Assembly: GCF_022811525.1 (NCBI RefSeq)
Contig: NZ_CP063982.1
Coordinates: forward strand, 1-32,000
Source: Orrella daihaiensis
GTDB lineage: Bacteria > Pseudomonadota > Gammaproteobacteria > Burkholderiales > Burkholderiaceae_B
Length of the DNA: 32,000 bases
Direction of reading: 5' to 3'
In this document: one piece after another, positions 1 through 32,000 of the stretch
Layout: every line of letters starts with the position of its first letter
How positions within the stretch are numbered: position 1 is the first letter of the stretch
The notes under the pieces: generated by a model
Seen by the model: the letters and a program-made list of their open reading frames with translations, nothing else
The model's database searches: none
Told to the model about the DNA's origin: nothing
Program-made: the position numbers and the translations under genes

Positions 1-1206
1 GTGAAGATACCTTTTACCAAACTAAACATTGACAAGCTCACCTGCGCCAAAGAGCTGGGGCGGGCATTTTGGCGCGACACTCTGTGCCGTGGCTTGTTAG
101 TTGAAGTGCGCTCAACAGGCGGAAAAACCTACTATCTCAGCTACAGGGACACACGCGGCAAACAGCGCATGTTCAAGCTCGCAAACGCTGGAGACATCAC
201 ACCAGCACAAGCGCGGCAGCTATGCGACAAGCGCCGTATGCAACTAGCAATGGGCGAAGATATCGCAGATGAGCGTCAAGCCGCACGCAGCTGTCCACGA
301 GTAGATGAGTTTTTTTACGAGCAGTATCTACCCTATGCCAAAAGCTATAAGCGCAGCTGGGATACAGATGTGAGCTATTACGAAACGCACATACGTGATT
401 GCATTGGTGAACTGCACATGGACAGCGTGGGCAAGCGCGAAGTCATAGTTCTGATGCAGACAGCGAATCAACGCATAGCACCCAGCAGCGCCTATCGCCT
501 CTTCGTTCTGGTGCGTTACATGTTCAATCTCGCAGTGCGCTGGAATGTGGGTGGCATCAAACAAAATCCCACTAGCGGCTACGATTTGCCACGCATTGAG
601 AATCACCGCGAGCGCTACCTCAACAAGGAAGAAACGCAACGACTATTAAACGCCATCAACCGTTCGCGCAATCCTATGCTGCGCTTCATCATCCCCATGC
701 TGCTGCTCACAGGCGCACGCAAACGAGAAGTGTTAGATGCACGCTGGGCAGACTTTGACACAGAGCGCCGATTTTGGCGCATTCCCTATACCAAAGCGGG
801 AACCGAACGTCACGTGCCCTTAAGTGATGCCGCACTGGCCTTGCTGCGTAGCATTCCGCGTCGTTCCAACTGCCTTTATGTGTTCGCCAATCCGAACACA
901 CATCAGCCTTACGTTTCTATCTACTACTCATGGCACAGTGCTCGCAAAGAAGCGGGGTTGGCAGATGTGCGGGTACATGATTTGCGCCACAGCTTTGCCA
1001 GCTTTTTAGTCAACGCGGGATGCAGCTTGTATGAGGTACAAAAGCTTCTCGGACACAGCAGCGCAAAGATGACGCAACGCTACAGTCACCTCAATCAAAC
1101 GTCGCTGCTGCGAGCCGTGAGCTTGGCGCAGGACTATGTGTGCAGCACTGCGGGTGCCGAGGGTATTTCTACTATGCCTGCCGTCACCGAGCGTAAGGTG
1201 TCGTAG
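1..1206 (+). CDS. int: Tyrosine recombinase / phage-type integrase (P4/CP4-57-like, with N-terminal arm-binding-type domain)
   Basis: 401-aa ORF starting with GTG at window position 1. The N-terminus (MKIPFTKLNIDKL...) looks complete, but upstream sequence is not visible. Catalytic signature of the tyrosine recombinase family: R in LLLTGARKREV, H-x-x-R in VHDLRHSFAS, and H...Y in LGHSSAKMTQRYSH. Confidence 0.9.
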   Translation: MKIPFTKLNIDKLTCAKELGRAFWRDTLCRGLLVEVRSTGGKTYYLSYRDTRGKQRMFKLANAGDITPAQARQLCDKRRMQLAMGEDIADERQAARSCPRVDEFFYEQYLPYAKSYKRSWDTDVSYYETHIRDCIGELHMDSVGKREVIVLMQTANQRIAPSSAYRLFVLVRYMFNLAVRWNVGGIKQNPTSGYDLPRIENHRERYLNKEETQRLLNAINRSRNPMLRFIIPMLLLTGARKREVLDARWADFDTERRFWRIPYTKAGTERHVPLSDAALALLRSIPRRSNCLYVFANPNTHQPYVSIYYSWHSARKEAGLADVRVHDLRHSFASFLVNAGCSLYEVQKLLGHSSAKMTQRYSHLNQTSLLRAVSLAQDYVCSTAGAEGISTMPAVTERKVS

Positions 1207-1256
1207 AAAAACCCTGCAACCGTCAAAACCGTGTTCTTTTGCGTCGATTTCCAACA

Positions 1257-1448
1257 TTAGCCCTTGGCTCTTAAGCGCACAGACGCTTGCTGTTGTCGCT
1301 CAAGCTCCTTTGCACGCCGCTGTCGTTCGCGCTCTACTGCCAGTGCACGCCGCTGCTGCTCAATATTCTTCTGCAGTGCATGGATACGCAGCTGGGAAGG
1401 TGTTTTAGCAGTTGTGGGCTTTTTTGCAGAGAACTCAATGTAGCGCAT
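1257..1448 (-). CDS. Small basic coiled-coil hypothetical protein (63 aa)
   Basis: ATG ORF starting 12 nt after the stop of the upstream minus-strand gene (1460-1900). Arg/Gln/Glu-rich helical sequence (EQQRRALAVERERQRRAKELERQQQ). No convincing RBS and no recognisable family. Confidence 0.3.
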   Translation of the reverse strand: MRYIEFSAKKPTTAKTPSQLRIHALQKNIEQQRRALAVERERQRRAKELERQQQASVRLRAKG

Positions 1449-1459
1449 ACAGGTATTTA

Positions 1460-1900
1460 TTACCTGCGCACAAAGCCAGCACGCAGTTGCCCACTCACCG
1501 CTTCAATCTGCGCATCCAGCTCGCCACTGATGACAGCGGATTTGATGATGTCCAGCGTGGGTACGAGTTCTTCGCGGCTTGCCAGCTCCACGGTGACTTT
1601 GCCCTTTGCCAGCTCCACCACCTTGCTGCCATAACGAATATGCACACAGACTTTGCCATTGTCGGATTCAAACCACCAAGGTTTTACCCTTTTTTGTACC
1701 TCCACAGTTTTACGCACACCTTCAGTGCTCACGATGCTTTTGAGTTGTTTGCTGGTGTAGGTATTGCCCTGCGCCTGTGCGCGAGCCAGCTCCATTTGCT
1801 CCCAGATGCGCTTTGCCAACTTATTGCGACACTGCACGATAGCAGGCTGCTGTGTGGGTTTGCGTGTATTGGTGAGTTTGAGGTTTGCGAGTGCTGTCAT
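1460..1900 (-). CDS. Conserved hypothetical protein (146 aa), of a type seen next to island integrases
   Basis: ATG start preceded by AGGAGA (reverse complement of 1905-1910). The sequence (RNKLAKRIWEQMELARAQ...KRVKPWWFESDNGKVCVHIRYGSKVVELAKGK...SGELDAQIE) resembles a family of ~145-aa proteins I recall from proteobacterial genomic islands. I cannot name the family with certainty. Confidence 0.6.
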   Translation of the reverse strand: MTALANLKLTNTRKPTQQPAIVQCRNKLAKRIWEQMELARAQAQGNTYTSKQLKSIVSTEGVRKTVEVQKRVKPWWFESDNGKVCVHIRYGSKVVELAKGKVTVELASREELVPTLDIIKSAVISGELDAQIEAVSGQLRAGFVRR

Positions 1901-2045
1901 GGACTGTCTCCTATTTAGGACAAGGGTTGTAGAACACAGCCTTTACTGTGCAATCAGACGCTGGATAGGACAACAGGCACGCACATCTTCGAAAAGAGAA
2001 GAACCATTTTTTATGGCATTTCTTTTCTTTTGCATAAATAAATGT

Positions 2046-2390
2046 ATGCGTAAAACACAAACACCTTTACAGCTGTGGCTAGCACAACAGGGACTCAATG
2101 AAGAGCTTTTTGCAGCTTTGCCACTGCTGCACGTACAGGCTTGGCAGGCAGCACATGAGCTGGTTGCCCATCACCGTAATCTGCTCAATCCTGAACAGGT
2201 GCAGCTGCTACGCACGTACATCGAAGTAATCCACAATCGCAGGCTACGCCAAGGCATCACCAACACACAATGCTACGCAGTTTTGAATCTCAGCAAGAAA
2301 ATTTATCGGCAACTGTTTAAGAAACATCGCAGGCACATTGCACGCAATCAAACGCACACAGGCACAGCAACGCACGCAACAACTGTTTAG
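2046..2390 (+). CDS. Hypothetical protein (114 aa)
   Basis: ATG at 2046, inside the longer 1764-2390 frame and divergent from the 1460-1900 gene. No recognisable domain. The start choice is uncertain (another ATG lies at 2013). Confidence 0.35.
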   Translation: MRKTQTPLQLWLAQQGLNEELFAALPLLHVQAWQAAHELVAHHRNLLNPEQVQLLRTYIEVIHNRRLRQGITNTQCYAVLNLSKKIYRQLFKKHRRHIARNQTHTGTATHATTV

Positions 2391-2820
2391 GCACAGGATA
2401 CAAGCGCAGATAAGCCACTGCCACAAACAAAGGGCAAAAACGCAGGTTGTAATATGACGGCTAATGAGCCTGCACTTATTCAGTGTTGGATATAGAGGAC
2501 ACTGAAGCAATAAGTGAGCCGCAGAGTTTTACTGGTGTGCGCTGCGCACTGGGCTTTGGAAGTTTCAATCCATTCGTCTTCCACCAAACTCTTCTATATT
2601 CGTGTAGTAACAACTCAACTCAAATGAGACTACGCGACACGGCGACTATGGCACGACTATGTTTCTCGTGCTATAGCCGTCGTGCGTCCAATCTAATCTA
2701 AATGAGCCATTCAATATCAATCACAACTGCTGTTGTTCAAAGAAAAAAAGTGGCGATGAGCGAAGAGCGAAGAGCAGGCGAACGCAAGTTCGGCTCAACA
2801 CTACACCAAGCAATGCCACA

Positions 2821-2863
2821 AAGCGGTAGGACAAAGCCGTAGGACAAAGCGGTAGGACAAAGC
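2821..2863. repeat. Three tandem 13-bp direct repeats (G/C)GTAGGACAAAGC, iteron-like
   Basis: Read directly: aagc GGTAGGACAAAGC CGTAGGACAAAGC GGTAGGACAAAGC agc. TAGGACAA cores are at 2827, 2840 and 2853. Confidence 0.9.
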
Positions 2864-2978
2864 AGCATCACGCAAGTGGTGGTTGTGGGGTATAGAAATC
2901 ACCACACCAAATCCATAAGTACTCCGCAACAGAAAACTGCAGCAGTGGCATATCAGCCACAACATACCCATCGCGCAT

Positions 2979-3001
2979 AACCCAGATGCGGGCTGGGTTT
3001 T
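2979..3001 (+). terminator. Possible rho-independent terminator (plus-strand orientation)
   Basis: 7-bp stem AACCCAG / CTGGGTT with a 7-nt loop ATGCGGG, running into TTTT-G-T. No annotated plus-strand CDS lies upstream of it. Confidence 0.35.
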
Positions 3002-3323
3002 GTGCACTGAATTGTGTATGTAAGCGTCATGAAAATTGACGCTCAAGCAGCGCACACAACACGCTACAGCGCGCGTTTAGGCGCTAGTGGTTGTGCGGGT
3101 AGCGACGGCTGGCTAAAACAGCGCAAAGACGCATTTTATGCAGCGAGCGCAGCTGCTGCGGCATAAATACTGCGAGAAAAGGAAATACACAAAAGCTTAT
3201 CGCACCACGCTATGTCGTTGATTTGTGGAAGGCTTTTATGAGAGCAGATTCTGGTAGGAAAAACACAGAAATGAAAACACACTTATACGCATCAATTCAT
3301 TGATAGCACAGGAGCAAAACACA

Positions 3324-3890
3324 ATGGCACAGGCAAAAACACTCACTCAATCCGAAGTCGAACAGGTGCTGCGCTACGCAGCCAGCACTCGCTACCCACA
3401 GCGCAATCGCGCACTGCTGCTCACCAGCTTGTGGAGTGGGATGCGGGTGGGTGAGATTGCAGCATTGAAGGTGAGTGATGTGCAAAACAGCGATGGCAGC
3501 ATAAAGACAGAAGTGCGATTAGCGGCTGCGCAAACCAAGGGCAAGCATGGCAGGGTGGTGTTTTTAAATGACAAACTGCGCGAGGAGTTGGCGGCGTATC
3601 TCAATACCCGGCGCATCAAGCAACCCACCCAGCCGCTGTTTTACACAGAGAAGGCAGCAGGATGGACAGCGAACACACTCACGCAATGGTTTCATTGGAC
3701 ATACAAAAAGGCAGGCATCGCGGGTGCCAGTAGCCACAGCGGACGCAGGACGTTTATCACCACGCTTGCCAGCAAAGGCATTGGTGTGCGGGTATTGGCA
3801 AGCCTAGCTGGACATCGCTCAATAGCGGTTACGCAAGCCTATATTGATGTAAACGACGAGATGAAACGTGCTGCAGTGCAGCTAGCTTAG
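3324..3890 (+). CDS. Small tyrosine recombinase (188 aa, catalytic domain only; FimB/FimE-sized)
   Basis: ATG at 3324 with GGAG 9 nt upstream (the ORF track starts at TTG 3300). Motifs: R in SGMRVGEIAAL, H-x-x-R in SHSGRRTFIT, and H...Y in AGHRSIAVTQAYI. Confidence 0.8.
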   Translation: MAQAKTLTQSEVEQVLRYAASTRYPQRNRALLLTSLWSGMRVGEIAALKVSDVQNSDGSIKTEVRLAAAQTKGKHGRVVFLNDKLREELAAYLNTRRIKQPTQPLFYTEKAAGWTANTLTQWFHWTYKKAGIAGASSHSGRRTFITTLASKGIGVRVLASLAGHRSIAVTQAYIDVNDEMKRAAVQLA

Positions 3891-4094
3891 GTAGAAGCGC
3901 AGACAGAAAGAACAGAAAGAACAGGCGAGTTAAATGGACAGGACGGTGCGCAGTGCGCAGCCACGCTAGCGAGAGAGGCTGTTTTTGGCACTGCAGGGTT
4001 TTTTGACGAGACAGGCAATTCCCACACTATTGAGAGGGTTTTTGCTGCTGCTGGGTTTTAGGACAGGATGTCTGCGCAAAAAACCCCGCACTGC

Positions 4095-4101
4095 GCTAAA
4101 C
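4095..4101. repeat. Target-site duplication GCTAAAC (left copy) of IS copy A
   Basis: The identical 7-mer directly flanks both ends of the IS (4095-4101 and 5323-5329). Confidence 0.85.
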
Positions 4102-5322
4102 TGAAGTAGTTTCGATTTGATCTGACAATTAGGCCTTGCCAAGAGGTGGGGTTACCCAGTTTGATAGAGGTGCGAACTTTTATCAACTAGCGCGAAGCGC
4201 AATGGAGTAACCCCATGAGTAGTGTTAACCAAAATGTCATCAAACACAAGGTCGGCCTGTTGAACTTGGCTGCCGAGCTTGGAAACGTATCTCGCGCCTG
4301 CAAGGTGATGGGCTTTTCCCGAGACACCTTCTACCGATACCAAGCAGCCGTTGCTGAAGGCGGTGTAGAAGCTTTGCTCGATGCCAACCGCAAGAAGCCA
4401 AACTTGCGAAATCGTATTGAGCAAAGCATTGAATCTGCCGTGGTGGCCTTTGCCCTGGAGCAGCCCGCCTTTGGCCAAGTCCGTGTCTCTAACGAGCTGC
4501 GTAAGCGAGGTGTCTTTGTTTCGCCATCTGGCGTGAGGTCGGTTTGGTTACGTCATGACCTCGAATCATTCAAGAAGCGCCTGATTTCGTTAGAGAAACA
4601 TGTAGCAGCCACGGGCGAAGTCTTGACCGAAGCTCAGGTCGCAGCACTCGAGAAAAAGCAAGAAGACGACGTCGCCCACGGAGAGATTGAGACTGAGCAC
4701 CCCGGTTACCTAGGCAGCCAAGATACGTTCTATGTGGGTACCATCAAGGGCGTGGGTCGTATCTACCAATCAGACCTTTGTCGATACCTACTCCAAGTGG
4801 GCGACTGCGAAGCTGTACTGCACCAAGACACCGATTACCGCTGCAGACCTATTGAACGACCGTGTGCTGCCGTTCTTTGCAGAACAGCAGATGGGTGTTC
4901 TGAGGATCCTGACAGACCGTGGGACAGAATTCTGCGGCAAGGCCGAAACTCATGATTACCAGCTGTACTTGGCGCTCAATGACATCGAGCACACCAAGAC
5001 CAAGGTCATGCACCCTCAGACCAATGGCATCTGTGAACGGTTTCACAAGACGATTCTGCAGGAGTTTTATCAGGTCGCCTTCAGACGAAAAATCTATCGG
5101 TCCATCGAAGAGCTGCAGGCTGATCTGGACGAGTGGCTGCATTACTACAACCATGACCGAACTCATCAAGGCAAGATGTGCTGTGGTCGAACACCGATGG
5201 AAACATTAATTGCTGGCAAACCAGCGTGGGAGGATAAAATCAACCAACTGAATCACTGAACTTGATCTGACATACAGGCACCGCAAACTGGGGATCTGTC
5301 AGATCAAGTCGCGACTACTACA
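4102..5322 (+). mobile_element. IS481-family insertion sequence, copy A (1221 bp)
   Basis: 26-bp imperfect terminal inverted repeats: TGAAGTAGTTTCGATTTGATCTGACA at 4102-4127, and the reverse complement of 5297-5322 (TGTAGTAGTCGCGACTTGATCTGACA), 22/26 matching. 7-bp TSD. Internal HTH + DDE (rve-type) transposase. A second collinear copy lies at 15943-17166. Confidence 0.9.
4215..5259 (+). pseudogene. IS481-family DDE transposase, interrupted by a +1 frame change at about 4770
   Basis: ORF 4215-4955 carries the N-terminal HTH (LGNVSRACKVMGFSRDTFYRY) and the first catalytic D (GSQDTFYVG). ORF 4732-5259, in the +1 frame, carries the second D (LTDRGTEF) and the E (PQTNGICERFHKT). The expected continuous reading ...GRIYQ-QTFVDTYSKW... 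is broken by one extra T at 4770. Confidence 0.8.
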
Positions 5323-5329
5323 GCTAAAC
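5323..5329. repeat. Target-site duplication GCTAAAC (right copy) of IS copy A
   Basis: Same 7-mer as 4095-4101. On the minus strand it contains the TAG stop codon of the 5324-6253 gene. Confidence 0.85.
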
Positions 5330-6253
5330 CCTATCCTTTCCGTTCTTTTTGCCCCTTTTTATGTCATTTTTGCCATTTTTGCCCTGCTTGCTCCTGCCCC
5401 TGCCCACTGCCTGCTGCGATTCCAACTCCCTCGCCATTTCCAGCTGTTCCCGTTCATAAGCGTCCAGTTCGGACTCAAAGCCCTTAAGCAGCTGTTCTTC
5501 CATCTCACGCACTCGTCTGTCTCTTGCGCTAACACCACTGTCTCGCAGCGCATCTTCGCGTGCAAACCCATGGCGCTGTAGTGCCGCATTGGCTGCACTG
5601 TGCGGATTGGTGCCTTCGTCTGCAGCAAAGTAAGCGTCTAGATACACACGGGCTGCCCGCACTTCACGTCGATGCTGCTCACGCTCCAGCTCCTCAAGCA
5701 GATTGTCATGGAGCTGCGCACGTTGCGCCTCTAACAATTCAAGACGAATCTCACGCTTGGTTTTCCAGCCAAAGCGTTCTTCCACACTCACACGCCTGTG
5801 TGCGCTGCGGCTGGTGACTAATACGGGCAGCAAATCAAACTGGGTAGTGAGTTGTGCGGTGATGCCGCGCAGTTCGTTTGCGCCAGTGCCACCGTCTAAA
5901 TTGATTTCAGACAGCCTGTGTGCCACAGCCCTGTCCAGCCAATGTGCATGGCTTGACTGCTCATTAACCACACGCTGCACTTCAGCCTGCGCTGCCGTGA
6001 TAGCCGCCCACAGTCTTGAGTGCAGTTTCTCCAGTGCTCGCTGTTGTGTCTTGGTATTTACCTCTGCTGCCACACAGCGTGCCAACACTGCCGCAGCTTG
6101 GCGATGCAGTGCCTCGTAGTCGTTCAGTGCCGCTGGCTTTTTGGCTTTGCGTAATGTCTGTTGCCGCTGCCACTCCATATCAAACTCACGCTGCTGCGCT
6201 GGTGATAACAGCACATTGATGTGTTTGGCATCGATCTCTGCACCCGCATGCAA
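5324..6253 (-). CDS. Hypothetical charged coiled-coil protein (309 aa from TTG) with a Lys/Gly-rich C-terminal tail
   Basis: Long ORF with no recognisable domain. The tail is GRGRSKQGKNGKNDIKRGKKNGKDRV. The same frame continues upstream to an ATG at 6301 (MNLFERLERLE) but is interrupted by a TAG at 6266-6268. Confidence 0.5.
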   Translation of the reverse strand: MHAGAEIDAKHINVLLSPAQQREFDMEWQRQQTLRKAKKPAALNDYEALHRQAAAVLARCVAAEVNTKTQQRALEKLHSRLWAAITAAQAEVQRVVNEQSSHAHWLDRAVAHRLSEINLDGGTGANELRGITAQLTTQFDLLPVLVTSRSAHRRVSVEERFGWKTKREIRLELLEAQRAQLHDNLLEELEREQHRREVRAARVYLDAYFAADEGTNPHSAANAALQRHGFAREDALRDSGVSARDRRVREMEEQLLKGFESELDAYEREQLEMARELESQQAVGRGRSKQGKNGKNDIKRGKKNGKDRV

Positions 6254-6334
6254 TTCAGTGATGCGCTACTCCAACCTCTCCAGTCGTTCAAACAGGTTCA
6301 TGCGCAGACTGTAGCGCCAAGACTCACGGACAAT

Positions 6335-6360
6335 AAAAACCCCGCCTTTTGAGTCGGGGC
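6335..6360 (-). terminator. Rho-independent terminator downstream of the 1209-aa RTX gene
   Basis: Minus-strand reading GCCCCGACTCAAAAGGCGGGGTTTTT: a CCCCG/CGGGG stem followed by a T5 run, about 40 nt after the stop at 6402. Confidence 0.6.
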
Positions 6361-6401
6361 CTGACTAACTAACCCACGATGTTTTGTGGGTTGAAGGGTG
6401 T

Positions 6402-9400
6402 TTAGGCAATAAAGTCCGCCTGAGCAATCCCCGTGCTTTGATTGATGCCCGAAAGAATAATTAATGAGTCGTTATTATCAAATATGTCATTACCGTTCTG
6501 ATCGATTGCTACCAATGCGTTGCCTTCGGAAATATTCGCAACGTTCCATGCCACATACACAGAATCACCACTGTTTGACACGTGGAAAGCCCTTTCCGCA
6601 TCCGAGACGAATTCCTCTAGGCTGGTTATCAAAGTTCCGTCAGCGATAGTGACGTCTGCCGATGTCAAGCCAGCGACATTAGTTTTAATTTTGTCTATGC
6701 CAGTAGCAAAGTCAAGGATTGTGTCTGCCGTAGCAAGTGTGATGCCAGTTGCACCGTCTGCGTACACAAAAGTATCAGCCCCATTGTTACCCATTAGAAA
6801 ATCGGCACCCGCGCCGCCAATGATGGTGTCGTTGCCATCGCTGCCAAAAATTCGGTCGTTTCCGGCGTCACCATAGAGGGTGTCATCGCCCTCAAATCCA
6901 AAGAACAAATCGTCGCCACCACCGCCCCTAATAGTGTCATTGCCATTGCCCCCCGCAATGGTGTCTCCTAAGTCACCACCTACTGCAGTTCTGTTACCAC
7001 CATTCGCCAGTGTTACATCCAAACTGATGTGACGTTCGTCAATGGCCAAGACTGTACCATCGTGTGTAGTCACCTTAATGACGGTTACAAAAGGGGAAGA
7101 GGTATTTTGATGATTCACCCTCAGCTCACCAGTCGGCCCAGTGCTGTGAGGGAACACGAGAGTAACATCGCTGCTGGTTAAGTCAATCCCAGTCAATAGA
7201 CCAGTATTATCAATGATGCGTATTTGGTCTGTTCCATTACCGAAGTCGGTGATCGAGTCTTTTGCCTGGTCAGGACTGTCTCCCGACGTTGCATCGATAC
7301 GCTCGAAATAAAAGATATCGTTGCCAGCCCCACCAGTTAGCGTATCAACACCCACCCCACCATAAATTTTGTCAGCGCCATCACCTCCATCAATTCTGTC
7401 GCTACCCGCCATTCCATAAATTTCGTCAGCGCCATCACCACCATTAATTGTGTCGTCACCACCCCCTGCATCAATGTAGTCATCACCTCCGCCACTATCA
7501 ATTGTGTCGTTACCAGCTCCGGCTTCAATGTAGTCATCACCGCCGCCACCATCAATCGTATCTGCACCAGAACCGGTGATGTAACTGCCTTCACCAGTCG
7601 TTAGTGCACCTCCATCAATGGTTACGGAGGCAGTCGAAGTTGAGCCATCGACACGTCGATTAGTCGCAGTGTCACCACCAGCCGTTACGGTGGCACCATC
7701 TTCCAGAGCTGCTACGTTGATCCAATCCGATCCCGTCACTTCGATTTCTACTGTCGAATTTGCAGCGTTGTGGGTAATAATGTCCGCACCAACGCCAGCA
7801 TCGGTGATGACATTGTCACCAGCCCCACCAGTCAGCCTATCCGCACCTGCACCACCCGCAATGGTGTCATCGCCCGCACCACCAATGATGACGTCATTTC
7901 CAGAGCCGCCGAGGATGGTGTCATTCCCGGTACCGCCAACGATGGTCTTAGCAGCATCATCGCCTATACCTGAACTACCCGTAATATTCAGTGCTTCAGT
8001 TTGAGCGCTAAAGTCGAAGGTGTAGGCACCTCTCACACCCACATTCTCAACGTTCACCAAATCTGCGTCCAGCAAATTCGCTGCCGAAACAGCTGCCGTA
8101 AATACTGCCGTGTCAGTATCGTCACCACCGTCGATCGTGTCGGTGTCGTCGGCGATCAATAAGTCTTGTCCCGCCCCACCAGTCAGCGAATCCGCACCTG
8201 CACCACCCGTAATGGTATCCGCAAATCTAGATCCAATTAACGTATTTGCACTTGCGCCACCAATCAAATGATAGCCTGTGATGCTATCGTCGGATCCAAT
8301 GCTCATATCGATGTTGAAGTCGCCTGATAAAGTGACGGCACCAACGCTCGTGTTTACGTTAGAGACCGTTGACGTGTAGTCATCCACGACAGCGGCATTC
8401 ACAACCGCAGATCCATATGCCAGCAAGATATCAGCACCATCACCAAGATCGGTAATGGTGGCGGATTGGCCAGAGACTGAGAATGTATCTGCACCTAACC
8501 CGCCCGTAAGCGTATCGCCACTGCCTTCCGACGTCAGGCTGTCGTCACCGGCACCTCCATCGAGGGTGTTGGTACCACCAAAGCCGGAGATGACGTCGTT
8601 GCCGTCACCGCCTAGCAAAGTATCATTGCCAGTGCTCCCGAAAATCCTATCGTCTCCATCACCACCCGTAAAACTGACACTCGCCCCAGGACCGGCCGTT
8701 GCTCCACTCATTGCAACTCCGACTGAGCCAGTTACTATTGCACGCATGTCAGCATTAGCCGTACCAGCGATAATTGTGGTGACGCGTTCCGGAACGGAAC
8801 TGCTTACCTCTACTGTTGTAAGATTTGACGCACCGCCTGTACCCAGATAGATAAAATTAGGAAGTACGCTGTCAATTCTCACAACGTCGAGTCCATCACC
8901 CGCGTACACGGTATTGCGACCCGCCCCAGGATTGATGACATCCGCACCTGCACCACCCGTGATAGTGTCATCACCACCATTGCCGTTGATCGTATCGTTT
9001 GCACTAGATCCCGTCAGGCTGTCTGCACCGTCACCGCCATTTAGCGTGTAGCCGTTGGTAGCTACCGTAGTCACTGTAGCCAGATTCAAATTAATCGTGG
9101 AACTGGTTGTTGCAGCATTGAGAGTCGCGCTACCACCCTCGTTCCTGGTAGCCGCTGTTGCCACAAAGGCAGACACGTTGTTAGCTATCGCGGTTGATCC
9201 GTTGCGAACAATTAAAATATCTCCAGTCGATAAGTCCGTAATGGTCGCTGTGCCCGATGCGTTCACATCAAACGTGTCGTTGCCACCACCACCGGTCATC
9301 TCATCAGTGCCACCACCACTGATAATCGTGTCATTACCGTCAGTGCCAGTTAACGTATCGGCATTAGCCGTGCCTTGAATTGGGGCTGGTGCCACTGGGG

Positions 9401-10031
9401 TGCCACCATCCCCGCCACCCCCGTCTCCGCCGCTCTGGATTTGAGAGTTGACGGGCGGCTCCGTTGTTTGACCACCCGCATTTGAATCACCAGCGTCTGA
9501 ATTGCTGGCGTCAGGGTTCGCCAGTGCATCAAGCCGAGCCCTGATCATCTGCACCGATGCCGGGTCAGCGGTTACACCTTCAAGTGCGCCTGCGGCTAAC
9601 GCAAAATCATTACTAGCTAGCGTGATCGCCACGTACTTTGCAACAGTGACTTTGTTTTCTACTAAAGCCTGGTCCAGCGGATTGACATCCGGACCTCCCT
9701 TAAAGGCTGTGTCGATGATGGCATTGGCAATGTCATAGAAAGGGTAGCCCTCGTTGACCTTACCTACCCAGAAGTCAAGGCCATCGGGATCCACTTCTCG
9801 ATTCAGTGTGTTCTCGTAGAACCGACTGACCGCATCCCTGACGGTCGCATCACCATACGTCCGCTCAAACTCCACTGTCTGAGCAAACGTCGCTGCAAGC
9901 TCAGTTAGCTTTGCCCCATTAGTTAGCGCAGCGACCCAGTGATTAAACCCATCGGCCTCAGGCGCCCGCCCAAAAAACGCAATGTATAGCTTTGCGACTT
10001 GATCCTGATAGACCTCTAACTCGGTTGACAT
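6402..10031 (-). CDS. Large RTX (hemolysin-type Ca-binding repeat) protein with an N-terminal DUF4214-type domain and a serralysin-like C-terminal T1SS-type secretion domain (1209 aa)
   Basis: N-terminus: LYIAFFGRAPEADGFNHWVAAL and FYENTLNREVDPDGLDFWVGKV (DUF4214 signature LY..L.R.PD..G..YW). Dozens of GGxGxDxxx nonapeptides (e.g. GGSGNDVIIGGAGDDTIAGGAGADRLTGGAGDN). The C-terminal end ...DQNGNDIFDNNDSLIILSGINQSTGIAQADFIA matches the typical end of T1SS substrates. No N-terminal signal peptide. Confidence 0.92.
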   Translation of the reverse strand: MSTELEVYQDQVAKLYIAFFGRAPEADGFNHWVAALTNGAKLTELAATFAQTVEFERTYGDATVRDAVSRFYENTLNREVDPDGLDFWVGKVNEGYPFYDIANAIIDTAFKGGPDVNPLDQALVENKVTVAKYVAITLASNDFALAAGALEGVTADPASVQMIRARLDALANPDASNSDAGDSNAGGQTTEPPVNSQIQSGGDGGGGDGGTPVAPAPIQGTANADTLTGTDGNDTIISGGGTDEMTGGGGNDTFDVNASGTATITDLSTGDILIVRNGSTAIANNVSAFVATAATRNEGGSATLNAATTSSTINLNLATVTTVATNGYTLNGGDGADSLTGSSANDTINGNGGDDTITGGAGADVINPGAGRNTVYAGDGLDVVRIDSVLPNFIYLGTGGASNLTTVEVSSSVPERVTTIIAGTANADMRAIVTGSVGVAMSGATAGPGASVSFTGGDGDDRIFGSTGNDTLLGGDGNDVISGFGGTNTLDGGAGDDSLTSEGSGDTLTGGLGADTFSVSGQSATITDLGDGADILLAYGSAVVNAAVVDDYTSTVSNVNTSVGAVTLSGDFNIDMSIGSDDSITGYHLIGGASANTLIGSRFADTITGGAGADSLTGGAGQDLLIADDTDTIDGGDDTDTAVFTAAVSAANLLDADLVNVENVGVRGAYTFDFSAQTEALNITGSSGIGDDAAKTIVGGTGNDTILGGSGNDVIIGGAGDDTIAGGAGADRLTGGAGDNVITDAGVGADIITHNAANSTVEIEVTGSDWINVAALEDGATVTAGGDTATNRRVDGSTSTASVTIDGGALTTGEGSYITGSGADTIDGGGGDDYIEAGAGNDTIDSGGGDDYIDAGGGDDTINGGDGADEIYGMAGSDRIDGGDGADKIYGGVGVDTLTGGAGNDIFYFERIDATSGDSPDQAKDSITDFGNGTDQIRIIDNTGLLTGIDLTSSDVTLVFPHSTGPTGELRVNHQNTSSPFVTVIKVTTHDGTVLAIDERHISLDVTLANGGNRTAVGGDLGDTIAGGNGNDTIRGGGGDDLFFGFEGDDTLYGDAGNDRIFGSDGNDTIIGGAGADFLMGNNGADTFVYADGATGITLATADTILDFATGIDKIKTNVAGLTSADVTIADGTLITSLEEFVSDAERAFHVSNSGDSVYVAWNVANISEGNALVAIDQNGNDIFDNNDSLIILSGINQSTGIAQADFIA

Positions 10032-10201
10032 CTCTTTACCTCAATCCTATTGATTGCCTGTCATAAGTAACTTATAGTCACTTTGAGCAACCGCACTCTC
10101 AGATAGTTCCCGCGCATGACGTAGATTTTTTTCTTAATTCTCAACCGCGACTTATTGCGTTTAGCGATTAGGTTTATTGTGCAAGTCAAGCGCCAATTTG
10201 C

Positions 10202-10225
10202 CTCTCATAGACTCTCATGCTCTTA
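10202..10225 (+). promoter_or_regulatory. Direct repeats CTCTCAT-aga-CTCTCAT-g-CTCTTAT in the divergent RTX / sensor-kinase intergenic region
   Basis: Read directly. The first two hexamers have 10-bp centre-to-centre spacing. The same CTCTCA-N4-CTCTCA arrangement recurs at 17834-17849 and 20774-20789. Confidence 0.5.
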
Positions 10226-10287
10226 TCGTTAGAGCGGATTAAGATGGGCAATTGAATTTGAGCGACAACCTGATTTAGGAAATACTG

Positions 10288-12192
10288 TTGGTAGCTATCC
10301 GCCATTCACGACTTGTGCTTCAGGTGCTAAGCAGCTTATGTCTGTTCTGCCTTGCACTGTCGCTAGCTGTTGCGAACGAACCCAGCAAACCTACCGTGTT
10401 GGTGCAATATTGCCTCGATGGGCAAGATATAGAGACACTCAAAGAAGCGGCGGCGTGCCAATACGGTAATTACGGTGACCTATCCTTAAAAATGCGCTAT
10501 GCCAGCACGCGTTGGGCCAAGGTAACGGCACAAACAGTTGACCGGCCAGGTCTACTAACCATCCATGTTGCGCCCCACCTACTACAAGAAGTCGAGATCT
10601 ACGATGGGCAAACAGGTGCAGGCTTAGCGGGTCCAATTGGCACACAATATCCCTACTCATCCGAACACGGACTACTTGCCGGTTACACCTTCGCATTTGA
10701 TCTAGACACCGCTGGCCAGCACACTTTCTACGTAAGGATGGTGACCTATGGCCTGCCGTACAGCTTTGTCGAAGCATCTCTAGATCCTGTCACTGCCCAA
10801 GAGCAGAATCAGCAAATCGGTTTAGGCATTCACCTCGGTGTCTTAGGCTTGCTGACATTGATCAGCACAACCGTATACATCGCCACGCGTAGTCGTATCA
10901 TGGGTGTGTTTGCTTTAAACATCTTGAGTTTGTTGCTGAGCATCTTGTTGGGATCGGGCTTGATGTACGTCTATTTATGGCCTAACTCACCCGGCTTTAA
11001 CGAATGGCTATTTACAACACTGTTCTATCTAAAGCCAGCACTCTGGGTACTACTGGCTCAAACCTTTTTACTGCCATACCAGACCCCTAATTGGTATCGC
11101 CCAGCCTGCAACATAGCTTACGTGGTCGTATTGCTGATGCTCGGCTTGTCGTGGTTGGGGCATAAAGAGATCAGCAATTGGTTGATGCTGGTGTTTGGCG
11201 TGACGCTCATACCATTGATGCAGCTAGTGGCTATCCGCGAAACATCTGACATCCGAGCCTTGTATAGGCGCATACTGATGCTGGGATACGGCCTCGGCGC
11301 CCTGGTGATGTGGATAGGACTCTTGATCACCCTTTATCCAAGCGACAATCCACGCCTACCCATTCAGTTATCTAGATTGGTCGATTACGTCAATCCAATT
11401 GTGTTGCTCGCATTAGTGATGTTTCACTATCGAGAAACAGTCACTCAGCTTGCCGTAGCCGAAGAAGAAAACCTGACCATGCGACTTGGCTTGGAGTTCG
11501 AACAAAGACTGCGTGAAGAAAGAAAGCTGATGATCGACATGTTGACACATGAGCTTAAAAATCCATTGGCTAGCATCAGCATGGCCATGGGTTCGCTGTC
11601 CAACGCGTTTAAGGACAGCGACAGTCCTGTAAAGCGTCGCCTTAAAAATATCGATCAATCAGTGCGCAGCATGGATTTAGTGCTTGAGCGCTGTAACCTC
11701 ATGAATCAGCTTGATCACAGCGCACTGCCATTCAGCCCAGAGACTGTCAACCTGCGCAACGTCATGTCGAACATCATCGAACGATTTGCCGAAGGTGACC
11801 GAGTATCGCTCCATTTCTCAGGTTCAGATACGTTTGCTACTGACCCGCAGTTTTTTCAGATGATGGTCTCTAATTTGATAGAGAATGCACTTAAATACTC
11901 TGCACCGAATAGCGAGATCAAAGTGTCAATGACGCAGTCGGCGACCAACGAAACATCACGCCTAGTCATTGAAGTCAAGAACCAAATTGGCAGCCACGGT
12001 TTTCCCGACAAAGCCCAAGTATTTGCTCGTTTCTATCGCCATCCATCAGCACGCGACAAAGCAGGGTCGGGTGTTGGGCTATATCTGGTGAAAGCACTCA
12101 CCAAACTTTTAAATGGTCGCATTACCTACGAACACGACACTGAGCACGTTGTGTTTCGCATTGAACTGCCGGAGACAACTAGCGATGCCTGA
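10288..12192 (+). CDS. Sensor histidine kinase, 7TMR-DISM type (periplasmic DISMED2-like domain + 7 TM helices + HisKA + HATPase)
   Basis: TTG start with AGGA 7 nt upstream. Signal/anchor sequence LCLFCLALSLAVA. Seven hydrophobic segments between about aa 175 and 385. H-box MLTHELKNPLASI. ATPase N/G boxes (LIENALKYS, GSGVGLYLV). Confidence 0.9.
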   Translation: MVAIRHSRLVLQVLSSLCLFCLALSLAVANEPSKPTVLVQYCLDGQDIETLKEAAACQYGNYGDLSLKMRYASTRWAKVTAQTVDRPGLLTIHVAPHLLQEVEIYDGQTGAGLAGPIGTQYPYSSEHGLLAGYTFAFDLDTAGQHTFYVRMVTYGLPYSFVEASLDPVTAQEQNQQIGLGIHLGVLGLLTLISTTVYIATRSRIMGVFALNILSLLLSILLGSGLMYVYLWPNSPGFNEWLFTTLFYLKPALWVLLAQTFLLPYQTPNWYRPACNIAYVVVLLMLGLSWLGHKEISNWLMLVFGVTLIPLMQLVAIRETSDIRALYRRILMLGYGLGALVMWIGLLITLYPSDNPRLPIQLSRLVDYVNPIVLLALVMFHYRETVTQLAVAEEENLTMRLGLEFEQRLREERKLMIDMLTHELKNPLASISMAMGSLSNAFKDSDSPVKRRLKNIDQSVRSMDLVLERCNLMNQLDHSALPFSPETVNLRNVMSNIIERFAEGDRVSLHFSGSDTFATDPQFFQMMVSNLIENALKYSAPNSEIKVSMTQSATNETSRLVIEVKNQIGSHGFPDKAQVFARFYRHPSARDKAGSGVGLYLVKALTKLLNGRITYEHDTEHVVFRIELPETTSDA

Positions 12193-12925
12193 CACACCTC
12201 CCTTATCAATTGCCATTGTTGAAGACGATGTGATTCTGCGTGAAGAACTTGGACACTTCCTTCAAGGCATGGGTCATACCGTCCATGAACTTGTCAGTGG
12301 CACTGCATTAGACGACATCGTGCAAGAAACCACGATAGATATTGTGATTTTGGATTTAAACCTGCCAGGTGAAAGCGGTTTTGAAATTGCACAACGCTAT
12401 CGAGAAGACTATCCTGAGCTTGGCATCATCATATTGTCAGCTCGCACGGCACCCCTGGACCGAATTGGCAGCTACGAACAAGGCGCTGACATCTACATCC
12501 CCAAGCCATGCCCACCCGACGAACTGTTAGCGGCCATTAGAAGCCTGGCCCGCCGGGTTAAGCCCACGCAAACAACCGACAGCTGGCAACTTGATCCCAT
12601 TCGTCATCTCCTGCTCAATGCCAATGGCACCATCACGGTCCAATTGCTTGCGGTTGAAAGCAGCATTGTTGCGCTACTCGCACGCGCCCCTAAACACCAA
12701 ATGAGTGCTGACGACCTGTGTGCTTTGACGGTAGAGAACAACTCAAATCGGGATACCAGTGAAGTCATCACCCGTCGTGCCCTAGAAAACAAAATCAGCC
12801 GCCTGCGCAAGAAATTCGCTCAACTCGCACAGAACGAACCAACATTAATCCGCTCGGTTCGTGGTGAGGGCTATCAATTGTGCATCCCGGTAAACGTTCT
12901 ACCAGACCCCGGCTCGAAGGCTTAG
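12185..12925 (+). CDS. OmpR/PhoB-family response regulator (receiver + winged-helix DNA-binding domain)
   Basis: ATG at 12185 overlaps the kinase stop (ATGCCTGA, 8-nt overlap), suggesting translational coupling. Receiver motifs IAIVEDD, ILDLNLPG and PKP. C-terminal motifs ...ISRLRKKF... and IRSVRGEGYQL. Confidence 0.9.
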   Translation: MPDTPPLSIAIVEDDVILREELGHFLQGMGHTVHELVSGTALDDIVQETTIDIVILDLNLPGESGFEIAQRYREDYPELGIIILSARTAPLDRIGSYEQGADIYIPKPCPPDELLAAIRSLARRVKPTQTTDSWQLDPIRHLLLNANGTITVQLLAVESSIVALLARAPKHQMSADDLCALTVENNSNRDTSEVITRRALENKISRLRKKFAQLAQNEPTLIRSVRGEGYQLCIPVNVLPDPGSKA

Positions 12926-13023
12926 GAAACGAGACCATCGATGTCATCGACATCACCGATCAACGCAACACTTAGGACTACAAACGACTACTGCAACTAA
13001 AGGGGTAGTTTTGATCCAGACGG

Positions 13024-15942
13024 TCATGCGCCGACGTATTGATACTGAAGTGCTAAGTCACCGCTTTGTGAGCTGATAGAGGGATCAAACAGACTGATGT
13101 TGTACACGCCGTCCAGCACTAGATTGATGGCCTGACCCAAGACTTCATCCCAATAAGTCACCACAAAATCCGTACCTTGCTTTGCAGTTGTCCACTGCCC
13201 TGGGGTACTTACATCCGATGTCGAATTAACTTTGACAGCGTTAAACGGCACCAGGTGCTTCGTCAAATAAAACTGTGAGTCTTCTCGATCGAATCCAGTA
13301 ACCTCAGCTAAGCCAGTCCCCTGAGTGAGTATCACTGAATTTAAGCCTCCAGCTAAGACCGATAGCATTTCGATGCCTGTGACGTCTCTGCCGACAAAAG
13401 AAATTGAACCTGCCTGAGAAAACTCTAGGACGTCCACACCGCCACCTCCCTCAATCGTTTCCCCAACCGCGAATTGAGTAACTTGGGTGAACTGGAACTG
13501 GTCATTACCTTCTCCACCAGACAGCCAATCCGCACCCGCACCACCCGTGATGGTGTCATTGCCATCCCCGCCCGCAATGGTGTCGCTATTGTCATAGCCT
13601 GTCAACAGATTGTCGCCAGCAGTCCCCGTGAGGTCGTAAGCAAGCGTTTGGAACAGGTCGTTAGCACTAACAGTGGTGCTGGAAAAAACCCTCATCACAA
13701 TATCGGTGGAACTATCCCCAGCATTAAGCGTACCTGTTGGGGAGATTTTCAAAGAGCTCCACGACATGGAGGTAGGCTCGGTAACCACATAATGCCCCCA
13801 GCTTCCTACGCCACCACCACCGTCAAAAGCATCAAGATTCGTGATGTTGACTCGCACGAGATCAGCACCATCACCAAAATCGTAGATTTCGTCTGACGCT
13901 GTCGAGGTAGAGTCACTGGAGACGTTTGCTACTGCGTTAATCACAATCGTATCGGCACCCGCCCCAAGAAAATATATATCTCCCCCGGCACTACCAGCGA
14001 TGGTGTCATCACCACCACCACCACTCAATGTATCTGCACCAGCCGTGCCTACGATGCTATCTGCCCCATCACCAGCAGTGAAGTTGACGGTAGCCCCTGG
14101 GCCAGAAGCTGCGCCAGTCATCATCGCACCAATTTGCCCGGTGACGACGGCTCGCATATCTGTTGTTGCCGTACCAGCGCTAATGGTGGTGGTGCGATCC
14201 AAGGCCCCCCCACTAATTGCCACGGTCGTAAGATTGGTGTCCAACCCCTTAAGCAAATGAATCGTATTGGTTGATAGCGTATTTACAGTAATCACATCTC
14301 GACCATCACCTGAATAAATGATGTTCGTTCCAGATCCCGGGTTGATCTGGTCGTTACCTTCACCCCCTGTAATGGTGTCGTTTCCTGCTCCTGCTGTGAT
14401 GGCGTCTGGACTCGCAGATCCCACCAATTCTAGATGCTGCGTCGAATTCGCCCGAGATGCATCTATGAGGTTTTGCGCCATGCTGTTCTCATCAGCCGCG
14501 AATGAAATCGTGCGCACACCAGCGGCGAACGCGTCGGCATTCAGCGTTAAAGACATGTTGTATTCATGGTCTTGCCCACTGATGGTTATCGTCTCGATTG
14601 AGTTTGCACGGCTAAATGAATCTGTTGCTGATATCGTGAAGCCAAGTAGCCCATTGATTTCGATGGTGTCGGTGCCATCACCGCCCACGATGCTATCGAC
14701 AAGCGCACCACCAGAAAACAGCTCGGCAATGCTAGCGTAGATAAATACATCGTCATCTGCTCCACCGGTCAGGGTATCTGCGCCCGAACCACCGGTTAAT
14801 GTATCCGCACCACTCCCACCCTGCAAGACATCATTACCAACACCACCTGACAGGCTATCGTTGCCTTCGAACCCAAACATAAAATCGACACCAGCTGTCC
14901 CAGTCACTACGTCACCGCTGGGTGATCCGCGGAAGATAGTTTCGCTGCTGTTCGAATAGTTCCCCGCGATATCTCGCACTTCCAAGTACTCTGGCAACAC
15001 ATTGACAGCCCAACTTAACTCCATCGTGACCAGCTGATTGGCAGTAATCGGCGGTATCGCAAGGTAAAACGGATCTTGCCCTGGGATCGGCAAAAGCCCA
15101 GCCGTCCCATCTTCCGAACTCACAAACGAGAGCATCTCCTCACCAGCGACTCCGAAACTGGAGATCGTAGGCGCTGTCTGGTCAAGCACATAATTTCGGC
15201 TATAGGCGGTGCTGACATTGCCTGCTGCATCCACTACTCTTGCGACTGCTGTGTTTGATCCAACCAGTGTTTGGTTTGCCACCGTCCAGTTGGTATTGGA
15301 AACTGTCGCTGTAGACCACGTGGCACCATTGTCCACAGACACTTGTACCGTCTCATCTGCATCCAGTGCCTGTGTCAACAATCCGTTAATGGTCTGCGAC
15401 GCCGTATTCGTCACAAAATCAGAGGGACTAAACCCTGTGTCTGCGCTTAGCCACATGTTAATGACCGCTGCGACTGGGGCAGATGTATTGATTGTTACGT
15501 CAGTACCACTAGAGACACTACTCACATTGCCTGCCACGTCCGTAGCTTGTGCGGTGATCGTGTAAACCCCATCAGCCAGTGTTGAGCTCGTGATACTCCA
15601 GTTACCACCATTTACAACACCGGTACCAACTGTTTGACCATTGGCATACAGCGTGACTGTACTGCCTGACTCGGCAGTGCCTGTAAATGTTGGGGTGCTG
15701 TCATTGGTCAGGTTGTCGGTATCCAGATACCCCGTGTCGCTACTAGCCAGCAAATCTGGGGGGCTCGGTGCTGCGGGTGGCGTTGTATCTGCGACCGGAT
15801 CGGAATCGGGTTGCGGCACGACCACAATTGGCAACTCTACTGGAGTTTCCGGTTCAGTTTCAGGATCGACAAACCTTGGTAGACCAGGTACATCAGGCCC
15901 AACATAGTCCGGGCTGGTGTAAATGGACTCAATCACATTAAG
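13024..15942 (-). pseudogene. C-terminal ~969-aa fragment of an IS-disrupted DUF4214-Ig-like-RTX adhesin-type gene
   Basis: The ORF track extends this to 15969, but codons 1-9 (MSDQIETTS, TTG start) are encoded by the IS left inverted repeat. The native part contains Ig-like repeats (DTTPPAAP...TPTFTGTAESGSTVTLYANG...DVAGNVS) and RTX nonapeptides (GGVGNDVLQGGSGADTLTGGSGADTLTGGADDD). It continues in frame from 17174-17749 once the IS and one TSD copy are removed. Confidence 0.85.
15936..15942. repeat. Target-site duplication CATTAAG (left copy) of IS copy B
   Basis: Identical 7-mer at 15936-15942 and 17167-17173, directly flanking the IS ends. Confidence 0.85.
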
Positions 15943-17166
15943 TGAAGTAGTTTCGATTTGATCTGACAATTAGGCCTTGCCAAGAGGTGGGGTTACCCAG
16001 TTTGATAGAGGTGCGAACTTTTATCAACTAGCGCGAAGCGCAATGGAGTAACCCCATGAGTAGTGTTAACCAAAATGTCATCAAACACAAGGTCGGCCTG
16101 TTGAACTTGGCTGCCGAGCTTGGAAACGTATCTCGCGCCTGCAAGGTGATGGGCTTTTCCCGAGACACCTTCTACCGATACCAAGCAGCCGTTGCTGAAG
16201 GCGGTGTAGAAGCTTTGCTCGATGCCAACCGCAAGAAGCCAAACTTGCGAAATCGTATTGAGCAAAGCATTGAATCTGCCGTGGTGGCCTTTGCCCTGGA
16301 GCAGCCCGCCTTTGGCCAAGTCCGTGTCTCTAACGAGCTGCGTAAGCGAGGTGTCTTTGTTTCGCCATCTGGCGTGAGGTCGGTTTGGTTACGTCATGAC
16401 CTCGAATCATTCAAGAAGCGCCTGATTTCGTTAGAGAAACATGTAGCAGCCACGGGCGAAGTCTTGACCGAAGCTCAGGTCGCAGCACTCGAGAAAAAGC
16501 AAGAAGACGACGTCGCCCACGGAGAGATTGAGACTGAGCACCCCGGTTACCTAGGCAGCCAAGATACGTTCTATGTGGGTACCATCAAGGGCGTGGGTCG
16601 TATCTACCAAAGAGCAGACCTTTGTCGATACCTACTCCAAGTGGGCGACTGCGAAGCTGTACTGCACCAAGACACCGATTACCGCTGCAGACCTATTGAA
16701 CGACCGTGTGCTGCCGTTCTTTGCAGAACAGCAGATGGGTGTTCTGAGGATCCTGACAGACCGTGGGACAGAATTCTGCGGCAAGGCCGAAACTCATGAT
16801 TACCAGCTGTACTTGGCGCTCAATGACATCGAGCACACCAAGACCAAGGTCATGCACCCTCAGACCAATGGCATCTGTGAACGGTTTCACAAGACGATTC
16901 TGCAGGAGTTTTATCAGGTCGCCTTCAGACGAAAAATCTATCGGTCCATCGAAGAGCTGCAGGCTGATCTGGACGAGTGGCTGCATTACTACAACCATGA
17001 CCGAACTCATCAAGGCAAGATGTGCTGTGGTCGAACACCGATGGAAACATTAATTGCTGGCAAACCAGCGTGGGAGGATAAAATCAACCAACTGAATCAC
17101 TGAACTTGATCTGACATACAGGCACCGCAAACTGGGGATCTGTCAGATCAAGTCGCGACTACTACA
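15943..17166 (+). mobile_element. IS481-family insertion sequence, copy B (1224 bp)
   Basis: Same terminal inverted repeats (15943-15968 and 17141-17166) and collinear with copy A. The only difference I can find is AGAG (16611-16614) in place of T (4770). Confidence 0.9.
16056..17103 (+). pseudogene. IS481-family DDE transposase, interrupted by a +1 frame change at about 16611-16614
   Basis: Same two overlapping ORFs as copy A (16056-16799 and 16573-17103). Here ...GRIYQ is followed by 4 extra nt (AGAG) before QTFVDTYSKW. Confidence 0.8.
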
Positions 17167-17749
17167 CATTAAGCCAGTCTCTGATAGGAACTGCCTCTCG
17201 AATCATAGCCATGGTAGGCGGCTCACCAGTCAGCGCAAGATACAGCAGCGCAAAGTCAACTTCCTGTGCTCGTAATTCAACCATCTCTGCCGAGCCAGAA
17301 AAGCTCTCCAAGACAGATGCTCGTGACAACCCGCCCGACAGTTGCGCTGCCCAATACGCCTGTCCCGCCTCATCAGGTTCGCGTCGCAGGGCGTTTTGAT
17401 AAAGAGACGTGATGAATTGCTCATCATCCATCTGCCCATACTTGGCTTCAAATTCATCAGCTTGGCTGAATTCCGTTGCAATAACGTCCAATGACACACC
17501 AGCACGATGAGCCTTTACCCAAAAGTCCAAGCCATCCGCCTCGGGGGCTCGATCAAACGTCACGAAATACAATTGTGCAATTGGCTGTACATGCACTTTG
17601 TATTCAACCGATGAGATGAATTGCTCGGTCATCTTGGCGGCACTGATACCGCCATACTCAATCATCTCGCGCCAGAATGCCAATCCTGATGCATCAGGCT
17701 CTCGACCCAGAATGTTTTGATAGAGCTGGCTGACAAATGACGCAGACAT
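17162..17749 (-). pseudogene. N-terminal 195-aa fragment (three DUF4214-type repeats) of the IS-disrupted adhesin-type gene
   Basis: Repeats LYQNILGREPDASGLAFWREMI, LYFVTFDRAPEADGLDFWVKAH and LYQNALRREPDEAGQAYWAAQL. The frame ends ...IRDWLNV, then hits a TAG supplied by the IS right end (17162-17164). Confidence 0.85.
17167..17173. repeat. Target-site duplication CATTAAG (right copy) of IS copy B
   Basis: See 15936-15942. Confidence 0.85.
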
Positions 17750-17833
17750 CGATGTGCCTCGTTGAGCAAAGAACCGACCATGACCAACTGCTTAGTTAGA
17801 TCATGCGATTCTCCTCGTCAGACCCAAAAATGG

Positions 17834-17849
17834 CTCTCAGAGGCTCTCA
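17834..17849 (+). promoter_or_regulatory. Direct repeat GGCTCTCA-ga-GGCTCTCA, 85-100 nt upstream of the (IS-split) adhesin gene start
   Basis: Read directly. CTCTCA at 17834 and 17844 (10-bp spacing). Confidence 0.5.
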
Positions 17850-18074
17850 ACCGAGGCTTATTCACTAACTTAACTTTTACTTGCTATTGATTTGTCGAGT
17901 TTTTACGACAGTGACTAAGGATATCGGCTGTAAATTTCTGGCAATATCCTTTCAACCCTGCCCTAACCGGCACTAAAACCGATTAGCCACCACAGTGAAG
18001 GACACAGTGTCATGGCGAGAGACCTGCATCTGCTTCGATTAGCCACTTGAATCTATGCCTGGCAGTCAACCATC

Positions 18075-19118
18075 CTAAAAACCAAAGAAGTTCAGTGGAC
18101 TTATTTCATAGTCCTCACCGACACCCCGCAGAATGATCAATGAATCATTACCGCCGAAGCTGCGGTGATCCTCGCGATTGAGAATGACCCATGTATCACC
18201 GGAATCTGCCGCGTTAGGGACGACATAGATATAAGGAATTTTTTCTGCGCGAGGATCATCAAAACCCTTGCTAAACACCTCATTCACTCGGGACTCAAGC
18301 TCGTAAAAACTTTCTGGCCCAGTCTCTTCAATCCAAACAAATCGCTCCATAATCTCAAAGGGACTGCCAGGCCCCCAAAAGGACAAGTCCGATGTCAATC
18401 TATCTTCGTCTGCGTTAAAGTCGATGATGACATCGGCTGATTCGAGTGTTGTGCCACTATCACCAGGCTCGAACCTAAATGTATCCGCACCTTCATTTCC
18501 AATCAGTACGTCCGCTCCCGCATGACCAATAATCCTGTCATTGCTACTACCACCAATTAGCGTATCAGAGCCTGCCGTGCCCTCAATGTGTTGCGGTAAG
18601 GAAATGCTCATATTTGTGAGAGCCGCTTTCACCCTAAGCACCTGCGACGGATCAGTGGTCACCCCATCAAGAGCGCCGTCCACCAACTGCTGATCATTGC
18701 TAGCTAGCGTCAATGCCACGTACTTTGCAACCTCAACCTTGTTGCGCACAATTGCGGTGTCATTCGTATCAACATCGTCACCACCAGCAAAGGCTGCCTC
18801 TATCTTGCCAACGGCAACCTCATAAAAAGTGTGACCTTGATCGATTTTGTTTAGCCAGTAATCAAGTCCCCGTGGATCAGCTGCCCGATCTAGTGCGTTT
18901 TGATAAAAACGGCGGATCGCTTCGGAGGCACTTAAGTCACCATAGTGCGACTGATATTCGTCACTCTTTGAAAACCCGACCGCCAGGTCATGAATAGTCG
19001 CTCCGTTACTGAGTGCTTGTACCCAGTGATTCATCCCTTCCGCCTCAGGGGCTCGACCAAAGAATACGATGTAGAGTTCAGCGACTTGGTTTTGATATGT
19101 TTGCAAGTCGGACGACAT
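18075..19118 (-). CDS. DUF4214-domain protein with a few RTX repeats and a T1SS-type C-terminal domain (347 aa from ATG 19118; the ORF is open to 19166)
   Basis: MSSDLQTYQNQVAELYIVFFGRAPEAEGMNHWVQAL aligns with the N-termini of the 6402-10031 and 19454-20557 products, which favours the 19118 start (GGAG upstream). RTX repeats GGSSNDRIIGHAGADVLIGNEGADTF. C-terminus GDTWVILNREDHRSFGGNDSLIILRGV. Confidence 0.85.
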   Translation of the reverse strand: MSSDLQTYQNQVAELYIVFFGRAPEAEGMNHWVQALSNGATIHDLAVGFSKSDEYQSHYGDLSASEAIRRFYQNALDRAADPRGLDYWLNKIDQGHTFYEVAVGKIEAAFAGGDDVDTNDTAIVRNKVEVAKYVALTLASNDQQLVDGALDGVTTDPSQVLRVKAALTNMSISLPQHIEGTAGSDTLIGGSSNDRIIGHAGADVLIGNEGADTFRFEPGDSGTTLESADVIIDFNADEDRLTSDLSFWGPGSPFEIMERFVWIEETGPESFYELESRVNEVFSKGFDDPRAEKIPYIYVVPNAADSGDTWVILNREDHRSFGGNDSLIILRGVGEDYEISPLNFFGF

Positions 19119-19453
19119 TGCCTTGTTCTCCATTTTCTGACTGTCCATTCGGATGGTTGAACTCACCTACACAAAAACAACTCATCACAAATAACACACT
19201 ATCACCGACCTAATCCTTCCACGTATGCTGAGGCGTACCAAATTCGGTAAACACTCGATTCACCCCTTGAAGCGTTTCTGCTTGATCCATTTGGTTAAGT
19301 CAATGTTTCCCAGACTCTCTTGATCGGAATAGATGTCGTTCACTCTATTTATCTGCTGTAAAGCGATCTACTTTTTGGGGAAGTAAGGATGCCTATCGAG
19401 GCGCCGACACACTAAGAAAAGGGGCACCAAATCGATAGGTAATCTCTTTGTGG

Positions 19454-20557
19454 TCACAGCATCAAATCAGGCTCAAGTTTGAAATGAAAATTGCTCAGCT
19501 CAAAACTATTTTGAACACCCTGAAGAATGACTAACGAATCTTCCGCATCAAAACTGGCTCGATCTCCACGATTAATCACCACCCAGGTGTCACCCGAGCC
19601 AAGCGCGTCCGCTACCGCATAAACAAAAGGAAATCCAACTAGTTGATGTTCTTTAGCTTCTTGAAAAGCCGTCGAAAATTTATCAGCTACTTTTTTGGCA
19701 AACAACTCAAAACCATCCTCTTGCAAAGCTCGATCTAAGCCGTGGTCTTGCTCTATCCATACGTATTCATCAACACGTACGTTGCTAGAAACGAGGTCGT
19801 GAATCTCAAGGAAGTTAGTCCCCAAAGAAAAATCCATAATGACATCAGCTGTTTGCAATGTGATACCACTGTCACCGGCTGCGAGAACAAATATATCGTT
19901 GCCCAAGCCGCCACTCAAAGTATCGGCCCCGTGAGCACCTATTAGCCTATCATTGCCAATACCACCTAACAACACATTAGGACCTGACGTTCCCTCGAGT
20001 ATTTTTGGTTGAGGATCGGCCTGTGCATAAAGCCAGTCTTCTGTGGTCCGAACAGAGGCAGGGTCTGCCGAAACGTTGTCAAACGCTCGACCGACTATAT
20101 GAGTTCCGCTGGCACCCAACTCCAATGCAACATACTTCGCAATCTCGACTTTATTACGCACAATCGCAGTATCTTCGGGATGCGTATTATCCCCCCCAAC
20201 AAATGCTGTCTCGATCTTGCCAACGGCAATCTCGGCAAACGTGTGGCCCTGTTTAAGTTTATTGAGCCAGAACTCTCTTCCTTCGGCATCCGGTTCCCGA
20301 TCGAGTGCGTTCTTATAAAAACGACGAATAGCTTGACTCACATCGGCATCACCATATGTGCTTGTAGATAGATCACCGTACATCTCTCGATATTCGGAAC
20401 TTCTTGCAAACTCATCTGCCAAGTCATTCATTGTGACAGCGCCATGGCTTAAAGCGCGCACCCAGTGGCTCATACCCTCAGCGTCAGGCGCACGCCCAAA
20501 AAATACGATGTATAGCTCAGCGACTTGGTTCTGATAGGTCTCTAACGGTGTTGCCAT
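19454..20557 (-). CDS. DUF4214-domain protein with a few RTX repeats and a T1SS-type C-terminal domain (367 aa); paralog of 18075-19118
   Basis: MATPLETYQNQVAELYIVFFGRAPDAEGMSHWVRAL; FYKNALDREPDAEGREFWLNKL; GGIGNDRLIGAHGADTLSGGLGNDIF; GDTWVVINRGDRASFDAEDSLVILQGV. Confidence 0.88.
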   Translation of the reverse strand: MATPLETYQNQVAELYIVFFGRAPDAEGMSHWVRALSHGAVTMNDLADEFARSSEYREMYGDLSTSTYGDADVSQAIRRFYKNALDREPDAEGREFWLNKLKQGHTFAEIAVGKIETAFVGGDNTHPEDTAIVRNKVEIAKYVALELGASGTHIVGRAFDNVSADPASVRTTEDWLYAQADPQPKILEGTSGPNVLLGGIGNDRLIGAHGADTLSGGLGNDIFVLAAGDSGITLQTADVIMDFSLGTNFLEIHDLVSSNVRVDEYVWIEQDHGLDRALQEDGFELFAKKVADKFSTAFQEAKEHQLVGFPFVYAVADALGSGDTWVVINRGDRASFDAEDSLVILQGVQNSFELSNFHFKLEPDLML

Positions 20558-20773
20558 GGATTGGCTCGCTTTTAAATCTGTTGTTAGTTGGCTTTGTCAG
20601 ACATCACCCGACTATGTGCAAATAGTGCGGCTGAGCTGAACCGGTGGAACGCCTTGGGATAATTAACTGACCATTCATTTGTTAGTCAGTTCCGTAACTG
20701 CTTGGAGCGCAACAACACTCAGGGCCTCTTTTGAAACCAGTTTTTGTATTGTCCGAGAGACAACGAGAGTTTT

Positions 20774-20789
20774 CTCTCACAATCTCTCA
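20774..20789 (+). promoter_or_regulatory. Direct repeat CTCTCAC-aat-CTCTCAC upstream of 19454-20557 (also one arm of a GAGAG/CTCTC hairpin)
   Basis: Read directly. CTCTCA at 20774 and 20784 (10-bp spacing). It is preceded by GAGAGA-caac-GAGAG, which can pair with it. Confidence 0.45.
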
Positions 20790-20894
20790 CGAGCTTGGAT
20801 GTGATGGCCAATGATCGCCAAGAAAGGCTAGTTAAGGATATCCTTGCCTCACATCAAATAGGGATGCGGCTTAAGGGTAAGGACTTGCCAGGGC

Positions 20895-22187
20895 TTAAGC
20901 CGCCAGCCAACTCTGCGAGTCGCCCAGGAGAGCAATATCGGCTGGGGTGACCATGAATGCCGCGACCGCCATATCACCACCACTACCAGCATAATTCACA
21001 TCATTGCGTGCGATTTCTCCACTGACCTTTTGATGTGCCTCTTCTGACTGGGCAATGATGGCCGCAATTTCAGCGCGCGTGAGCAAGCCGGCTTCGTAGG
21101 ACTCAGCCCAGTAGTTTTGTGCTGCTTGTTCAGGCTCTCGTTCAAGCACATTCACATAGAGTTTGCGCAAGTAATCAATATCCGATTCCGTGGCATCGGT
21201 CTTGAGTTCGTATTCGTATGAATCAATAAAATCCTGCGCAATGACCGCCAGTGACACTTGGCTATCGAGTATGCCCTTCCAATAGGCCAGCCCTTGTGCA
21301 TCTGGTGTGCGGCCCAATAGTGCTTGATAGAGAGCAAACAAATCATTCACACTGGCCAGATCATCATCTTGATAGACCTGCCCGACGGAATACAAATTGT
21401 CTTCAGACAAACCAAGCGCACCATTTGCGCCCGAATCACCATCTGGTCCATGGTGATAGATGCCGCTATCTCCACCCGGGCCGCCTTGACCTGCTTGCCC
21501 TCCGGCACCACCGGTACCGGCGTTCGATTCATAGGTGACCTTGTCTAGCCTTAATATGCCGGCATTAAAAAGTGCCCCAACGCCCGCACCACCTTCCCCA
21601 CCGTTGCCACCGTCACCGCCATGACCACCGTGCCACATTGTGCTGTAACCACCAATGCCACCTGCACCACCATTTCCACCGCCACCACCTCGAGCAATGT
21701 TGCCAATGAATTCAACGTTATAGAGAGAAACATTGGCACCGGCTGTGATCGCTAGCCCTGCTCCCAGGGCACTACCACCCACACCACCATTCTCGCCATT
21801 ACCACCACTGCCACCGCCACTGAACACGTGGTGACTGCCTGTACTGCCTTGGCCTCCATTCTCACCATGGACACCAATCAATTCACCACCGTAAAACGTG
21901 AGATTACCTATAAAGACACTCCCATCAAAAAGCGGCATGCCCAAGAGCCCGCGCCCATCAATCAGCATCAAGCCATTGCCATCACCCATGATTGAATGGC
22001 CCAGACCGTTGATGGTGAGGGAATCGCCCGACCGGACACCAAACTCAAAGTAATGAGTCGATCTAGACCAAACAGCTCCAGTTAGGTCGATATCAGTCGT
22101 GATGTAGATCGTGTCACTTTCAGCGTTCTCTGCTTGCTGAAAGAGTGCGTCTGCGAGCTCTTGTGCATTGTTGACGTAGTAATCCAA
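20895..22187 (-). CDS. Glycine-rich beta-helix-like repeat protein with C-terminal DUF4214-type repeats (430 aa)
   Basis: TTG start 8 nt after the stop of the upstream gene, with AGGA in between. The N-terminal half has GG(A/N)GG runs alternating with segments such as GAGLAITAGANVSLYNVEFIGNIARGGGGGNGG and GVGALFNAGILRLDKVTYESNAGTGGAGG, the pattern of parallel beta-helix / Pmp-like repeats. The C-terminal half has LYQALLGRTPDAQGLAYWKGIL and LYVNVLEREPEQAAQNYWAESY. Confidence 0.8.
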   Translation of the reverse strand: MDYYVNNAQELADALFQQAENAESDTIYITTDIDLTGAVWSRSTHYFEFGVRSGDSLTINGLGHSIMGDGNGLMLIDGRGLLGMPLFDGSVFIGNLTFYGGELIGVHGENGGQGSTGSHHVFSGGGSGGNGENGGVGGSALGAGLAITAGANVSLYNVEFIGNIARGGGGGNGGAGGIGGYSTMWHGGHGGDGGNGGEGGAGVGALFNAGILRLDKVTYESNAGTGGAGGQAGQGGPGGDSGIYHHGPDGDSGANGALGLSEDNLYSVGQVYQDDDLASVNDLFALYQALLGRTPDAQGLAYWKGILDSQVSLAVIAQDFIDSYEYELKTDATESDIDYLRKLYVNVLEREPEQAAQNYWAESYEAGLLTRAEIAAIIAQSEEAHQKVSGEIARNDVNYAGSGGDMAVAAFMVTPADIALLGDSQSWLAA

Positions 22188-22195
22188 AACGTCCT

Positions 22196-24760
22196 CTATG
22201 AGTAAAGATCGCCAATCGAGTATGACGAAAACCGACTCATCACAAATAGATCATCCATTCCTACCTGACCAGTCGATGAGCTCTGTGACTCTGCCGAGGT
22301 GAGTAGGCTGATGATGAGCTCGCCCTCGGTTGCTTCATGCACCACCAACGCTTCGACCCAGTGGCTAAGTCCCTCGGTATCAGGGGCTCGGTCGAGGATC
22401 GCTTCGTAGAGCTCTTCGACCAGTTGTTCTTCTGATGGTGTGCCATACAGTTGTTTGAACTCTGTCGATTCGGCTAGCGCTTGTGCGACGTCTTGTAATG
22501 TCGCACCTTGGCTCATCTGTTCAACCCAGTACGTTAAGCCTTCAACATCAGGGCTACGACCCAACACCTCTTCATACAAATGATCTAACTCCTGATACGC
22601 CACACCGCTTGCCATCTGATCATCGGCTTTGATTAGCTCGGCATCGGAGAAAGTAATTCTCTCCACCCCTCTGACAATGATCCGGCCCTCGGGGCCATAG
22701 AGCGTGGCTTGTAGCTGCCCCTCAAAGGACTCTTGGGTGATCACATAGTCTGCCATGGCATTCGATAGCTTGACCGTGTCTTGACCCCCATTGCCTTGAA
22801 TCACCCAGTTACCCACGATGACTTCAAACACATTGTCTTGGGCGTTACCGGTGACCGTATTGTTCAGTCCGTTCTCGGTTAGACGGATATGTTCAATATC
22901 ATCGGGTAGTGCCACGTCTTGTTGGTGACCGTGGATGAGAAGATCAATATTGGCAGTACCTAGTCCTGTAGCCAGTGCACCGTGTTGCTCAACCGTGATG
23001 ACGTTACCCCCGGTGCTGTGGGTGGTCGTTGACGTCACAGCCGCTTCGGTATCTGACCCATCCCAGTAGAACTGAATGAGCTCTGACGCAAGTGACACGT
23101 TGCCTGCTGCATCCACTTGTCTGACCTGCACTTGATTCAGTCCTGACTGGGCTTCAAACGTATCGCTCCACGTCTGACCACCATCAATCGAGAACTCAAG
23201 TGTGGCTCCGTCTTCCACCTTGCCAAACGAGAGCTTGCCCGTGCTCGTACGAGGAATCGTATCGTTGCTATCTGCTGGTACAGCGGCTTTAAATGCGGGT
23301 GCAGCCAATGGAGCTGCAACCGCCACCCCATCAACCACCACCTCAGGTGCCTCAGGCGCTGTCGTGTCCAATACAAAGGTGATGGCCCGAGTAGCGGCTG
23401 AGGCCTGACCCAGTACATTGACCTGGCGAACATATAGGGTATTACTGCCTTCCTGGGCCGTAAACGTCTCGGACCACGTGGTGCCATCAGAGGAATATTC
23501 CACCCTTGCCTGAGGCCACACGCCAGAGACATCCAACTCAAACTTGCCCGTGATCTTGTCACCGGCGACTTGACCGTTCTCGTCTAACACCTGCACCCCT
23601 GGCACCGGTGTGACAATCTCGGGCAGGTTCGCCGCCGTGATGAACTCACTGAAACTACCCTGTACATCGCCCATCTGCAGGTTGTTCTCGCCACCAGTGC
23701 CAATCACCGTACGGCCCCGCAAGTCCGGCAAAGCAAATGTGGTGACGCCGTCGCCACCAAATGCCGTTCCAAGCAAGGAATACAAAGCGTCGTTATTCGC
23801 GATAGAAAGCAGTTGGCCTTGCGCAAGTACCCAACCATCTGGGATTCGCTGCCCGGCAAACAACATCACTTGACCGAGCATTGGGGTGTAATCGTCGTAA
23901 TACCAATAACCACCCCTTGTATTAATGATGTAGTTCATTCCCAGAGAAGGTTGCATCGTATTGACTAACTGACCTTGTGGCTCAGCAATGTCAACGTTGT
24001 TAAGGCTCAGCGATGAAGCACCTAGTTTTTGACCGGTATAAATCTGCTGACCATTGGACGCCAATCCTGTTCCGACCGGCACATGATTGCGCAAGTCTGG
24101 CAAAGCAAACGTATTAACGCCATCACCACCATATGCTCTGCCTAAAATTGAATAGAGCACTGGGTTGTCTCTGACACTCAATAGTCGACCGTCGGCCGGT
24201 AAAAAACCATCAGGTACTCCACCTTGAGTGGGTGCTGCGTAGGGGTACACCATCCCGATCGTGCTCAAGCTTGGTAGCCCGCCATTTGCTGGATAAAGGC
24301 CCGTGGTCTGAATGACATATTGCATGCCAAGCCCGTACTGCTGATTAGCAATAGGGTCTGAGAGACCACCCAACGCCGATGGCAACTGTCCAGGGGAAAT
24401 AAATTCAGTATTGTCTGGAGTACCCTGCGTGGTTCCCCAGAGAGTGGGGCCCGTGCCTTGTTTCAGATACAGAGGGGCTGCCCCTTGTAAATCAGGCAAT
24501 CGGTAGGTAGTCGACTGACTGCCGCCGTAGGTATTACCTAACAGCGCATACACCGCTTGATTGCTATTGATGTCTATCGTCTGACCATTGGCTTGTAAAA
24601 GTGTTTTGACACGCGAGGGATCAAACGCTGTCTGATAAATGAAACCCAGAAAGCTTGCATCATTCCCTCCCCCGCCATAAAAACTCGGGAACGGCCCTTG
24701 AAACACAAACGACTGTGGAAGTGCCAGAGCTGGTTGGCCTAAATTAACCGGGGTCGTCAC
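22196..24760 (-). CDS. Triple phage-tail-collar-domain protein with two Ig-like domains and C-terminal DUF4214 repeats (paralog 1, 854 aa)
   Basis: GTG start with AGGAGA 6 nt upstream. Collar (MdpB-like) signatures occur three times: LQANGQTIDINSNQAVYALLGNTYGGSQSTTYRLPDLQG; LPADGRLLSVRDNPVLYSILGRAYGGDGVNTFALPDLRNHVPVG; LAQGQLLSIANNDALYSLLGTAFGGDGVTTFALPDLRGRTVIG. Ig-like modules end in DTTAPEAPEV and DAAGNVS. C-terminal DUF4214 repeats: LYEEVLGRSPDVEGLTYWVEQM and LYEAILDRAPDTEGLSHWVEAL. Confidence 0.9.
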   Translation of the reverse strand: MTTPVNLGQPALALPQSFVFQGPFPSFYGGGGNDASFLGFIYQTAFDPSRVKTLLQANGQTIDINSNQAVYALLGNTYGGSQSTTYRLPDLQGAAPLYLKQGTGPTLWGTTQGTPDNTEFISPGQLPSALGGLSDPIANQQYGLGMQYVIQTTGLYPANGGLPSLSTIGMVYPYAAPTQGGVPDGFLPADGRLLSVRDNPVLYSILGRAYGGDGVNTFALPDLRNHVPVGTGLASNGQQIYTGQKLGASSLSLNNVDIAEPQGQLVNTMQPSLGMNYIINTRGGYWYYDDYTPMLGQVMLFAGQRIPDGWVLAQGQLLSIANNDALYSLLGTAFGGDGVTTFALPDLRGRTVIGTGGENNLQMGDVQGSFSEFITAANLPEIVTPVPGVQVLDENGQVAGDKITGKFELDVSGVWPQARVEYSSDGTTWSETFTAQEGSNTLYVRQVNVLGQASAATRAITFVLDTTAPEAPEVVVDGVAVAAPLAAPAFKAAVPADSNDTIPRTSTGKLSFGKVEDGATLEFSIDGGQTWSDTFEAQSGLNQVQVRQVDAAGNVSLASELIQFYWDGSDTEAAVTSTTTHSTGGNVITVEQHGALATGLGTANIDLLIHGHQQDVALPDDIEHIRLTENGLNNTVTGNAQDNVFEVIVGNWVIQGNGGQDTVKLSNAMADYVITQESFEGQLQATLYGPEGRIIVRGVERITFSDAELIKADDQMASGVAYQELDHLYEEVLGRSPDVEGLTYWVEQMSQGATLQDVAQALAESTEFKQLYGTPSEEQLVEELYEAILDRAPDTEGLSHWVEALVVHEATEGELIISLLTSAESQSSSTGQVGMDDLFVMSRFSSYSIGDLYS

Positions 24761-24893
24761 CGAAGCTCTCCTGACAAAGGGTGGTAAGACATTAGAGGAT
24801 TGCCCTCAAACATACCGATAGGTACGAGCAGTACCATGTTTTAAGGATTTTTAGCGGTTTTAGCAACAAAAAATTGTGACCAATACAAGTAAC

Positions 24894-27416
24894 TTATCCC
24901 GGCACAAACAACCCATTACCGCTGACTTGGTTCGTCGACGCACTCTGCGACTCTGCCGAGGTGAGTAGGCTGATGATGAGCTCACCCTCGGTTGCCTCAT
25001 GCACCACCAGCGCTTCGGTCCAGTAGGCAAGCCCTTCAGTGTCAGGGGCTCTGTTTAATATGGCTTCGTAGAGTTCCTCGACCAGTTGTTCTTCTGACGG
25101 TGTGCCGTACAGCTGCTTGAACTCTGTAGACTCGGCTAGCGCTTGAGCGACGTCTTGTAATGTCGCTCCTTGGTTCATCTGCTCAACCCAGTACGTTAAT
25201 CCTTCAGCATCAGGGCTGCGTCCCAAGACTTCTTCGTACAGATGATCGATTTCGGTGATGTCTGTGCCAGTGGTTTTGATGAGGGTGACATCACTGAACT
25301 CGATCGTCTCAACGTCTCTGACAATGATCCGACCCTCGGGGCCGTAGAGCGTGGCTTGGAGTTGCCCGTTAAGTTGACCGTTATGGGACTCTTGAGTGAT
25401 CACGTAGTCTGCGAGAGCGTTCGATAGCTTGACCGTATCCTGACCCCCACTGCCTTCAATCACCCAGTTACCGACGATGACTTCAAACACGTTGTCTTGG
25501 GCGTTACCGGTGACCGTGTTGTTCAGTCCATTCTCAGTTAAGCGGATGTGTTCAATGTCATCGGGTAGTGCCACATCTTGTTGGTGACCGTGGATGAGAA
25601 GATCAATATTGGCAGTACCTAGTCCTGTAGCCAGTGCACCGTGTTGCTCAACCGTGATGAGATTGCCACCGGTGCTGTGGGTGGTCGTTGACGTCACAGC
25701 CGCTTCGGTATCTGACCCATCCCAGTAGAACTGAATCAGCTCTGAGGCAGGTGACACATTGCCAGCCATATCCACTTGTCTGACCTGCACCTGATTCAGT
25801 CCAGGTTGAGCTTCAAACGTATCGCTCCACGTCTGACCACCATCAATTGAGAACTCCAGTATGGCACCGTCTTCGACCTTGCCAAACGAGAGCTTGCCCG
25901 TGCTGGTGCGAGGAATCGTATCGTTGCTATCTGCTGGTACAGCGGCTTTAAATGCGGGTGCTGCCAATGGAGCTGCAACCGCCACCCCATCAACCACCAC
26001 CTCAGGTGCCTCAGGGGCTGTCGTGTCCAATACAAAGGTGATGGCCCGGGTAGCGGCTGAGGCCTGACCCAGTACATTGATCTGGCGTACATACAGGGTA
26101 TTACTGCCTTCCTGGGCCGCAAACGTCTCGGACCATGTCGTGCCGTCTGTGGAATACTCCACCCGCGCCTGAGGCCACACGCCCGCAATATCCAACTCTA
26201 ACTTGCCGGTGACCTTATTACCACTGATCTGGCCCGGCTGCACAACGAGTTGTACGCCCGGCACAATAACCGGGAAATCGACACTTCCCTCCGGTAATGC
26301 GCTGACCGCGGACCCTTGTTTATCACCGATTTGCAAGTTGTTCACACCACCTGTTCCGATGATTGCTCGTCCACTTAGGTTAGGCAGGGCAAACGTCACC
26401 TCACCATCACCACCGAAATGAGTGCCCAATAATGAAAACAAAGCCTGATGCTGGGCGATTGCCAGAACCTGGCCTTGCGCCTGCATCCAGCCTCCAGGCA
26501 GGTACTGACCCGCATACAGTGTCACCTGACCGAGCATCGGGTAATTGGTGTCGTAGGCCTGATATAGACCATCGGTATTGATGATGTAACGCATCCCGAG
26601 TGAAGGTGGTTGTACATTCACTTGCCCACTACCAACAACGGGTAAGTTATGGTCCGTGATCACAGTTTGGGCTGCCCCAAGCACACTACCCGCAAGCAAC
26701 TCATCACCGCCTGGTATCAATCCCATTCCAACTGGGACGCGGTTACGCAAATCGGGTAATGCAAAGGTGTTCACACCATCGCCACCATAAGTTGTGCCCA
26801 CTACAGCGGCCAAGGCTTTGTATTCATCGATGTTCAACAAACGGCCATCTGCTGGTAAAAACCCAGCTGGCATCCGCTCAGATTCAACCGGTCCTGCAAA
26901 TGGATACACCATGCCTATGGTCGTCATGGTGGGAGAGTTACCAGATGGGAATGTTCCGCTGACCTGAATCAGGTACTGCATCGTCAATGCTTCTTGCTGA
27001 TTGTCAATCGGTATGGATCTACCACCAAGCTCCGGTGGCATTTGCCACTGGTTCAACGTTATCTGATTACCGGGGTGGCCAAGTTCGGCTCCCCAGATAG
27101 GATGAGCCTGACCTTCAAAAGTCTGTGTTTTGACGAAGGGCATAGACCCTTGCAGGTCTGGCAACTTGGGGTTACCGTCCCAGTACGTATTGCCTAGAAG
27201 GCTATACAACGGGGTAGCCGCATTCAAAAACTGACCTTGAGCGGGCGCGACTGTTTGAATCCGCGTTGGTTCAAACGCGAGATTCAGTATGAAGCCAAGC
27301 GATGCCGCTGTACCATAACCATCCGGTCCACCCTGGAAGTTCGGAAACATGCCACCGGTCACGATCACCTGTGGCATTGCCACACTGGGCATTGCAATCG
27401 AAATTGGCTCTGACAC
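24894..27416 (-). CDS. Triple phage-tail-collar-domain / Ig-like / DUF4214 protein (paralog 2, 840 aa)
   Basis: GTG start with GGGAGAG 5 nt upstream. Same architecture as paralog 1. The first collar unit is degenerate (LYSLLGNTYWDGNPKLPDLQG). The second and third are canonical (LPADGRLLNIDEYKALAAVVGTTYGGDGVNTFALPDLRNRVPVG; QAQGQVLAIAQHQALFSLLGTHFGGDGEVTFALPNLSGRAIIG). Confidence 0.9.
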   Translation of the reverse strand: MSEPISIAMPSVAMPQVIVTGGMFPNFQGGPDGYGTAASLGFILNLAFEPTRIQTVAPAQGQFLNAATPLYSLLGNTYWDGNPKLPDLQGSMPFVKTQTFEGQAHPIWGAELGHPGNQITLNQWQMPPELGGRSIPIDNQQEALTMQYLIQVSGTFPSGNSPTMTTIGMVYPFAGPVESERMPAGFLPADGRLLNIDEYKALAAVVGTTYGGDGVNTFALPDLRNRVPVGMGLIPGGDELLAGSVLGAAQTVITDHNLPVVGSGQVNVQPPSLGMRYIINTDGLYQAYDTNYPMLGQVTLYAGQYLPGGWMQAQGQVLAIAQHQALFSLLGTHFGGDGEVTFALPNLSGRAIIGTGGVNNLQIGDKQGSAVSALPEGSVDFPVIVPGVQLVVQPGQISGNKVTGKLELDIAGVWPQARVEYSTDGTTWSETFAAQEGSNTLYVRQINVLGQASAATRAITFVLDTTAPEAPEVVVDGVAVAAPLAAPAFKAAVPADSNDTIPRTSTGKLSFGKVEDGAILEFSIDGGQTWSDTFEAQPGLNQVQVRQVDMAGNVSPASELIQFYWDGSDTEAAVTSTTTHSTGGNLITVEQHGALATGLGTANIDLLIHGHQQDVALPDDIEHIRLTENGLNNTVTGNAQDNVFEVIVGNWVIEGSGGQDTVKLSNALADYVITQESHNGQLNGQLQATLYGPEGRIIVRDVETIEFSDVTLIKTTGTDITEIDHLYEEVLGRSPDAEGLTYWVEQMNQGATLQDVAQALAESTEFKQLYGTPSEEQLVEELYEAILNRAPDTEGLAYWTEALVVHEATEGELIISLLTSAESQSASTNQVSGNGLFVPG

Positions 27417-27486
27417 TGGATCTCTCCCGTTATATCTTACTATTTATTCTGCGCACTCGGTCAGGCTCGCTCTGACCAATCATTCA

Positions 27487-30024
27487 TCAACCCAACACAA
27501 ACAACCCACCAGTGCCGACCTGTGTCGTTGACATGCCTTGCGATTCTGCTGACATCAGCAGGCTGACAATCAACTCGCCCTCGGTTGCCTCATGCACCAC
27601 CAGTGCTTCAGTCCAGTAGGCAAGCCCTTGCGCGTCAGGGGATCTATTTAAGATGGCTTCATAGAGTTCTTCTACGAGTTGTTCCTCTGACGGTGTGCCG
27701 TACAGTTGTTTGAACTCTGTCGATTCGGCTAGCGCTTGCGCGACGTCTTGTAATGTCGCTCCTTGGTTCATCTGGTTCACCCAGTAGGTCAAGCCTTCCA
27801 GATCTGGCATGCGTCCCAGTACTTCCTCATACAGATGATCAATCTGCGCAATGTCTGTGCCGTCTGTTTTGAGGAGCGTGGCATCACTGAACTCGATCGT
27901 CTCAATGTCTCTGACAATGATCCTGCCCTCTGGACCATAGAGCGTGGCTTGTAGCTGCCCCTCAAAGGACTCTTGGGTGATCACATAGTCTGCCATGGCA
28001 TTCGATAGCGTGACCGTGTCTTGACCCCCATTGCCTTGAATCACCCAGTTACCCACGATGACTTCAAACACATTGTCTTGGGCGTTACCGGTGACCGTAT
28101 TGTTCAGTCCGTTCTCGGTTAGACGGATATGTTCAATATCATCGGGTAGTGCCACGTCTTGTTGGTGACCGTGGATGAGAAGATCAATATTGGCAGTACC
28201 TAGTCCTGTGGCCAGTGCTCCGTGTTGCTCAACCGTGATGAGATTGCCACCGGTGCTATGCATTGTTGTGGACGTCACAGCCGCGTCGGTATCTGACCCG
28301 TCCCAGTAGAACTGAATCATGTCTGAGGCAGGTGACACATTGCCAGCCATATCCACTTGTCTGACCTGCACCTGATTCAGTCCAGGTTGAGCTTCAAACG
28401 TATCGCTCCACGTCTGACCACCATCAATTGAGAACTCCAGTATGGCACCGTCTTCGACCTTGCCAAACGAGAGCTTGCCGGTGGCAGTGCGGGGAATCGT
28501 TGCATCATCAGAGGGTGTAGCGGGAACGCTGAAAGCGCTGGGAACAGCTGCCTTAAACATCGGGGCGAGCTCAACAATATTGCCGATGGTCAAGTTGGTT
28601 AGATTGATCTCGGGTACTTCTGGAGATGTTGTGTCCAGCACAAAGTTGATCGGGCTACTGGCTTCAGACGGCAAATTGAATAGCGCCACTTGCCGTACAT
28701 ACAATGAGTTGTTGCCTTCTTGTGCCTCGTAAGTCCCAGACCACGATGTGCCATTGGTCGAGTACTCCACCCGCGCTTGCGGCCAGACTCCCGAGATGTC
28801 AAGCTCAAACTGGCCGGTGATCTTATTGCCTATTGCGGATCCATTGGCGTTTAACAACTGAACGCCAGGTACAGGAACCGTGATTTCAGGGAAATTGTTC
28901 AACGACACGTACTGTTCTGCGCTGCCCTGCGTTTCACCGAGTTGCAGATTGTCTGACCCCCCGGTACCTACGACGGTGCGGCCGCGCAAATCTGGCAGGC
29001 CGAAAGTCGTGGCGCCATCTCCGCCGAACGTGTTGCCGAGCAACGAATATAAATCCTTATTGCCACTGATAGATAACAACTGACCTTGTGCCAGGGACCA
29101 GCCGCTCGGGAGATAAGAGCCCGCATACAACATGACTTGGCCTAGGAGGGGTGTGGCGCCGTTTTCCGGTAGTCCTGTGGTCGAACCCTCGGTGCTGATT
29201 ACGTAATGCATGCCCAAAGAGGGCTGCATAACTGGGATAGTCCAGCCATCCGGGTCATTGGGCGCCAATAAATTTGTGCTGGTTACACCGAGTTTCTCAC
29301 CAAGCCGGACATCCGTGCCAGAAGAAGAGACTCCGACGGGCACTCGGTTGCGCAAATCGGGCAATGCAAATGTAGAAAACCCATCCCCGCCGTAGGTGGT
29401 CCCAAGCACGGCGTGAAGTGAAGGGAAATCCGAGATCTGTAGCAAACTGCCATCAGCCGGTAAAAAGCCATTGGGCAGACCACCACGAGAAGGTGAGGCA
29501 AACGGGTAAACCATGCCGATGGTATTAAGCGAAGGCGAAGAACCCGCCGGAAACATGCCCTCAGCTTGAATCACATACTGCATACCCAAACCAAACTGTT
29601 TCAGATCTATCGGTGAAGACCAACCACCGAGCGTAGTGGGTAATTGGTGCAAACCAAGCTCAACCTCAGTGTTCGACCCCCCCTGGGTCTGCCCCCACTG
29701 AGCCCCGCCACCGCTCGCACTCAAATACAGTGCTGCTGCACCTTCTAGATTCGGCAAAGAGAAATTGATCATCCCGTTACCGCCGTATGTGCTCCCGAGT
29801 AGCGAGAACAAATCGACGTTGGACACGATGCTCATCAAGCTTCCATCGGCTGGCAACAGTTGTGGCTCTCGCGTCGAATTGATATCAAACGCAGTTGTCA
29901 CCATAAAACCGATGCTTCCGCCTGGATCCGGAGATCCGCCACCGAAGCTCGGATAAAGCCCGCTGGCAATAATTGACTGCGGCAGCGCAATAGAAGGTTG
30001 TGCAAGATTGACTGGCGTTGCCAC
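27487..30024 (-). CDS. Triple phage-tail-collar-domain / Ig-like / DUF4214 protein (paralog 3, 845 aa)
   Basis: GTG start with AAGGAG 7 nt upstream. Collar units: LPADGSLMSIVSNVDLFSLLGSTYGGNGMINFSLPNLEG; LPADGSLLQISDFPSLHAVLGTTYGGDGFSTFALPDLRNRVPVG; LAQGQLLSISGNKDLYSLLGNTFGGDGATTFGLPDLRGRTVVG. Confidence 0.9.
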   Translation of the reverse strand: MATPVNLAQPSIALPQSIIASGLYPSFGGGSPDPGGSIGFMVTTAFDINSTREPQLLPADGSLMSIVSNVDLFSLLGSTYGGNGMINFSLPNLEGAAALYLSASGGGAQWGQTQGGSNTEVELGLHQLPTTLGGWSSPIDLKQFGLGMQYVIQAEGMFPAGSSPSLNTIGMVYPFASPSRGGLPNGFLPADGSLLQISDFPSLHAVLGTTYGGDGFSTFALPDLRNRVPVGVSSSGTDVRLGEKLGVTSTNLLAPNDPDGWTIPVMQPSLGMHYVISTEGSTTGLPENGATPLLGQVMLYAGSYLPSGWSLAQGQLLSISGNKDLYSLLGNTFGGDGATTFGLPDLRGRTVVGTGGSDNLQLGETQGSAEQYVSLNNFPEITVPVPGVQLLNANGSAIGNKITGQFELDISGVWPQARVEYSTNGTSWSGTYEAQEGNNSLYVRQVALFNLPSEASSPINFVLDTTSPEVPEINLTNLTIGNIVELAPMFKAAVPSAFSVPATPSDDATIPRTATGKLSFGKVEDGAILEFSIDGGQTWSDTFEAQPGLNQVQVRQVDMAGNVSPASDMIQFYWDGSDTDAAVTSTTMHSTGGNLITVEQHGALATGLGTANIDLLIHGHQQDVALPDDIEHIRLTENGLNNTVTGNAQDNVFEVIVGNWVIQGNGGQDTVTLSNAMADYVITQESFEGQLQATLYGPEGRIIVRDIETIEFSDATLLKTDGTDIAQIDHLYEEVLGRMPDLEGLTYWVNQMNQGATLQDVAQALAESTEFKQLYGTPSEEQLVEELYEAILNRSPDAQGLAYWTEALVVHEATEGELIVSLLMSAESQGMSTTQVGTGGLFVLG

Positions 30025-30157
30025 GGCTCATCTCCTTTTTAGTTCGATTGCTTTTTGTGACAACTCGCCACAGATCACTGCGCTTTAACTATACGATCAA
30101 TCTGTGACCACTTGGTTCAATAAATTGTGATTGATGTAAAGCACGCGATGTAAGCAA

Positions 30158-30192
30158 ATGCCCAGTTTCCATCGAAACTGGGCATGTTTTTT
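30158..30192 (+). other. Perfect 12-bp stem-loop followed by T6 (terminator-like in plus-strand orientation) between collar paralogs 4 and 3
   Basis: ATGCCCAGTTTC-catc-GAAACTGGGCAT-g-TTTTTT. On the minus (coding) strand the hairpin sits 46 nt after the paralog-4 stop but is not followed by a T run. Confidence 0.5.
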
Positions 30193-30230
30193 ACACGGAC
30201 ATCACGTCAATTACTCACATGACTAATAGC

Positions 30231-32000
30231 CTATCCCAGCACGAACAAACCAATCGCACCAGCCTGGTGCATTGACGCACTCTGCGACTCTGCGGAAGTG
30301 AGCAGGCTGACAATCAACTCACCCTCTGTGGCCCCATGCACCACCAACGCTTCGGTCCAGTAAGCAAGTCCTTGCGCGTCAGGAGATCGATCGAGAATCG
30401 CTTCGTAGAGTTCTTCTACGAGTTGTTCCTCTGACGGTGTGCCGTACAGTTGTTTGAACTCTGTAGATTCGGCTAGCGCTTGGGCGACGTCTTGTAATGT
30501 CGCTCCTTGGTTCATCTGCTCAACCCAGTACGTTAATCCTTCAGCATCAGGGCTACGACCCAACACCTCTTCATACAAATGATCGATTTCGGTGATGTCT
30601 GTGCCGTCAGTTTTGAGGAGGGTGACATCACTGAACTCGATCGTCTCAACGTCTCTGACAATGATCCGACCCTCGGGGCCGTAGAGCGTGGCTTGGAGTT
30701 GCCCGTTAAGTTGACCGTTATGGGACTCTTGAGTGATCACGTAGTCTGCGAGAGCGTTCGATAGCTTGACCGTATCCTGACCCCCACTGCCTTCAATCAC
30801 CCAGTTACCGACGATGACTTCAAACACGTTGTCTTGGGCGTTACCGCTGACGGTATTGTTTAGTCCGTTCTCGGTTAGACGGATGTGTTCAATGTCATCG
30901 GGTAGCGTCACGTCTTGCTGGTGACCGTGGATGAGAAGATCAATCGAATCCGTCCCTAGGCCTGTAGCCAGTGCCCCGTGTTGCTCAACCGTGATGACGT
31001 TACCCCCGGTGCTGTGGGTGGTCGTTGACGTCACAGCCGCTTCGGTATCTGACCCATCCCAGTAGAACTGAATCAGCTCTGAGGCAGGTGACACATTGCC
31101 AGCCATATCCACTTGTCTGACCTGCACCTGATTCAGTCCAGGTTGAGCTTCAAACGTATCGCTCCACGTCTGACCACCATCAATTGAGAACTCCAGTATG
31201 GCACCGTCTTCGACCTTGCCAAACGAGAGCTTGCCCGTGCTGGTGCGAGGAATCGTATCGTTGCTATCTGCTGGTACAGCGGCTTTAAATGCGGGTGCTG
31301 CCACCGCTACTCCATCAATTACCACCTCAGGTGCCTCAGGGGCTGTCGTGTCCAATACAAAGGTGATGGCCCGAGTAGCGGCTGAGGCCTGACCCAGTAC
31401 ATTGACCTGGCGTAAATATAAAGTGTTAGTGCCTTCCTGGGCCGTAAACGTCTCAGACCACGTGGTGCCATCTGTGGAATATTCCACCCGAGCCTGCGGC
31501 CATACACCTGAGACATCCAACTCAAACTTGCCCGTGATCTTGTCACCGGCGACTTGACCGTTCTCGTCTAACACCTGCACTCCTGGTACCGGTGTCACAA
31601 TCTCGGGCAGGTTTGCAGCCGTAATGTACTCACTAAAGCTGCCCTGTGTGTCACCAATCTGCAGGTTGTTCACGCCACCGGTGCCCACAATCGTACGACC
31701 CTGCAAGTCGGGGAGCGCAAATGTGGTGACGCCGTCGCCACCAAAACGGGTGCCAAGTAGAGAATATAGCGATGACGTGTCGTCGGTAATCTCTATCATC
31801 TGACCTTTCGCAAAGGTCCACTCATCCGGTATGTGTGCCCCTGCGTACAGGAGCACTTGAGCCATCATTGGTTTACCTTCATTGAATGTGCCATATGGGC
31901 CTTCGAGGATAATCACATAGTTCATACCCAAGGACGGCTGCATGACCGAAACCGCAGAGTCACCGGCGATATCAGGCTGCAGCAGGCTTAACGGCGCCAC
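30231..32000 (-). CDS. Triple phage-tail-collar-domain / Ig-like / DUF4214 protein (paralog 4, partial; N-terminus lies beyond the window end)
   Basis: The frame is open to the window edge. The visible part starts at the end of collar unit 2 (QPSLGMNYVIILEG), followed by collar unit 3 (FAKGQMIEITDDTSSLYSLLGTRFGGDGVTTFALPDLQGRTIVG), Ig-like modules and DUF4214 repeats. Confidence 0.9.
   Translation of the reverse strand: MAPLSLLQPDIAGDSAVSVMQPSLGMNYVIILEGPYGTFNEGKPMMAQVLLYAGAHIPDEWTFAKGQMIEITDDTSSLYSLLGTRFGGDGVTTFALPDLQGRTIVGTGGVNNLQIGDTQGSFSEYITAANLPEIVTPVPGVQVLDENGQVAGDKITGKFELDVSGVWPQARVEYSTDGTTWSETFTAQEGTNTLYLRQVNVLGQASAATRAITFVLDTTAPEAPEVVIDGVAVAAPAFKAAVPADSNDTIPRTSTGKLSFGKVEDGAILEFSIDGGQTWSDTFEAQPGLNQVQVRQVDMAGNVSPASELIQFYWDGSDTEAAVTSTTTHSTGGNVITVEQHGALATGLGTDSIDLLIHGHQQDVTLPDDIEHIRLTENGLNNTVSGNAQDNVFEVIVGNWVIEGSGGQDTVKLSNALADYVITQESHNGQLNGQLQATLYGPEGRIIVRDVETIEFSDVTLLKTDGTDITEIDHLYEEVLGRSPDAEGLTYWVEQMNQGATLQDVAQALAESTEFKQLYGTPSEEQLVEELYEAILDRSPDAQGLAYWTEALVVHGATEGELIVSLLTSAESQSASMHQAGAIGLFVLG

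What the first reader, a model, noticed from the sequence alone, without database searches (positions are those of the whole stretch)
6402..32000. Nine structural genes in a row all carry DUF4214-type repeats, at opposite termini in different protein classes
The motif LY..(L/F).R.PD..G..(Y/F/H)W is present in every structural gene from 6402 to the window end.

It is at the N-terminus of the four RTX/T1SS-type proteins (6402-10031; the split 13024-17749 gene, with three copies; 18075-19118; 19454-20557).

It is at the C-terminus of the glycine-rich beta-helix protein (20895-22187) and the four collar proteins.

In the RTX proteins the C-terminus is occupied by the secretion domain, so this placement suggests the module must sit at a free terminus.

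Inference: DUF4214 may act here as a common docking, oligomerisation or anchoring tag. It would tie a set of different extracellular effector domains (beta-roll, Ig-like, beta-helix, collar heads) to one scaffold or surface structure, in the manner of dockerin or SLH modules. DUF4214 has no assigned function to my knowledge.
Basis: partly seen in the sequence, partly recalled or inferred. Interest (0 to 1): 0.75.

Follow-up and report, generated by a model that had tools for sequence, protein, structure and literature searches.

The report
Secreted surface proteins sharing DUF4214 module
A betaproteobacterium (Orrella daihaiensis) carries a row of at least ten genes for probable type I-secreted surface proteins that all bear the same small helical DUF4214 module, most likely a cell-surface anchoring or docking piece; this fits published proposals for the domain rather than revealing a new kind of system.

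Summary
Pfam finds DUF4214 above threshold in all nine genes. It is N-terminal in the four RTX proteins and near the C-terminus in the beta-helix protein and the four collar proteins. There are 19 units in total, and none elsewhere in the window.

The nine genes reduce to four independent module lineages, because the collar genes and three of the RTX genes are paralogues.

A DUF4214 pair has the fold of a phycobilisome-linker domain.

All nine proteins lack signal peptides and are very acidic. They contain no cysteine in 6,661 residues. In four related metagenomic loci the collar-DUF4214 gene lies directly downstream of a complete type I secretion system. Some of these loci also carry the same two-component regulator and homologues of the RTX-DUF4214 genes. 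The array is therefore probably type I secretion cargo.

The anchoring or docking idea is plausible, and others have already proposed it: for segmented filamentous bacteria in 2012 and for Pseudomonas putida Psh in 2026. There is also a weak link to the LPS-binding N-terminal domain of RsaA. None of this is shown for this locus.

The "free terminus" argument fails. The collar proteins keep a conserved tail after DUF4214, and 31 of the 150 best-scoring family representatives carry internal arrays.

Verdict: a new member of a known kind, of moderate interest.

The parts
6402..10031 (-). RTX1209. It has an N-terminal DUF4214 pair (DNA 9672-10004) plus a helical extension, then 13 RTX stretches, and a C-terminus ending ...ADFIA.
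   Evidence: DUF4214 1.8e-15; HemolysinCabind 1e-75. (unit coordinates). (C-terminal motif); the homologue in L010 is syntenic, with the N-module 75% identical against 48% in an RTX stretch.
10288..12925 (+). Two-component system inside the array. The 7TMR-DISM/DISMED2 histidine kinase is at 10288-12192 and the OmpR-type response regulator at 12113-12925. It is a conserved neighbour of the cargo genes.
   Evidence: Pfam; the kinase is 60% and the regulator 72% identical to the pair next to the collar gene in L009; the regulator is 69% identical in L010.
13024..15942 (-). 3' part of the IS-split gene (RTX1164). It holds two Big_13 Ig-like domains and seven RTX stretches.
   Evidence: (reconstruction of the intact ORF).
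15943..17166 (+). IS copy B (IS481-like transposase, HTH plus rve). It is flanked by a 7-bp target duplication, CATTAAG, at 15936-15942 and 17167-17173. Copy A is at 4102-5322, with the duplication GCTAAAC.
17174..17749 (-). 5' part of the split gene, holding three N-terminal DUF4214 units (DNA 17255-17740).
   Evidence: 2e-41, 3 stretches.. (annotated as UOD50387, 195 aa).
18075..19118 (-). RTX363/347. It has an N-terminal DUF4214 pair (18759-19091), a helical hairpin, and a serralysin-type RTX C-terminal domain.
   Evidence: (the annotated start gives 347 aa)..
19454..20557 (-). RTX367. It has an N-terminal DUF4214 pair (20171-20530), a helical hairpin, and a serralysin-type beta-roll domain.
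   Evidence: (AF2 pLDDT 85: helices 4-180, beta-roll 186-362). (Foldseek match to the PrtC/serralysin C-terminal domain, E 8e-7).
20895..22187 (-). BH430, a glycine-rich protein with a predicted beta-helix and a C-terminal DUF4214 pair (21009-21347), followed by a 36-aa tail.
   Evidence: DUF4214 6.9e-22; a weak Pectate_lyase_5 match..
22196..24760 (-). COL854. It consists of a triple Collar head (1-375), two Ig-like domains, a beta-roll-like segment (575-711), a DUF4214 pair (DNA 22259-22594) and an aberrant extended tail.
   Evidence: (AF2 pLDDT 87). (the DUF4214 pair matches PBS-linker structures 2ky4, 3osj, 3pru and 3nph)..
24894..27416 (-). COL840, a collar paralogue with a DUF4214 pair at 24921-25256 and a tail ending ...NGLFVPG.
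27487..30024 (-). COL845, a collar paralogue with a DUF4214 pair at 27514-27849 and a tail ending ...GGLFVLG.
30231..32000 (-). Fourth collar paralogue, cut by the window end. The window holds residues 250-838 of the 838-aa protein P0002. Its DUF4214 pair is at 30258-30593.

Best explanation
The window holds most of an expanded cargo array of a dedicated type I secretion system in Orrella daihaiensis.

Each cargo protein joins a different outward-facing part to one pair of DUF4214 units (three units in one gene). The outward-facing parts are a single-chain triple-collar head related to tail-fibre tips, a glycine-rich beta-helix, Ig-like domains, and long RTX beta-rolls. A DUF4214 pair folds into one phycobilisome-linker-like helical domain.

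The most likely job of this domain is non-catalytic retention or docking. After export it would keep the protein on the producer's surface by binding a common envelope component. LPS O-antigen with calcium is the best-precedented candidate. A surface-layer protein or other DUF4214 modules are the alternatives. Different heads would then be displayed on the same footing. A conserved 7TMR-DISM two-component system probably regulates the array.

Shown here: the DUF4214 calls and their positions; the PBS-linker fold; the serralysin-type RTX domain; the absence of signal peptides; the acidic, cysteine-free composition; the synteny with T1SS genes in related loci; and the variable-head, constant-stalk pattern.

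Inferred: export by a T1SS in Orrella; surface retention; the identity of the partner; and the role of the two-component system.
For: DUF4214 is present in all nine genes.

Fold. A profile of the window's di-units hits the phycobilisome-linker repeat domain of ApcE in the PDB (E 3e-4). 30 of 68 family representatives also match PF00427. The AF2 model of COL854 (pLDDT 87) matches PBS-linker structures with probability 1.0 and target-normalised TM-score 0.45-0.49.

Secretion. The four RTX proteins have canonical repeats. RTX367's C-terminal half matches the serralysin/PrtC secretion domain. Homologues of the small RTX proteins, and RTX1209 itself, end in ...DFI(A/Q). The collar family ends in a conserved (D/G)GLFV(L/M)G. 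None of the proteins has a signal peptide. All nine have pI 4.05-4.5 and no cysteine in 6,661 residues, whereas neighbouring non-cargo proteins have 5-8.

Synteny. In L001-3, L008, L009 and L010 the collar-DUF4214 orthologue (61-64% identity) lies directly after OEP-ABC-MFP genes (in L010 the contig starts within the ABC gene, so the OEP gene is not seen). Other DUF4214 cargo lies nearby, including RTX-DUF4214, Peptidase_M64-DUF4214 and SapC. So do the same response regulator and kinase, and homologues of RTX367 and RTX1209.

Constant stalk. The heads are 52% identical, against 81-100% for the Ig2, roll and DUF4214 regions among five paralogues. RTX1209's N-module is 75% identical to its orthologue, against 48% in an RTX stretch.

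Positional analogy. Triple-collar heads in other organisms carry PEP-CTERM, MYXO-CTERM or RTX modules alongside the head.

Precedents. Psh, an RTX-DUF4214 protein, is T1SS-exported, acts at the cell surface and is modelled to bind O-antigen. The SFB secreted families are united by a C-terminal DUF4214. [quoted passage not shown] The Pfam RsaA_NTD model scores above threshold (30.1 bits, cut-off 27) inside the DUF4214 array of one family member, and just below it (24.2 bits) in another.
Against: No T1SS gene lies in the window, and the Orrella chromosome beyond it could not be read.

Three collar-DUF4214 homologues elsewhere (L004, L006, L007) have no T1SS within 10 kb where the contig allows.

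No binding partner is identified. O-antigen binding by Psh is only a computational model.

The four module lineages share only 16-42% identity. The conserved motif is also conserved in phycobilisome linkers, so it marks the fold, not a binding site.

The modules are strongly acidic (net charge -12 to -24). Direct binding to anionic LPS would need cation bridging.

The link to the RsaA N-terminal domain is weak. hhalign gives a probability of only 3-12%, and a profile of the N-terminal modules finds no RsaA in the PDB.
Confidence: 0.55

Rival explanations
1. DUF4214 is an assembly module, not a cell anchor. The pairs would bind each other, or a ring-shaped protein partner as phycobilisome linkers do. 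This would build the different cargo proteins into an S-layer-like lattice or a multi-protein extracellular complex.
For: The PBS-linker fold has a documented role in docking to symmetric protein rings. SapC, named after the Campylobacter fetus S-layer secretion locus, occurs in related loci. A DUF4214 protein lies next to an S-layer protein in Ca. Dechloromonas occultata. The Psh preprint's own model has Psh forming multimers on the surface.
Against: No candidate ring or scaffold gene is conserved across the loci. There is no SapC in the window. The lineages are only 16-42% identical, which argues against tight homotypic recognition. No multimer modelling could be run.
Confidence: 0.2
2. DUF4214 serves secretion or folding, not retention. 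It could be a T1SS recognition or stalling element, or an intramolecular folding nucleus. If N-terminal and pre-folded, it might plug the outer-membrane channel, as the LapA retention module does.
For: Every gene next to the T1SS in the related loci carries DUF4214, including proteins without canonical RTX repeats. In C-type cargo the module sits where T1SS signals lie. In N-type cargo it would be the last part to leave the channel.
Against: The module occurs at either end within one locus, and the N-type proteins already carry a complete serralysin-type C-terminal domain. The family has 46,879 representative clusters at E<=0.001. It includes Sec-dependent proteins of Gram-positive SFB and cysteine-rich proteins, so it is not tied to T1SS.
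Confidence: 0.12
3. The shared module has no common function here. The clustering reflects tandem duplication of two gene families plus the general abundance of DUF4214 in secreted proteins, where it acts as an inert spacer or solubility domain.
For: Seven of the nine genes belong to two paralogous families. DUF4214 is very common. Some collar-DUF4214 genes elsewhere are solitary.
Against: Four unrelated architectures still share the module in one locus. The association recurs with yet other cargo types in independent loci. The module is among the most conserved parts of the collar and RTX1209 proteins.
Confidence: 0.1
4. The collar genes are prophage tail-fibre genes, as the public annotation ('tail fiber protein') suggests.
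For: PF07484 Collar domains are present. The public name is 'tail fiber protein'. An integrase and a second recombinase lie at the left end of the window.
Against: Phage genomes match only one collar domain, covering 10-14% of the protein, and never the DUF4214 part. No other phage structural gene is in the window. The conserved neighbours are T1SS and two-component genes.
Confidence: 0.02

Closest known systems
Psh (PP_1794) of Pseudomonas putida KT2440, an RTX-DUF4214 protein exported by an AprD-type T1SS (bioRxiv 10.64898/2026.09.02.748959)
   Same: It combines RTX and DUF4214 and depends on a T1SS. It acts at the cell surface. That preprint's survey also finds DUF4214 fused to peptidases, Ig-like and other domains, usually near T1SS or O-antigen genes. 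The collar proteins here have the same order: a roll-like segment followed by a C-terminal DUF4214.
   Different: The four RTX proteins here have the opposite order, with DUF4214 first. The cargo is a multi-gene array with collar and beta-helix heads. No O-antigen or pseudaminic-acid genes are in the window. Sequence homology to PP_1794 was not tested. A phage-shielding role is unknown here.
RsaA S-layer protein of Caulobacter crescentus (PDB 6T72 for the N-terminal domain; PMC6978808)
   Same: It is T1SS-secreted, acidic and binds calcium. An N-terminal all-helical domain anchors the protein to LPS O-antigen, followed by a beta-rich body and a C-terminal signal. This is the layout of RTX1209, RTX1164, RTX363 and RTX367. 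The RsaA segment TYQFFTGVAPSAAGLDFLV aligns with the DUF4214 motif.
   Different: The window proteins do not reach the RsaA_NTD model. The profile comparison is weak (probability 3-12%). There is no evidence of a lattice-forming body. The C-terminal placement in the collar proteins has no counterpart in RsaA.
SFB (Candidatus Arthromitus) secreted protein Clusters 1 and 3 (PMC3371716; PMC12780176)
   Same: Many otherwise dissimilar predicted secreted proteins in one genome are united by a C-terminal DUF4214 region. That region was noted to be like the PBS linker and was proposed as a surface-anchoring domain.
   Different: That host is a Gram-positive bacterium using Sec-dependent secretion, with no T1SS or RTX. 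It has four conserved regions per protein. The genes are not described as a single array.
Phycobilisome linker domain (PF00427; PDB 2KY4, 3OSJ, 3PRU, 3NPH)
   Same: It has the same fold, and the same sequence motif recurs twice per domain. Its known role is docking into phycobiliprotein rings.
   Different: It is cytoplasmic and photosynthetic in context. The window modules score below the PF00427 gathering cut-off (16.8 against 28.7 bits).
Dockerin/cohesin and SLH modules of Gram-positive surface display
   Different: There is no sequence or fold relationship and no Pfam hit. No cohesin-like partner has been identified.

Membership tests
DUF4214 (Pfam PF13946) | Match to the family HMM above the gathering score (23.2 bits) | tested here: met
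   57 to 140 bits in all nine genes; 19 units.
DUF4214 / phycobilisome-linker superfamily | Helical repeat fold, with two units forming one PBS-linker-like domain | tested here: met
   AF2 gives four helices per unit at pLDDT 80-94. Foldseek probability 1.0 to 2ky4, 3osj, 3pru and 3nph. ApcE E 3e-4.
Phycobilisome linker family proper (PF00427) | HMM match above the gathering score (28.7 bits) | tested here: not met
   the best window module scores 16.8 bits (E 0.0075). Other DUF4214 family members do reach the cut-off.
Type I secretion substrates (RTX / serralysin-type) | RTX nonapeptide repeats forming a beta-roll | tested here: met
   HemolysinCabind in the four RTX genes; the serralysin C-terminal domain fold. 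For the collar proteins there are only degenerate repeats (TGNAQDNVF, GNGGQDTVK) and a predicted roll at 575-711, plus a weak SapA-protease match. The collar and BH430 cases are therefore inconclusive.
Type I secretion substrates (RTX / serralysin-type) | Uncleaved C-terminal signal, no N-terminal signal peptide, acidic pI and few or no cysteines | tested here: met
   ...DFI(A/Q) and (D/G)GLFV(L/M)G termini, and no signal peptides by inspection; pI 4.05-4.5 and 0 Cys in 6,661 residues. That these features mark T1SS substrates rests on general knowledge of the family.
Type I secretion substrates (RTX / serralysin-type) | Adjacent ABC transporter, membrane fusion protein and TolC-like genes | tested here: inconclusive
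   None are in the window. They lie directly upstream of the orthologous collar gene in L001-3, L008, L009 and L010 (the OEP gene is not seen on the L010 contig). The Orrella flank is unreadable.
Type I secretion substrates (RTX / serralysin-type) | Demonstrated T1SS-dependent export | not testable with these tools
   This needs secretome analysis of wild type against a T1SS mutant.
Psh-type RTX-DUF4214 phage shield | RTX domain followed by a C-terminal DUF4214, next to T1SS and O-antigen or pseudaminic-acid genes | tested here: inconclusive
   The order is met loosely by the collar proteins and reversed in the four RTX proteins. No O-antigen genes are in the window. Glycosyltransferases are present in L001.
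Psh-type RTX-DUF4214 phage shield | Sequence homology to PP_1794, and phage resistance on export | not tested
The phenotype needs experiments.
RsaA-type LPS-anchored S-layer protein | RsaA_NTD (PF19198) match in the N-terminal module | tested here: not met
   no hit in the window modules; no RsaA in the PDB profile search. There are hints only: PF19198 scores 30.1 bits inside the DUF4214 array of P0304 and 24.2 bits in P0333, and hhalign aligns the motif at 3-12% probability.
Dockerin or SLH anchoring modules | Dockerin or SLH HMM match | tested here: not met
   no such Pfam hits. The resemblance is functional analogy only.
Phage tail fibre (prophage) | Collar domain within a phage structural gene cluster | tested here: not met
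   The collar domain is present. There are no phage structural neighbours. Phage matches cover only 10-14% of the protein.

The most novel reading that the evidence does not exclude
The DUF4214 pair is an envelope anchor that works at either end of a protein, binding LPS O-antigen or a surface layer. Through it, one type I secretion system would display a swappable, rapidly diversifying set of heads (lectin-like triple-collar heads on a constant stalk, plus beta-helix and RTX bodies). This would be a Gram-negative counterpart of SLH or dockerin display. The resulting coat might act in adhesion or as a Psh-like phage shield, under control of a carbohydrate-sensing 7TMR-DISM two-component system.
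Probability: 0.25. Interest if true: 0.7.

Novelty: new member of a known kind. Interest (0 to 1): 0.4.

Why it matters
DUF4214 is one of the larger uncharacterised domain families of bacterial surface proteins. This search found 46,879 representative clusters.

If the module is a general surface anchor for type I-secreted proteins, many "hypothetical RTX" and "tail fiber" annotations could be reinterpreted. It would also offer a compact display tag.

This locus is a convenient test bed. It offers the module in both orientations and four cargo classes. It also has paralogues with diverging heads on a nearly identical stalk, a natural IS knockout, and a conserved regulator.

The idea itself is already in the literature, and nothing here proves it.

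Tried and rejected
Reaching the source genome failed. I tried exact-protein look-ups for window and Orrella proteins and two scans of the genome collection. As a result, the T1SS predicted beyond position 32000 and the genome-wide DUF4214 count remain unchecked.

A profile search of the 5.8-billion-protein set with the di-unit alignment returned only 22 short proteins and said nothing about the Orrella proteome.

The Foldseek search with the RTX367 model was dominated by the RTX domain, so it gave no information on the N-terminal module. A module-only model could not be made because both prediction slots were used.

The RsaA lead was followed through. The sequence I recalled was verified against PDB 6T72. 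However, the profile searches are weak or negative, so homology is not claimed.

NCBIfam gave no family-level hit above its cut-offs.

The promoter and terminator scan was uninformative, with fewer promoter-like sites than in shuffled sequence.

Literature searches on bacterial collar proteins and on Orrella daihaiensis gave nothing relevant.

The prophage reading was rejected.

Recent exchange of modules between protein classes was rejected, because the lineages are only 16-42% identical.

Full report
**Source and layout.** The window comes from Orrella daihaiensis (Alcaligenaceae), whose chromosome is 2,803,849 bp. Several window proteins are identical to its annotated proteins.

- Positions 1-6253 hold a P4-type integrase, a second tyrosine recombinase, an IS and an ORF with no family match.
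- From 6402 to the window end, nine minus-strand genes carry DUF4214.
- They are interrupted by a plus-strand two-component system (10288-12925) and by a second copy of the IS.

**The observation.** Pfam PF13946 passes its gathering score in all nine genes. A unit HMM built from the window finds 19 units. Each gene has two, and the split gene has three. A six-frame scan places all 19 inside these genes and none elsewhere.

In the four RTX proteins the units lie within the first 166 residues at most. In the beta-helix protein and the collar proteins they lie 6 to 36 residues before the C-terminus.

The split gene is confirmed. A 1,224-bp IS with a 7-bp target duplication sits at 15943-17166, and excising it restores a 1,164-aa ORF.

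The array extends past the window. The fourth collar gene is the 838-aa protein P0002, of which the window holds residues 250-838. A fifth paralogue (UOD50394, 834 aa) has the next accession number.

**How independent the nine genes are.** Unit identities are 78-100% among the collar paralogues and 44-74% among RTX1209, RTX363 and RTX367. Between lineages they are only 16-42%. There are therefore four independent architectures, and no sign of recent module exchange.

S.EF). The same motif aligns with the repeat domains of phycobilisome linkers. It therefore marks the fold rather than a binding site.

**What the module is.**
- A profile of the window's di-units hits the linker repeat of ApcE in the PDB (E 3e-4), and hits ApcH, CpcG2 and CpcL more weakly.
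- 30 of 68 family representatives also match PF00427.
- AF2 models of RTX367 (pLDDT 85) and COL854 (pLDDT 87) give four helices per unit.
- The COL854 model matches PBS-linker structures 2KY4, 3OSJ, 3PRU and 3NPH with probability 1.0.

One DUF4214 pair thus equals one PBS-linker-like domain, which explains why the units come in pairs. The SFB genome paper of 2012 had already noted this similarity.

**What the proteins are.** RTX367's C-terminal half has the fold of the serralysin/PrtC C-terminal RTX domain.

COL854 consists of:
- a confidently modelled head of three Collar domains (1-375);
- two Ig-like domains;
- a beta-roll-like segment with degenerate nonapeptides (575-711);
- the DUF4214 pair (712-829);
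- a short tail.

Phage genomes match only single collar domains, so the public name "tail fiber protein" reflects that one domain only.

None of the nine proteins has a signal peptide. The small-RTX family and RTX1209 end in ...DFI(A/Q), and the collar family ends in a conserved (D/G)GLFV(L/M)G. All nine are very acidic (pI 4.05-4.5). They contain no cysteine in 6,661 residues, while the neighbouring kinase, regulator and integrase have 5 to 8. From general knowledge of type I secretion, these are hallmarks of its substrates.

**Context elsewhere.** The Orrella flank could not be read, but related metagenomic loci are informative.
- In L001-3, L008, L009 and L010 the collar-DUF4214 orthologue (61-64% identity) lies directly downstream of type I secretion genes: OEP, ABC and AprE-type MFP in L001-3, L008 and L009. 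The L010 contig begins inside the presumed ABC gene, so only that gene and the MFP are seen there.
- L008 and L001 add an RTX-DUF4214 or a further DUF4214 protein, a 524-547-aa DUF4214 protein, SapC and (in L001) glycosyltransferases.
- L009 adds a Peptidase_M64-DUF4214 protein and the same 7TMR-DISM kinase (60% identity) and response regulator (72%) as the window.
- L010 has, in order, MFP, collar, an RTX367 homologue (69%), the regulator (69%) and an RTX1209 homologue. The N-module of that last protein is 75% identical, against 48% in an RTX stretch.
- Cargo in these loci is also acidic and cysteine-free.
- Three other homologues (L004, L006, L007; 41-58% identity) have no T1SS within reach.

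The window therefore looks like an expanded version of a conserved unit made of a T1SS, its cargo and a regulator. I predict the T1SS genes lie just beyond the collar array.

**Evidence about function.** Among the five Orrella collar paralogues the heads are 52% identical on average, while the Ig2, roll and DUF4214 regions are 81-100% identical. Orthologues show the same trend. A varying tip on a constant base fits a conserved attachment role for the base.

Triple-collar heads in other organisms carry PEP-CTERM, MYXO-CTERM or RTX modules alongside the head.

Published work points the same way.
- SFB papers call DUF4214 a likely surface-anchoring domain.
- A 2026 preprint shows that P. putida Psh, an RTX-DUF4214 protein, is exported by a restored T1SS and confers phage resistance at the surface. 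Its O-antigen binding is only modelled.

RsaA offers a further precedent. It is a T1SS-secreted protein whose helical N-terminal domain binds LPS O-antigen with calcium.
- I recalled its sequence and verified it against PDB 6T72.
- The Pfam RsaA_NTD model scores 30.1 bits (cut-off 27) inside the DUF4214 array of P0304, and 24.2 bits inside that of P0333.
- hhalign aligns RsaA's TYQFFTGVAPSAAGLDFLV with the DUF4214 motif, but at only 3-12% probability.
- A PDB profile search with the N-terminal modules finds no RsaA.
- This is a hint of distant homology, not a result.

**The "free terminus" argument.** It does not hold.
- The collar proteins have DUF4214 followed by a conserved C-terminal tail.
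- Psh has a C-terminal DUF4214 and is still T1SS-exported.
- In the 150 best-scoring representatives of the family, arrays are C-terminal in 85, N-terminal in 16, span the protein in 18 and are internal in 31.

Terminal placement is a preference, not a rule.

**Conclusion.** The most likely reading (about 0.55) is that these are type I secretion cargo proteins whose PBS-linker-like DUF4214 pair keeps them docked on the cell surface. LPS O-antigen with calcium is the best-precedented partner.

The rivals are:
- protein-protein assembly into a layer or complex (0.2);
- a role in secretion or folding (0.12);
- no common function beyond paralogy (0.1);
- prophage tail fibres (0.02).

Its interpretation is reasonable, but others proposed it first, it is unproven here, and one of its arguments is wrong. 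I rate the finding a new member of a known kind, with moderate interest as a well-suited experimental system.

Noticed in passing
window 4102-5322 and 15943-17166: Two copies of a roughly 1.22-kb IS with an IS481-like transposase (HTH plus rve) are 99.6% identical and differ by a 3-nt indel. Each has a 7-bp target duplication (GCTAAAC and CATTAAG). In both copies the transposase reads as two overlapping ORFs (for example 4215-4955 and 4732-5259). It is therefore either frameshifted or made by programmed frameshifting.
   Followed up: partly
window 4009-4213 and 15871-16054 (minus strand): Rfam family psRNA2 (RF02349) matches above its gathering score at the left end of both IS copies (104 and 112 bits). 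The matches reach about 70-90 nt into the non-homologous flanks. The 'sRNA' family may in fact describe an IS end.
   Followed up: no
window 1-6253: The left flank looks like a remnant of an integrative element. It holds a P4-type integrase with an Arm-DNA-binding domain (1-1206), a second tyrosine recombinase (3300-3890), the IS, and a 309-aa basic ORF (pI 9.3) with no family match (5324-6253). No tRNA gene is in the window.
   Followed up: partly
window 22196-22260 (C-terminus of COL854): COL854 ends ...DDLFVMSRFSSYSIGDLYS, whereas the family's conserved ending is ...GLFV(L/M)G. A 13-residue extension follows the motif. If the motif must be terminal, this might impair export. GenBank annotates the gene as only 492 aa (UOD51494), while RefSeq gives 854 aa.
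   Followed up: partly
window 22196-32000 and beyond: The collar paralogues are mosaic at the DNA level. For example, 22713-23012 is 98% identical to 27953-28252 but 88-90% identical to the other two copies. The heads are about 52% identical and the stalks 81-100%. This suggests gene conversion of the 3' halves, diversifying selection on the heads, or both.
   Followed up: partly
L009 8355-8507: In this related locus a 50-aa ORF sits just upstream of the collar gene. It is 60-63% identical to the second DUF4214 unit and tail of the collar proteins. It appears to be the remnant of a lost collar paralogue, so the copy number of this gene changes in other lineages too.
   Followed up: no
window 10288-12192: The histidine kinase has a 7TMR-DISMED2 extracellular domain and a 7TMR-DISM membrane module. 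This sensor type is generally thought to bind carbohydrates. It is conserved next to the cargo genes in L009, and only a remnant remains in L010.
   Followed up: partly
P0265, P0267, P0273 and similar proteins: About twenty proteins of 4,000-6,200 residues among the top hits carry arrays of six to fourteen DUF4214 units in the middle of the chain. Their origin and other domains were not examined.
   Followed up: no

What the first reader, a model, noticed from the sequence alone, without database searches (positions are those of the whole stretch)
22196..32000. Tandem array of four paralogous 'triple tail-collar' proteins (3x collar + 2x Ig-like + DUF4214)
Four consecutive minus-strand genes (22196-24760, 24894-27416, 27487-30024, 30231->32000) encode proteins of about 850 aa with the same unusual architecture.

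In paralog 1 the layout is:
- aa ~35-158, ~166-285 and ~293-380: three copies of the phage tail-collar / MdpB-like signature (L.a.G..l.......L..LLG..yGGdG..tFaLPDLrgr..vG ... QPSLGMnYiI.t.G);
- two Ig-like modules;
- a degenerate repeat stalk;
- two DUF4214 repeats at the extreme C-terminus.

Established knowledge: collar domains in phage short tail fibres and in small MdpB-type proteins act as homotrimers.

Inference: three collar units in one chain could fold into an intramolecular pseudo-trimer, giving a single-chain receptor-binding head on an Ig-like stalk.

The proteins have no signal peptide and no canonical RTX nonapeptide run. No phage or tailocin structural genes lie nearby. I know of no characterised protein with this domain order, but I could not search.
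Basis: partly seen in the sequence, partly recalled or inferred. Interest (0 to 1): 0.85.

Follow-up and report, generated by a model that had tools for sequence, protein, structure and literature searches.

The report
Single-chain phage-fibre heads on secreted stalks
Orrella daihaiensis carries an array of genes in which three copies of a phage tail-fibre 'collar' unit are joined in one chain and predicted to fold into one compact binding head, with different heads mounted on a near-identical stalk and tail that looks built for type I secretion and surface attachment; no member has been studied experimentally.

Summary
Four tandem minus-strand genes, the last cut by the window end, encode ~840-aa proteins. 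Each has three Collar units (Pfam E 5.7e-54), two Ig-like domains, a beta-roll-like segment, two DUF4214 repeats and a disordered tail. The source is Orrella daihaiensis, which has a fifth paralog.

The pseudo-trimer idea is supported:
- AlphaFold2 gives aa 1-397 as one rigid body (pLDDT 93.4, pTM 0.91).
- Relatives carry an HxH metal motif in all three units or in none.
- In 50 of 80 related loci the same module is three adjacent single-collar genes.

The architecture is not unique. About 30 protein clusters share it, and the triple-collar head occurs in hundreds of protein families with other anchors. I found no solved structure or paper on it. Phage genomes held only single units.

Heads are 50-57% identical with saturated synonymous sites. 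Tails are 76-87% identical with 158-298-nt identical tracts, which indicates gene conversion.

Two homologs (61-64% identity) lie directly after a LapB-type type I secretion operon with SapC, glycosyltransferases and other DUF4214 genes. The window itself holds five more DUF4214 genes and four RTX-repeat genes.

Best reading: secreted, surface-attached lectin-like fibres with variable heads. Novelty: new variant of a known kind. Interest 0.6.

The parts
22196..24760 (-). Paralog 1 (854 aa; WP_243478793.1, annotated 'tail fiber protein')
   Evidence: ORF. Pfam Collar x3 and DUF4214 x2. Exact match in the protein collection.
23606..24760 (-). Paralog 1 head, aa 1-385: three [hairpin + collar + insert] units predicted to form one compact pseudo-trimer
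   Evidence: AF2 pLDDT 93.4, pTM 0.91. Unit-to-unit alignment.
24686..24748 (-). N-terminal beta-hairpin (aa 5-25, QPALALPQSFVFQG), homologous to the two internal QPSLGMNYII strands; proposed to close the ring
   Evidence: Alignments. Block pLDDT 90-98.
24467..24649 (-). Collar unit 1 (aa 38-98), the most diverged unit (PDLQGAAP in place of PDLRGR)
24074..24259 (-). Collar unit 2 (aa 168-229)
   Evidence: 69% mean identity among the five paralogs.
23705..23875 (-). Collar unit 3 (aa 296-352); aligns to the T4 gp12 receptor-binding domain (1ocy)
   Evidence: Pfam best stretch 296-352. PDB phmmer E 8.2e-5.
23321..23605 (-). Ig-like beta-sandwich 1 (aa 386-480)
   Evidence: AF2. Foldseek matches to adhesin stalks: GhpA, MpIBP, intimin.
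23045..23269 (-). Ig-like beta-sandwich 2 (aa 498-572), preceded by a disordered Ala/Pro/Val linker (aa 481-497)
   Evidence: Pfam CHB_HEX_C and Big_13. AF2.
22628..23044 (-). Beta-rich segment (aa 573-711): degenerate RTX-like beta-roll plus cap (…VERITFSD…)
   Evidence: AF2 strand periodicity. Weak Foldseek match to the RTX lipase 3a6z. No Pfam RTX hit.
22271..22627 (-). Two DUF4214 repeats (aa 712-830), helical, with a phycobilisome-linker-like fold
   Evidence: Pfam E 1.6e-26. Foldseek probability 1.0 to PF00427 linker domains.
22199..22270 (-). Disordered C-terminal tail (aa 831-854), a candidate type I secretion signal; it differs in paralog 1 from the …GLFV[LPV]G ending of the others
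   Evidence: AF2 pLDDT below 50. Alignment.
24894..27416 (-). Paralog 2 (840 aa; identical to P0004)
27487..30024 (-). Paralog 3 (845 aa; WP_243478794.1)
30231..32000 (-). Paralog 4, C-terminal 589 aa; the full protein is 838 aa (P0002)
30158..30185 (.). Perfect 12-bp-stem palindrome between paralogs 4 and 3, terminator-like
20895..22187 (-). Next gene, 8 nt after paralog 1: pectate-lyase-like N-terminus, Gly-rich region and DUF4214 x2
17162..20557 (-). Three more DUF4214 genes: 19454-20557 and 18075-19166 (N-terminal DUF4214 plus RTX) and 17162-17749 (DUF4214 x3)
6402..10031 (-). 1209-aa protein with N-terminal DUF4214 and 13 RTX stretches, a classical type I secretion substrate
13024..15969 (-). 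981-aa protein with Big_13 x2 and RTX x7, adhesin-like

Best explanation
Each gene encodes a monomeric, fibre-like protein. It is most likely exported without a Sec signal by a type I secretion system (T1SS) and kept on the cell surface.

**Head (aa 1-385).** It is a single-chain version of the trimeric collar/receptor-binding domain of phage short tail fibres. Three [hairpin-collar-insert] units of one chain pack around a pseudo-threefold axis. The N-terminal hairpin takes the place of the missing closing strand of unit 3. This step rests on structure prediction and comparative sequence evidence.

**Role of the head (inferred).** It acts as a lectin-like binding module. Its specificity would be set by the three inserts and links, which are the most variable segments among the paralogs.

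**Tail.** Two Ig-like domains form a monomeric stalk. The degenerate beta-roll, the DUF4214 pair and the disordered C-terminal tail form a conserved module for export and for attachment to the producer's envelope. The LPS/O-antigen is the suggested attachment target, by analogy with the DUF4214 protein Psh. This step is inferred.

**The family.** The five paralogs are old, distinct heads on one tail that gene conversion keeps uniform. The cell therefore has a repertoire of binding specificities on one common export and anchor chassis.

**Why a single chain (inferred).** A T1SS threads one unfolded chain at a time and the stalk is monomeric. Joining three units in one chain removes the need for trimer assembly outside the cell.
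For: **Domains.** Collar x3 and DUF4214 x2.

**Compact head.**
- AF2 gives pLDDT 93.4 and pTM 0.91 for aa 1-397.
- The 25 invariant columns of the head alignment are only G, P, L, F and A. That fits a structural or binding module, not a catalytic one.
- HxH is present in all three inserts in 26/28 generic triple-collar proteins, in none in 2/28, and in none in 30/30 of the DUF4214 family. In trimeric fibres, including T4 gp12, three HxH motifs build one on-axis metal site (PMC6116203).
- The same head is encoded as three adjacent differentiated single-collar genes in 50 of 80 related loci across many phyla.
- The hairpin is permuted to the N-terminus.

**Not a phage part.**
- 138 phage records match, but none covers 80% or more of the head.
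- BFVD and PHROG matches cover single units only.
- Homologs sit among housekeeping genes.

**Secretion.**
- There is no signal peptide, whereas the PEP-CTERM relatives have one.
- Homologs P0007 (64% identical) and P0010 (61%) lie immediately downstream of OEP, a LapB-type ABC and an AprE-type MFP. SapC, glycosyltransferases and other DUF4214 proteins sit beside them.
- The window holds five further DUF4214 genes and four RTX-repeat genes.
- The C-terminal 24 aa are disordered.

**Anchor.**
- DUF4214 occurs at either end of neighbouring proteins, so it is a module and not a secretion signal.
- Psh (RTX plus DUF4214) is T1SS-exported and acts at the cell surface (bioRxiv 10.64898/2026.09.02.748959).

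**Stalk.** Foldseek matches adhesin stalks: GhpA, MpIBP and intimin.

**Variable head, constant tail.**
- Heads are 50-57% identical, with pS about 0.8 (saturated).
- Tails are 76-87% identical. They contain 158-298-nt identical tracts and blockwise conflicting site patterns.
- Paralog 1's head is closer to foreign proteins (72% and 70%) than to any sister paralog (57%).
Against: - No T1SS genes lie in the window. No Orrella protein appeared among the 120 best relatives of the T1SS ABC next to the homolog, so the cognate exporter in this genome is unverified.
- Three of the homolog loci examined have no T1SS nearby.
- There is no canonical RTX repeat.
- The pseudo-trimer packing rests on one AF2 run, and I could not inspect its coordinates.
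- Foldseek finds no whole-module analogue, so the model cannot be checked against a solved structure.
- The family lacks the HxH site of gp12-like heads, so ligand binding may differ from phage fibres.
- The link between DUF4214 and LPS comes from one preprint. [quoted passage not shown]
- No ligand, localisation or phenotype data exist.
Confidence: 0.55

Rival explanations
1. Psh/Sap-like surface coat. The proteins coat the producer's own LPS and mask receptors against phages or predators, or form an S-layer-like array. The head may bind the cell's own LPS, as gp12 binds the LPS core. The paralog array would then provide antigenic or specificity variation by recombination, not adhesion to foreign targets.
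For: - Psh (RTX plus DUF4214) is T1SS-secreted and protects against 16 phages.
- The homolog loci combine SapC, a T1SS, several DUF4214 proteins and glycosyltransferases. This resembles the C. fetus sap locus, which has sapCDEF, multiple sapA/B copies and LPS-glycosylation genes (PMC4943207).
- The tails show recombination mosaics.
- A whole island of DUF4214 proteins lies in the window.
Against: - No PADLOC hit, although that library predates Psh.
- There is no evidence of lattice formation.
- The paralogs are full-length genes in direct orientation, each with its own SD and start codon, with no invertible promoter.
- Old, saturated head divergence fits distinct external ligands at least as well.
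Confidence: 0.22
2. They are tail fibres of a prophage, tailocin or contractile injection system encoded elsewhere, as the RefSeq name 'tail fiber protein' implies. They would be used as homotrimers attached to a baseplate.
For: - The collar domain is homologous to T4 gp12 and to phage tail proteins.
- Integrase genes lie in the window.
Against: - There are no phage structural genes in 32 kb.
- Phage genomes contain only single units.
- The variable end is N-terminal and the conserved end C-terminal, the reverse of phage fibres.
- The stalk is made of Ig beads, not a trimeric shaft.
- Homologs are solitary or adjacent to a T1SS.
- DUF4214 and the beta-roll are features of secreted proteins.
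Confidence: 0.04
3. The three units do not close on themselves. The chains swap units with one another, for example three chains forming three mixed trimers, which would give an oligomeric fibre.
For: - The parent fold in gp12 is an intertwined trimer (1ocy hit; established knowledge of that structure).
- AF2 was run on a single chain only.
Against: - A monomer pTM of 0.91 indicates a self-sufficient fold.
- The N-terminal hairpin permutation supplies exactly the missing strand.
- The stalk domains are of the kind found in monomeric adhesins.
Confidence: 0.1
4. They are diffusible lectin-like bacteriocins or effectors that are released and act on competitor cells, and are not retained on the surface.
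For: - Variable targeting heads on a constant chassis resemble polymorphic toxins and lectin-like bacteriocins (my own knowledge).
- T1SS substrates are often released.
Against: - No toxin or enzymatic domain was detected.
- No immunity-like small ORFs sit between the paralogs.
- The invariant residues are structural only.
Confidence: 0.07

Closest known systems
T4 gp12 short tail fibre, C-terminal collar and receptor-binding domain (PDB 1ocy/1h6w; Pfam PF07484)
   Same: Collar sequence motif (…FGGDG.TTFALPDLRGR…) and the closing strand after an inserted head. Unit 3 aligns to 1ocy at E 8.2e-5, and Foldseek gives rmsd 1.9 A over 56 columns. Threefold arrangement around an axis.
   Different: gp12 is a homotrimer of three chains with an HxH metal site, and it is part of a virion. 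Here the three units are in one chain, the hairpin is permuted to the N-terminus, there is no HxH, and there is no phage context.
Three-gene operons of ~175-aa single-collar proteins (COG4675 'MdpB, microcystin-dependent protein'-like), uncharacterised
   Same: Same unit (collar, insert, QP.L.LNYII hairpin), always in threes: 50 of 80 related loci across Proteobacteria, Bacillota, Actinomycetota, Acidobacteriota, Bacteroidota, Verrucomicrobiota and Planctomycetota.
   Different: Three separate polypeptides, each with HxH and a C-terminal hairpin, and no stalk or anchor. The fused units do not map one-to-one onto genes 1-3.
Signal-peptide + triple-collar + PEP-CTERM (or MYXO-CTERM, FG-GAP, Hint, RTX) proteins, annotated 'microcystin-dependent protein' or 'tail fiber protein'
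   Same: Same fused head of ~380 aa with the hairpin first, 35-44% identical.
   Different: They are Sec-exported, carry HxH in all three units, and use other anchors. The Orrella family has no signal peptide and no HxH, and has an Ig stalk, a beta-roll and DUF4214.
Psh (PP_1794) of Pseudomonas putida: RTX + DUF4214, T1SS-secreted phage shield (bioRxiv 10.64898/2026.09.02.748959)
   Same: C-terminal DUF4214 next to an RTX-type region. T1SS association is shown for Psh, and seen as an adjacent T1SS for homologs here. Glycosyltransferase or O-antigen genes lie nearby in the homolog loci.
   Different: Psh has no collar head and no Ig stalk. Here the RTX repeats are degenerate, and no phage-resistance data exist.
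Campylobacter fetus sap locus (sapCDEF T1SS + multiple sapA/sapB S-layer genes)
   Same: Multi-copy family with a conserved part and a variable part, and recombination between copies. A SapC homolog, a T1SS and LPS-glycosylation-type genes lie in the homolog loci.
   Different: No sequence homology of the cargo. No inversion system and no evidence of an S-layer. From my own knowledge, not checked here: the conserved part of SapA is N-terminal, whereas here it is C-terminal.
RTX adhesins exported by LapB-type T1SS (LapA, MpIBP)
   Same: Beads-on-a-string Ig-like stalk (Foldseek hit to 5irb). The ABC next to the homologs is LapB-type. No Sec signal.
   Different: Far smaller (0.85 kDa x 100, not megadalton). 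No recognised N-terminal retention module. The binding head is N-terminal, not near the C-terminus, and there are no canonical RTX repeats.

Membership tests
Pfam Collar (PF07484) | Significant match to the profile above the gathering score | tested here: met
   180.4 bits against a cut-off of 24, with 3 stretches in paralogs 1 and 3 and 2 stretches in paralog 2.
gp12-type trimeric receptor-binding domain | Closing beta-strand after the insert that completes the collar | tested here: met
   QPSLGMNYII-type hairpins at aa 140-160 and 269-285, plus an N-terminal copy at aa 5-25.
gp12-type trimeric receptor-binding domain | HxH motif forming an on-axis six-histidine metal site | tested here: not met
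   0 of 30 family members have HxH in any insert, while 26/28 generic triple-collar relatives have it in all three.
gp12-type trimeric receptor-binding domain | Homotrimer of three chains that is part of a phage tail | tested here: not met
   Three units lie in one chain. AF2 gives a monomer pTM of 0.91. No phage genes are in the window. No phage record holds the whole head.
Pfam DUF4214 (PF13946) | Significant match above the gathering score; helical repeat | tested here: met
   92.6 bits against a cut-off of 23.2, with 2 stretches. AF2 shows helices, and Foldseek gives probability 1.0 to phycobilisome-linker domains.
Type I secretion substrate (RTX type) | Canonical GGxGxDxUx nonapeptide repeats | tested here: not met
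   No HemolysinCabind hit at E<=0.01. Only degenerate motifs are present (GNAQDNVFE, GNGGQDTVK), with beta-roll-like strand spacing in AF2.
Type I secretion substrate (RTX type) | No N-terminal Sec signal; unstructured C-terminal signal | tested here: inconclusive
   The N-terminus is a structural hairpin, not a signal peptide. The last 24 aa are disordered. T1SS signals have no reliable sequence test.
Type I secretion substrate (RTX type) | Genetic linkage to ABC, MFP and OMP genes | tested here: inconclusive
   Not in the window. Present immediately upstream of homologs P0007 and P0010. Absent near P0013, P0018 and P0024.
Psh-like RTX-DUF4214 phage shield | T1SS-dependent export and phage resistance through surface masking | not testable with these tools
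   Only the domain resemblance and the T1SS-plus-glycosyltransferase context of homologs could be shown.
MdpB/COG4675 single-collar proteins | ~175-aa single unit with a C-terminal hairpin, encoded in a trio | tested here: not met
   Here the three units are fused, the hairpin is permuted to the N-terminus, and they are followed by ~470 aa of other domains.
PEP-CTERM triple-collar proteins | Sec signal peptide and C-terminal PEP-CTERM sorting signal | tested here: not met
   Neither is present. Compare P0040, P0058, P0105 and P0112.
LapA-type retained adhesins | N-terminal retention module with a LapG cleavage site; LapD/LapG genes | not tested
   No such domain was detected by Pfam or NCBIfam. 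There was no dedicated search for LapG or LapD.

The most novel reading that the evidence does not exclude
Bacteria have repeatedly turned a trimeric phage receptor-binding domain into a single-chain, self-closing 'lectin head'. One possible route runs through an ancient three-gene heterotrimer; the direction of that change (fusion or fission) is unresolved. The head can be bolted onto any export or anchor chassis.

In Orrella, five such heads share one tail that recombines between copies. That would make the array a built-in repertoire of surface binding specificities: a specificity-variation system for cell-cell or cell-particle recognition, or for phage decoy or shielding. DUF4214 would act as the general LPS-attachment module of a whole island of type I-secreted proteins.
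Probability: 0.3. Interest if true: 0.8.

Novelty: new variant of a known kind. Interest (0 to 1): 0.6.

Why it matters
- **A testable structure.** The work gives a concrete structural hypothesis for a very large, unstudied group annotated 'tail fiber protein' or 'microcystin-dependent protein'. That group spans 31,630 50%-identity clusters at E<=1e-3, of which at least 614 appear to be multi-collar.
  - The fused form would be a single-chain pseudo-trimer.
  - The three-gene form would be a 1:1:1 heterotrimer.
- **A handle on DUF4214.** The finding links DUF4214, a widespread domain whose first functional data appeared in a 2026 preprint, to a modular family of secreted surface proteins. It provides a natural experiment of five heads on one tail for asking what the tail does and what the heads bind.
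- **Annotation.** A monomeric gp12-like head would be a compact scaffold for engineering glycan binders. These genes should also stop being counted as prophage or tailocin markers.

Tried and rejected
- **Flank beyond 32000.** The look-up of encoding contigs failed for P0002, P0004 and P0011. I therefore could not see what lies upstream of paralog 4 or where the fifth paralog sits.
- **Whole-head structural analogue.** Foldseek against the PDB and BFVD gave only single-unit matches, with TMq at most 0.21. Foldseek compares single chains, so it cannot show threefold packing. I relied on pTM instead.
- **The T1SS of Orrella itself.** A search with the ABC protein from L084 returned no Orrella protein among the best 120.
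- **One-to-one mapping of fused units U1-U3 onto operon genes g1-g3.** The differences were at most 4 bits, so this is unresolved.
- **dN/dS for the heads.** Synonymous sites are saturated (pS 0.76-0.81), so it is not computable.
- **In-frame junctions.** 80 of 100 operon junctions are in frame. I considered stop-codon read-through or a fission origin, but I do not trust the excess. The loci were ranked by tblastn with a fused query, which favours in-frame layouts.
- **Databases without hits.** PADLOC gave none. NCBIfam gave nothing useful for the paralogs. Rfam found nothing in the array.
- **Literature.** Searches for tail collar with T1SS, PEP-CTERM or pseudo-trimer, for PF07484, and for 'microcystin-dependent protein' found no study of multi-collar proteins. 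The term 'MdpB' returned only dental-chemistry papers.
- **Phase-variation or shufflon idea.** Rejected: there are no inverted repeats, and the integrases lie more than 18 kb away beside IS copies.

Full report
**1. What is in the sequence**

Four consecutive minus-strand ORFs lie at the stated coordinates: 22196-24760 (854 aa), 24894-27416 (840 aa), 27487-30024 (845 aa) and 30231->32000 (589 aa visible). Each complete gene starts with GTG 6-8 nt after a Shine-Dalgarno sequence. The intergenic spacers are 133, 70 and 206 nt, are unrelated to one another, and the last contains a perfect 12-bp palindrome. Direct-repeat analysis recovers the array, with a period of 2.58-2.76 kb. No ORF of 150 aa or more lies on the opposite strand, and Rfam finds nothing in the array.

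Exact look-ups identify the source as Orrella daihaiensis (Alcaligenaceae), from a 2.80-Mb contig.
- Paralog 1 is WP_243478793.1 and paralog 3 is WP_243478794.1. Both are named 'tail fiber protein'.
- Paralog 2 is P0004. Paralog 4 is P0002, 838 aa in full.
- A fifth paralog of 834 aa (P0136, UOD50394.1) exists in the same genome.

**2. Domain anatomy**

Pfam confirms three Collar units, at E 5.7e-54. Paralog 2 has only two passing stretches. Pfam also confirms two DUF4214 repeats (E about 1e-27) and a weak Ig-type hit at aa 506-560.

AF2 of aa 380-854 (pLDDT 83.8) resolves the following:

| Residues | Feature |
|---|---|
| 380-480 | Ig-like beta-sandwich 1 |
| 482-497 | Disordered linker |
| 498-570 | Ig-like beta-sandwich 2 |
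| ~575-711 | Beta-rich segment, with short strands about every 9-10 residues over aa ~620-665 |
| 712-830 | Helical DUF4214 pair |
| 831-854 | Disordered tail |

Foldseek matches the Ig pair to adhesin stalks: GhpA, the MpIBP ice-binding adhesin and intimin. It matches the DUF4214 pair to phycobilisome-linker domains at probability 1.0, and matches an RTX lipase only weakly. There is no canonical RTX repeat.

The head is three homologous units, each made of a hairpin, a collar and an insert. The 'QPSLGMNYII' hairpin occurs at aa 5-25, 140-160 and 269-285. There is none after collar 3.

**3. Is the head an intramolecular pseudo-trimer?**

Four lines of evidence agree.

(a) AF2 of aa 1-397 with a 58-sequence alignment gives pLDDT 93.4 and pTM 0.91. 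All five models score at least 92.2, and the N-terminal hairpin scores 90-98. Three independent beads would not give such a pTM.

(b) Generic relatives carry an HxH motif in each insert in an all-or-none way. 26 of 28 have it in all three inserts, 2 of 28 in none, and the DUF4214 family has it in 0 of 30. In trimeric fibres, including T4 gp12, three HxH motifs from three chains build one octahedral metal site (PMC6116203). All-or-none behaviour is what three cooperating repeats would show.

(c) Of the 80 best loci in one-genome-per-species contigs, only 23 encode a fused protein. Fifty encode three adjacent ~175-aa single-collar genes with 3-30-nt spacers. These occur in Proteobacteria, Bacillota, Actinomycetota, Acidobacteriota, Bacteroidota, Verrucomicrobiota and Planctomycetota. 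The three positions form coherent classes across loci, for example g3-g3 170.6 bits against about 145 for mixed pairs. A conserved, differentiated trio implies a 1:1:1 assembly, and the fused protein is its single-chain counterpart.

(d) In the small genes the hairpin is C-terminal. In the fused proteins it comes first and is missing after unit 3. This permutation makes sense only if the ends meet in a closed ring.

There are limits. I could not inspect coordinates. Foldseek compares single chains and found only single-unit matches: 1ocy at rmsd 1.9 A over 56 columns, with TMq at most 0.21 everywhere. Sequence search of the PDB finds only gp12 (E 8.2e-5) and one other short tail fibre.

**4. 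How common is it?**

The full architecture (Collar x3 plus DUF4214, 820-885 aa) is found in about 30 clusters at 90% identity, mostly from metagenomes, at 36-73% identity.

The head module is widespread. Among 1.84 billion representatives, 31,630 match at E<=1e-3, 7,352 at E<=1e-10 and 614 at E<=1e-30. Most of the top 150 match over all three units. The head is fused to PEP-CTERM, MYXO-CTERM, FG-GAP/VCBS, Hint, RTX and other modules. A few proteins contain 9-11 units.

Phage genomes contain only single units: 138 records match and none covers 80% or more of the head. PHROG hits are likewise single-unit.

Literature searches found no study of multi-collar proteins. The only functional mentions are a collar protein in a Ruegeria exoproteome (PMC4949626) and Pfam-style remarks.

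**5. Evolution of the array**

| Comparison among paralogs | Value |
|---|---|
| Heads | 50-57% identical; pS 0.76-0.81, saturated |
| Collars | 44-69% identical |
| Insert 2 | 29% identical |
| Links between units | 28-30% identical |
| Tails | 76-87% identical overall |
| Ig2 / beta-roll / DUF4214 | 92% / 91% / 87% identical |

Paralog 1's head is nearer to foreign proteins (72% and 70%) than to any sister paralog (57%).

The tails contain identical tracts of 298, 199 and 158 nt between different pairs. The expected number of such tracts under uniform divergence is 1e-17 to 1e-27. Parsimony-informative sites switch in blocks: p1+p4 against p2+p3 at first, then p1+p3 against p2+p4. The heads are therefore old and distinct, and gene conversion homogenises the tails.

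The invariant head columns are only G, P, L, F and A. That points to a binding or structural role, not a catalytic one.

**6. Context and likely mechanism**

The window is a mobile-looking island.
- It carries an integrase (1-1206) and an integrase fragment (3300-3890).
- It carries two 99.6%-identical IS copies, at 4099-5322 and 15940-17166.
- It carries a 7TMR-DISM kinase and response-regulator pair.
- It carries five further DUF4214 genes. Three of them also have RTX repeats, and in those three DUF4214 is N-terminal.
- It carries a Big_13 + RTX protein.

DUF4214 is therefore a position-independent module, not a secretion signal.

Homologs P0007 (64% identical) and P0010 (61%) lie directly downstream of OEP, a LapB-type ABC and an AprE-type MFP. 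SapC, glycosyltransferases and other DUF4214 proteins lie beside them. Three other homologs are solitary among housekeeping genes.

A 2026 preprint shows that Psh, an RTX-DUF4214 protein of P. putida, is exported by a T1SS. The authors propose that it masks phage receptors by binding the O-antigen of LPS, and they state that they cannot determine exactly how it interacts with the O-antigen.

The layout of the homolog loci also recalls the C. fetus sap locus, which combines sapCDEF, many sapA/B copies and LPS-glycosylation genes (PMC4943207).

I therefore favour the following model. The proteins are exported by a T1SS as single unfolded chains. The beta-roll, DUF4214 and C-terminal tail serve export and attachment to the producer's envelope. 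The Ig-like domains form a monomeric stalk. The pseudo-trimeric head is presented as a lectin-like binder. Whether the biological role is adhesion and recognition or a Psh/Sap-like shield is open.

**7. What is shown and what is inferred**

- Shown: the ORFs, the domains, the paralog mosaic, the taxonomic spread, the trio operons, the HxH pattern and the T1SS adjacency in homologs.
- Predicted: the compact head and the domain folds.
- Inferred: secretion in Orrella, anchoring by DUF4214, ligand binding by the inserts, and the advantage of a single chain for T1SS export.

**8. Verdict**

The proteins are not phage tail fibres in function or context, so the RefSeq name is misleading. The kind is known: the collar fold, T1SS-type surface proteins and DUF4214. 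The single-chain closed form and its combination with this chassis and a recombining paralog array are a new, uncharacterised variant. Interest is 0.6.

Noticed in passing
L020-L080 (e.g. L021:9976-11620, L044:10009-11611, L040:9946-11533): 50 of the 80 best related loci encode three adjacent ~175-aa single-collar genes, each with collar, HxH insert and a C-terminal hairpin. They occur across at least seven phyla, and gene position is conserved across loci. This looks like an ancient, unstudied heterotrimer operon. L036 carries nine such genes.
   Followed up: partly
Same trio loci (junctions between genes 1/2 and 2/3): 80 of 100 junctions keep the next gene in the same frame with only one stop codon between the ORF fragments, against about 1/3 expected. 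The excess may be a selection artefact, because the loci were ranked by tblastn with a fused query. In the unselected operons of L036, 2 of 4 junctions are in frame. Read-through or a fission origin is not excluded.
   Followed up: partly
window 4099-5322 and 15940-17166: Two 99.6%-identical 1.23-kb IS copies (HTH_29-type transposase ORFs) lie in direct orientation. They bracket the 1209-aa DUF4214+RTX gene, the 7TMR-DISM kinase/response-regulator pair and the Big_13+RTX gene, in a composite-transposon-like layout. Rfam psRNA2 (RF02349) matches at 4009-4213 and 15871-16054 overlap their left ends, so that 'sRNA' may be IS-associated sequence.
   Followed up: partly
window 17162-22187 and 6402-10031: Five further DUF4214 genes with different cargo lie here: pectate-lyase-like plus Gly-rich, RTX, and DUF4214 only. 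In the three RTX-bearing ones DUF4214 is N-terminal. The island looks like a collection of secreted proteins that share one attachment module.
   Followed up: partly
window 22199-22270 (paralog 1 C-terminus): Paralog 1 ends …DDLFVMSRFSSYSIGDLYS, whereas paralogs 2-5 end …GLFV[LPV]G. Its stop codon lies only 8 nt before the next DUF4214 gene, so the edge of the duplication unit falls inside the putative secretion signal.
   Followed up: no
window 22196-24760 and 27487-30024: The original GenBank annotation truncates paralogs 1 and 3 to 492 and 357 aa (UOD51494.1, UOD51495.1), missing the heads. The RefSeq versions are full length with GTG starts.
   Followed up: yes
P0138, P0036: Some relatives have many more collar units: 11 matched stretches in a 4832-aa protein and 9 in a 795-aa protein. 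The latter may be three stacked pseudo-trimers.
   Followed up: no
L084:1-9790 and L088:198-9501: The homolog loci combine SapC, OEP, a LapB-type ABC, an MFP, several DUF4214 proteins and large glycosyltransferases. This organisation resembles the Campylobacter fetus sap S-layer locus.
   Followed up: partly
window 1-1206 and 3300-3890: A tyrosine integrase with an Arm-binding domain is cut by the window start, and a second integrase fragment follows. ARAGORN found no tRNA gene in the window, so the island boundary was not located.
   Followed up: no
window 5324-6253: A 309-aa minus-strand ORF next to the IS copy has no match in Pfam, NCBIfam, PADLOC or PHROGs.
   Followed up: no

Follow-up and report, generated by a model that had tools for sequence, protein, structure and literature searches.

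The first 32,000 nucleotides of the Orrella daihaiensis contig NZ_CP063982.1 (hereafter the window) raise the question of how genes lying side by side can be nearly identical over one part of their length and strongly divergent over the other. An earlier, sequence-only reading had attributed the similarity to repeated gene conversion stopping before the N-terminal heads, and the divergence to diversifying selection on a binding surface. The answer that we favour, with a probability of about three in four, is that of a tandem array of secreted surface proteins whose bodies are kept alike by conversion and whose heads are old, exchangeable types.

A tandem array of multidomain paralogs

Four tandem paralogs are found on the minus strand of the window. 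P1 (22196..24760, 854 aa), P2 (24894..27416, 840 aa) and P3 (27487..30024, 845 aa) have the same architecture according to ORF and Pfam analysis: three phage-tail 'Collar' repeats, two Ig-like domains, a degenerate RTX-like beta-roll, two DUF4214 domains and, at the C-terminus, a conserved tail, which is 12 residues longer in P1 than in the other paralogs. P4 is cut by the window end, leaving only its 3' 1770 nt (30231..32000) visible, with collars 1 and 2 beyond; the complete protein counts 838 aa (P0002/UOD50392.1). A fifth full paralog (P0121, UOD50394.1) is located outside the window, and the genome thus contains at least five side-by-side copies. Since the nine other homologous loci examined are all single copy, the Orrella array is exceptional. 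A glycine-rich gene with two DUF4214 domains (20895..22187, minus strand) lies 8 nt downstream of P1 and is probably a member of the same surface-protein gene cluster. Besides the paralogs, six DUF4214 genes are present within the window, four of them with RTX repeats, as are an integrase and IS copies.

The AlphaFold model of P2 reached a pLDDT of 90 and a model of the head alone a pLDDT of 93.8 with a pTM of 0.92; in these models, the three Collar repeats of one chain are predicted to fold into a single compact unit. By sequence, the Collar domains are relatives of phage fibres, among them the short tail fibre gp12 of T4. Comparison of the whole head with known structures gave no significant single-chain match, so that its putative pseudo-trimeric nature is suggested by the number of repeats, by what is known of gp12 and by the compact fold predicted with confidence. 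In structural comparisons, the body matched type I secreted adhesins (SiiE and an ice-binding adhesin) and the beta-roll of lipases secreted by type I systems (T1SS), while DUF4214 matched the phycobilisome-linker fold. Pfam detected no canonical RTX repeats in the paralogs.

The bodies are a mosaic evolving in concert

The identical blocks described in the sequence-only reading were all exact to the base. On the minus strand, P1 22695-22969 equals P3 27935-28209 at 274 of 275 positions, with a single mismatch (22770 T vs 28010 G) and an exact core of 199 nt (22771-22969 = 28011-28209). P2 and P4 share a maximal match of 229/229 nt (25281-25509 = 30618-30846, minus strand), which includes the 4-codon NGQL duplication common to both, and the indel grouping P2 and P4 (ESHNGQLNGQLQ) against P1 and P3 (ES----FEGQLQ) was found as described. 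The longest exact tract, of 298 ungapped nt, also joins P2 and P4 (25669-25966 = 31006-31303, minus strand); nested in it is a three-way identity of 158 nt with P3 (25741-25898 = 28322-28479 = 31078-31235), a stretch across which P1 diverges. For similar pairs, the longest exact word shared in the body ranged from 53 to 298 nt.

The 129 parsimony-informative sites were distributed 37/41/51 over the three possible groupings and were strongly clustered, 23 successive 13|24 sites forming one run in alignment columns 1935-2208. The longest concordant run beat all 2000 site permutations for each of the six pairs (p<=0.0005) and a PHI-like incompatibility statistic gave z = -13, indicating block structure with non-random partner switching, not uniform divergence. 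The mosaic consists of incompatible tracts of ~60-300 nt, identical even at synonymous sites while the overall dS of the body is 0.3-0.5. Purifying selection alone, without recombination, might be thought to keep the bodies alike, the body being the more conserved half in some comparisons between organisms such as m06/m07. This explanation is contradicted by the spatial clustering of the three incompatible groupings and by the tract-wise dS, with identity reaching synonymous sites in tracts whose neighbours have substantial dS, and orthologous bodies elsewhere (P1 vs m10) are synonymously saturated; its probability is close to negligible.

Homogenisation is neither as extensive nor as uniform as had been proposed: the near-identity assigned to the C-terminal two-thirds covers ~55% of the protein (residues ~373-840) and is interrupted. 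The first Ig-like domain of P3 (28534..28857, minus strand) is an unconverted segment with 46-70% nucleotide identity to the paralogs and at most 59% protein identity to any homolog examined. Residues 701-750 of P1 (22511..22660, minus strand) are closer to m05 (82% identity) and to m09/m10 (74-76%) than to the genomic paralogs (67-71%), and are a relic of P1's own lineage; its extended tail (22199-22234) is likewise of the m09/m10 type. The same residues of P3 are 96% identical to m03.

These relic segments also bear on a possible assembly or polishing artefact, in which short reads mis-mapped among near-identical repeats would have generated chimeric consensus blocks. The species is sampled by one genome, from the single assembly of which the mosaic was read, and the annotation is unstable: P1 is recorded as 854 aa in RefSeq (WP_243478793.1) and as 492 aa, from an internal Met, in GenBank (UOD51494.1), the lengths given for the fifth paralog are 540 and 834 aa, and no entry among the protein-database search hits matched P3, despite its intact ORF. 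However, all reading frames are intact, the tracts are long and clean with sharp partner switches and without scattered mixed variants, and polishing error would not yield matches to specific external lineages. We regard such an artefact as highly improbable.

In neighbour-joining trees of the second Ig-like domain and middle region, the Orrella copies were monophyletic in 99/100 bootstraps, as compared with 0/100 for collars 1 and 2, and the segment identity matrix agrees with concerted evolution of the body. The mosaic could nevertheless have been inherited if the five genes had been acquired separately by horizontal transfer from already mosaic donors, with no exchange inside this genome; exchange of heads between organisms is clear in the family, and the integrase and IS copies would fit with such acquisitions. 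Exact identity over 158-298 nt among different in-genome pairs, including the three-way block, argues against it, as do the monophyly of the bodies and the closest external homologs, which are at most 86% protein-identical in the tract segments. This origin is very unlikely. The data are best explained by repeated short-patch gene conversion, as first proposed: homologous recombination between direct repeats, possibly RecA-dependent, would keep the bodies similar within the genome, and donor and recipient pairs changing along the gene would leave the mosaic.

Heads are old and are replaced in related organisms

The third collar domain represents a transition zone (minus strand; P1 23591..24019, P2 26250-26675, P3 28858-29286, P4 31575-32000). 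That conversion stops before the heads is roughly correct, but the boundary is staggered, lying at codon ~335-345 for P1/P4, ~405-420 for P1/P2/P4 and ~515 for P3. Within this collar (23591-23791 / 31575-31778), the identity between P1 and P4 rises to 80-96%, from ~23791 / 31778 downstream. Collars 1 and 2 (minus strand; P1 24020..24760, P2 26676-27416, P3 29287-30024) are never converted. Nucleotide identity between paralogs is there 35-67%, with longest shared exact words of 10-12 nt; over all heads the figure is 10-13 nt, with the exception of 29 nt in collar 3 of P1/P4. Because collars 1 and 2, which share no exact word above 13 nt, offer homologous recombination no starting point, missing homology suffices to explain why conversion stops, and selection is unnecessary as an explanation.

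The five heads of this genome differ about as much as those of 14 other organisms. The head of P0121 is unique, 43-66% identical to all others, and is joined to a mosaic body, while that of P1 is 68-79% identical to relatives from other organisms and grouped with the metagenome homologs m09 and m10 in 100/100 bootstraps. P1 and m10 are ~70% identical evenly across head and body, which dates the P1 head lineage to this organismal split or earlier.

Conversely, the genes might have duplicated recently, their heads then being driven apart by ongoing diversifying selection while conversion fixed the rest. Head variation is indeed concentrated in the loops following the collar motifs (residues 16-60, 91-120, 226-270 and 286-300 in P2 numbering), the motifs themselves being conserved; in the most variable window of m06/m07 (codons 101-150), dN was 0.93 vs a dS of 1.45, and a codon Z-test was positive for tail-collar paralogs of Solibacter usitatus (PMC3174227). 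Yet synonymous sites of the heads are saturated and dN/dS was ~0.16-0.23 where computable (a gene average, which at such dS is insensitive to positive selection limited to a few loop residues), and the unsaturated head pair m08/m14 gave a dN/dS of 0.15 for a dS of 0.31. In addition, the Orrella heads are never monophyletic, the P1 type is shared with relatives, and P1 and m10 diverge evenly over head and body. The picture of a variable head on a constant scaffold holds, but its attribution to diversifying selection was supported by none of the tests applied and is unlikely.

The search for swapped heads across related loci was positive. In m06/m07, the flanks are 87-89% identical, whereas no DNA-level alignment is possible over the first 300-345 codons, where dS is mostly saturated and amino-acid identity is 27-62%. 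In m08/m14, the heads are 90% identical vs 77% for the flanks and 75% for the body. These comparisons indicate that related organisms replace heads at otherwise similar loci. We read the heads as old, conserved and exchangeable cassette types rather than recently diversified copies: discrete types under purifying selection would be swapped wholesale, with the downstream junction in or shortly after the third collar. Their variety looks like a long-standing polymorphism moved by horizontal exchange, rather than fast amino-acid change.

Secretion context and comparable systems

P2 is 100% identical to UOD50391.1, labelled 'tail fiber protein [Orrella daihaiensis]'. A role as phage tail fibre is improbable, since homologs adjoin type I secretion operons. 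Such genes lie directly upstream in six homologous loci (m03, m05, m06, m07, m08 and m14), as a full outer-membrane-factor/ABC-transporter/AprE-like operon in m05-m08 and as its visible ABC and AprE-like part in the cut contigs of m03 and m14. Given that single-copy homologs usually follow a type I secretion operon directly, the Orrella paralogs are probably secreted surface proteins, exported by a putative type I route; the window itself contains no type I secretion genes because the array runs past its end. Several head types on a shared body would equip one cell with multiple binding specificities, possibly for glycans, on a common export and anchoring scaffold.

The array adds a new case of segmental concerted evolution, which is well known as a process, from a protein family that is itself uncharacterised. 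In the outer-membrane adhesin paralogs babA/babB and homA/homB of Helicobacter pylori, a 3' segment clusters by strain through intragenomic gene conversion and another segment by allele type (PMC2795765, with reference to Pride & Blaser 2002 and Santoyo & Romero 2005). The body and head trees of Orrella give the same result. However, the proteins are unrelated and the H. pylori genes dispersed, whereas at least five Orrella copies lie in tandem, what stays constant in them is the C-terminal half for export and anchoring of a protein probably secreted by a type I system, and their conversion tracts form a multi-partner mosaic.

The Campylobacter fetus sap genes also encode a family of type I secreted surface-layer proteins in which clustered homologs recombine, a constant LPS-binding region being joined to a variable remainder. 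There the constant part is N-terminal, homologs occur in either orientation, and an invertible promoter drives the expression of only a single copy. A SapC-family gene in related loci recalls this locus and, together with the tandem family of surface proteins and its common constant part, raises the idea of programmed variation, whether by silent cassettes behind one expressed copy, by an invertase shufflon or by a diversity-generating retroelement. In Orrella, however, the constant part lies at the C-terminus, each of the visible copies has a full-length ORF that starts with GTG and is preceded by a Shine-Dalgarno-like sequence of its own, all copies are co-oriented, and inverted repeats >=40 nt are absent from the window. 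Neither a reverse transcriptase nor an invertase was found near the array, and head differences are spread along the whole sequence, not limited to adenine-templated positions. Programmed variation thus has very little probability.

In Pseudomonas putida KT2440, the RTX-DUF4214 protein Psh ('phage shielding') is exported by a type I system and reported to bind or sit on the LPS O-antigen (bioRxiv 10.64898/2026.09.02.748959). It resembles the Orrella paralogs in its beta-roll followed by a C-terminal DUF4214 and in the link to an AprD/E/F-type system, and DUF4214 may, by analogy, anchor them to lipopolysaccharide. Unlike them, Psh has neither a collar head nor Ig domains, no tandem converting family is reported for it, and the Orrella beta-roll differs in its lack of canonical RTX repeats by Pfam. 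Phage fibres such as T4 gp12 and the cyanophage A-1(L) fibre (8kec) share the Collar motif at the sequence level, but the common stretch is limited to collar regions of ~60-100 residues. Receptor-binding parts of phages are typically exchanged as modules on a conserved shaft, and each chain of the homotrimeric fibre contributes one collar. The Orrella proteins carry three collars in a single chain, and no phage structural genes lie within the window. The HxH motif of the wider family consensus is absent from the Orrella paralogs. Downstream in locus L009, the same response-regulator and 7TMR-DISM histidine-kinase pair is present as at 10288-12925 of the window.

The collar gene array and its products

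Four triple-collar genes lie in tandem on the minus strand: P1 (22196-24760, 854 aa), P2 (24894-27416, 840 aa), P3 (27487-30024, 845 aa) and P4, which runs from 30231 to beyond position 32000, is cut at the window end and encodes 838 aa in full. The four ORFs are co-oriented and separated by gaps of 133, 70 and 206 nt. Every visible gene is preceded by a Shine-Dalgarno-like sequence; GTG serves as start codon wherever a start can be seen (24758-24760, 27414-27416 and 30022-30024, three of three), with a GGAG-type ribosome-binding site 6-9 nt before it. A hairpin with a perfect 12-bp stem (30158-30185) is present in the 206-nt P4-P3 gap, about 45 nt past the P4 stop on the minus strand, and could function as a terminator or in transcript processing within the array. 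P2 and P4 correspond to GenBank entries UOD50391 (100% identical, Orrella daihaiensis, placed in Alcaligenaceae) and UOD50392, and a fifth full-length paralog, P5 (UOD50394; protein P0121, 834 aa), is found two gene slots further on. The homologous loci examined elsewhere were all single copy (9 of 9); the Orrella array is an expansion. Its annotation in public records is inconsistent (22196-24760 and 27487-30024; proteins P0018 and P0012): GenBank starts P1 at an internal Met and so gives it 492 aa, RefSeq gives 854 aa, and no protein record for P3 was present among the search hits despite its intact ORF. The fifth paralog has two RefSeq versions, WP_243480117.1 (540 aa) and WP_369810202.1 (834 aa). 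A literature search retrieved no publication describing the O. daihaiensis genome or how it was assembled.

Pfam analysis assigned three N-terminal "Phage Tail Collar" repeats (hereafter the head), weak Ig-like matches in mid-protein and two C-terminal DUF4214 domains per paralog (E about 1e-27). Whole-protein E-values for the Collar profile PF07484 were 5.7e-54 (P1), 1.1e-44 (P2) and 1.1e-53 (P3), with two or three matched stretches each, three repeats being seen in the alignment; this significant match places the proteins in the PF07484/COG4675 "microcystin-dependent protein" group. Modelled on its own, the head forms a single compact unit (pLDDT 93.8, pTM 0.92). Its collars resemble T4 gp12 and other fibres at the sequence level; a Foldseek search of the whole head against the PDB gave no significant whole-chain structural match. 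Since phage collar proteins are homotrimers and three repeats are carried here on each chain, the modelled head may reasonably be regarded as a single-chain pseudo-trimer. In the wider collar family, a consensus PxHxH motif follows collars 2 and 3; it is missing from the Orrella paralogs and their close homologs, for instance around P2 residues ~250-270 and ~370-385 (26607-26669 and 26262-26309). In T4 gp12, the histidines of HxH serve as ligands for a metal located on the trimer axis.

The remainder of the protein, or body, was modelled with AlphaFold on P2 (pLDDT 90) and resembles adhesins that are type I secreted (SiiE and the ice-binding adhesin), as well as GhpA, a grappling-hook protein, and the T1SS lipases in their beta-roll, while the modelled DUF4214 resembles phycobilisome-linker domains. 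No HemolysinCabind match (PF00353, the canonical RTX nonapeptide repeats) was obtained with Pfam in the paralogs. Weak beta-roll resemblances were found to the lipases 3a6z/2qua and to NF051884 (E 2.4e-4), and the C-terminal ending ...GLFV(L/V/P)G is conserved. Beta-roll-like strands occupy residues 606-715 of the model, before the C-terminal DUF4214, an order similar to that of Psh, an RTX-DUF4214 protein of P. putida that is reported in a 2026 preprint to be exported by type I secretion, to bind the LPS O-antigen and to mask phage receptors (bioRxiv 10.64898/2026.09.02.748959). By analogy with Psh, the Orrella paralogs might also bind the O-antigen and shield the cell from phages.

Type I secretion genes were found directly upstream of the homologs at six loci, with a complete outer-membrane-factor/ABC/AprE-like operon at four of them; at the remaining two, the contigs are cut and show part of the operon. 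The homologous loci frequently have further DUF4214 proteins encoded nearby, and some also a SapC-family gene and glycosyltransferases. In the window itself, which ends within the array, no such linkage is visible. Downstream of the homolog in one metagenome locus (L009) lies the response-regulator and 7TMR-DISM kinase pair that also occupies window positions 10288-12925, so that the window locus looks orthologous to L009; from this synteny, a type I secretion operon is predicted probably to lie beyond position 32000. An alternative is that the genes encode a prophage tail fibre, as their name "tail fiber protein" implies. Only the collar motif stands behind this name and no phage module is present here: the genes next to the array in the window encode DUF4214/RTX proteins and a two-component system or belong to IS copies, the homologs follow type I secretion operons, and PHROGs returned no matches among the window neighbours checked, tail families matching only the collar stretches of the paralogs. 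The paralogs are thus probably mislabelled and are putative type I secreted surface proteins. This corrects the annotation of an unstudied family in which a head of three collars is paired with DUF4214, whose link to LPS binding and the shielding of cells from phages is very recent.

Gene conversion in the protein bodies

The nucleotide-identical blocks that the sequence-only reading had listed among P1-P4 proved right to the base, and the P2/P4 identity runs further, over 298 ungapped nt. In a sliding-window analysis of the codon alignment, collars 1-2 showed 35-67% nucleotide identity; the rest of the gene is a patchwork of 46% to 100% identity in which the best partner switches repeatedly. 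The 129 parsimony-informative sites are divided 37:41:51 across the three possible groupings and are clustered in runs, one consisting of 23 consecutive sites that join P1 with P3 and P2 with P4, preceded by a stretch of mostly P1/P4 and P2/P3 sites. A GENECONV-style permutation of polymorphic sites was significant for six of six pairs (p<=0.0005) and a PHI-like statistic gave z = -13, both results persisting in the body alone. Rate variation along the gene cannot yield clustered, mutually incompatible groupings, and recombination is therefore required. The exact tracts (68-298 nt) stand against a body-wide dS of 0.29-0.54, so that the identity includes synonymous sites. Pure purifying selection, a mosaic that was simply inherited and an assembly artefact all fit less well.

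The homogenised segment, which had been put at the C-terminal two-thirds of the protein, in fact covers ~55% of it. Unconverted islands remain in the first Ig-like domain of P3 (28534-28857) and in residues 701-750 and the C-terminal tail of P1, while P1 and P4 already share 80-96% identity inside the third collar. The insertion specific to P2 and P4 (25330-25341 region in P2 and its equivalent in P4) is a tandem NGQL duplication, giving ESHNGQLNGQLQ. As it is absent from P1, P3, P5 and all outgroup homologs, it represents a derived character of two non-adjacent copies, a distribution consistent with spread through conversion.

The five Orrella proteins were then compared with 17 homologs that share their architecture and come from metagenomes or other genomes. 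Over the second Ig-like domain and the middle region, the Orrella paralogs were monophyletic in 99 of 100 bootstraps, with 90-100% identity to one another versus 55-86% to 14 other homologs. For collars 1-2 they were never monophyletic (0/100): P1 clustered with two foreign homologs, m09 and m10 (100/100), to which it is 68-72% identical in this region, versus 44-59% to the paralogs of its own genome. Relic segments that keep the signal of their lineage were also apparent at residues 701-750, where P1 is like m05/m09/m10 and P3 is 96% identical to another homolog, m03. In the fifth paralog, the head is unlike any other, and stretches resembling P1 alternate in the body with ones resembling P2/P4. 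A search of species-representative genome contigs with P1, and then with a body-only alignment, found no relatives, this collection apparently lacking the source genome.

Taken together, the clustered incompatible sites, the identity at synonymous sites and the monophyly of the bodies, set against its absence in the heads, make gene conversion among the paralogs, as first proposed from the sequence, well supported. Such a pattern is what conversion classically leaves behind when it homogenises a single segment of gene lineages that are older and distinct; the same has been described in H. pylori for babA/babB (Pride and Blaser) and homA/homB (others) (PMC2795765). The process itself is not new; what is new are these instances of it, in this family, in a tandem mosaic with several partners and in head swaps between organisms.

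Origin and exchange of the heads

In collars 1-2, the longest exact words shared between paralogs are only 10-12 nt, and in collar 3 they do not exceed 13 nt except for P1/P4 (29 nt); similar pairs of body segments share words of 53-298 nt. RecA-mediated recombination requires ~20-30 bp of identity, and the heads are therefore mechanically shielded from conversion. The boundary is staggered among pairs, as expected for independent tracts, and selection is not needed to explain it. The array thus offers a clean natural example of how homology-dependent recombination sets apart, within one gene, a module that is homogenised from another that stays protected and diverse.

The sequence-only reading had attributed the divergent heads to diversifying selection on a binding surface. 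This is not supported: the dS of the heads is saturated, which leaves NG86 dN/dS largely uninformative, and the ratio is 0.16-0.23 where computable (0.11-0.19 in the body). An unsaturated substitute was provided by the heads of two syntenic homologs, m08 and m14, which have a dN/dS of 0.15; judged on these sequences, an established head appears to evolve under purifying selection. Mean pairwise identity among the five Orrella heads follows, window by window, that among 14 homologs elsewhere, with conserved motifs and variable loops alike in both sets. Because dS is saturated and diversity within the genome tracks that across organisms, the heads are ancient types and not recently diversified copies, and recent positive selection also fits less well. 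In place of diversifying selection, a better reading is that the head types are ancient and conserved, can be exchanged horizontally and are carried on a freely recombining body.

Two pairs of syntenic single-copy loci were informative on such exchange. The flanks of m06 and m07 share 87-89% DNA identity, while their first 300-345 codons are unalignable as DNA (27-62% amino-acid identity, dS mostly saturated); beyond this point identity leaps to 90-100%. The opposite pattern was seen for m08 and m14, with 77% identity in the flanks, 75% in the body (dS about 1.0) and 90% in the head (dS 0.31). These opposite contrasts indicate that head and body histories differ across the family; the junction falls in or just past the third collar, as in Orrella. 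Replacement of heads among related organisms suggests that they set an ecologically relevant specificity. In L009 (8370-8537) and a second metagenome locus, L010 (4860-5096), short collar-gene 3' (DUF4214) relics, which match the corresponding end of the complete gene at 83-85% identity, sit just before the present collar gene, after the membrane-fusion gene for type I secretion. They probably derive from an upstream paralog that has been lost, which suggests that copies were gained and lost in the past.

Possible role of the array and its genomic surroundings

One tentative interpretation, to which we give roughly one chance in four, is that the body acts as "portable homology" for capturing, stacking and reshuffling foreign receptor-binding heads, leading to a modular, phage-fibre-derived repertoire of pseudo-trimeric heads, each on a single chain, exported by type I secretion and displayed on the LPS of the cell itself via DUF4214. 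If so, the resulting coat could serve in adhesion between cells or to particles, or as a phage-receptor shield of multiple specificity, and the array would be a bacterial counterpart of cassette exchange in phage tail fibres. Programmed variation fits less well than exchangeable heads on a recombining body. Unlike C. fetus sap and Neisseria pilE/pilS, which combine one expression site with silent or partial copies or use an invertible promoter with inverted homologs, each Orrella copy is a complete ORF that has a ribosome-binding site to itself, and cassette antigenic variation was rejected. A silent-cassette or invertible-promoter system, and likewise an invertase or shufflon, were discarded as all copies are on one strand and no inverted repeats of at least 40 nt are present in the window. 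A diversity-generating retroelement, which would call for a reverse transcriptase close by and a pair of template and variable repeats, was also considered and rejected: Pfam found no reverse transcriptase in the ORFs scanned, and the only long repeats in the window are the paralogs, RTX repeats and IS copies.

The window starts with a gene for a tyrosine integrase that carries an Arm DNA-binding domain (1-1206), followed by a second, shorter integrase-family ORF (3300-3890), and the two suggest a genomic-island border; no tRNA gene that could mark such a border is present in the window. Two direct IS copies of ~1.2 kb (4099-5322 and 15940-17166), each with an HTH ORF and an rve integrase-core ORF, are 99.6% identical with one 3-nt indel. 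They bracket ~10.6 kb, in an arrangement like that of a composite transposon, which encode two large RTX proteins, one of 1209 aa with DUF4214 and one of 981 aa with Big_13, together with the response regulator and its 7TMR-DISM histidine kinase. Besides the paralogs, six window genes encode DUF4214, four of them with RTX repeats, and a dense cluster of such genes is found at 6402-10031, 17162-17749, 18075-19166, 19454-20557 and 20895-22187. Three clustered members with RTX repeats have in common a DUF4214 region at the 5' end, seen as repeat families D8 and D11, that is only 63-76% identical, and they are thus paralogous but not recently converted.
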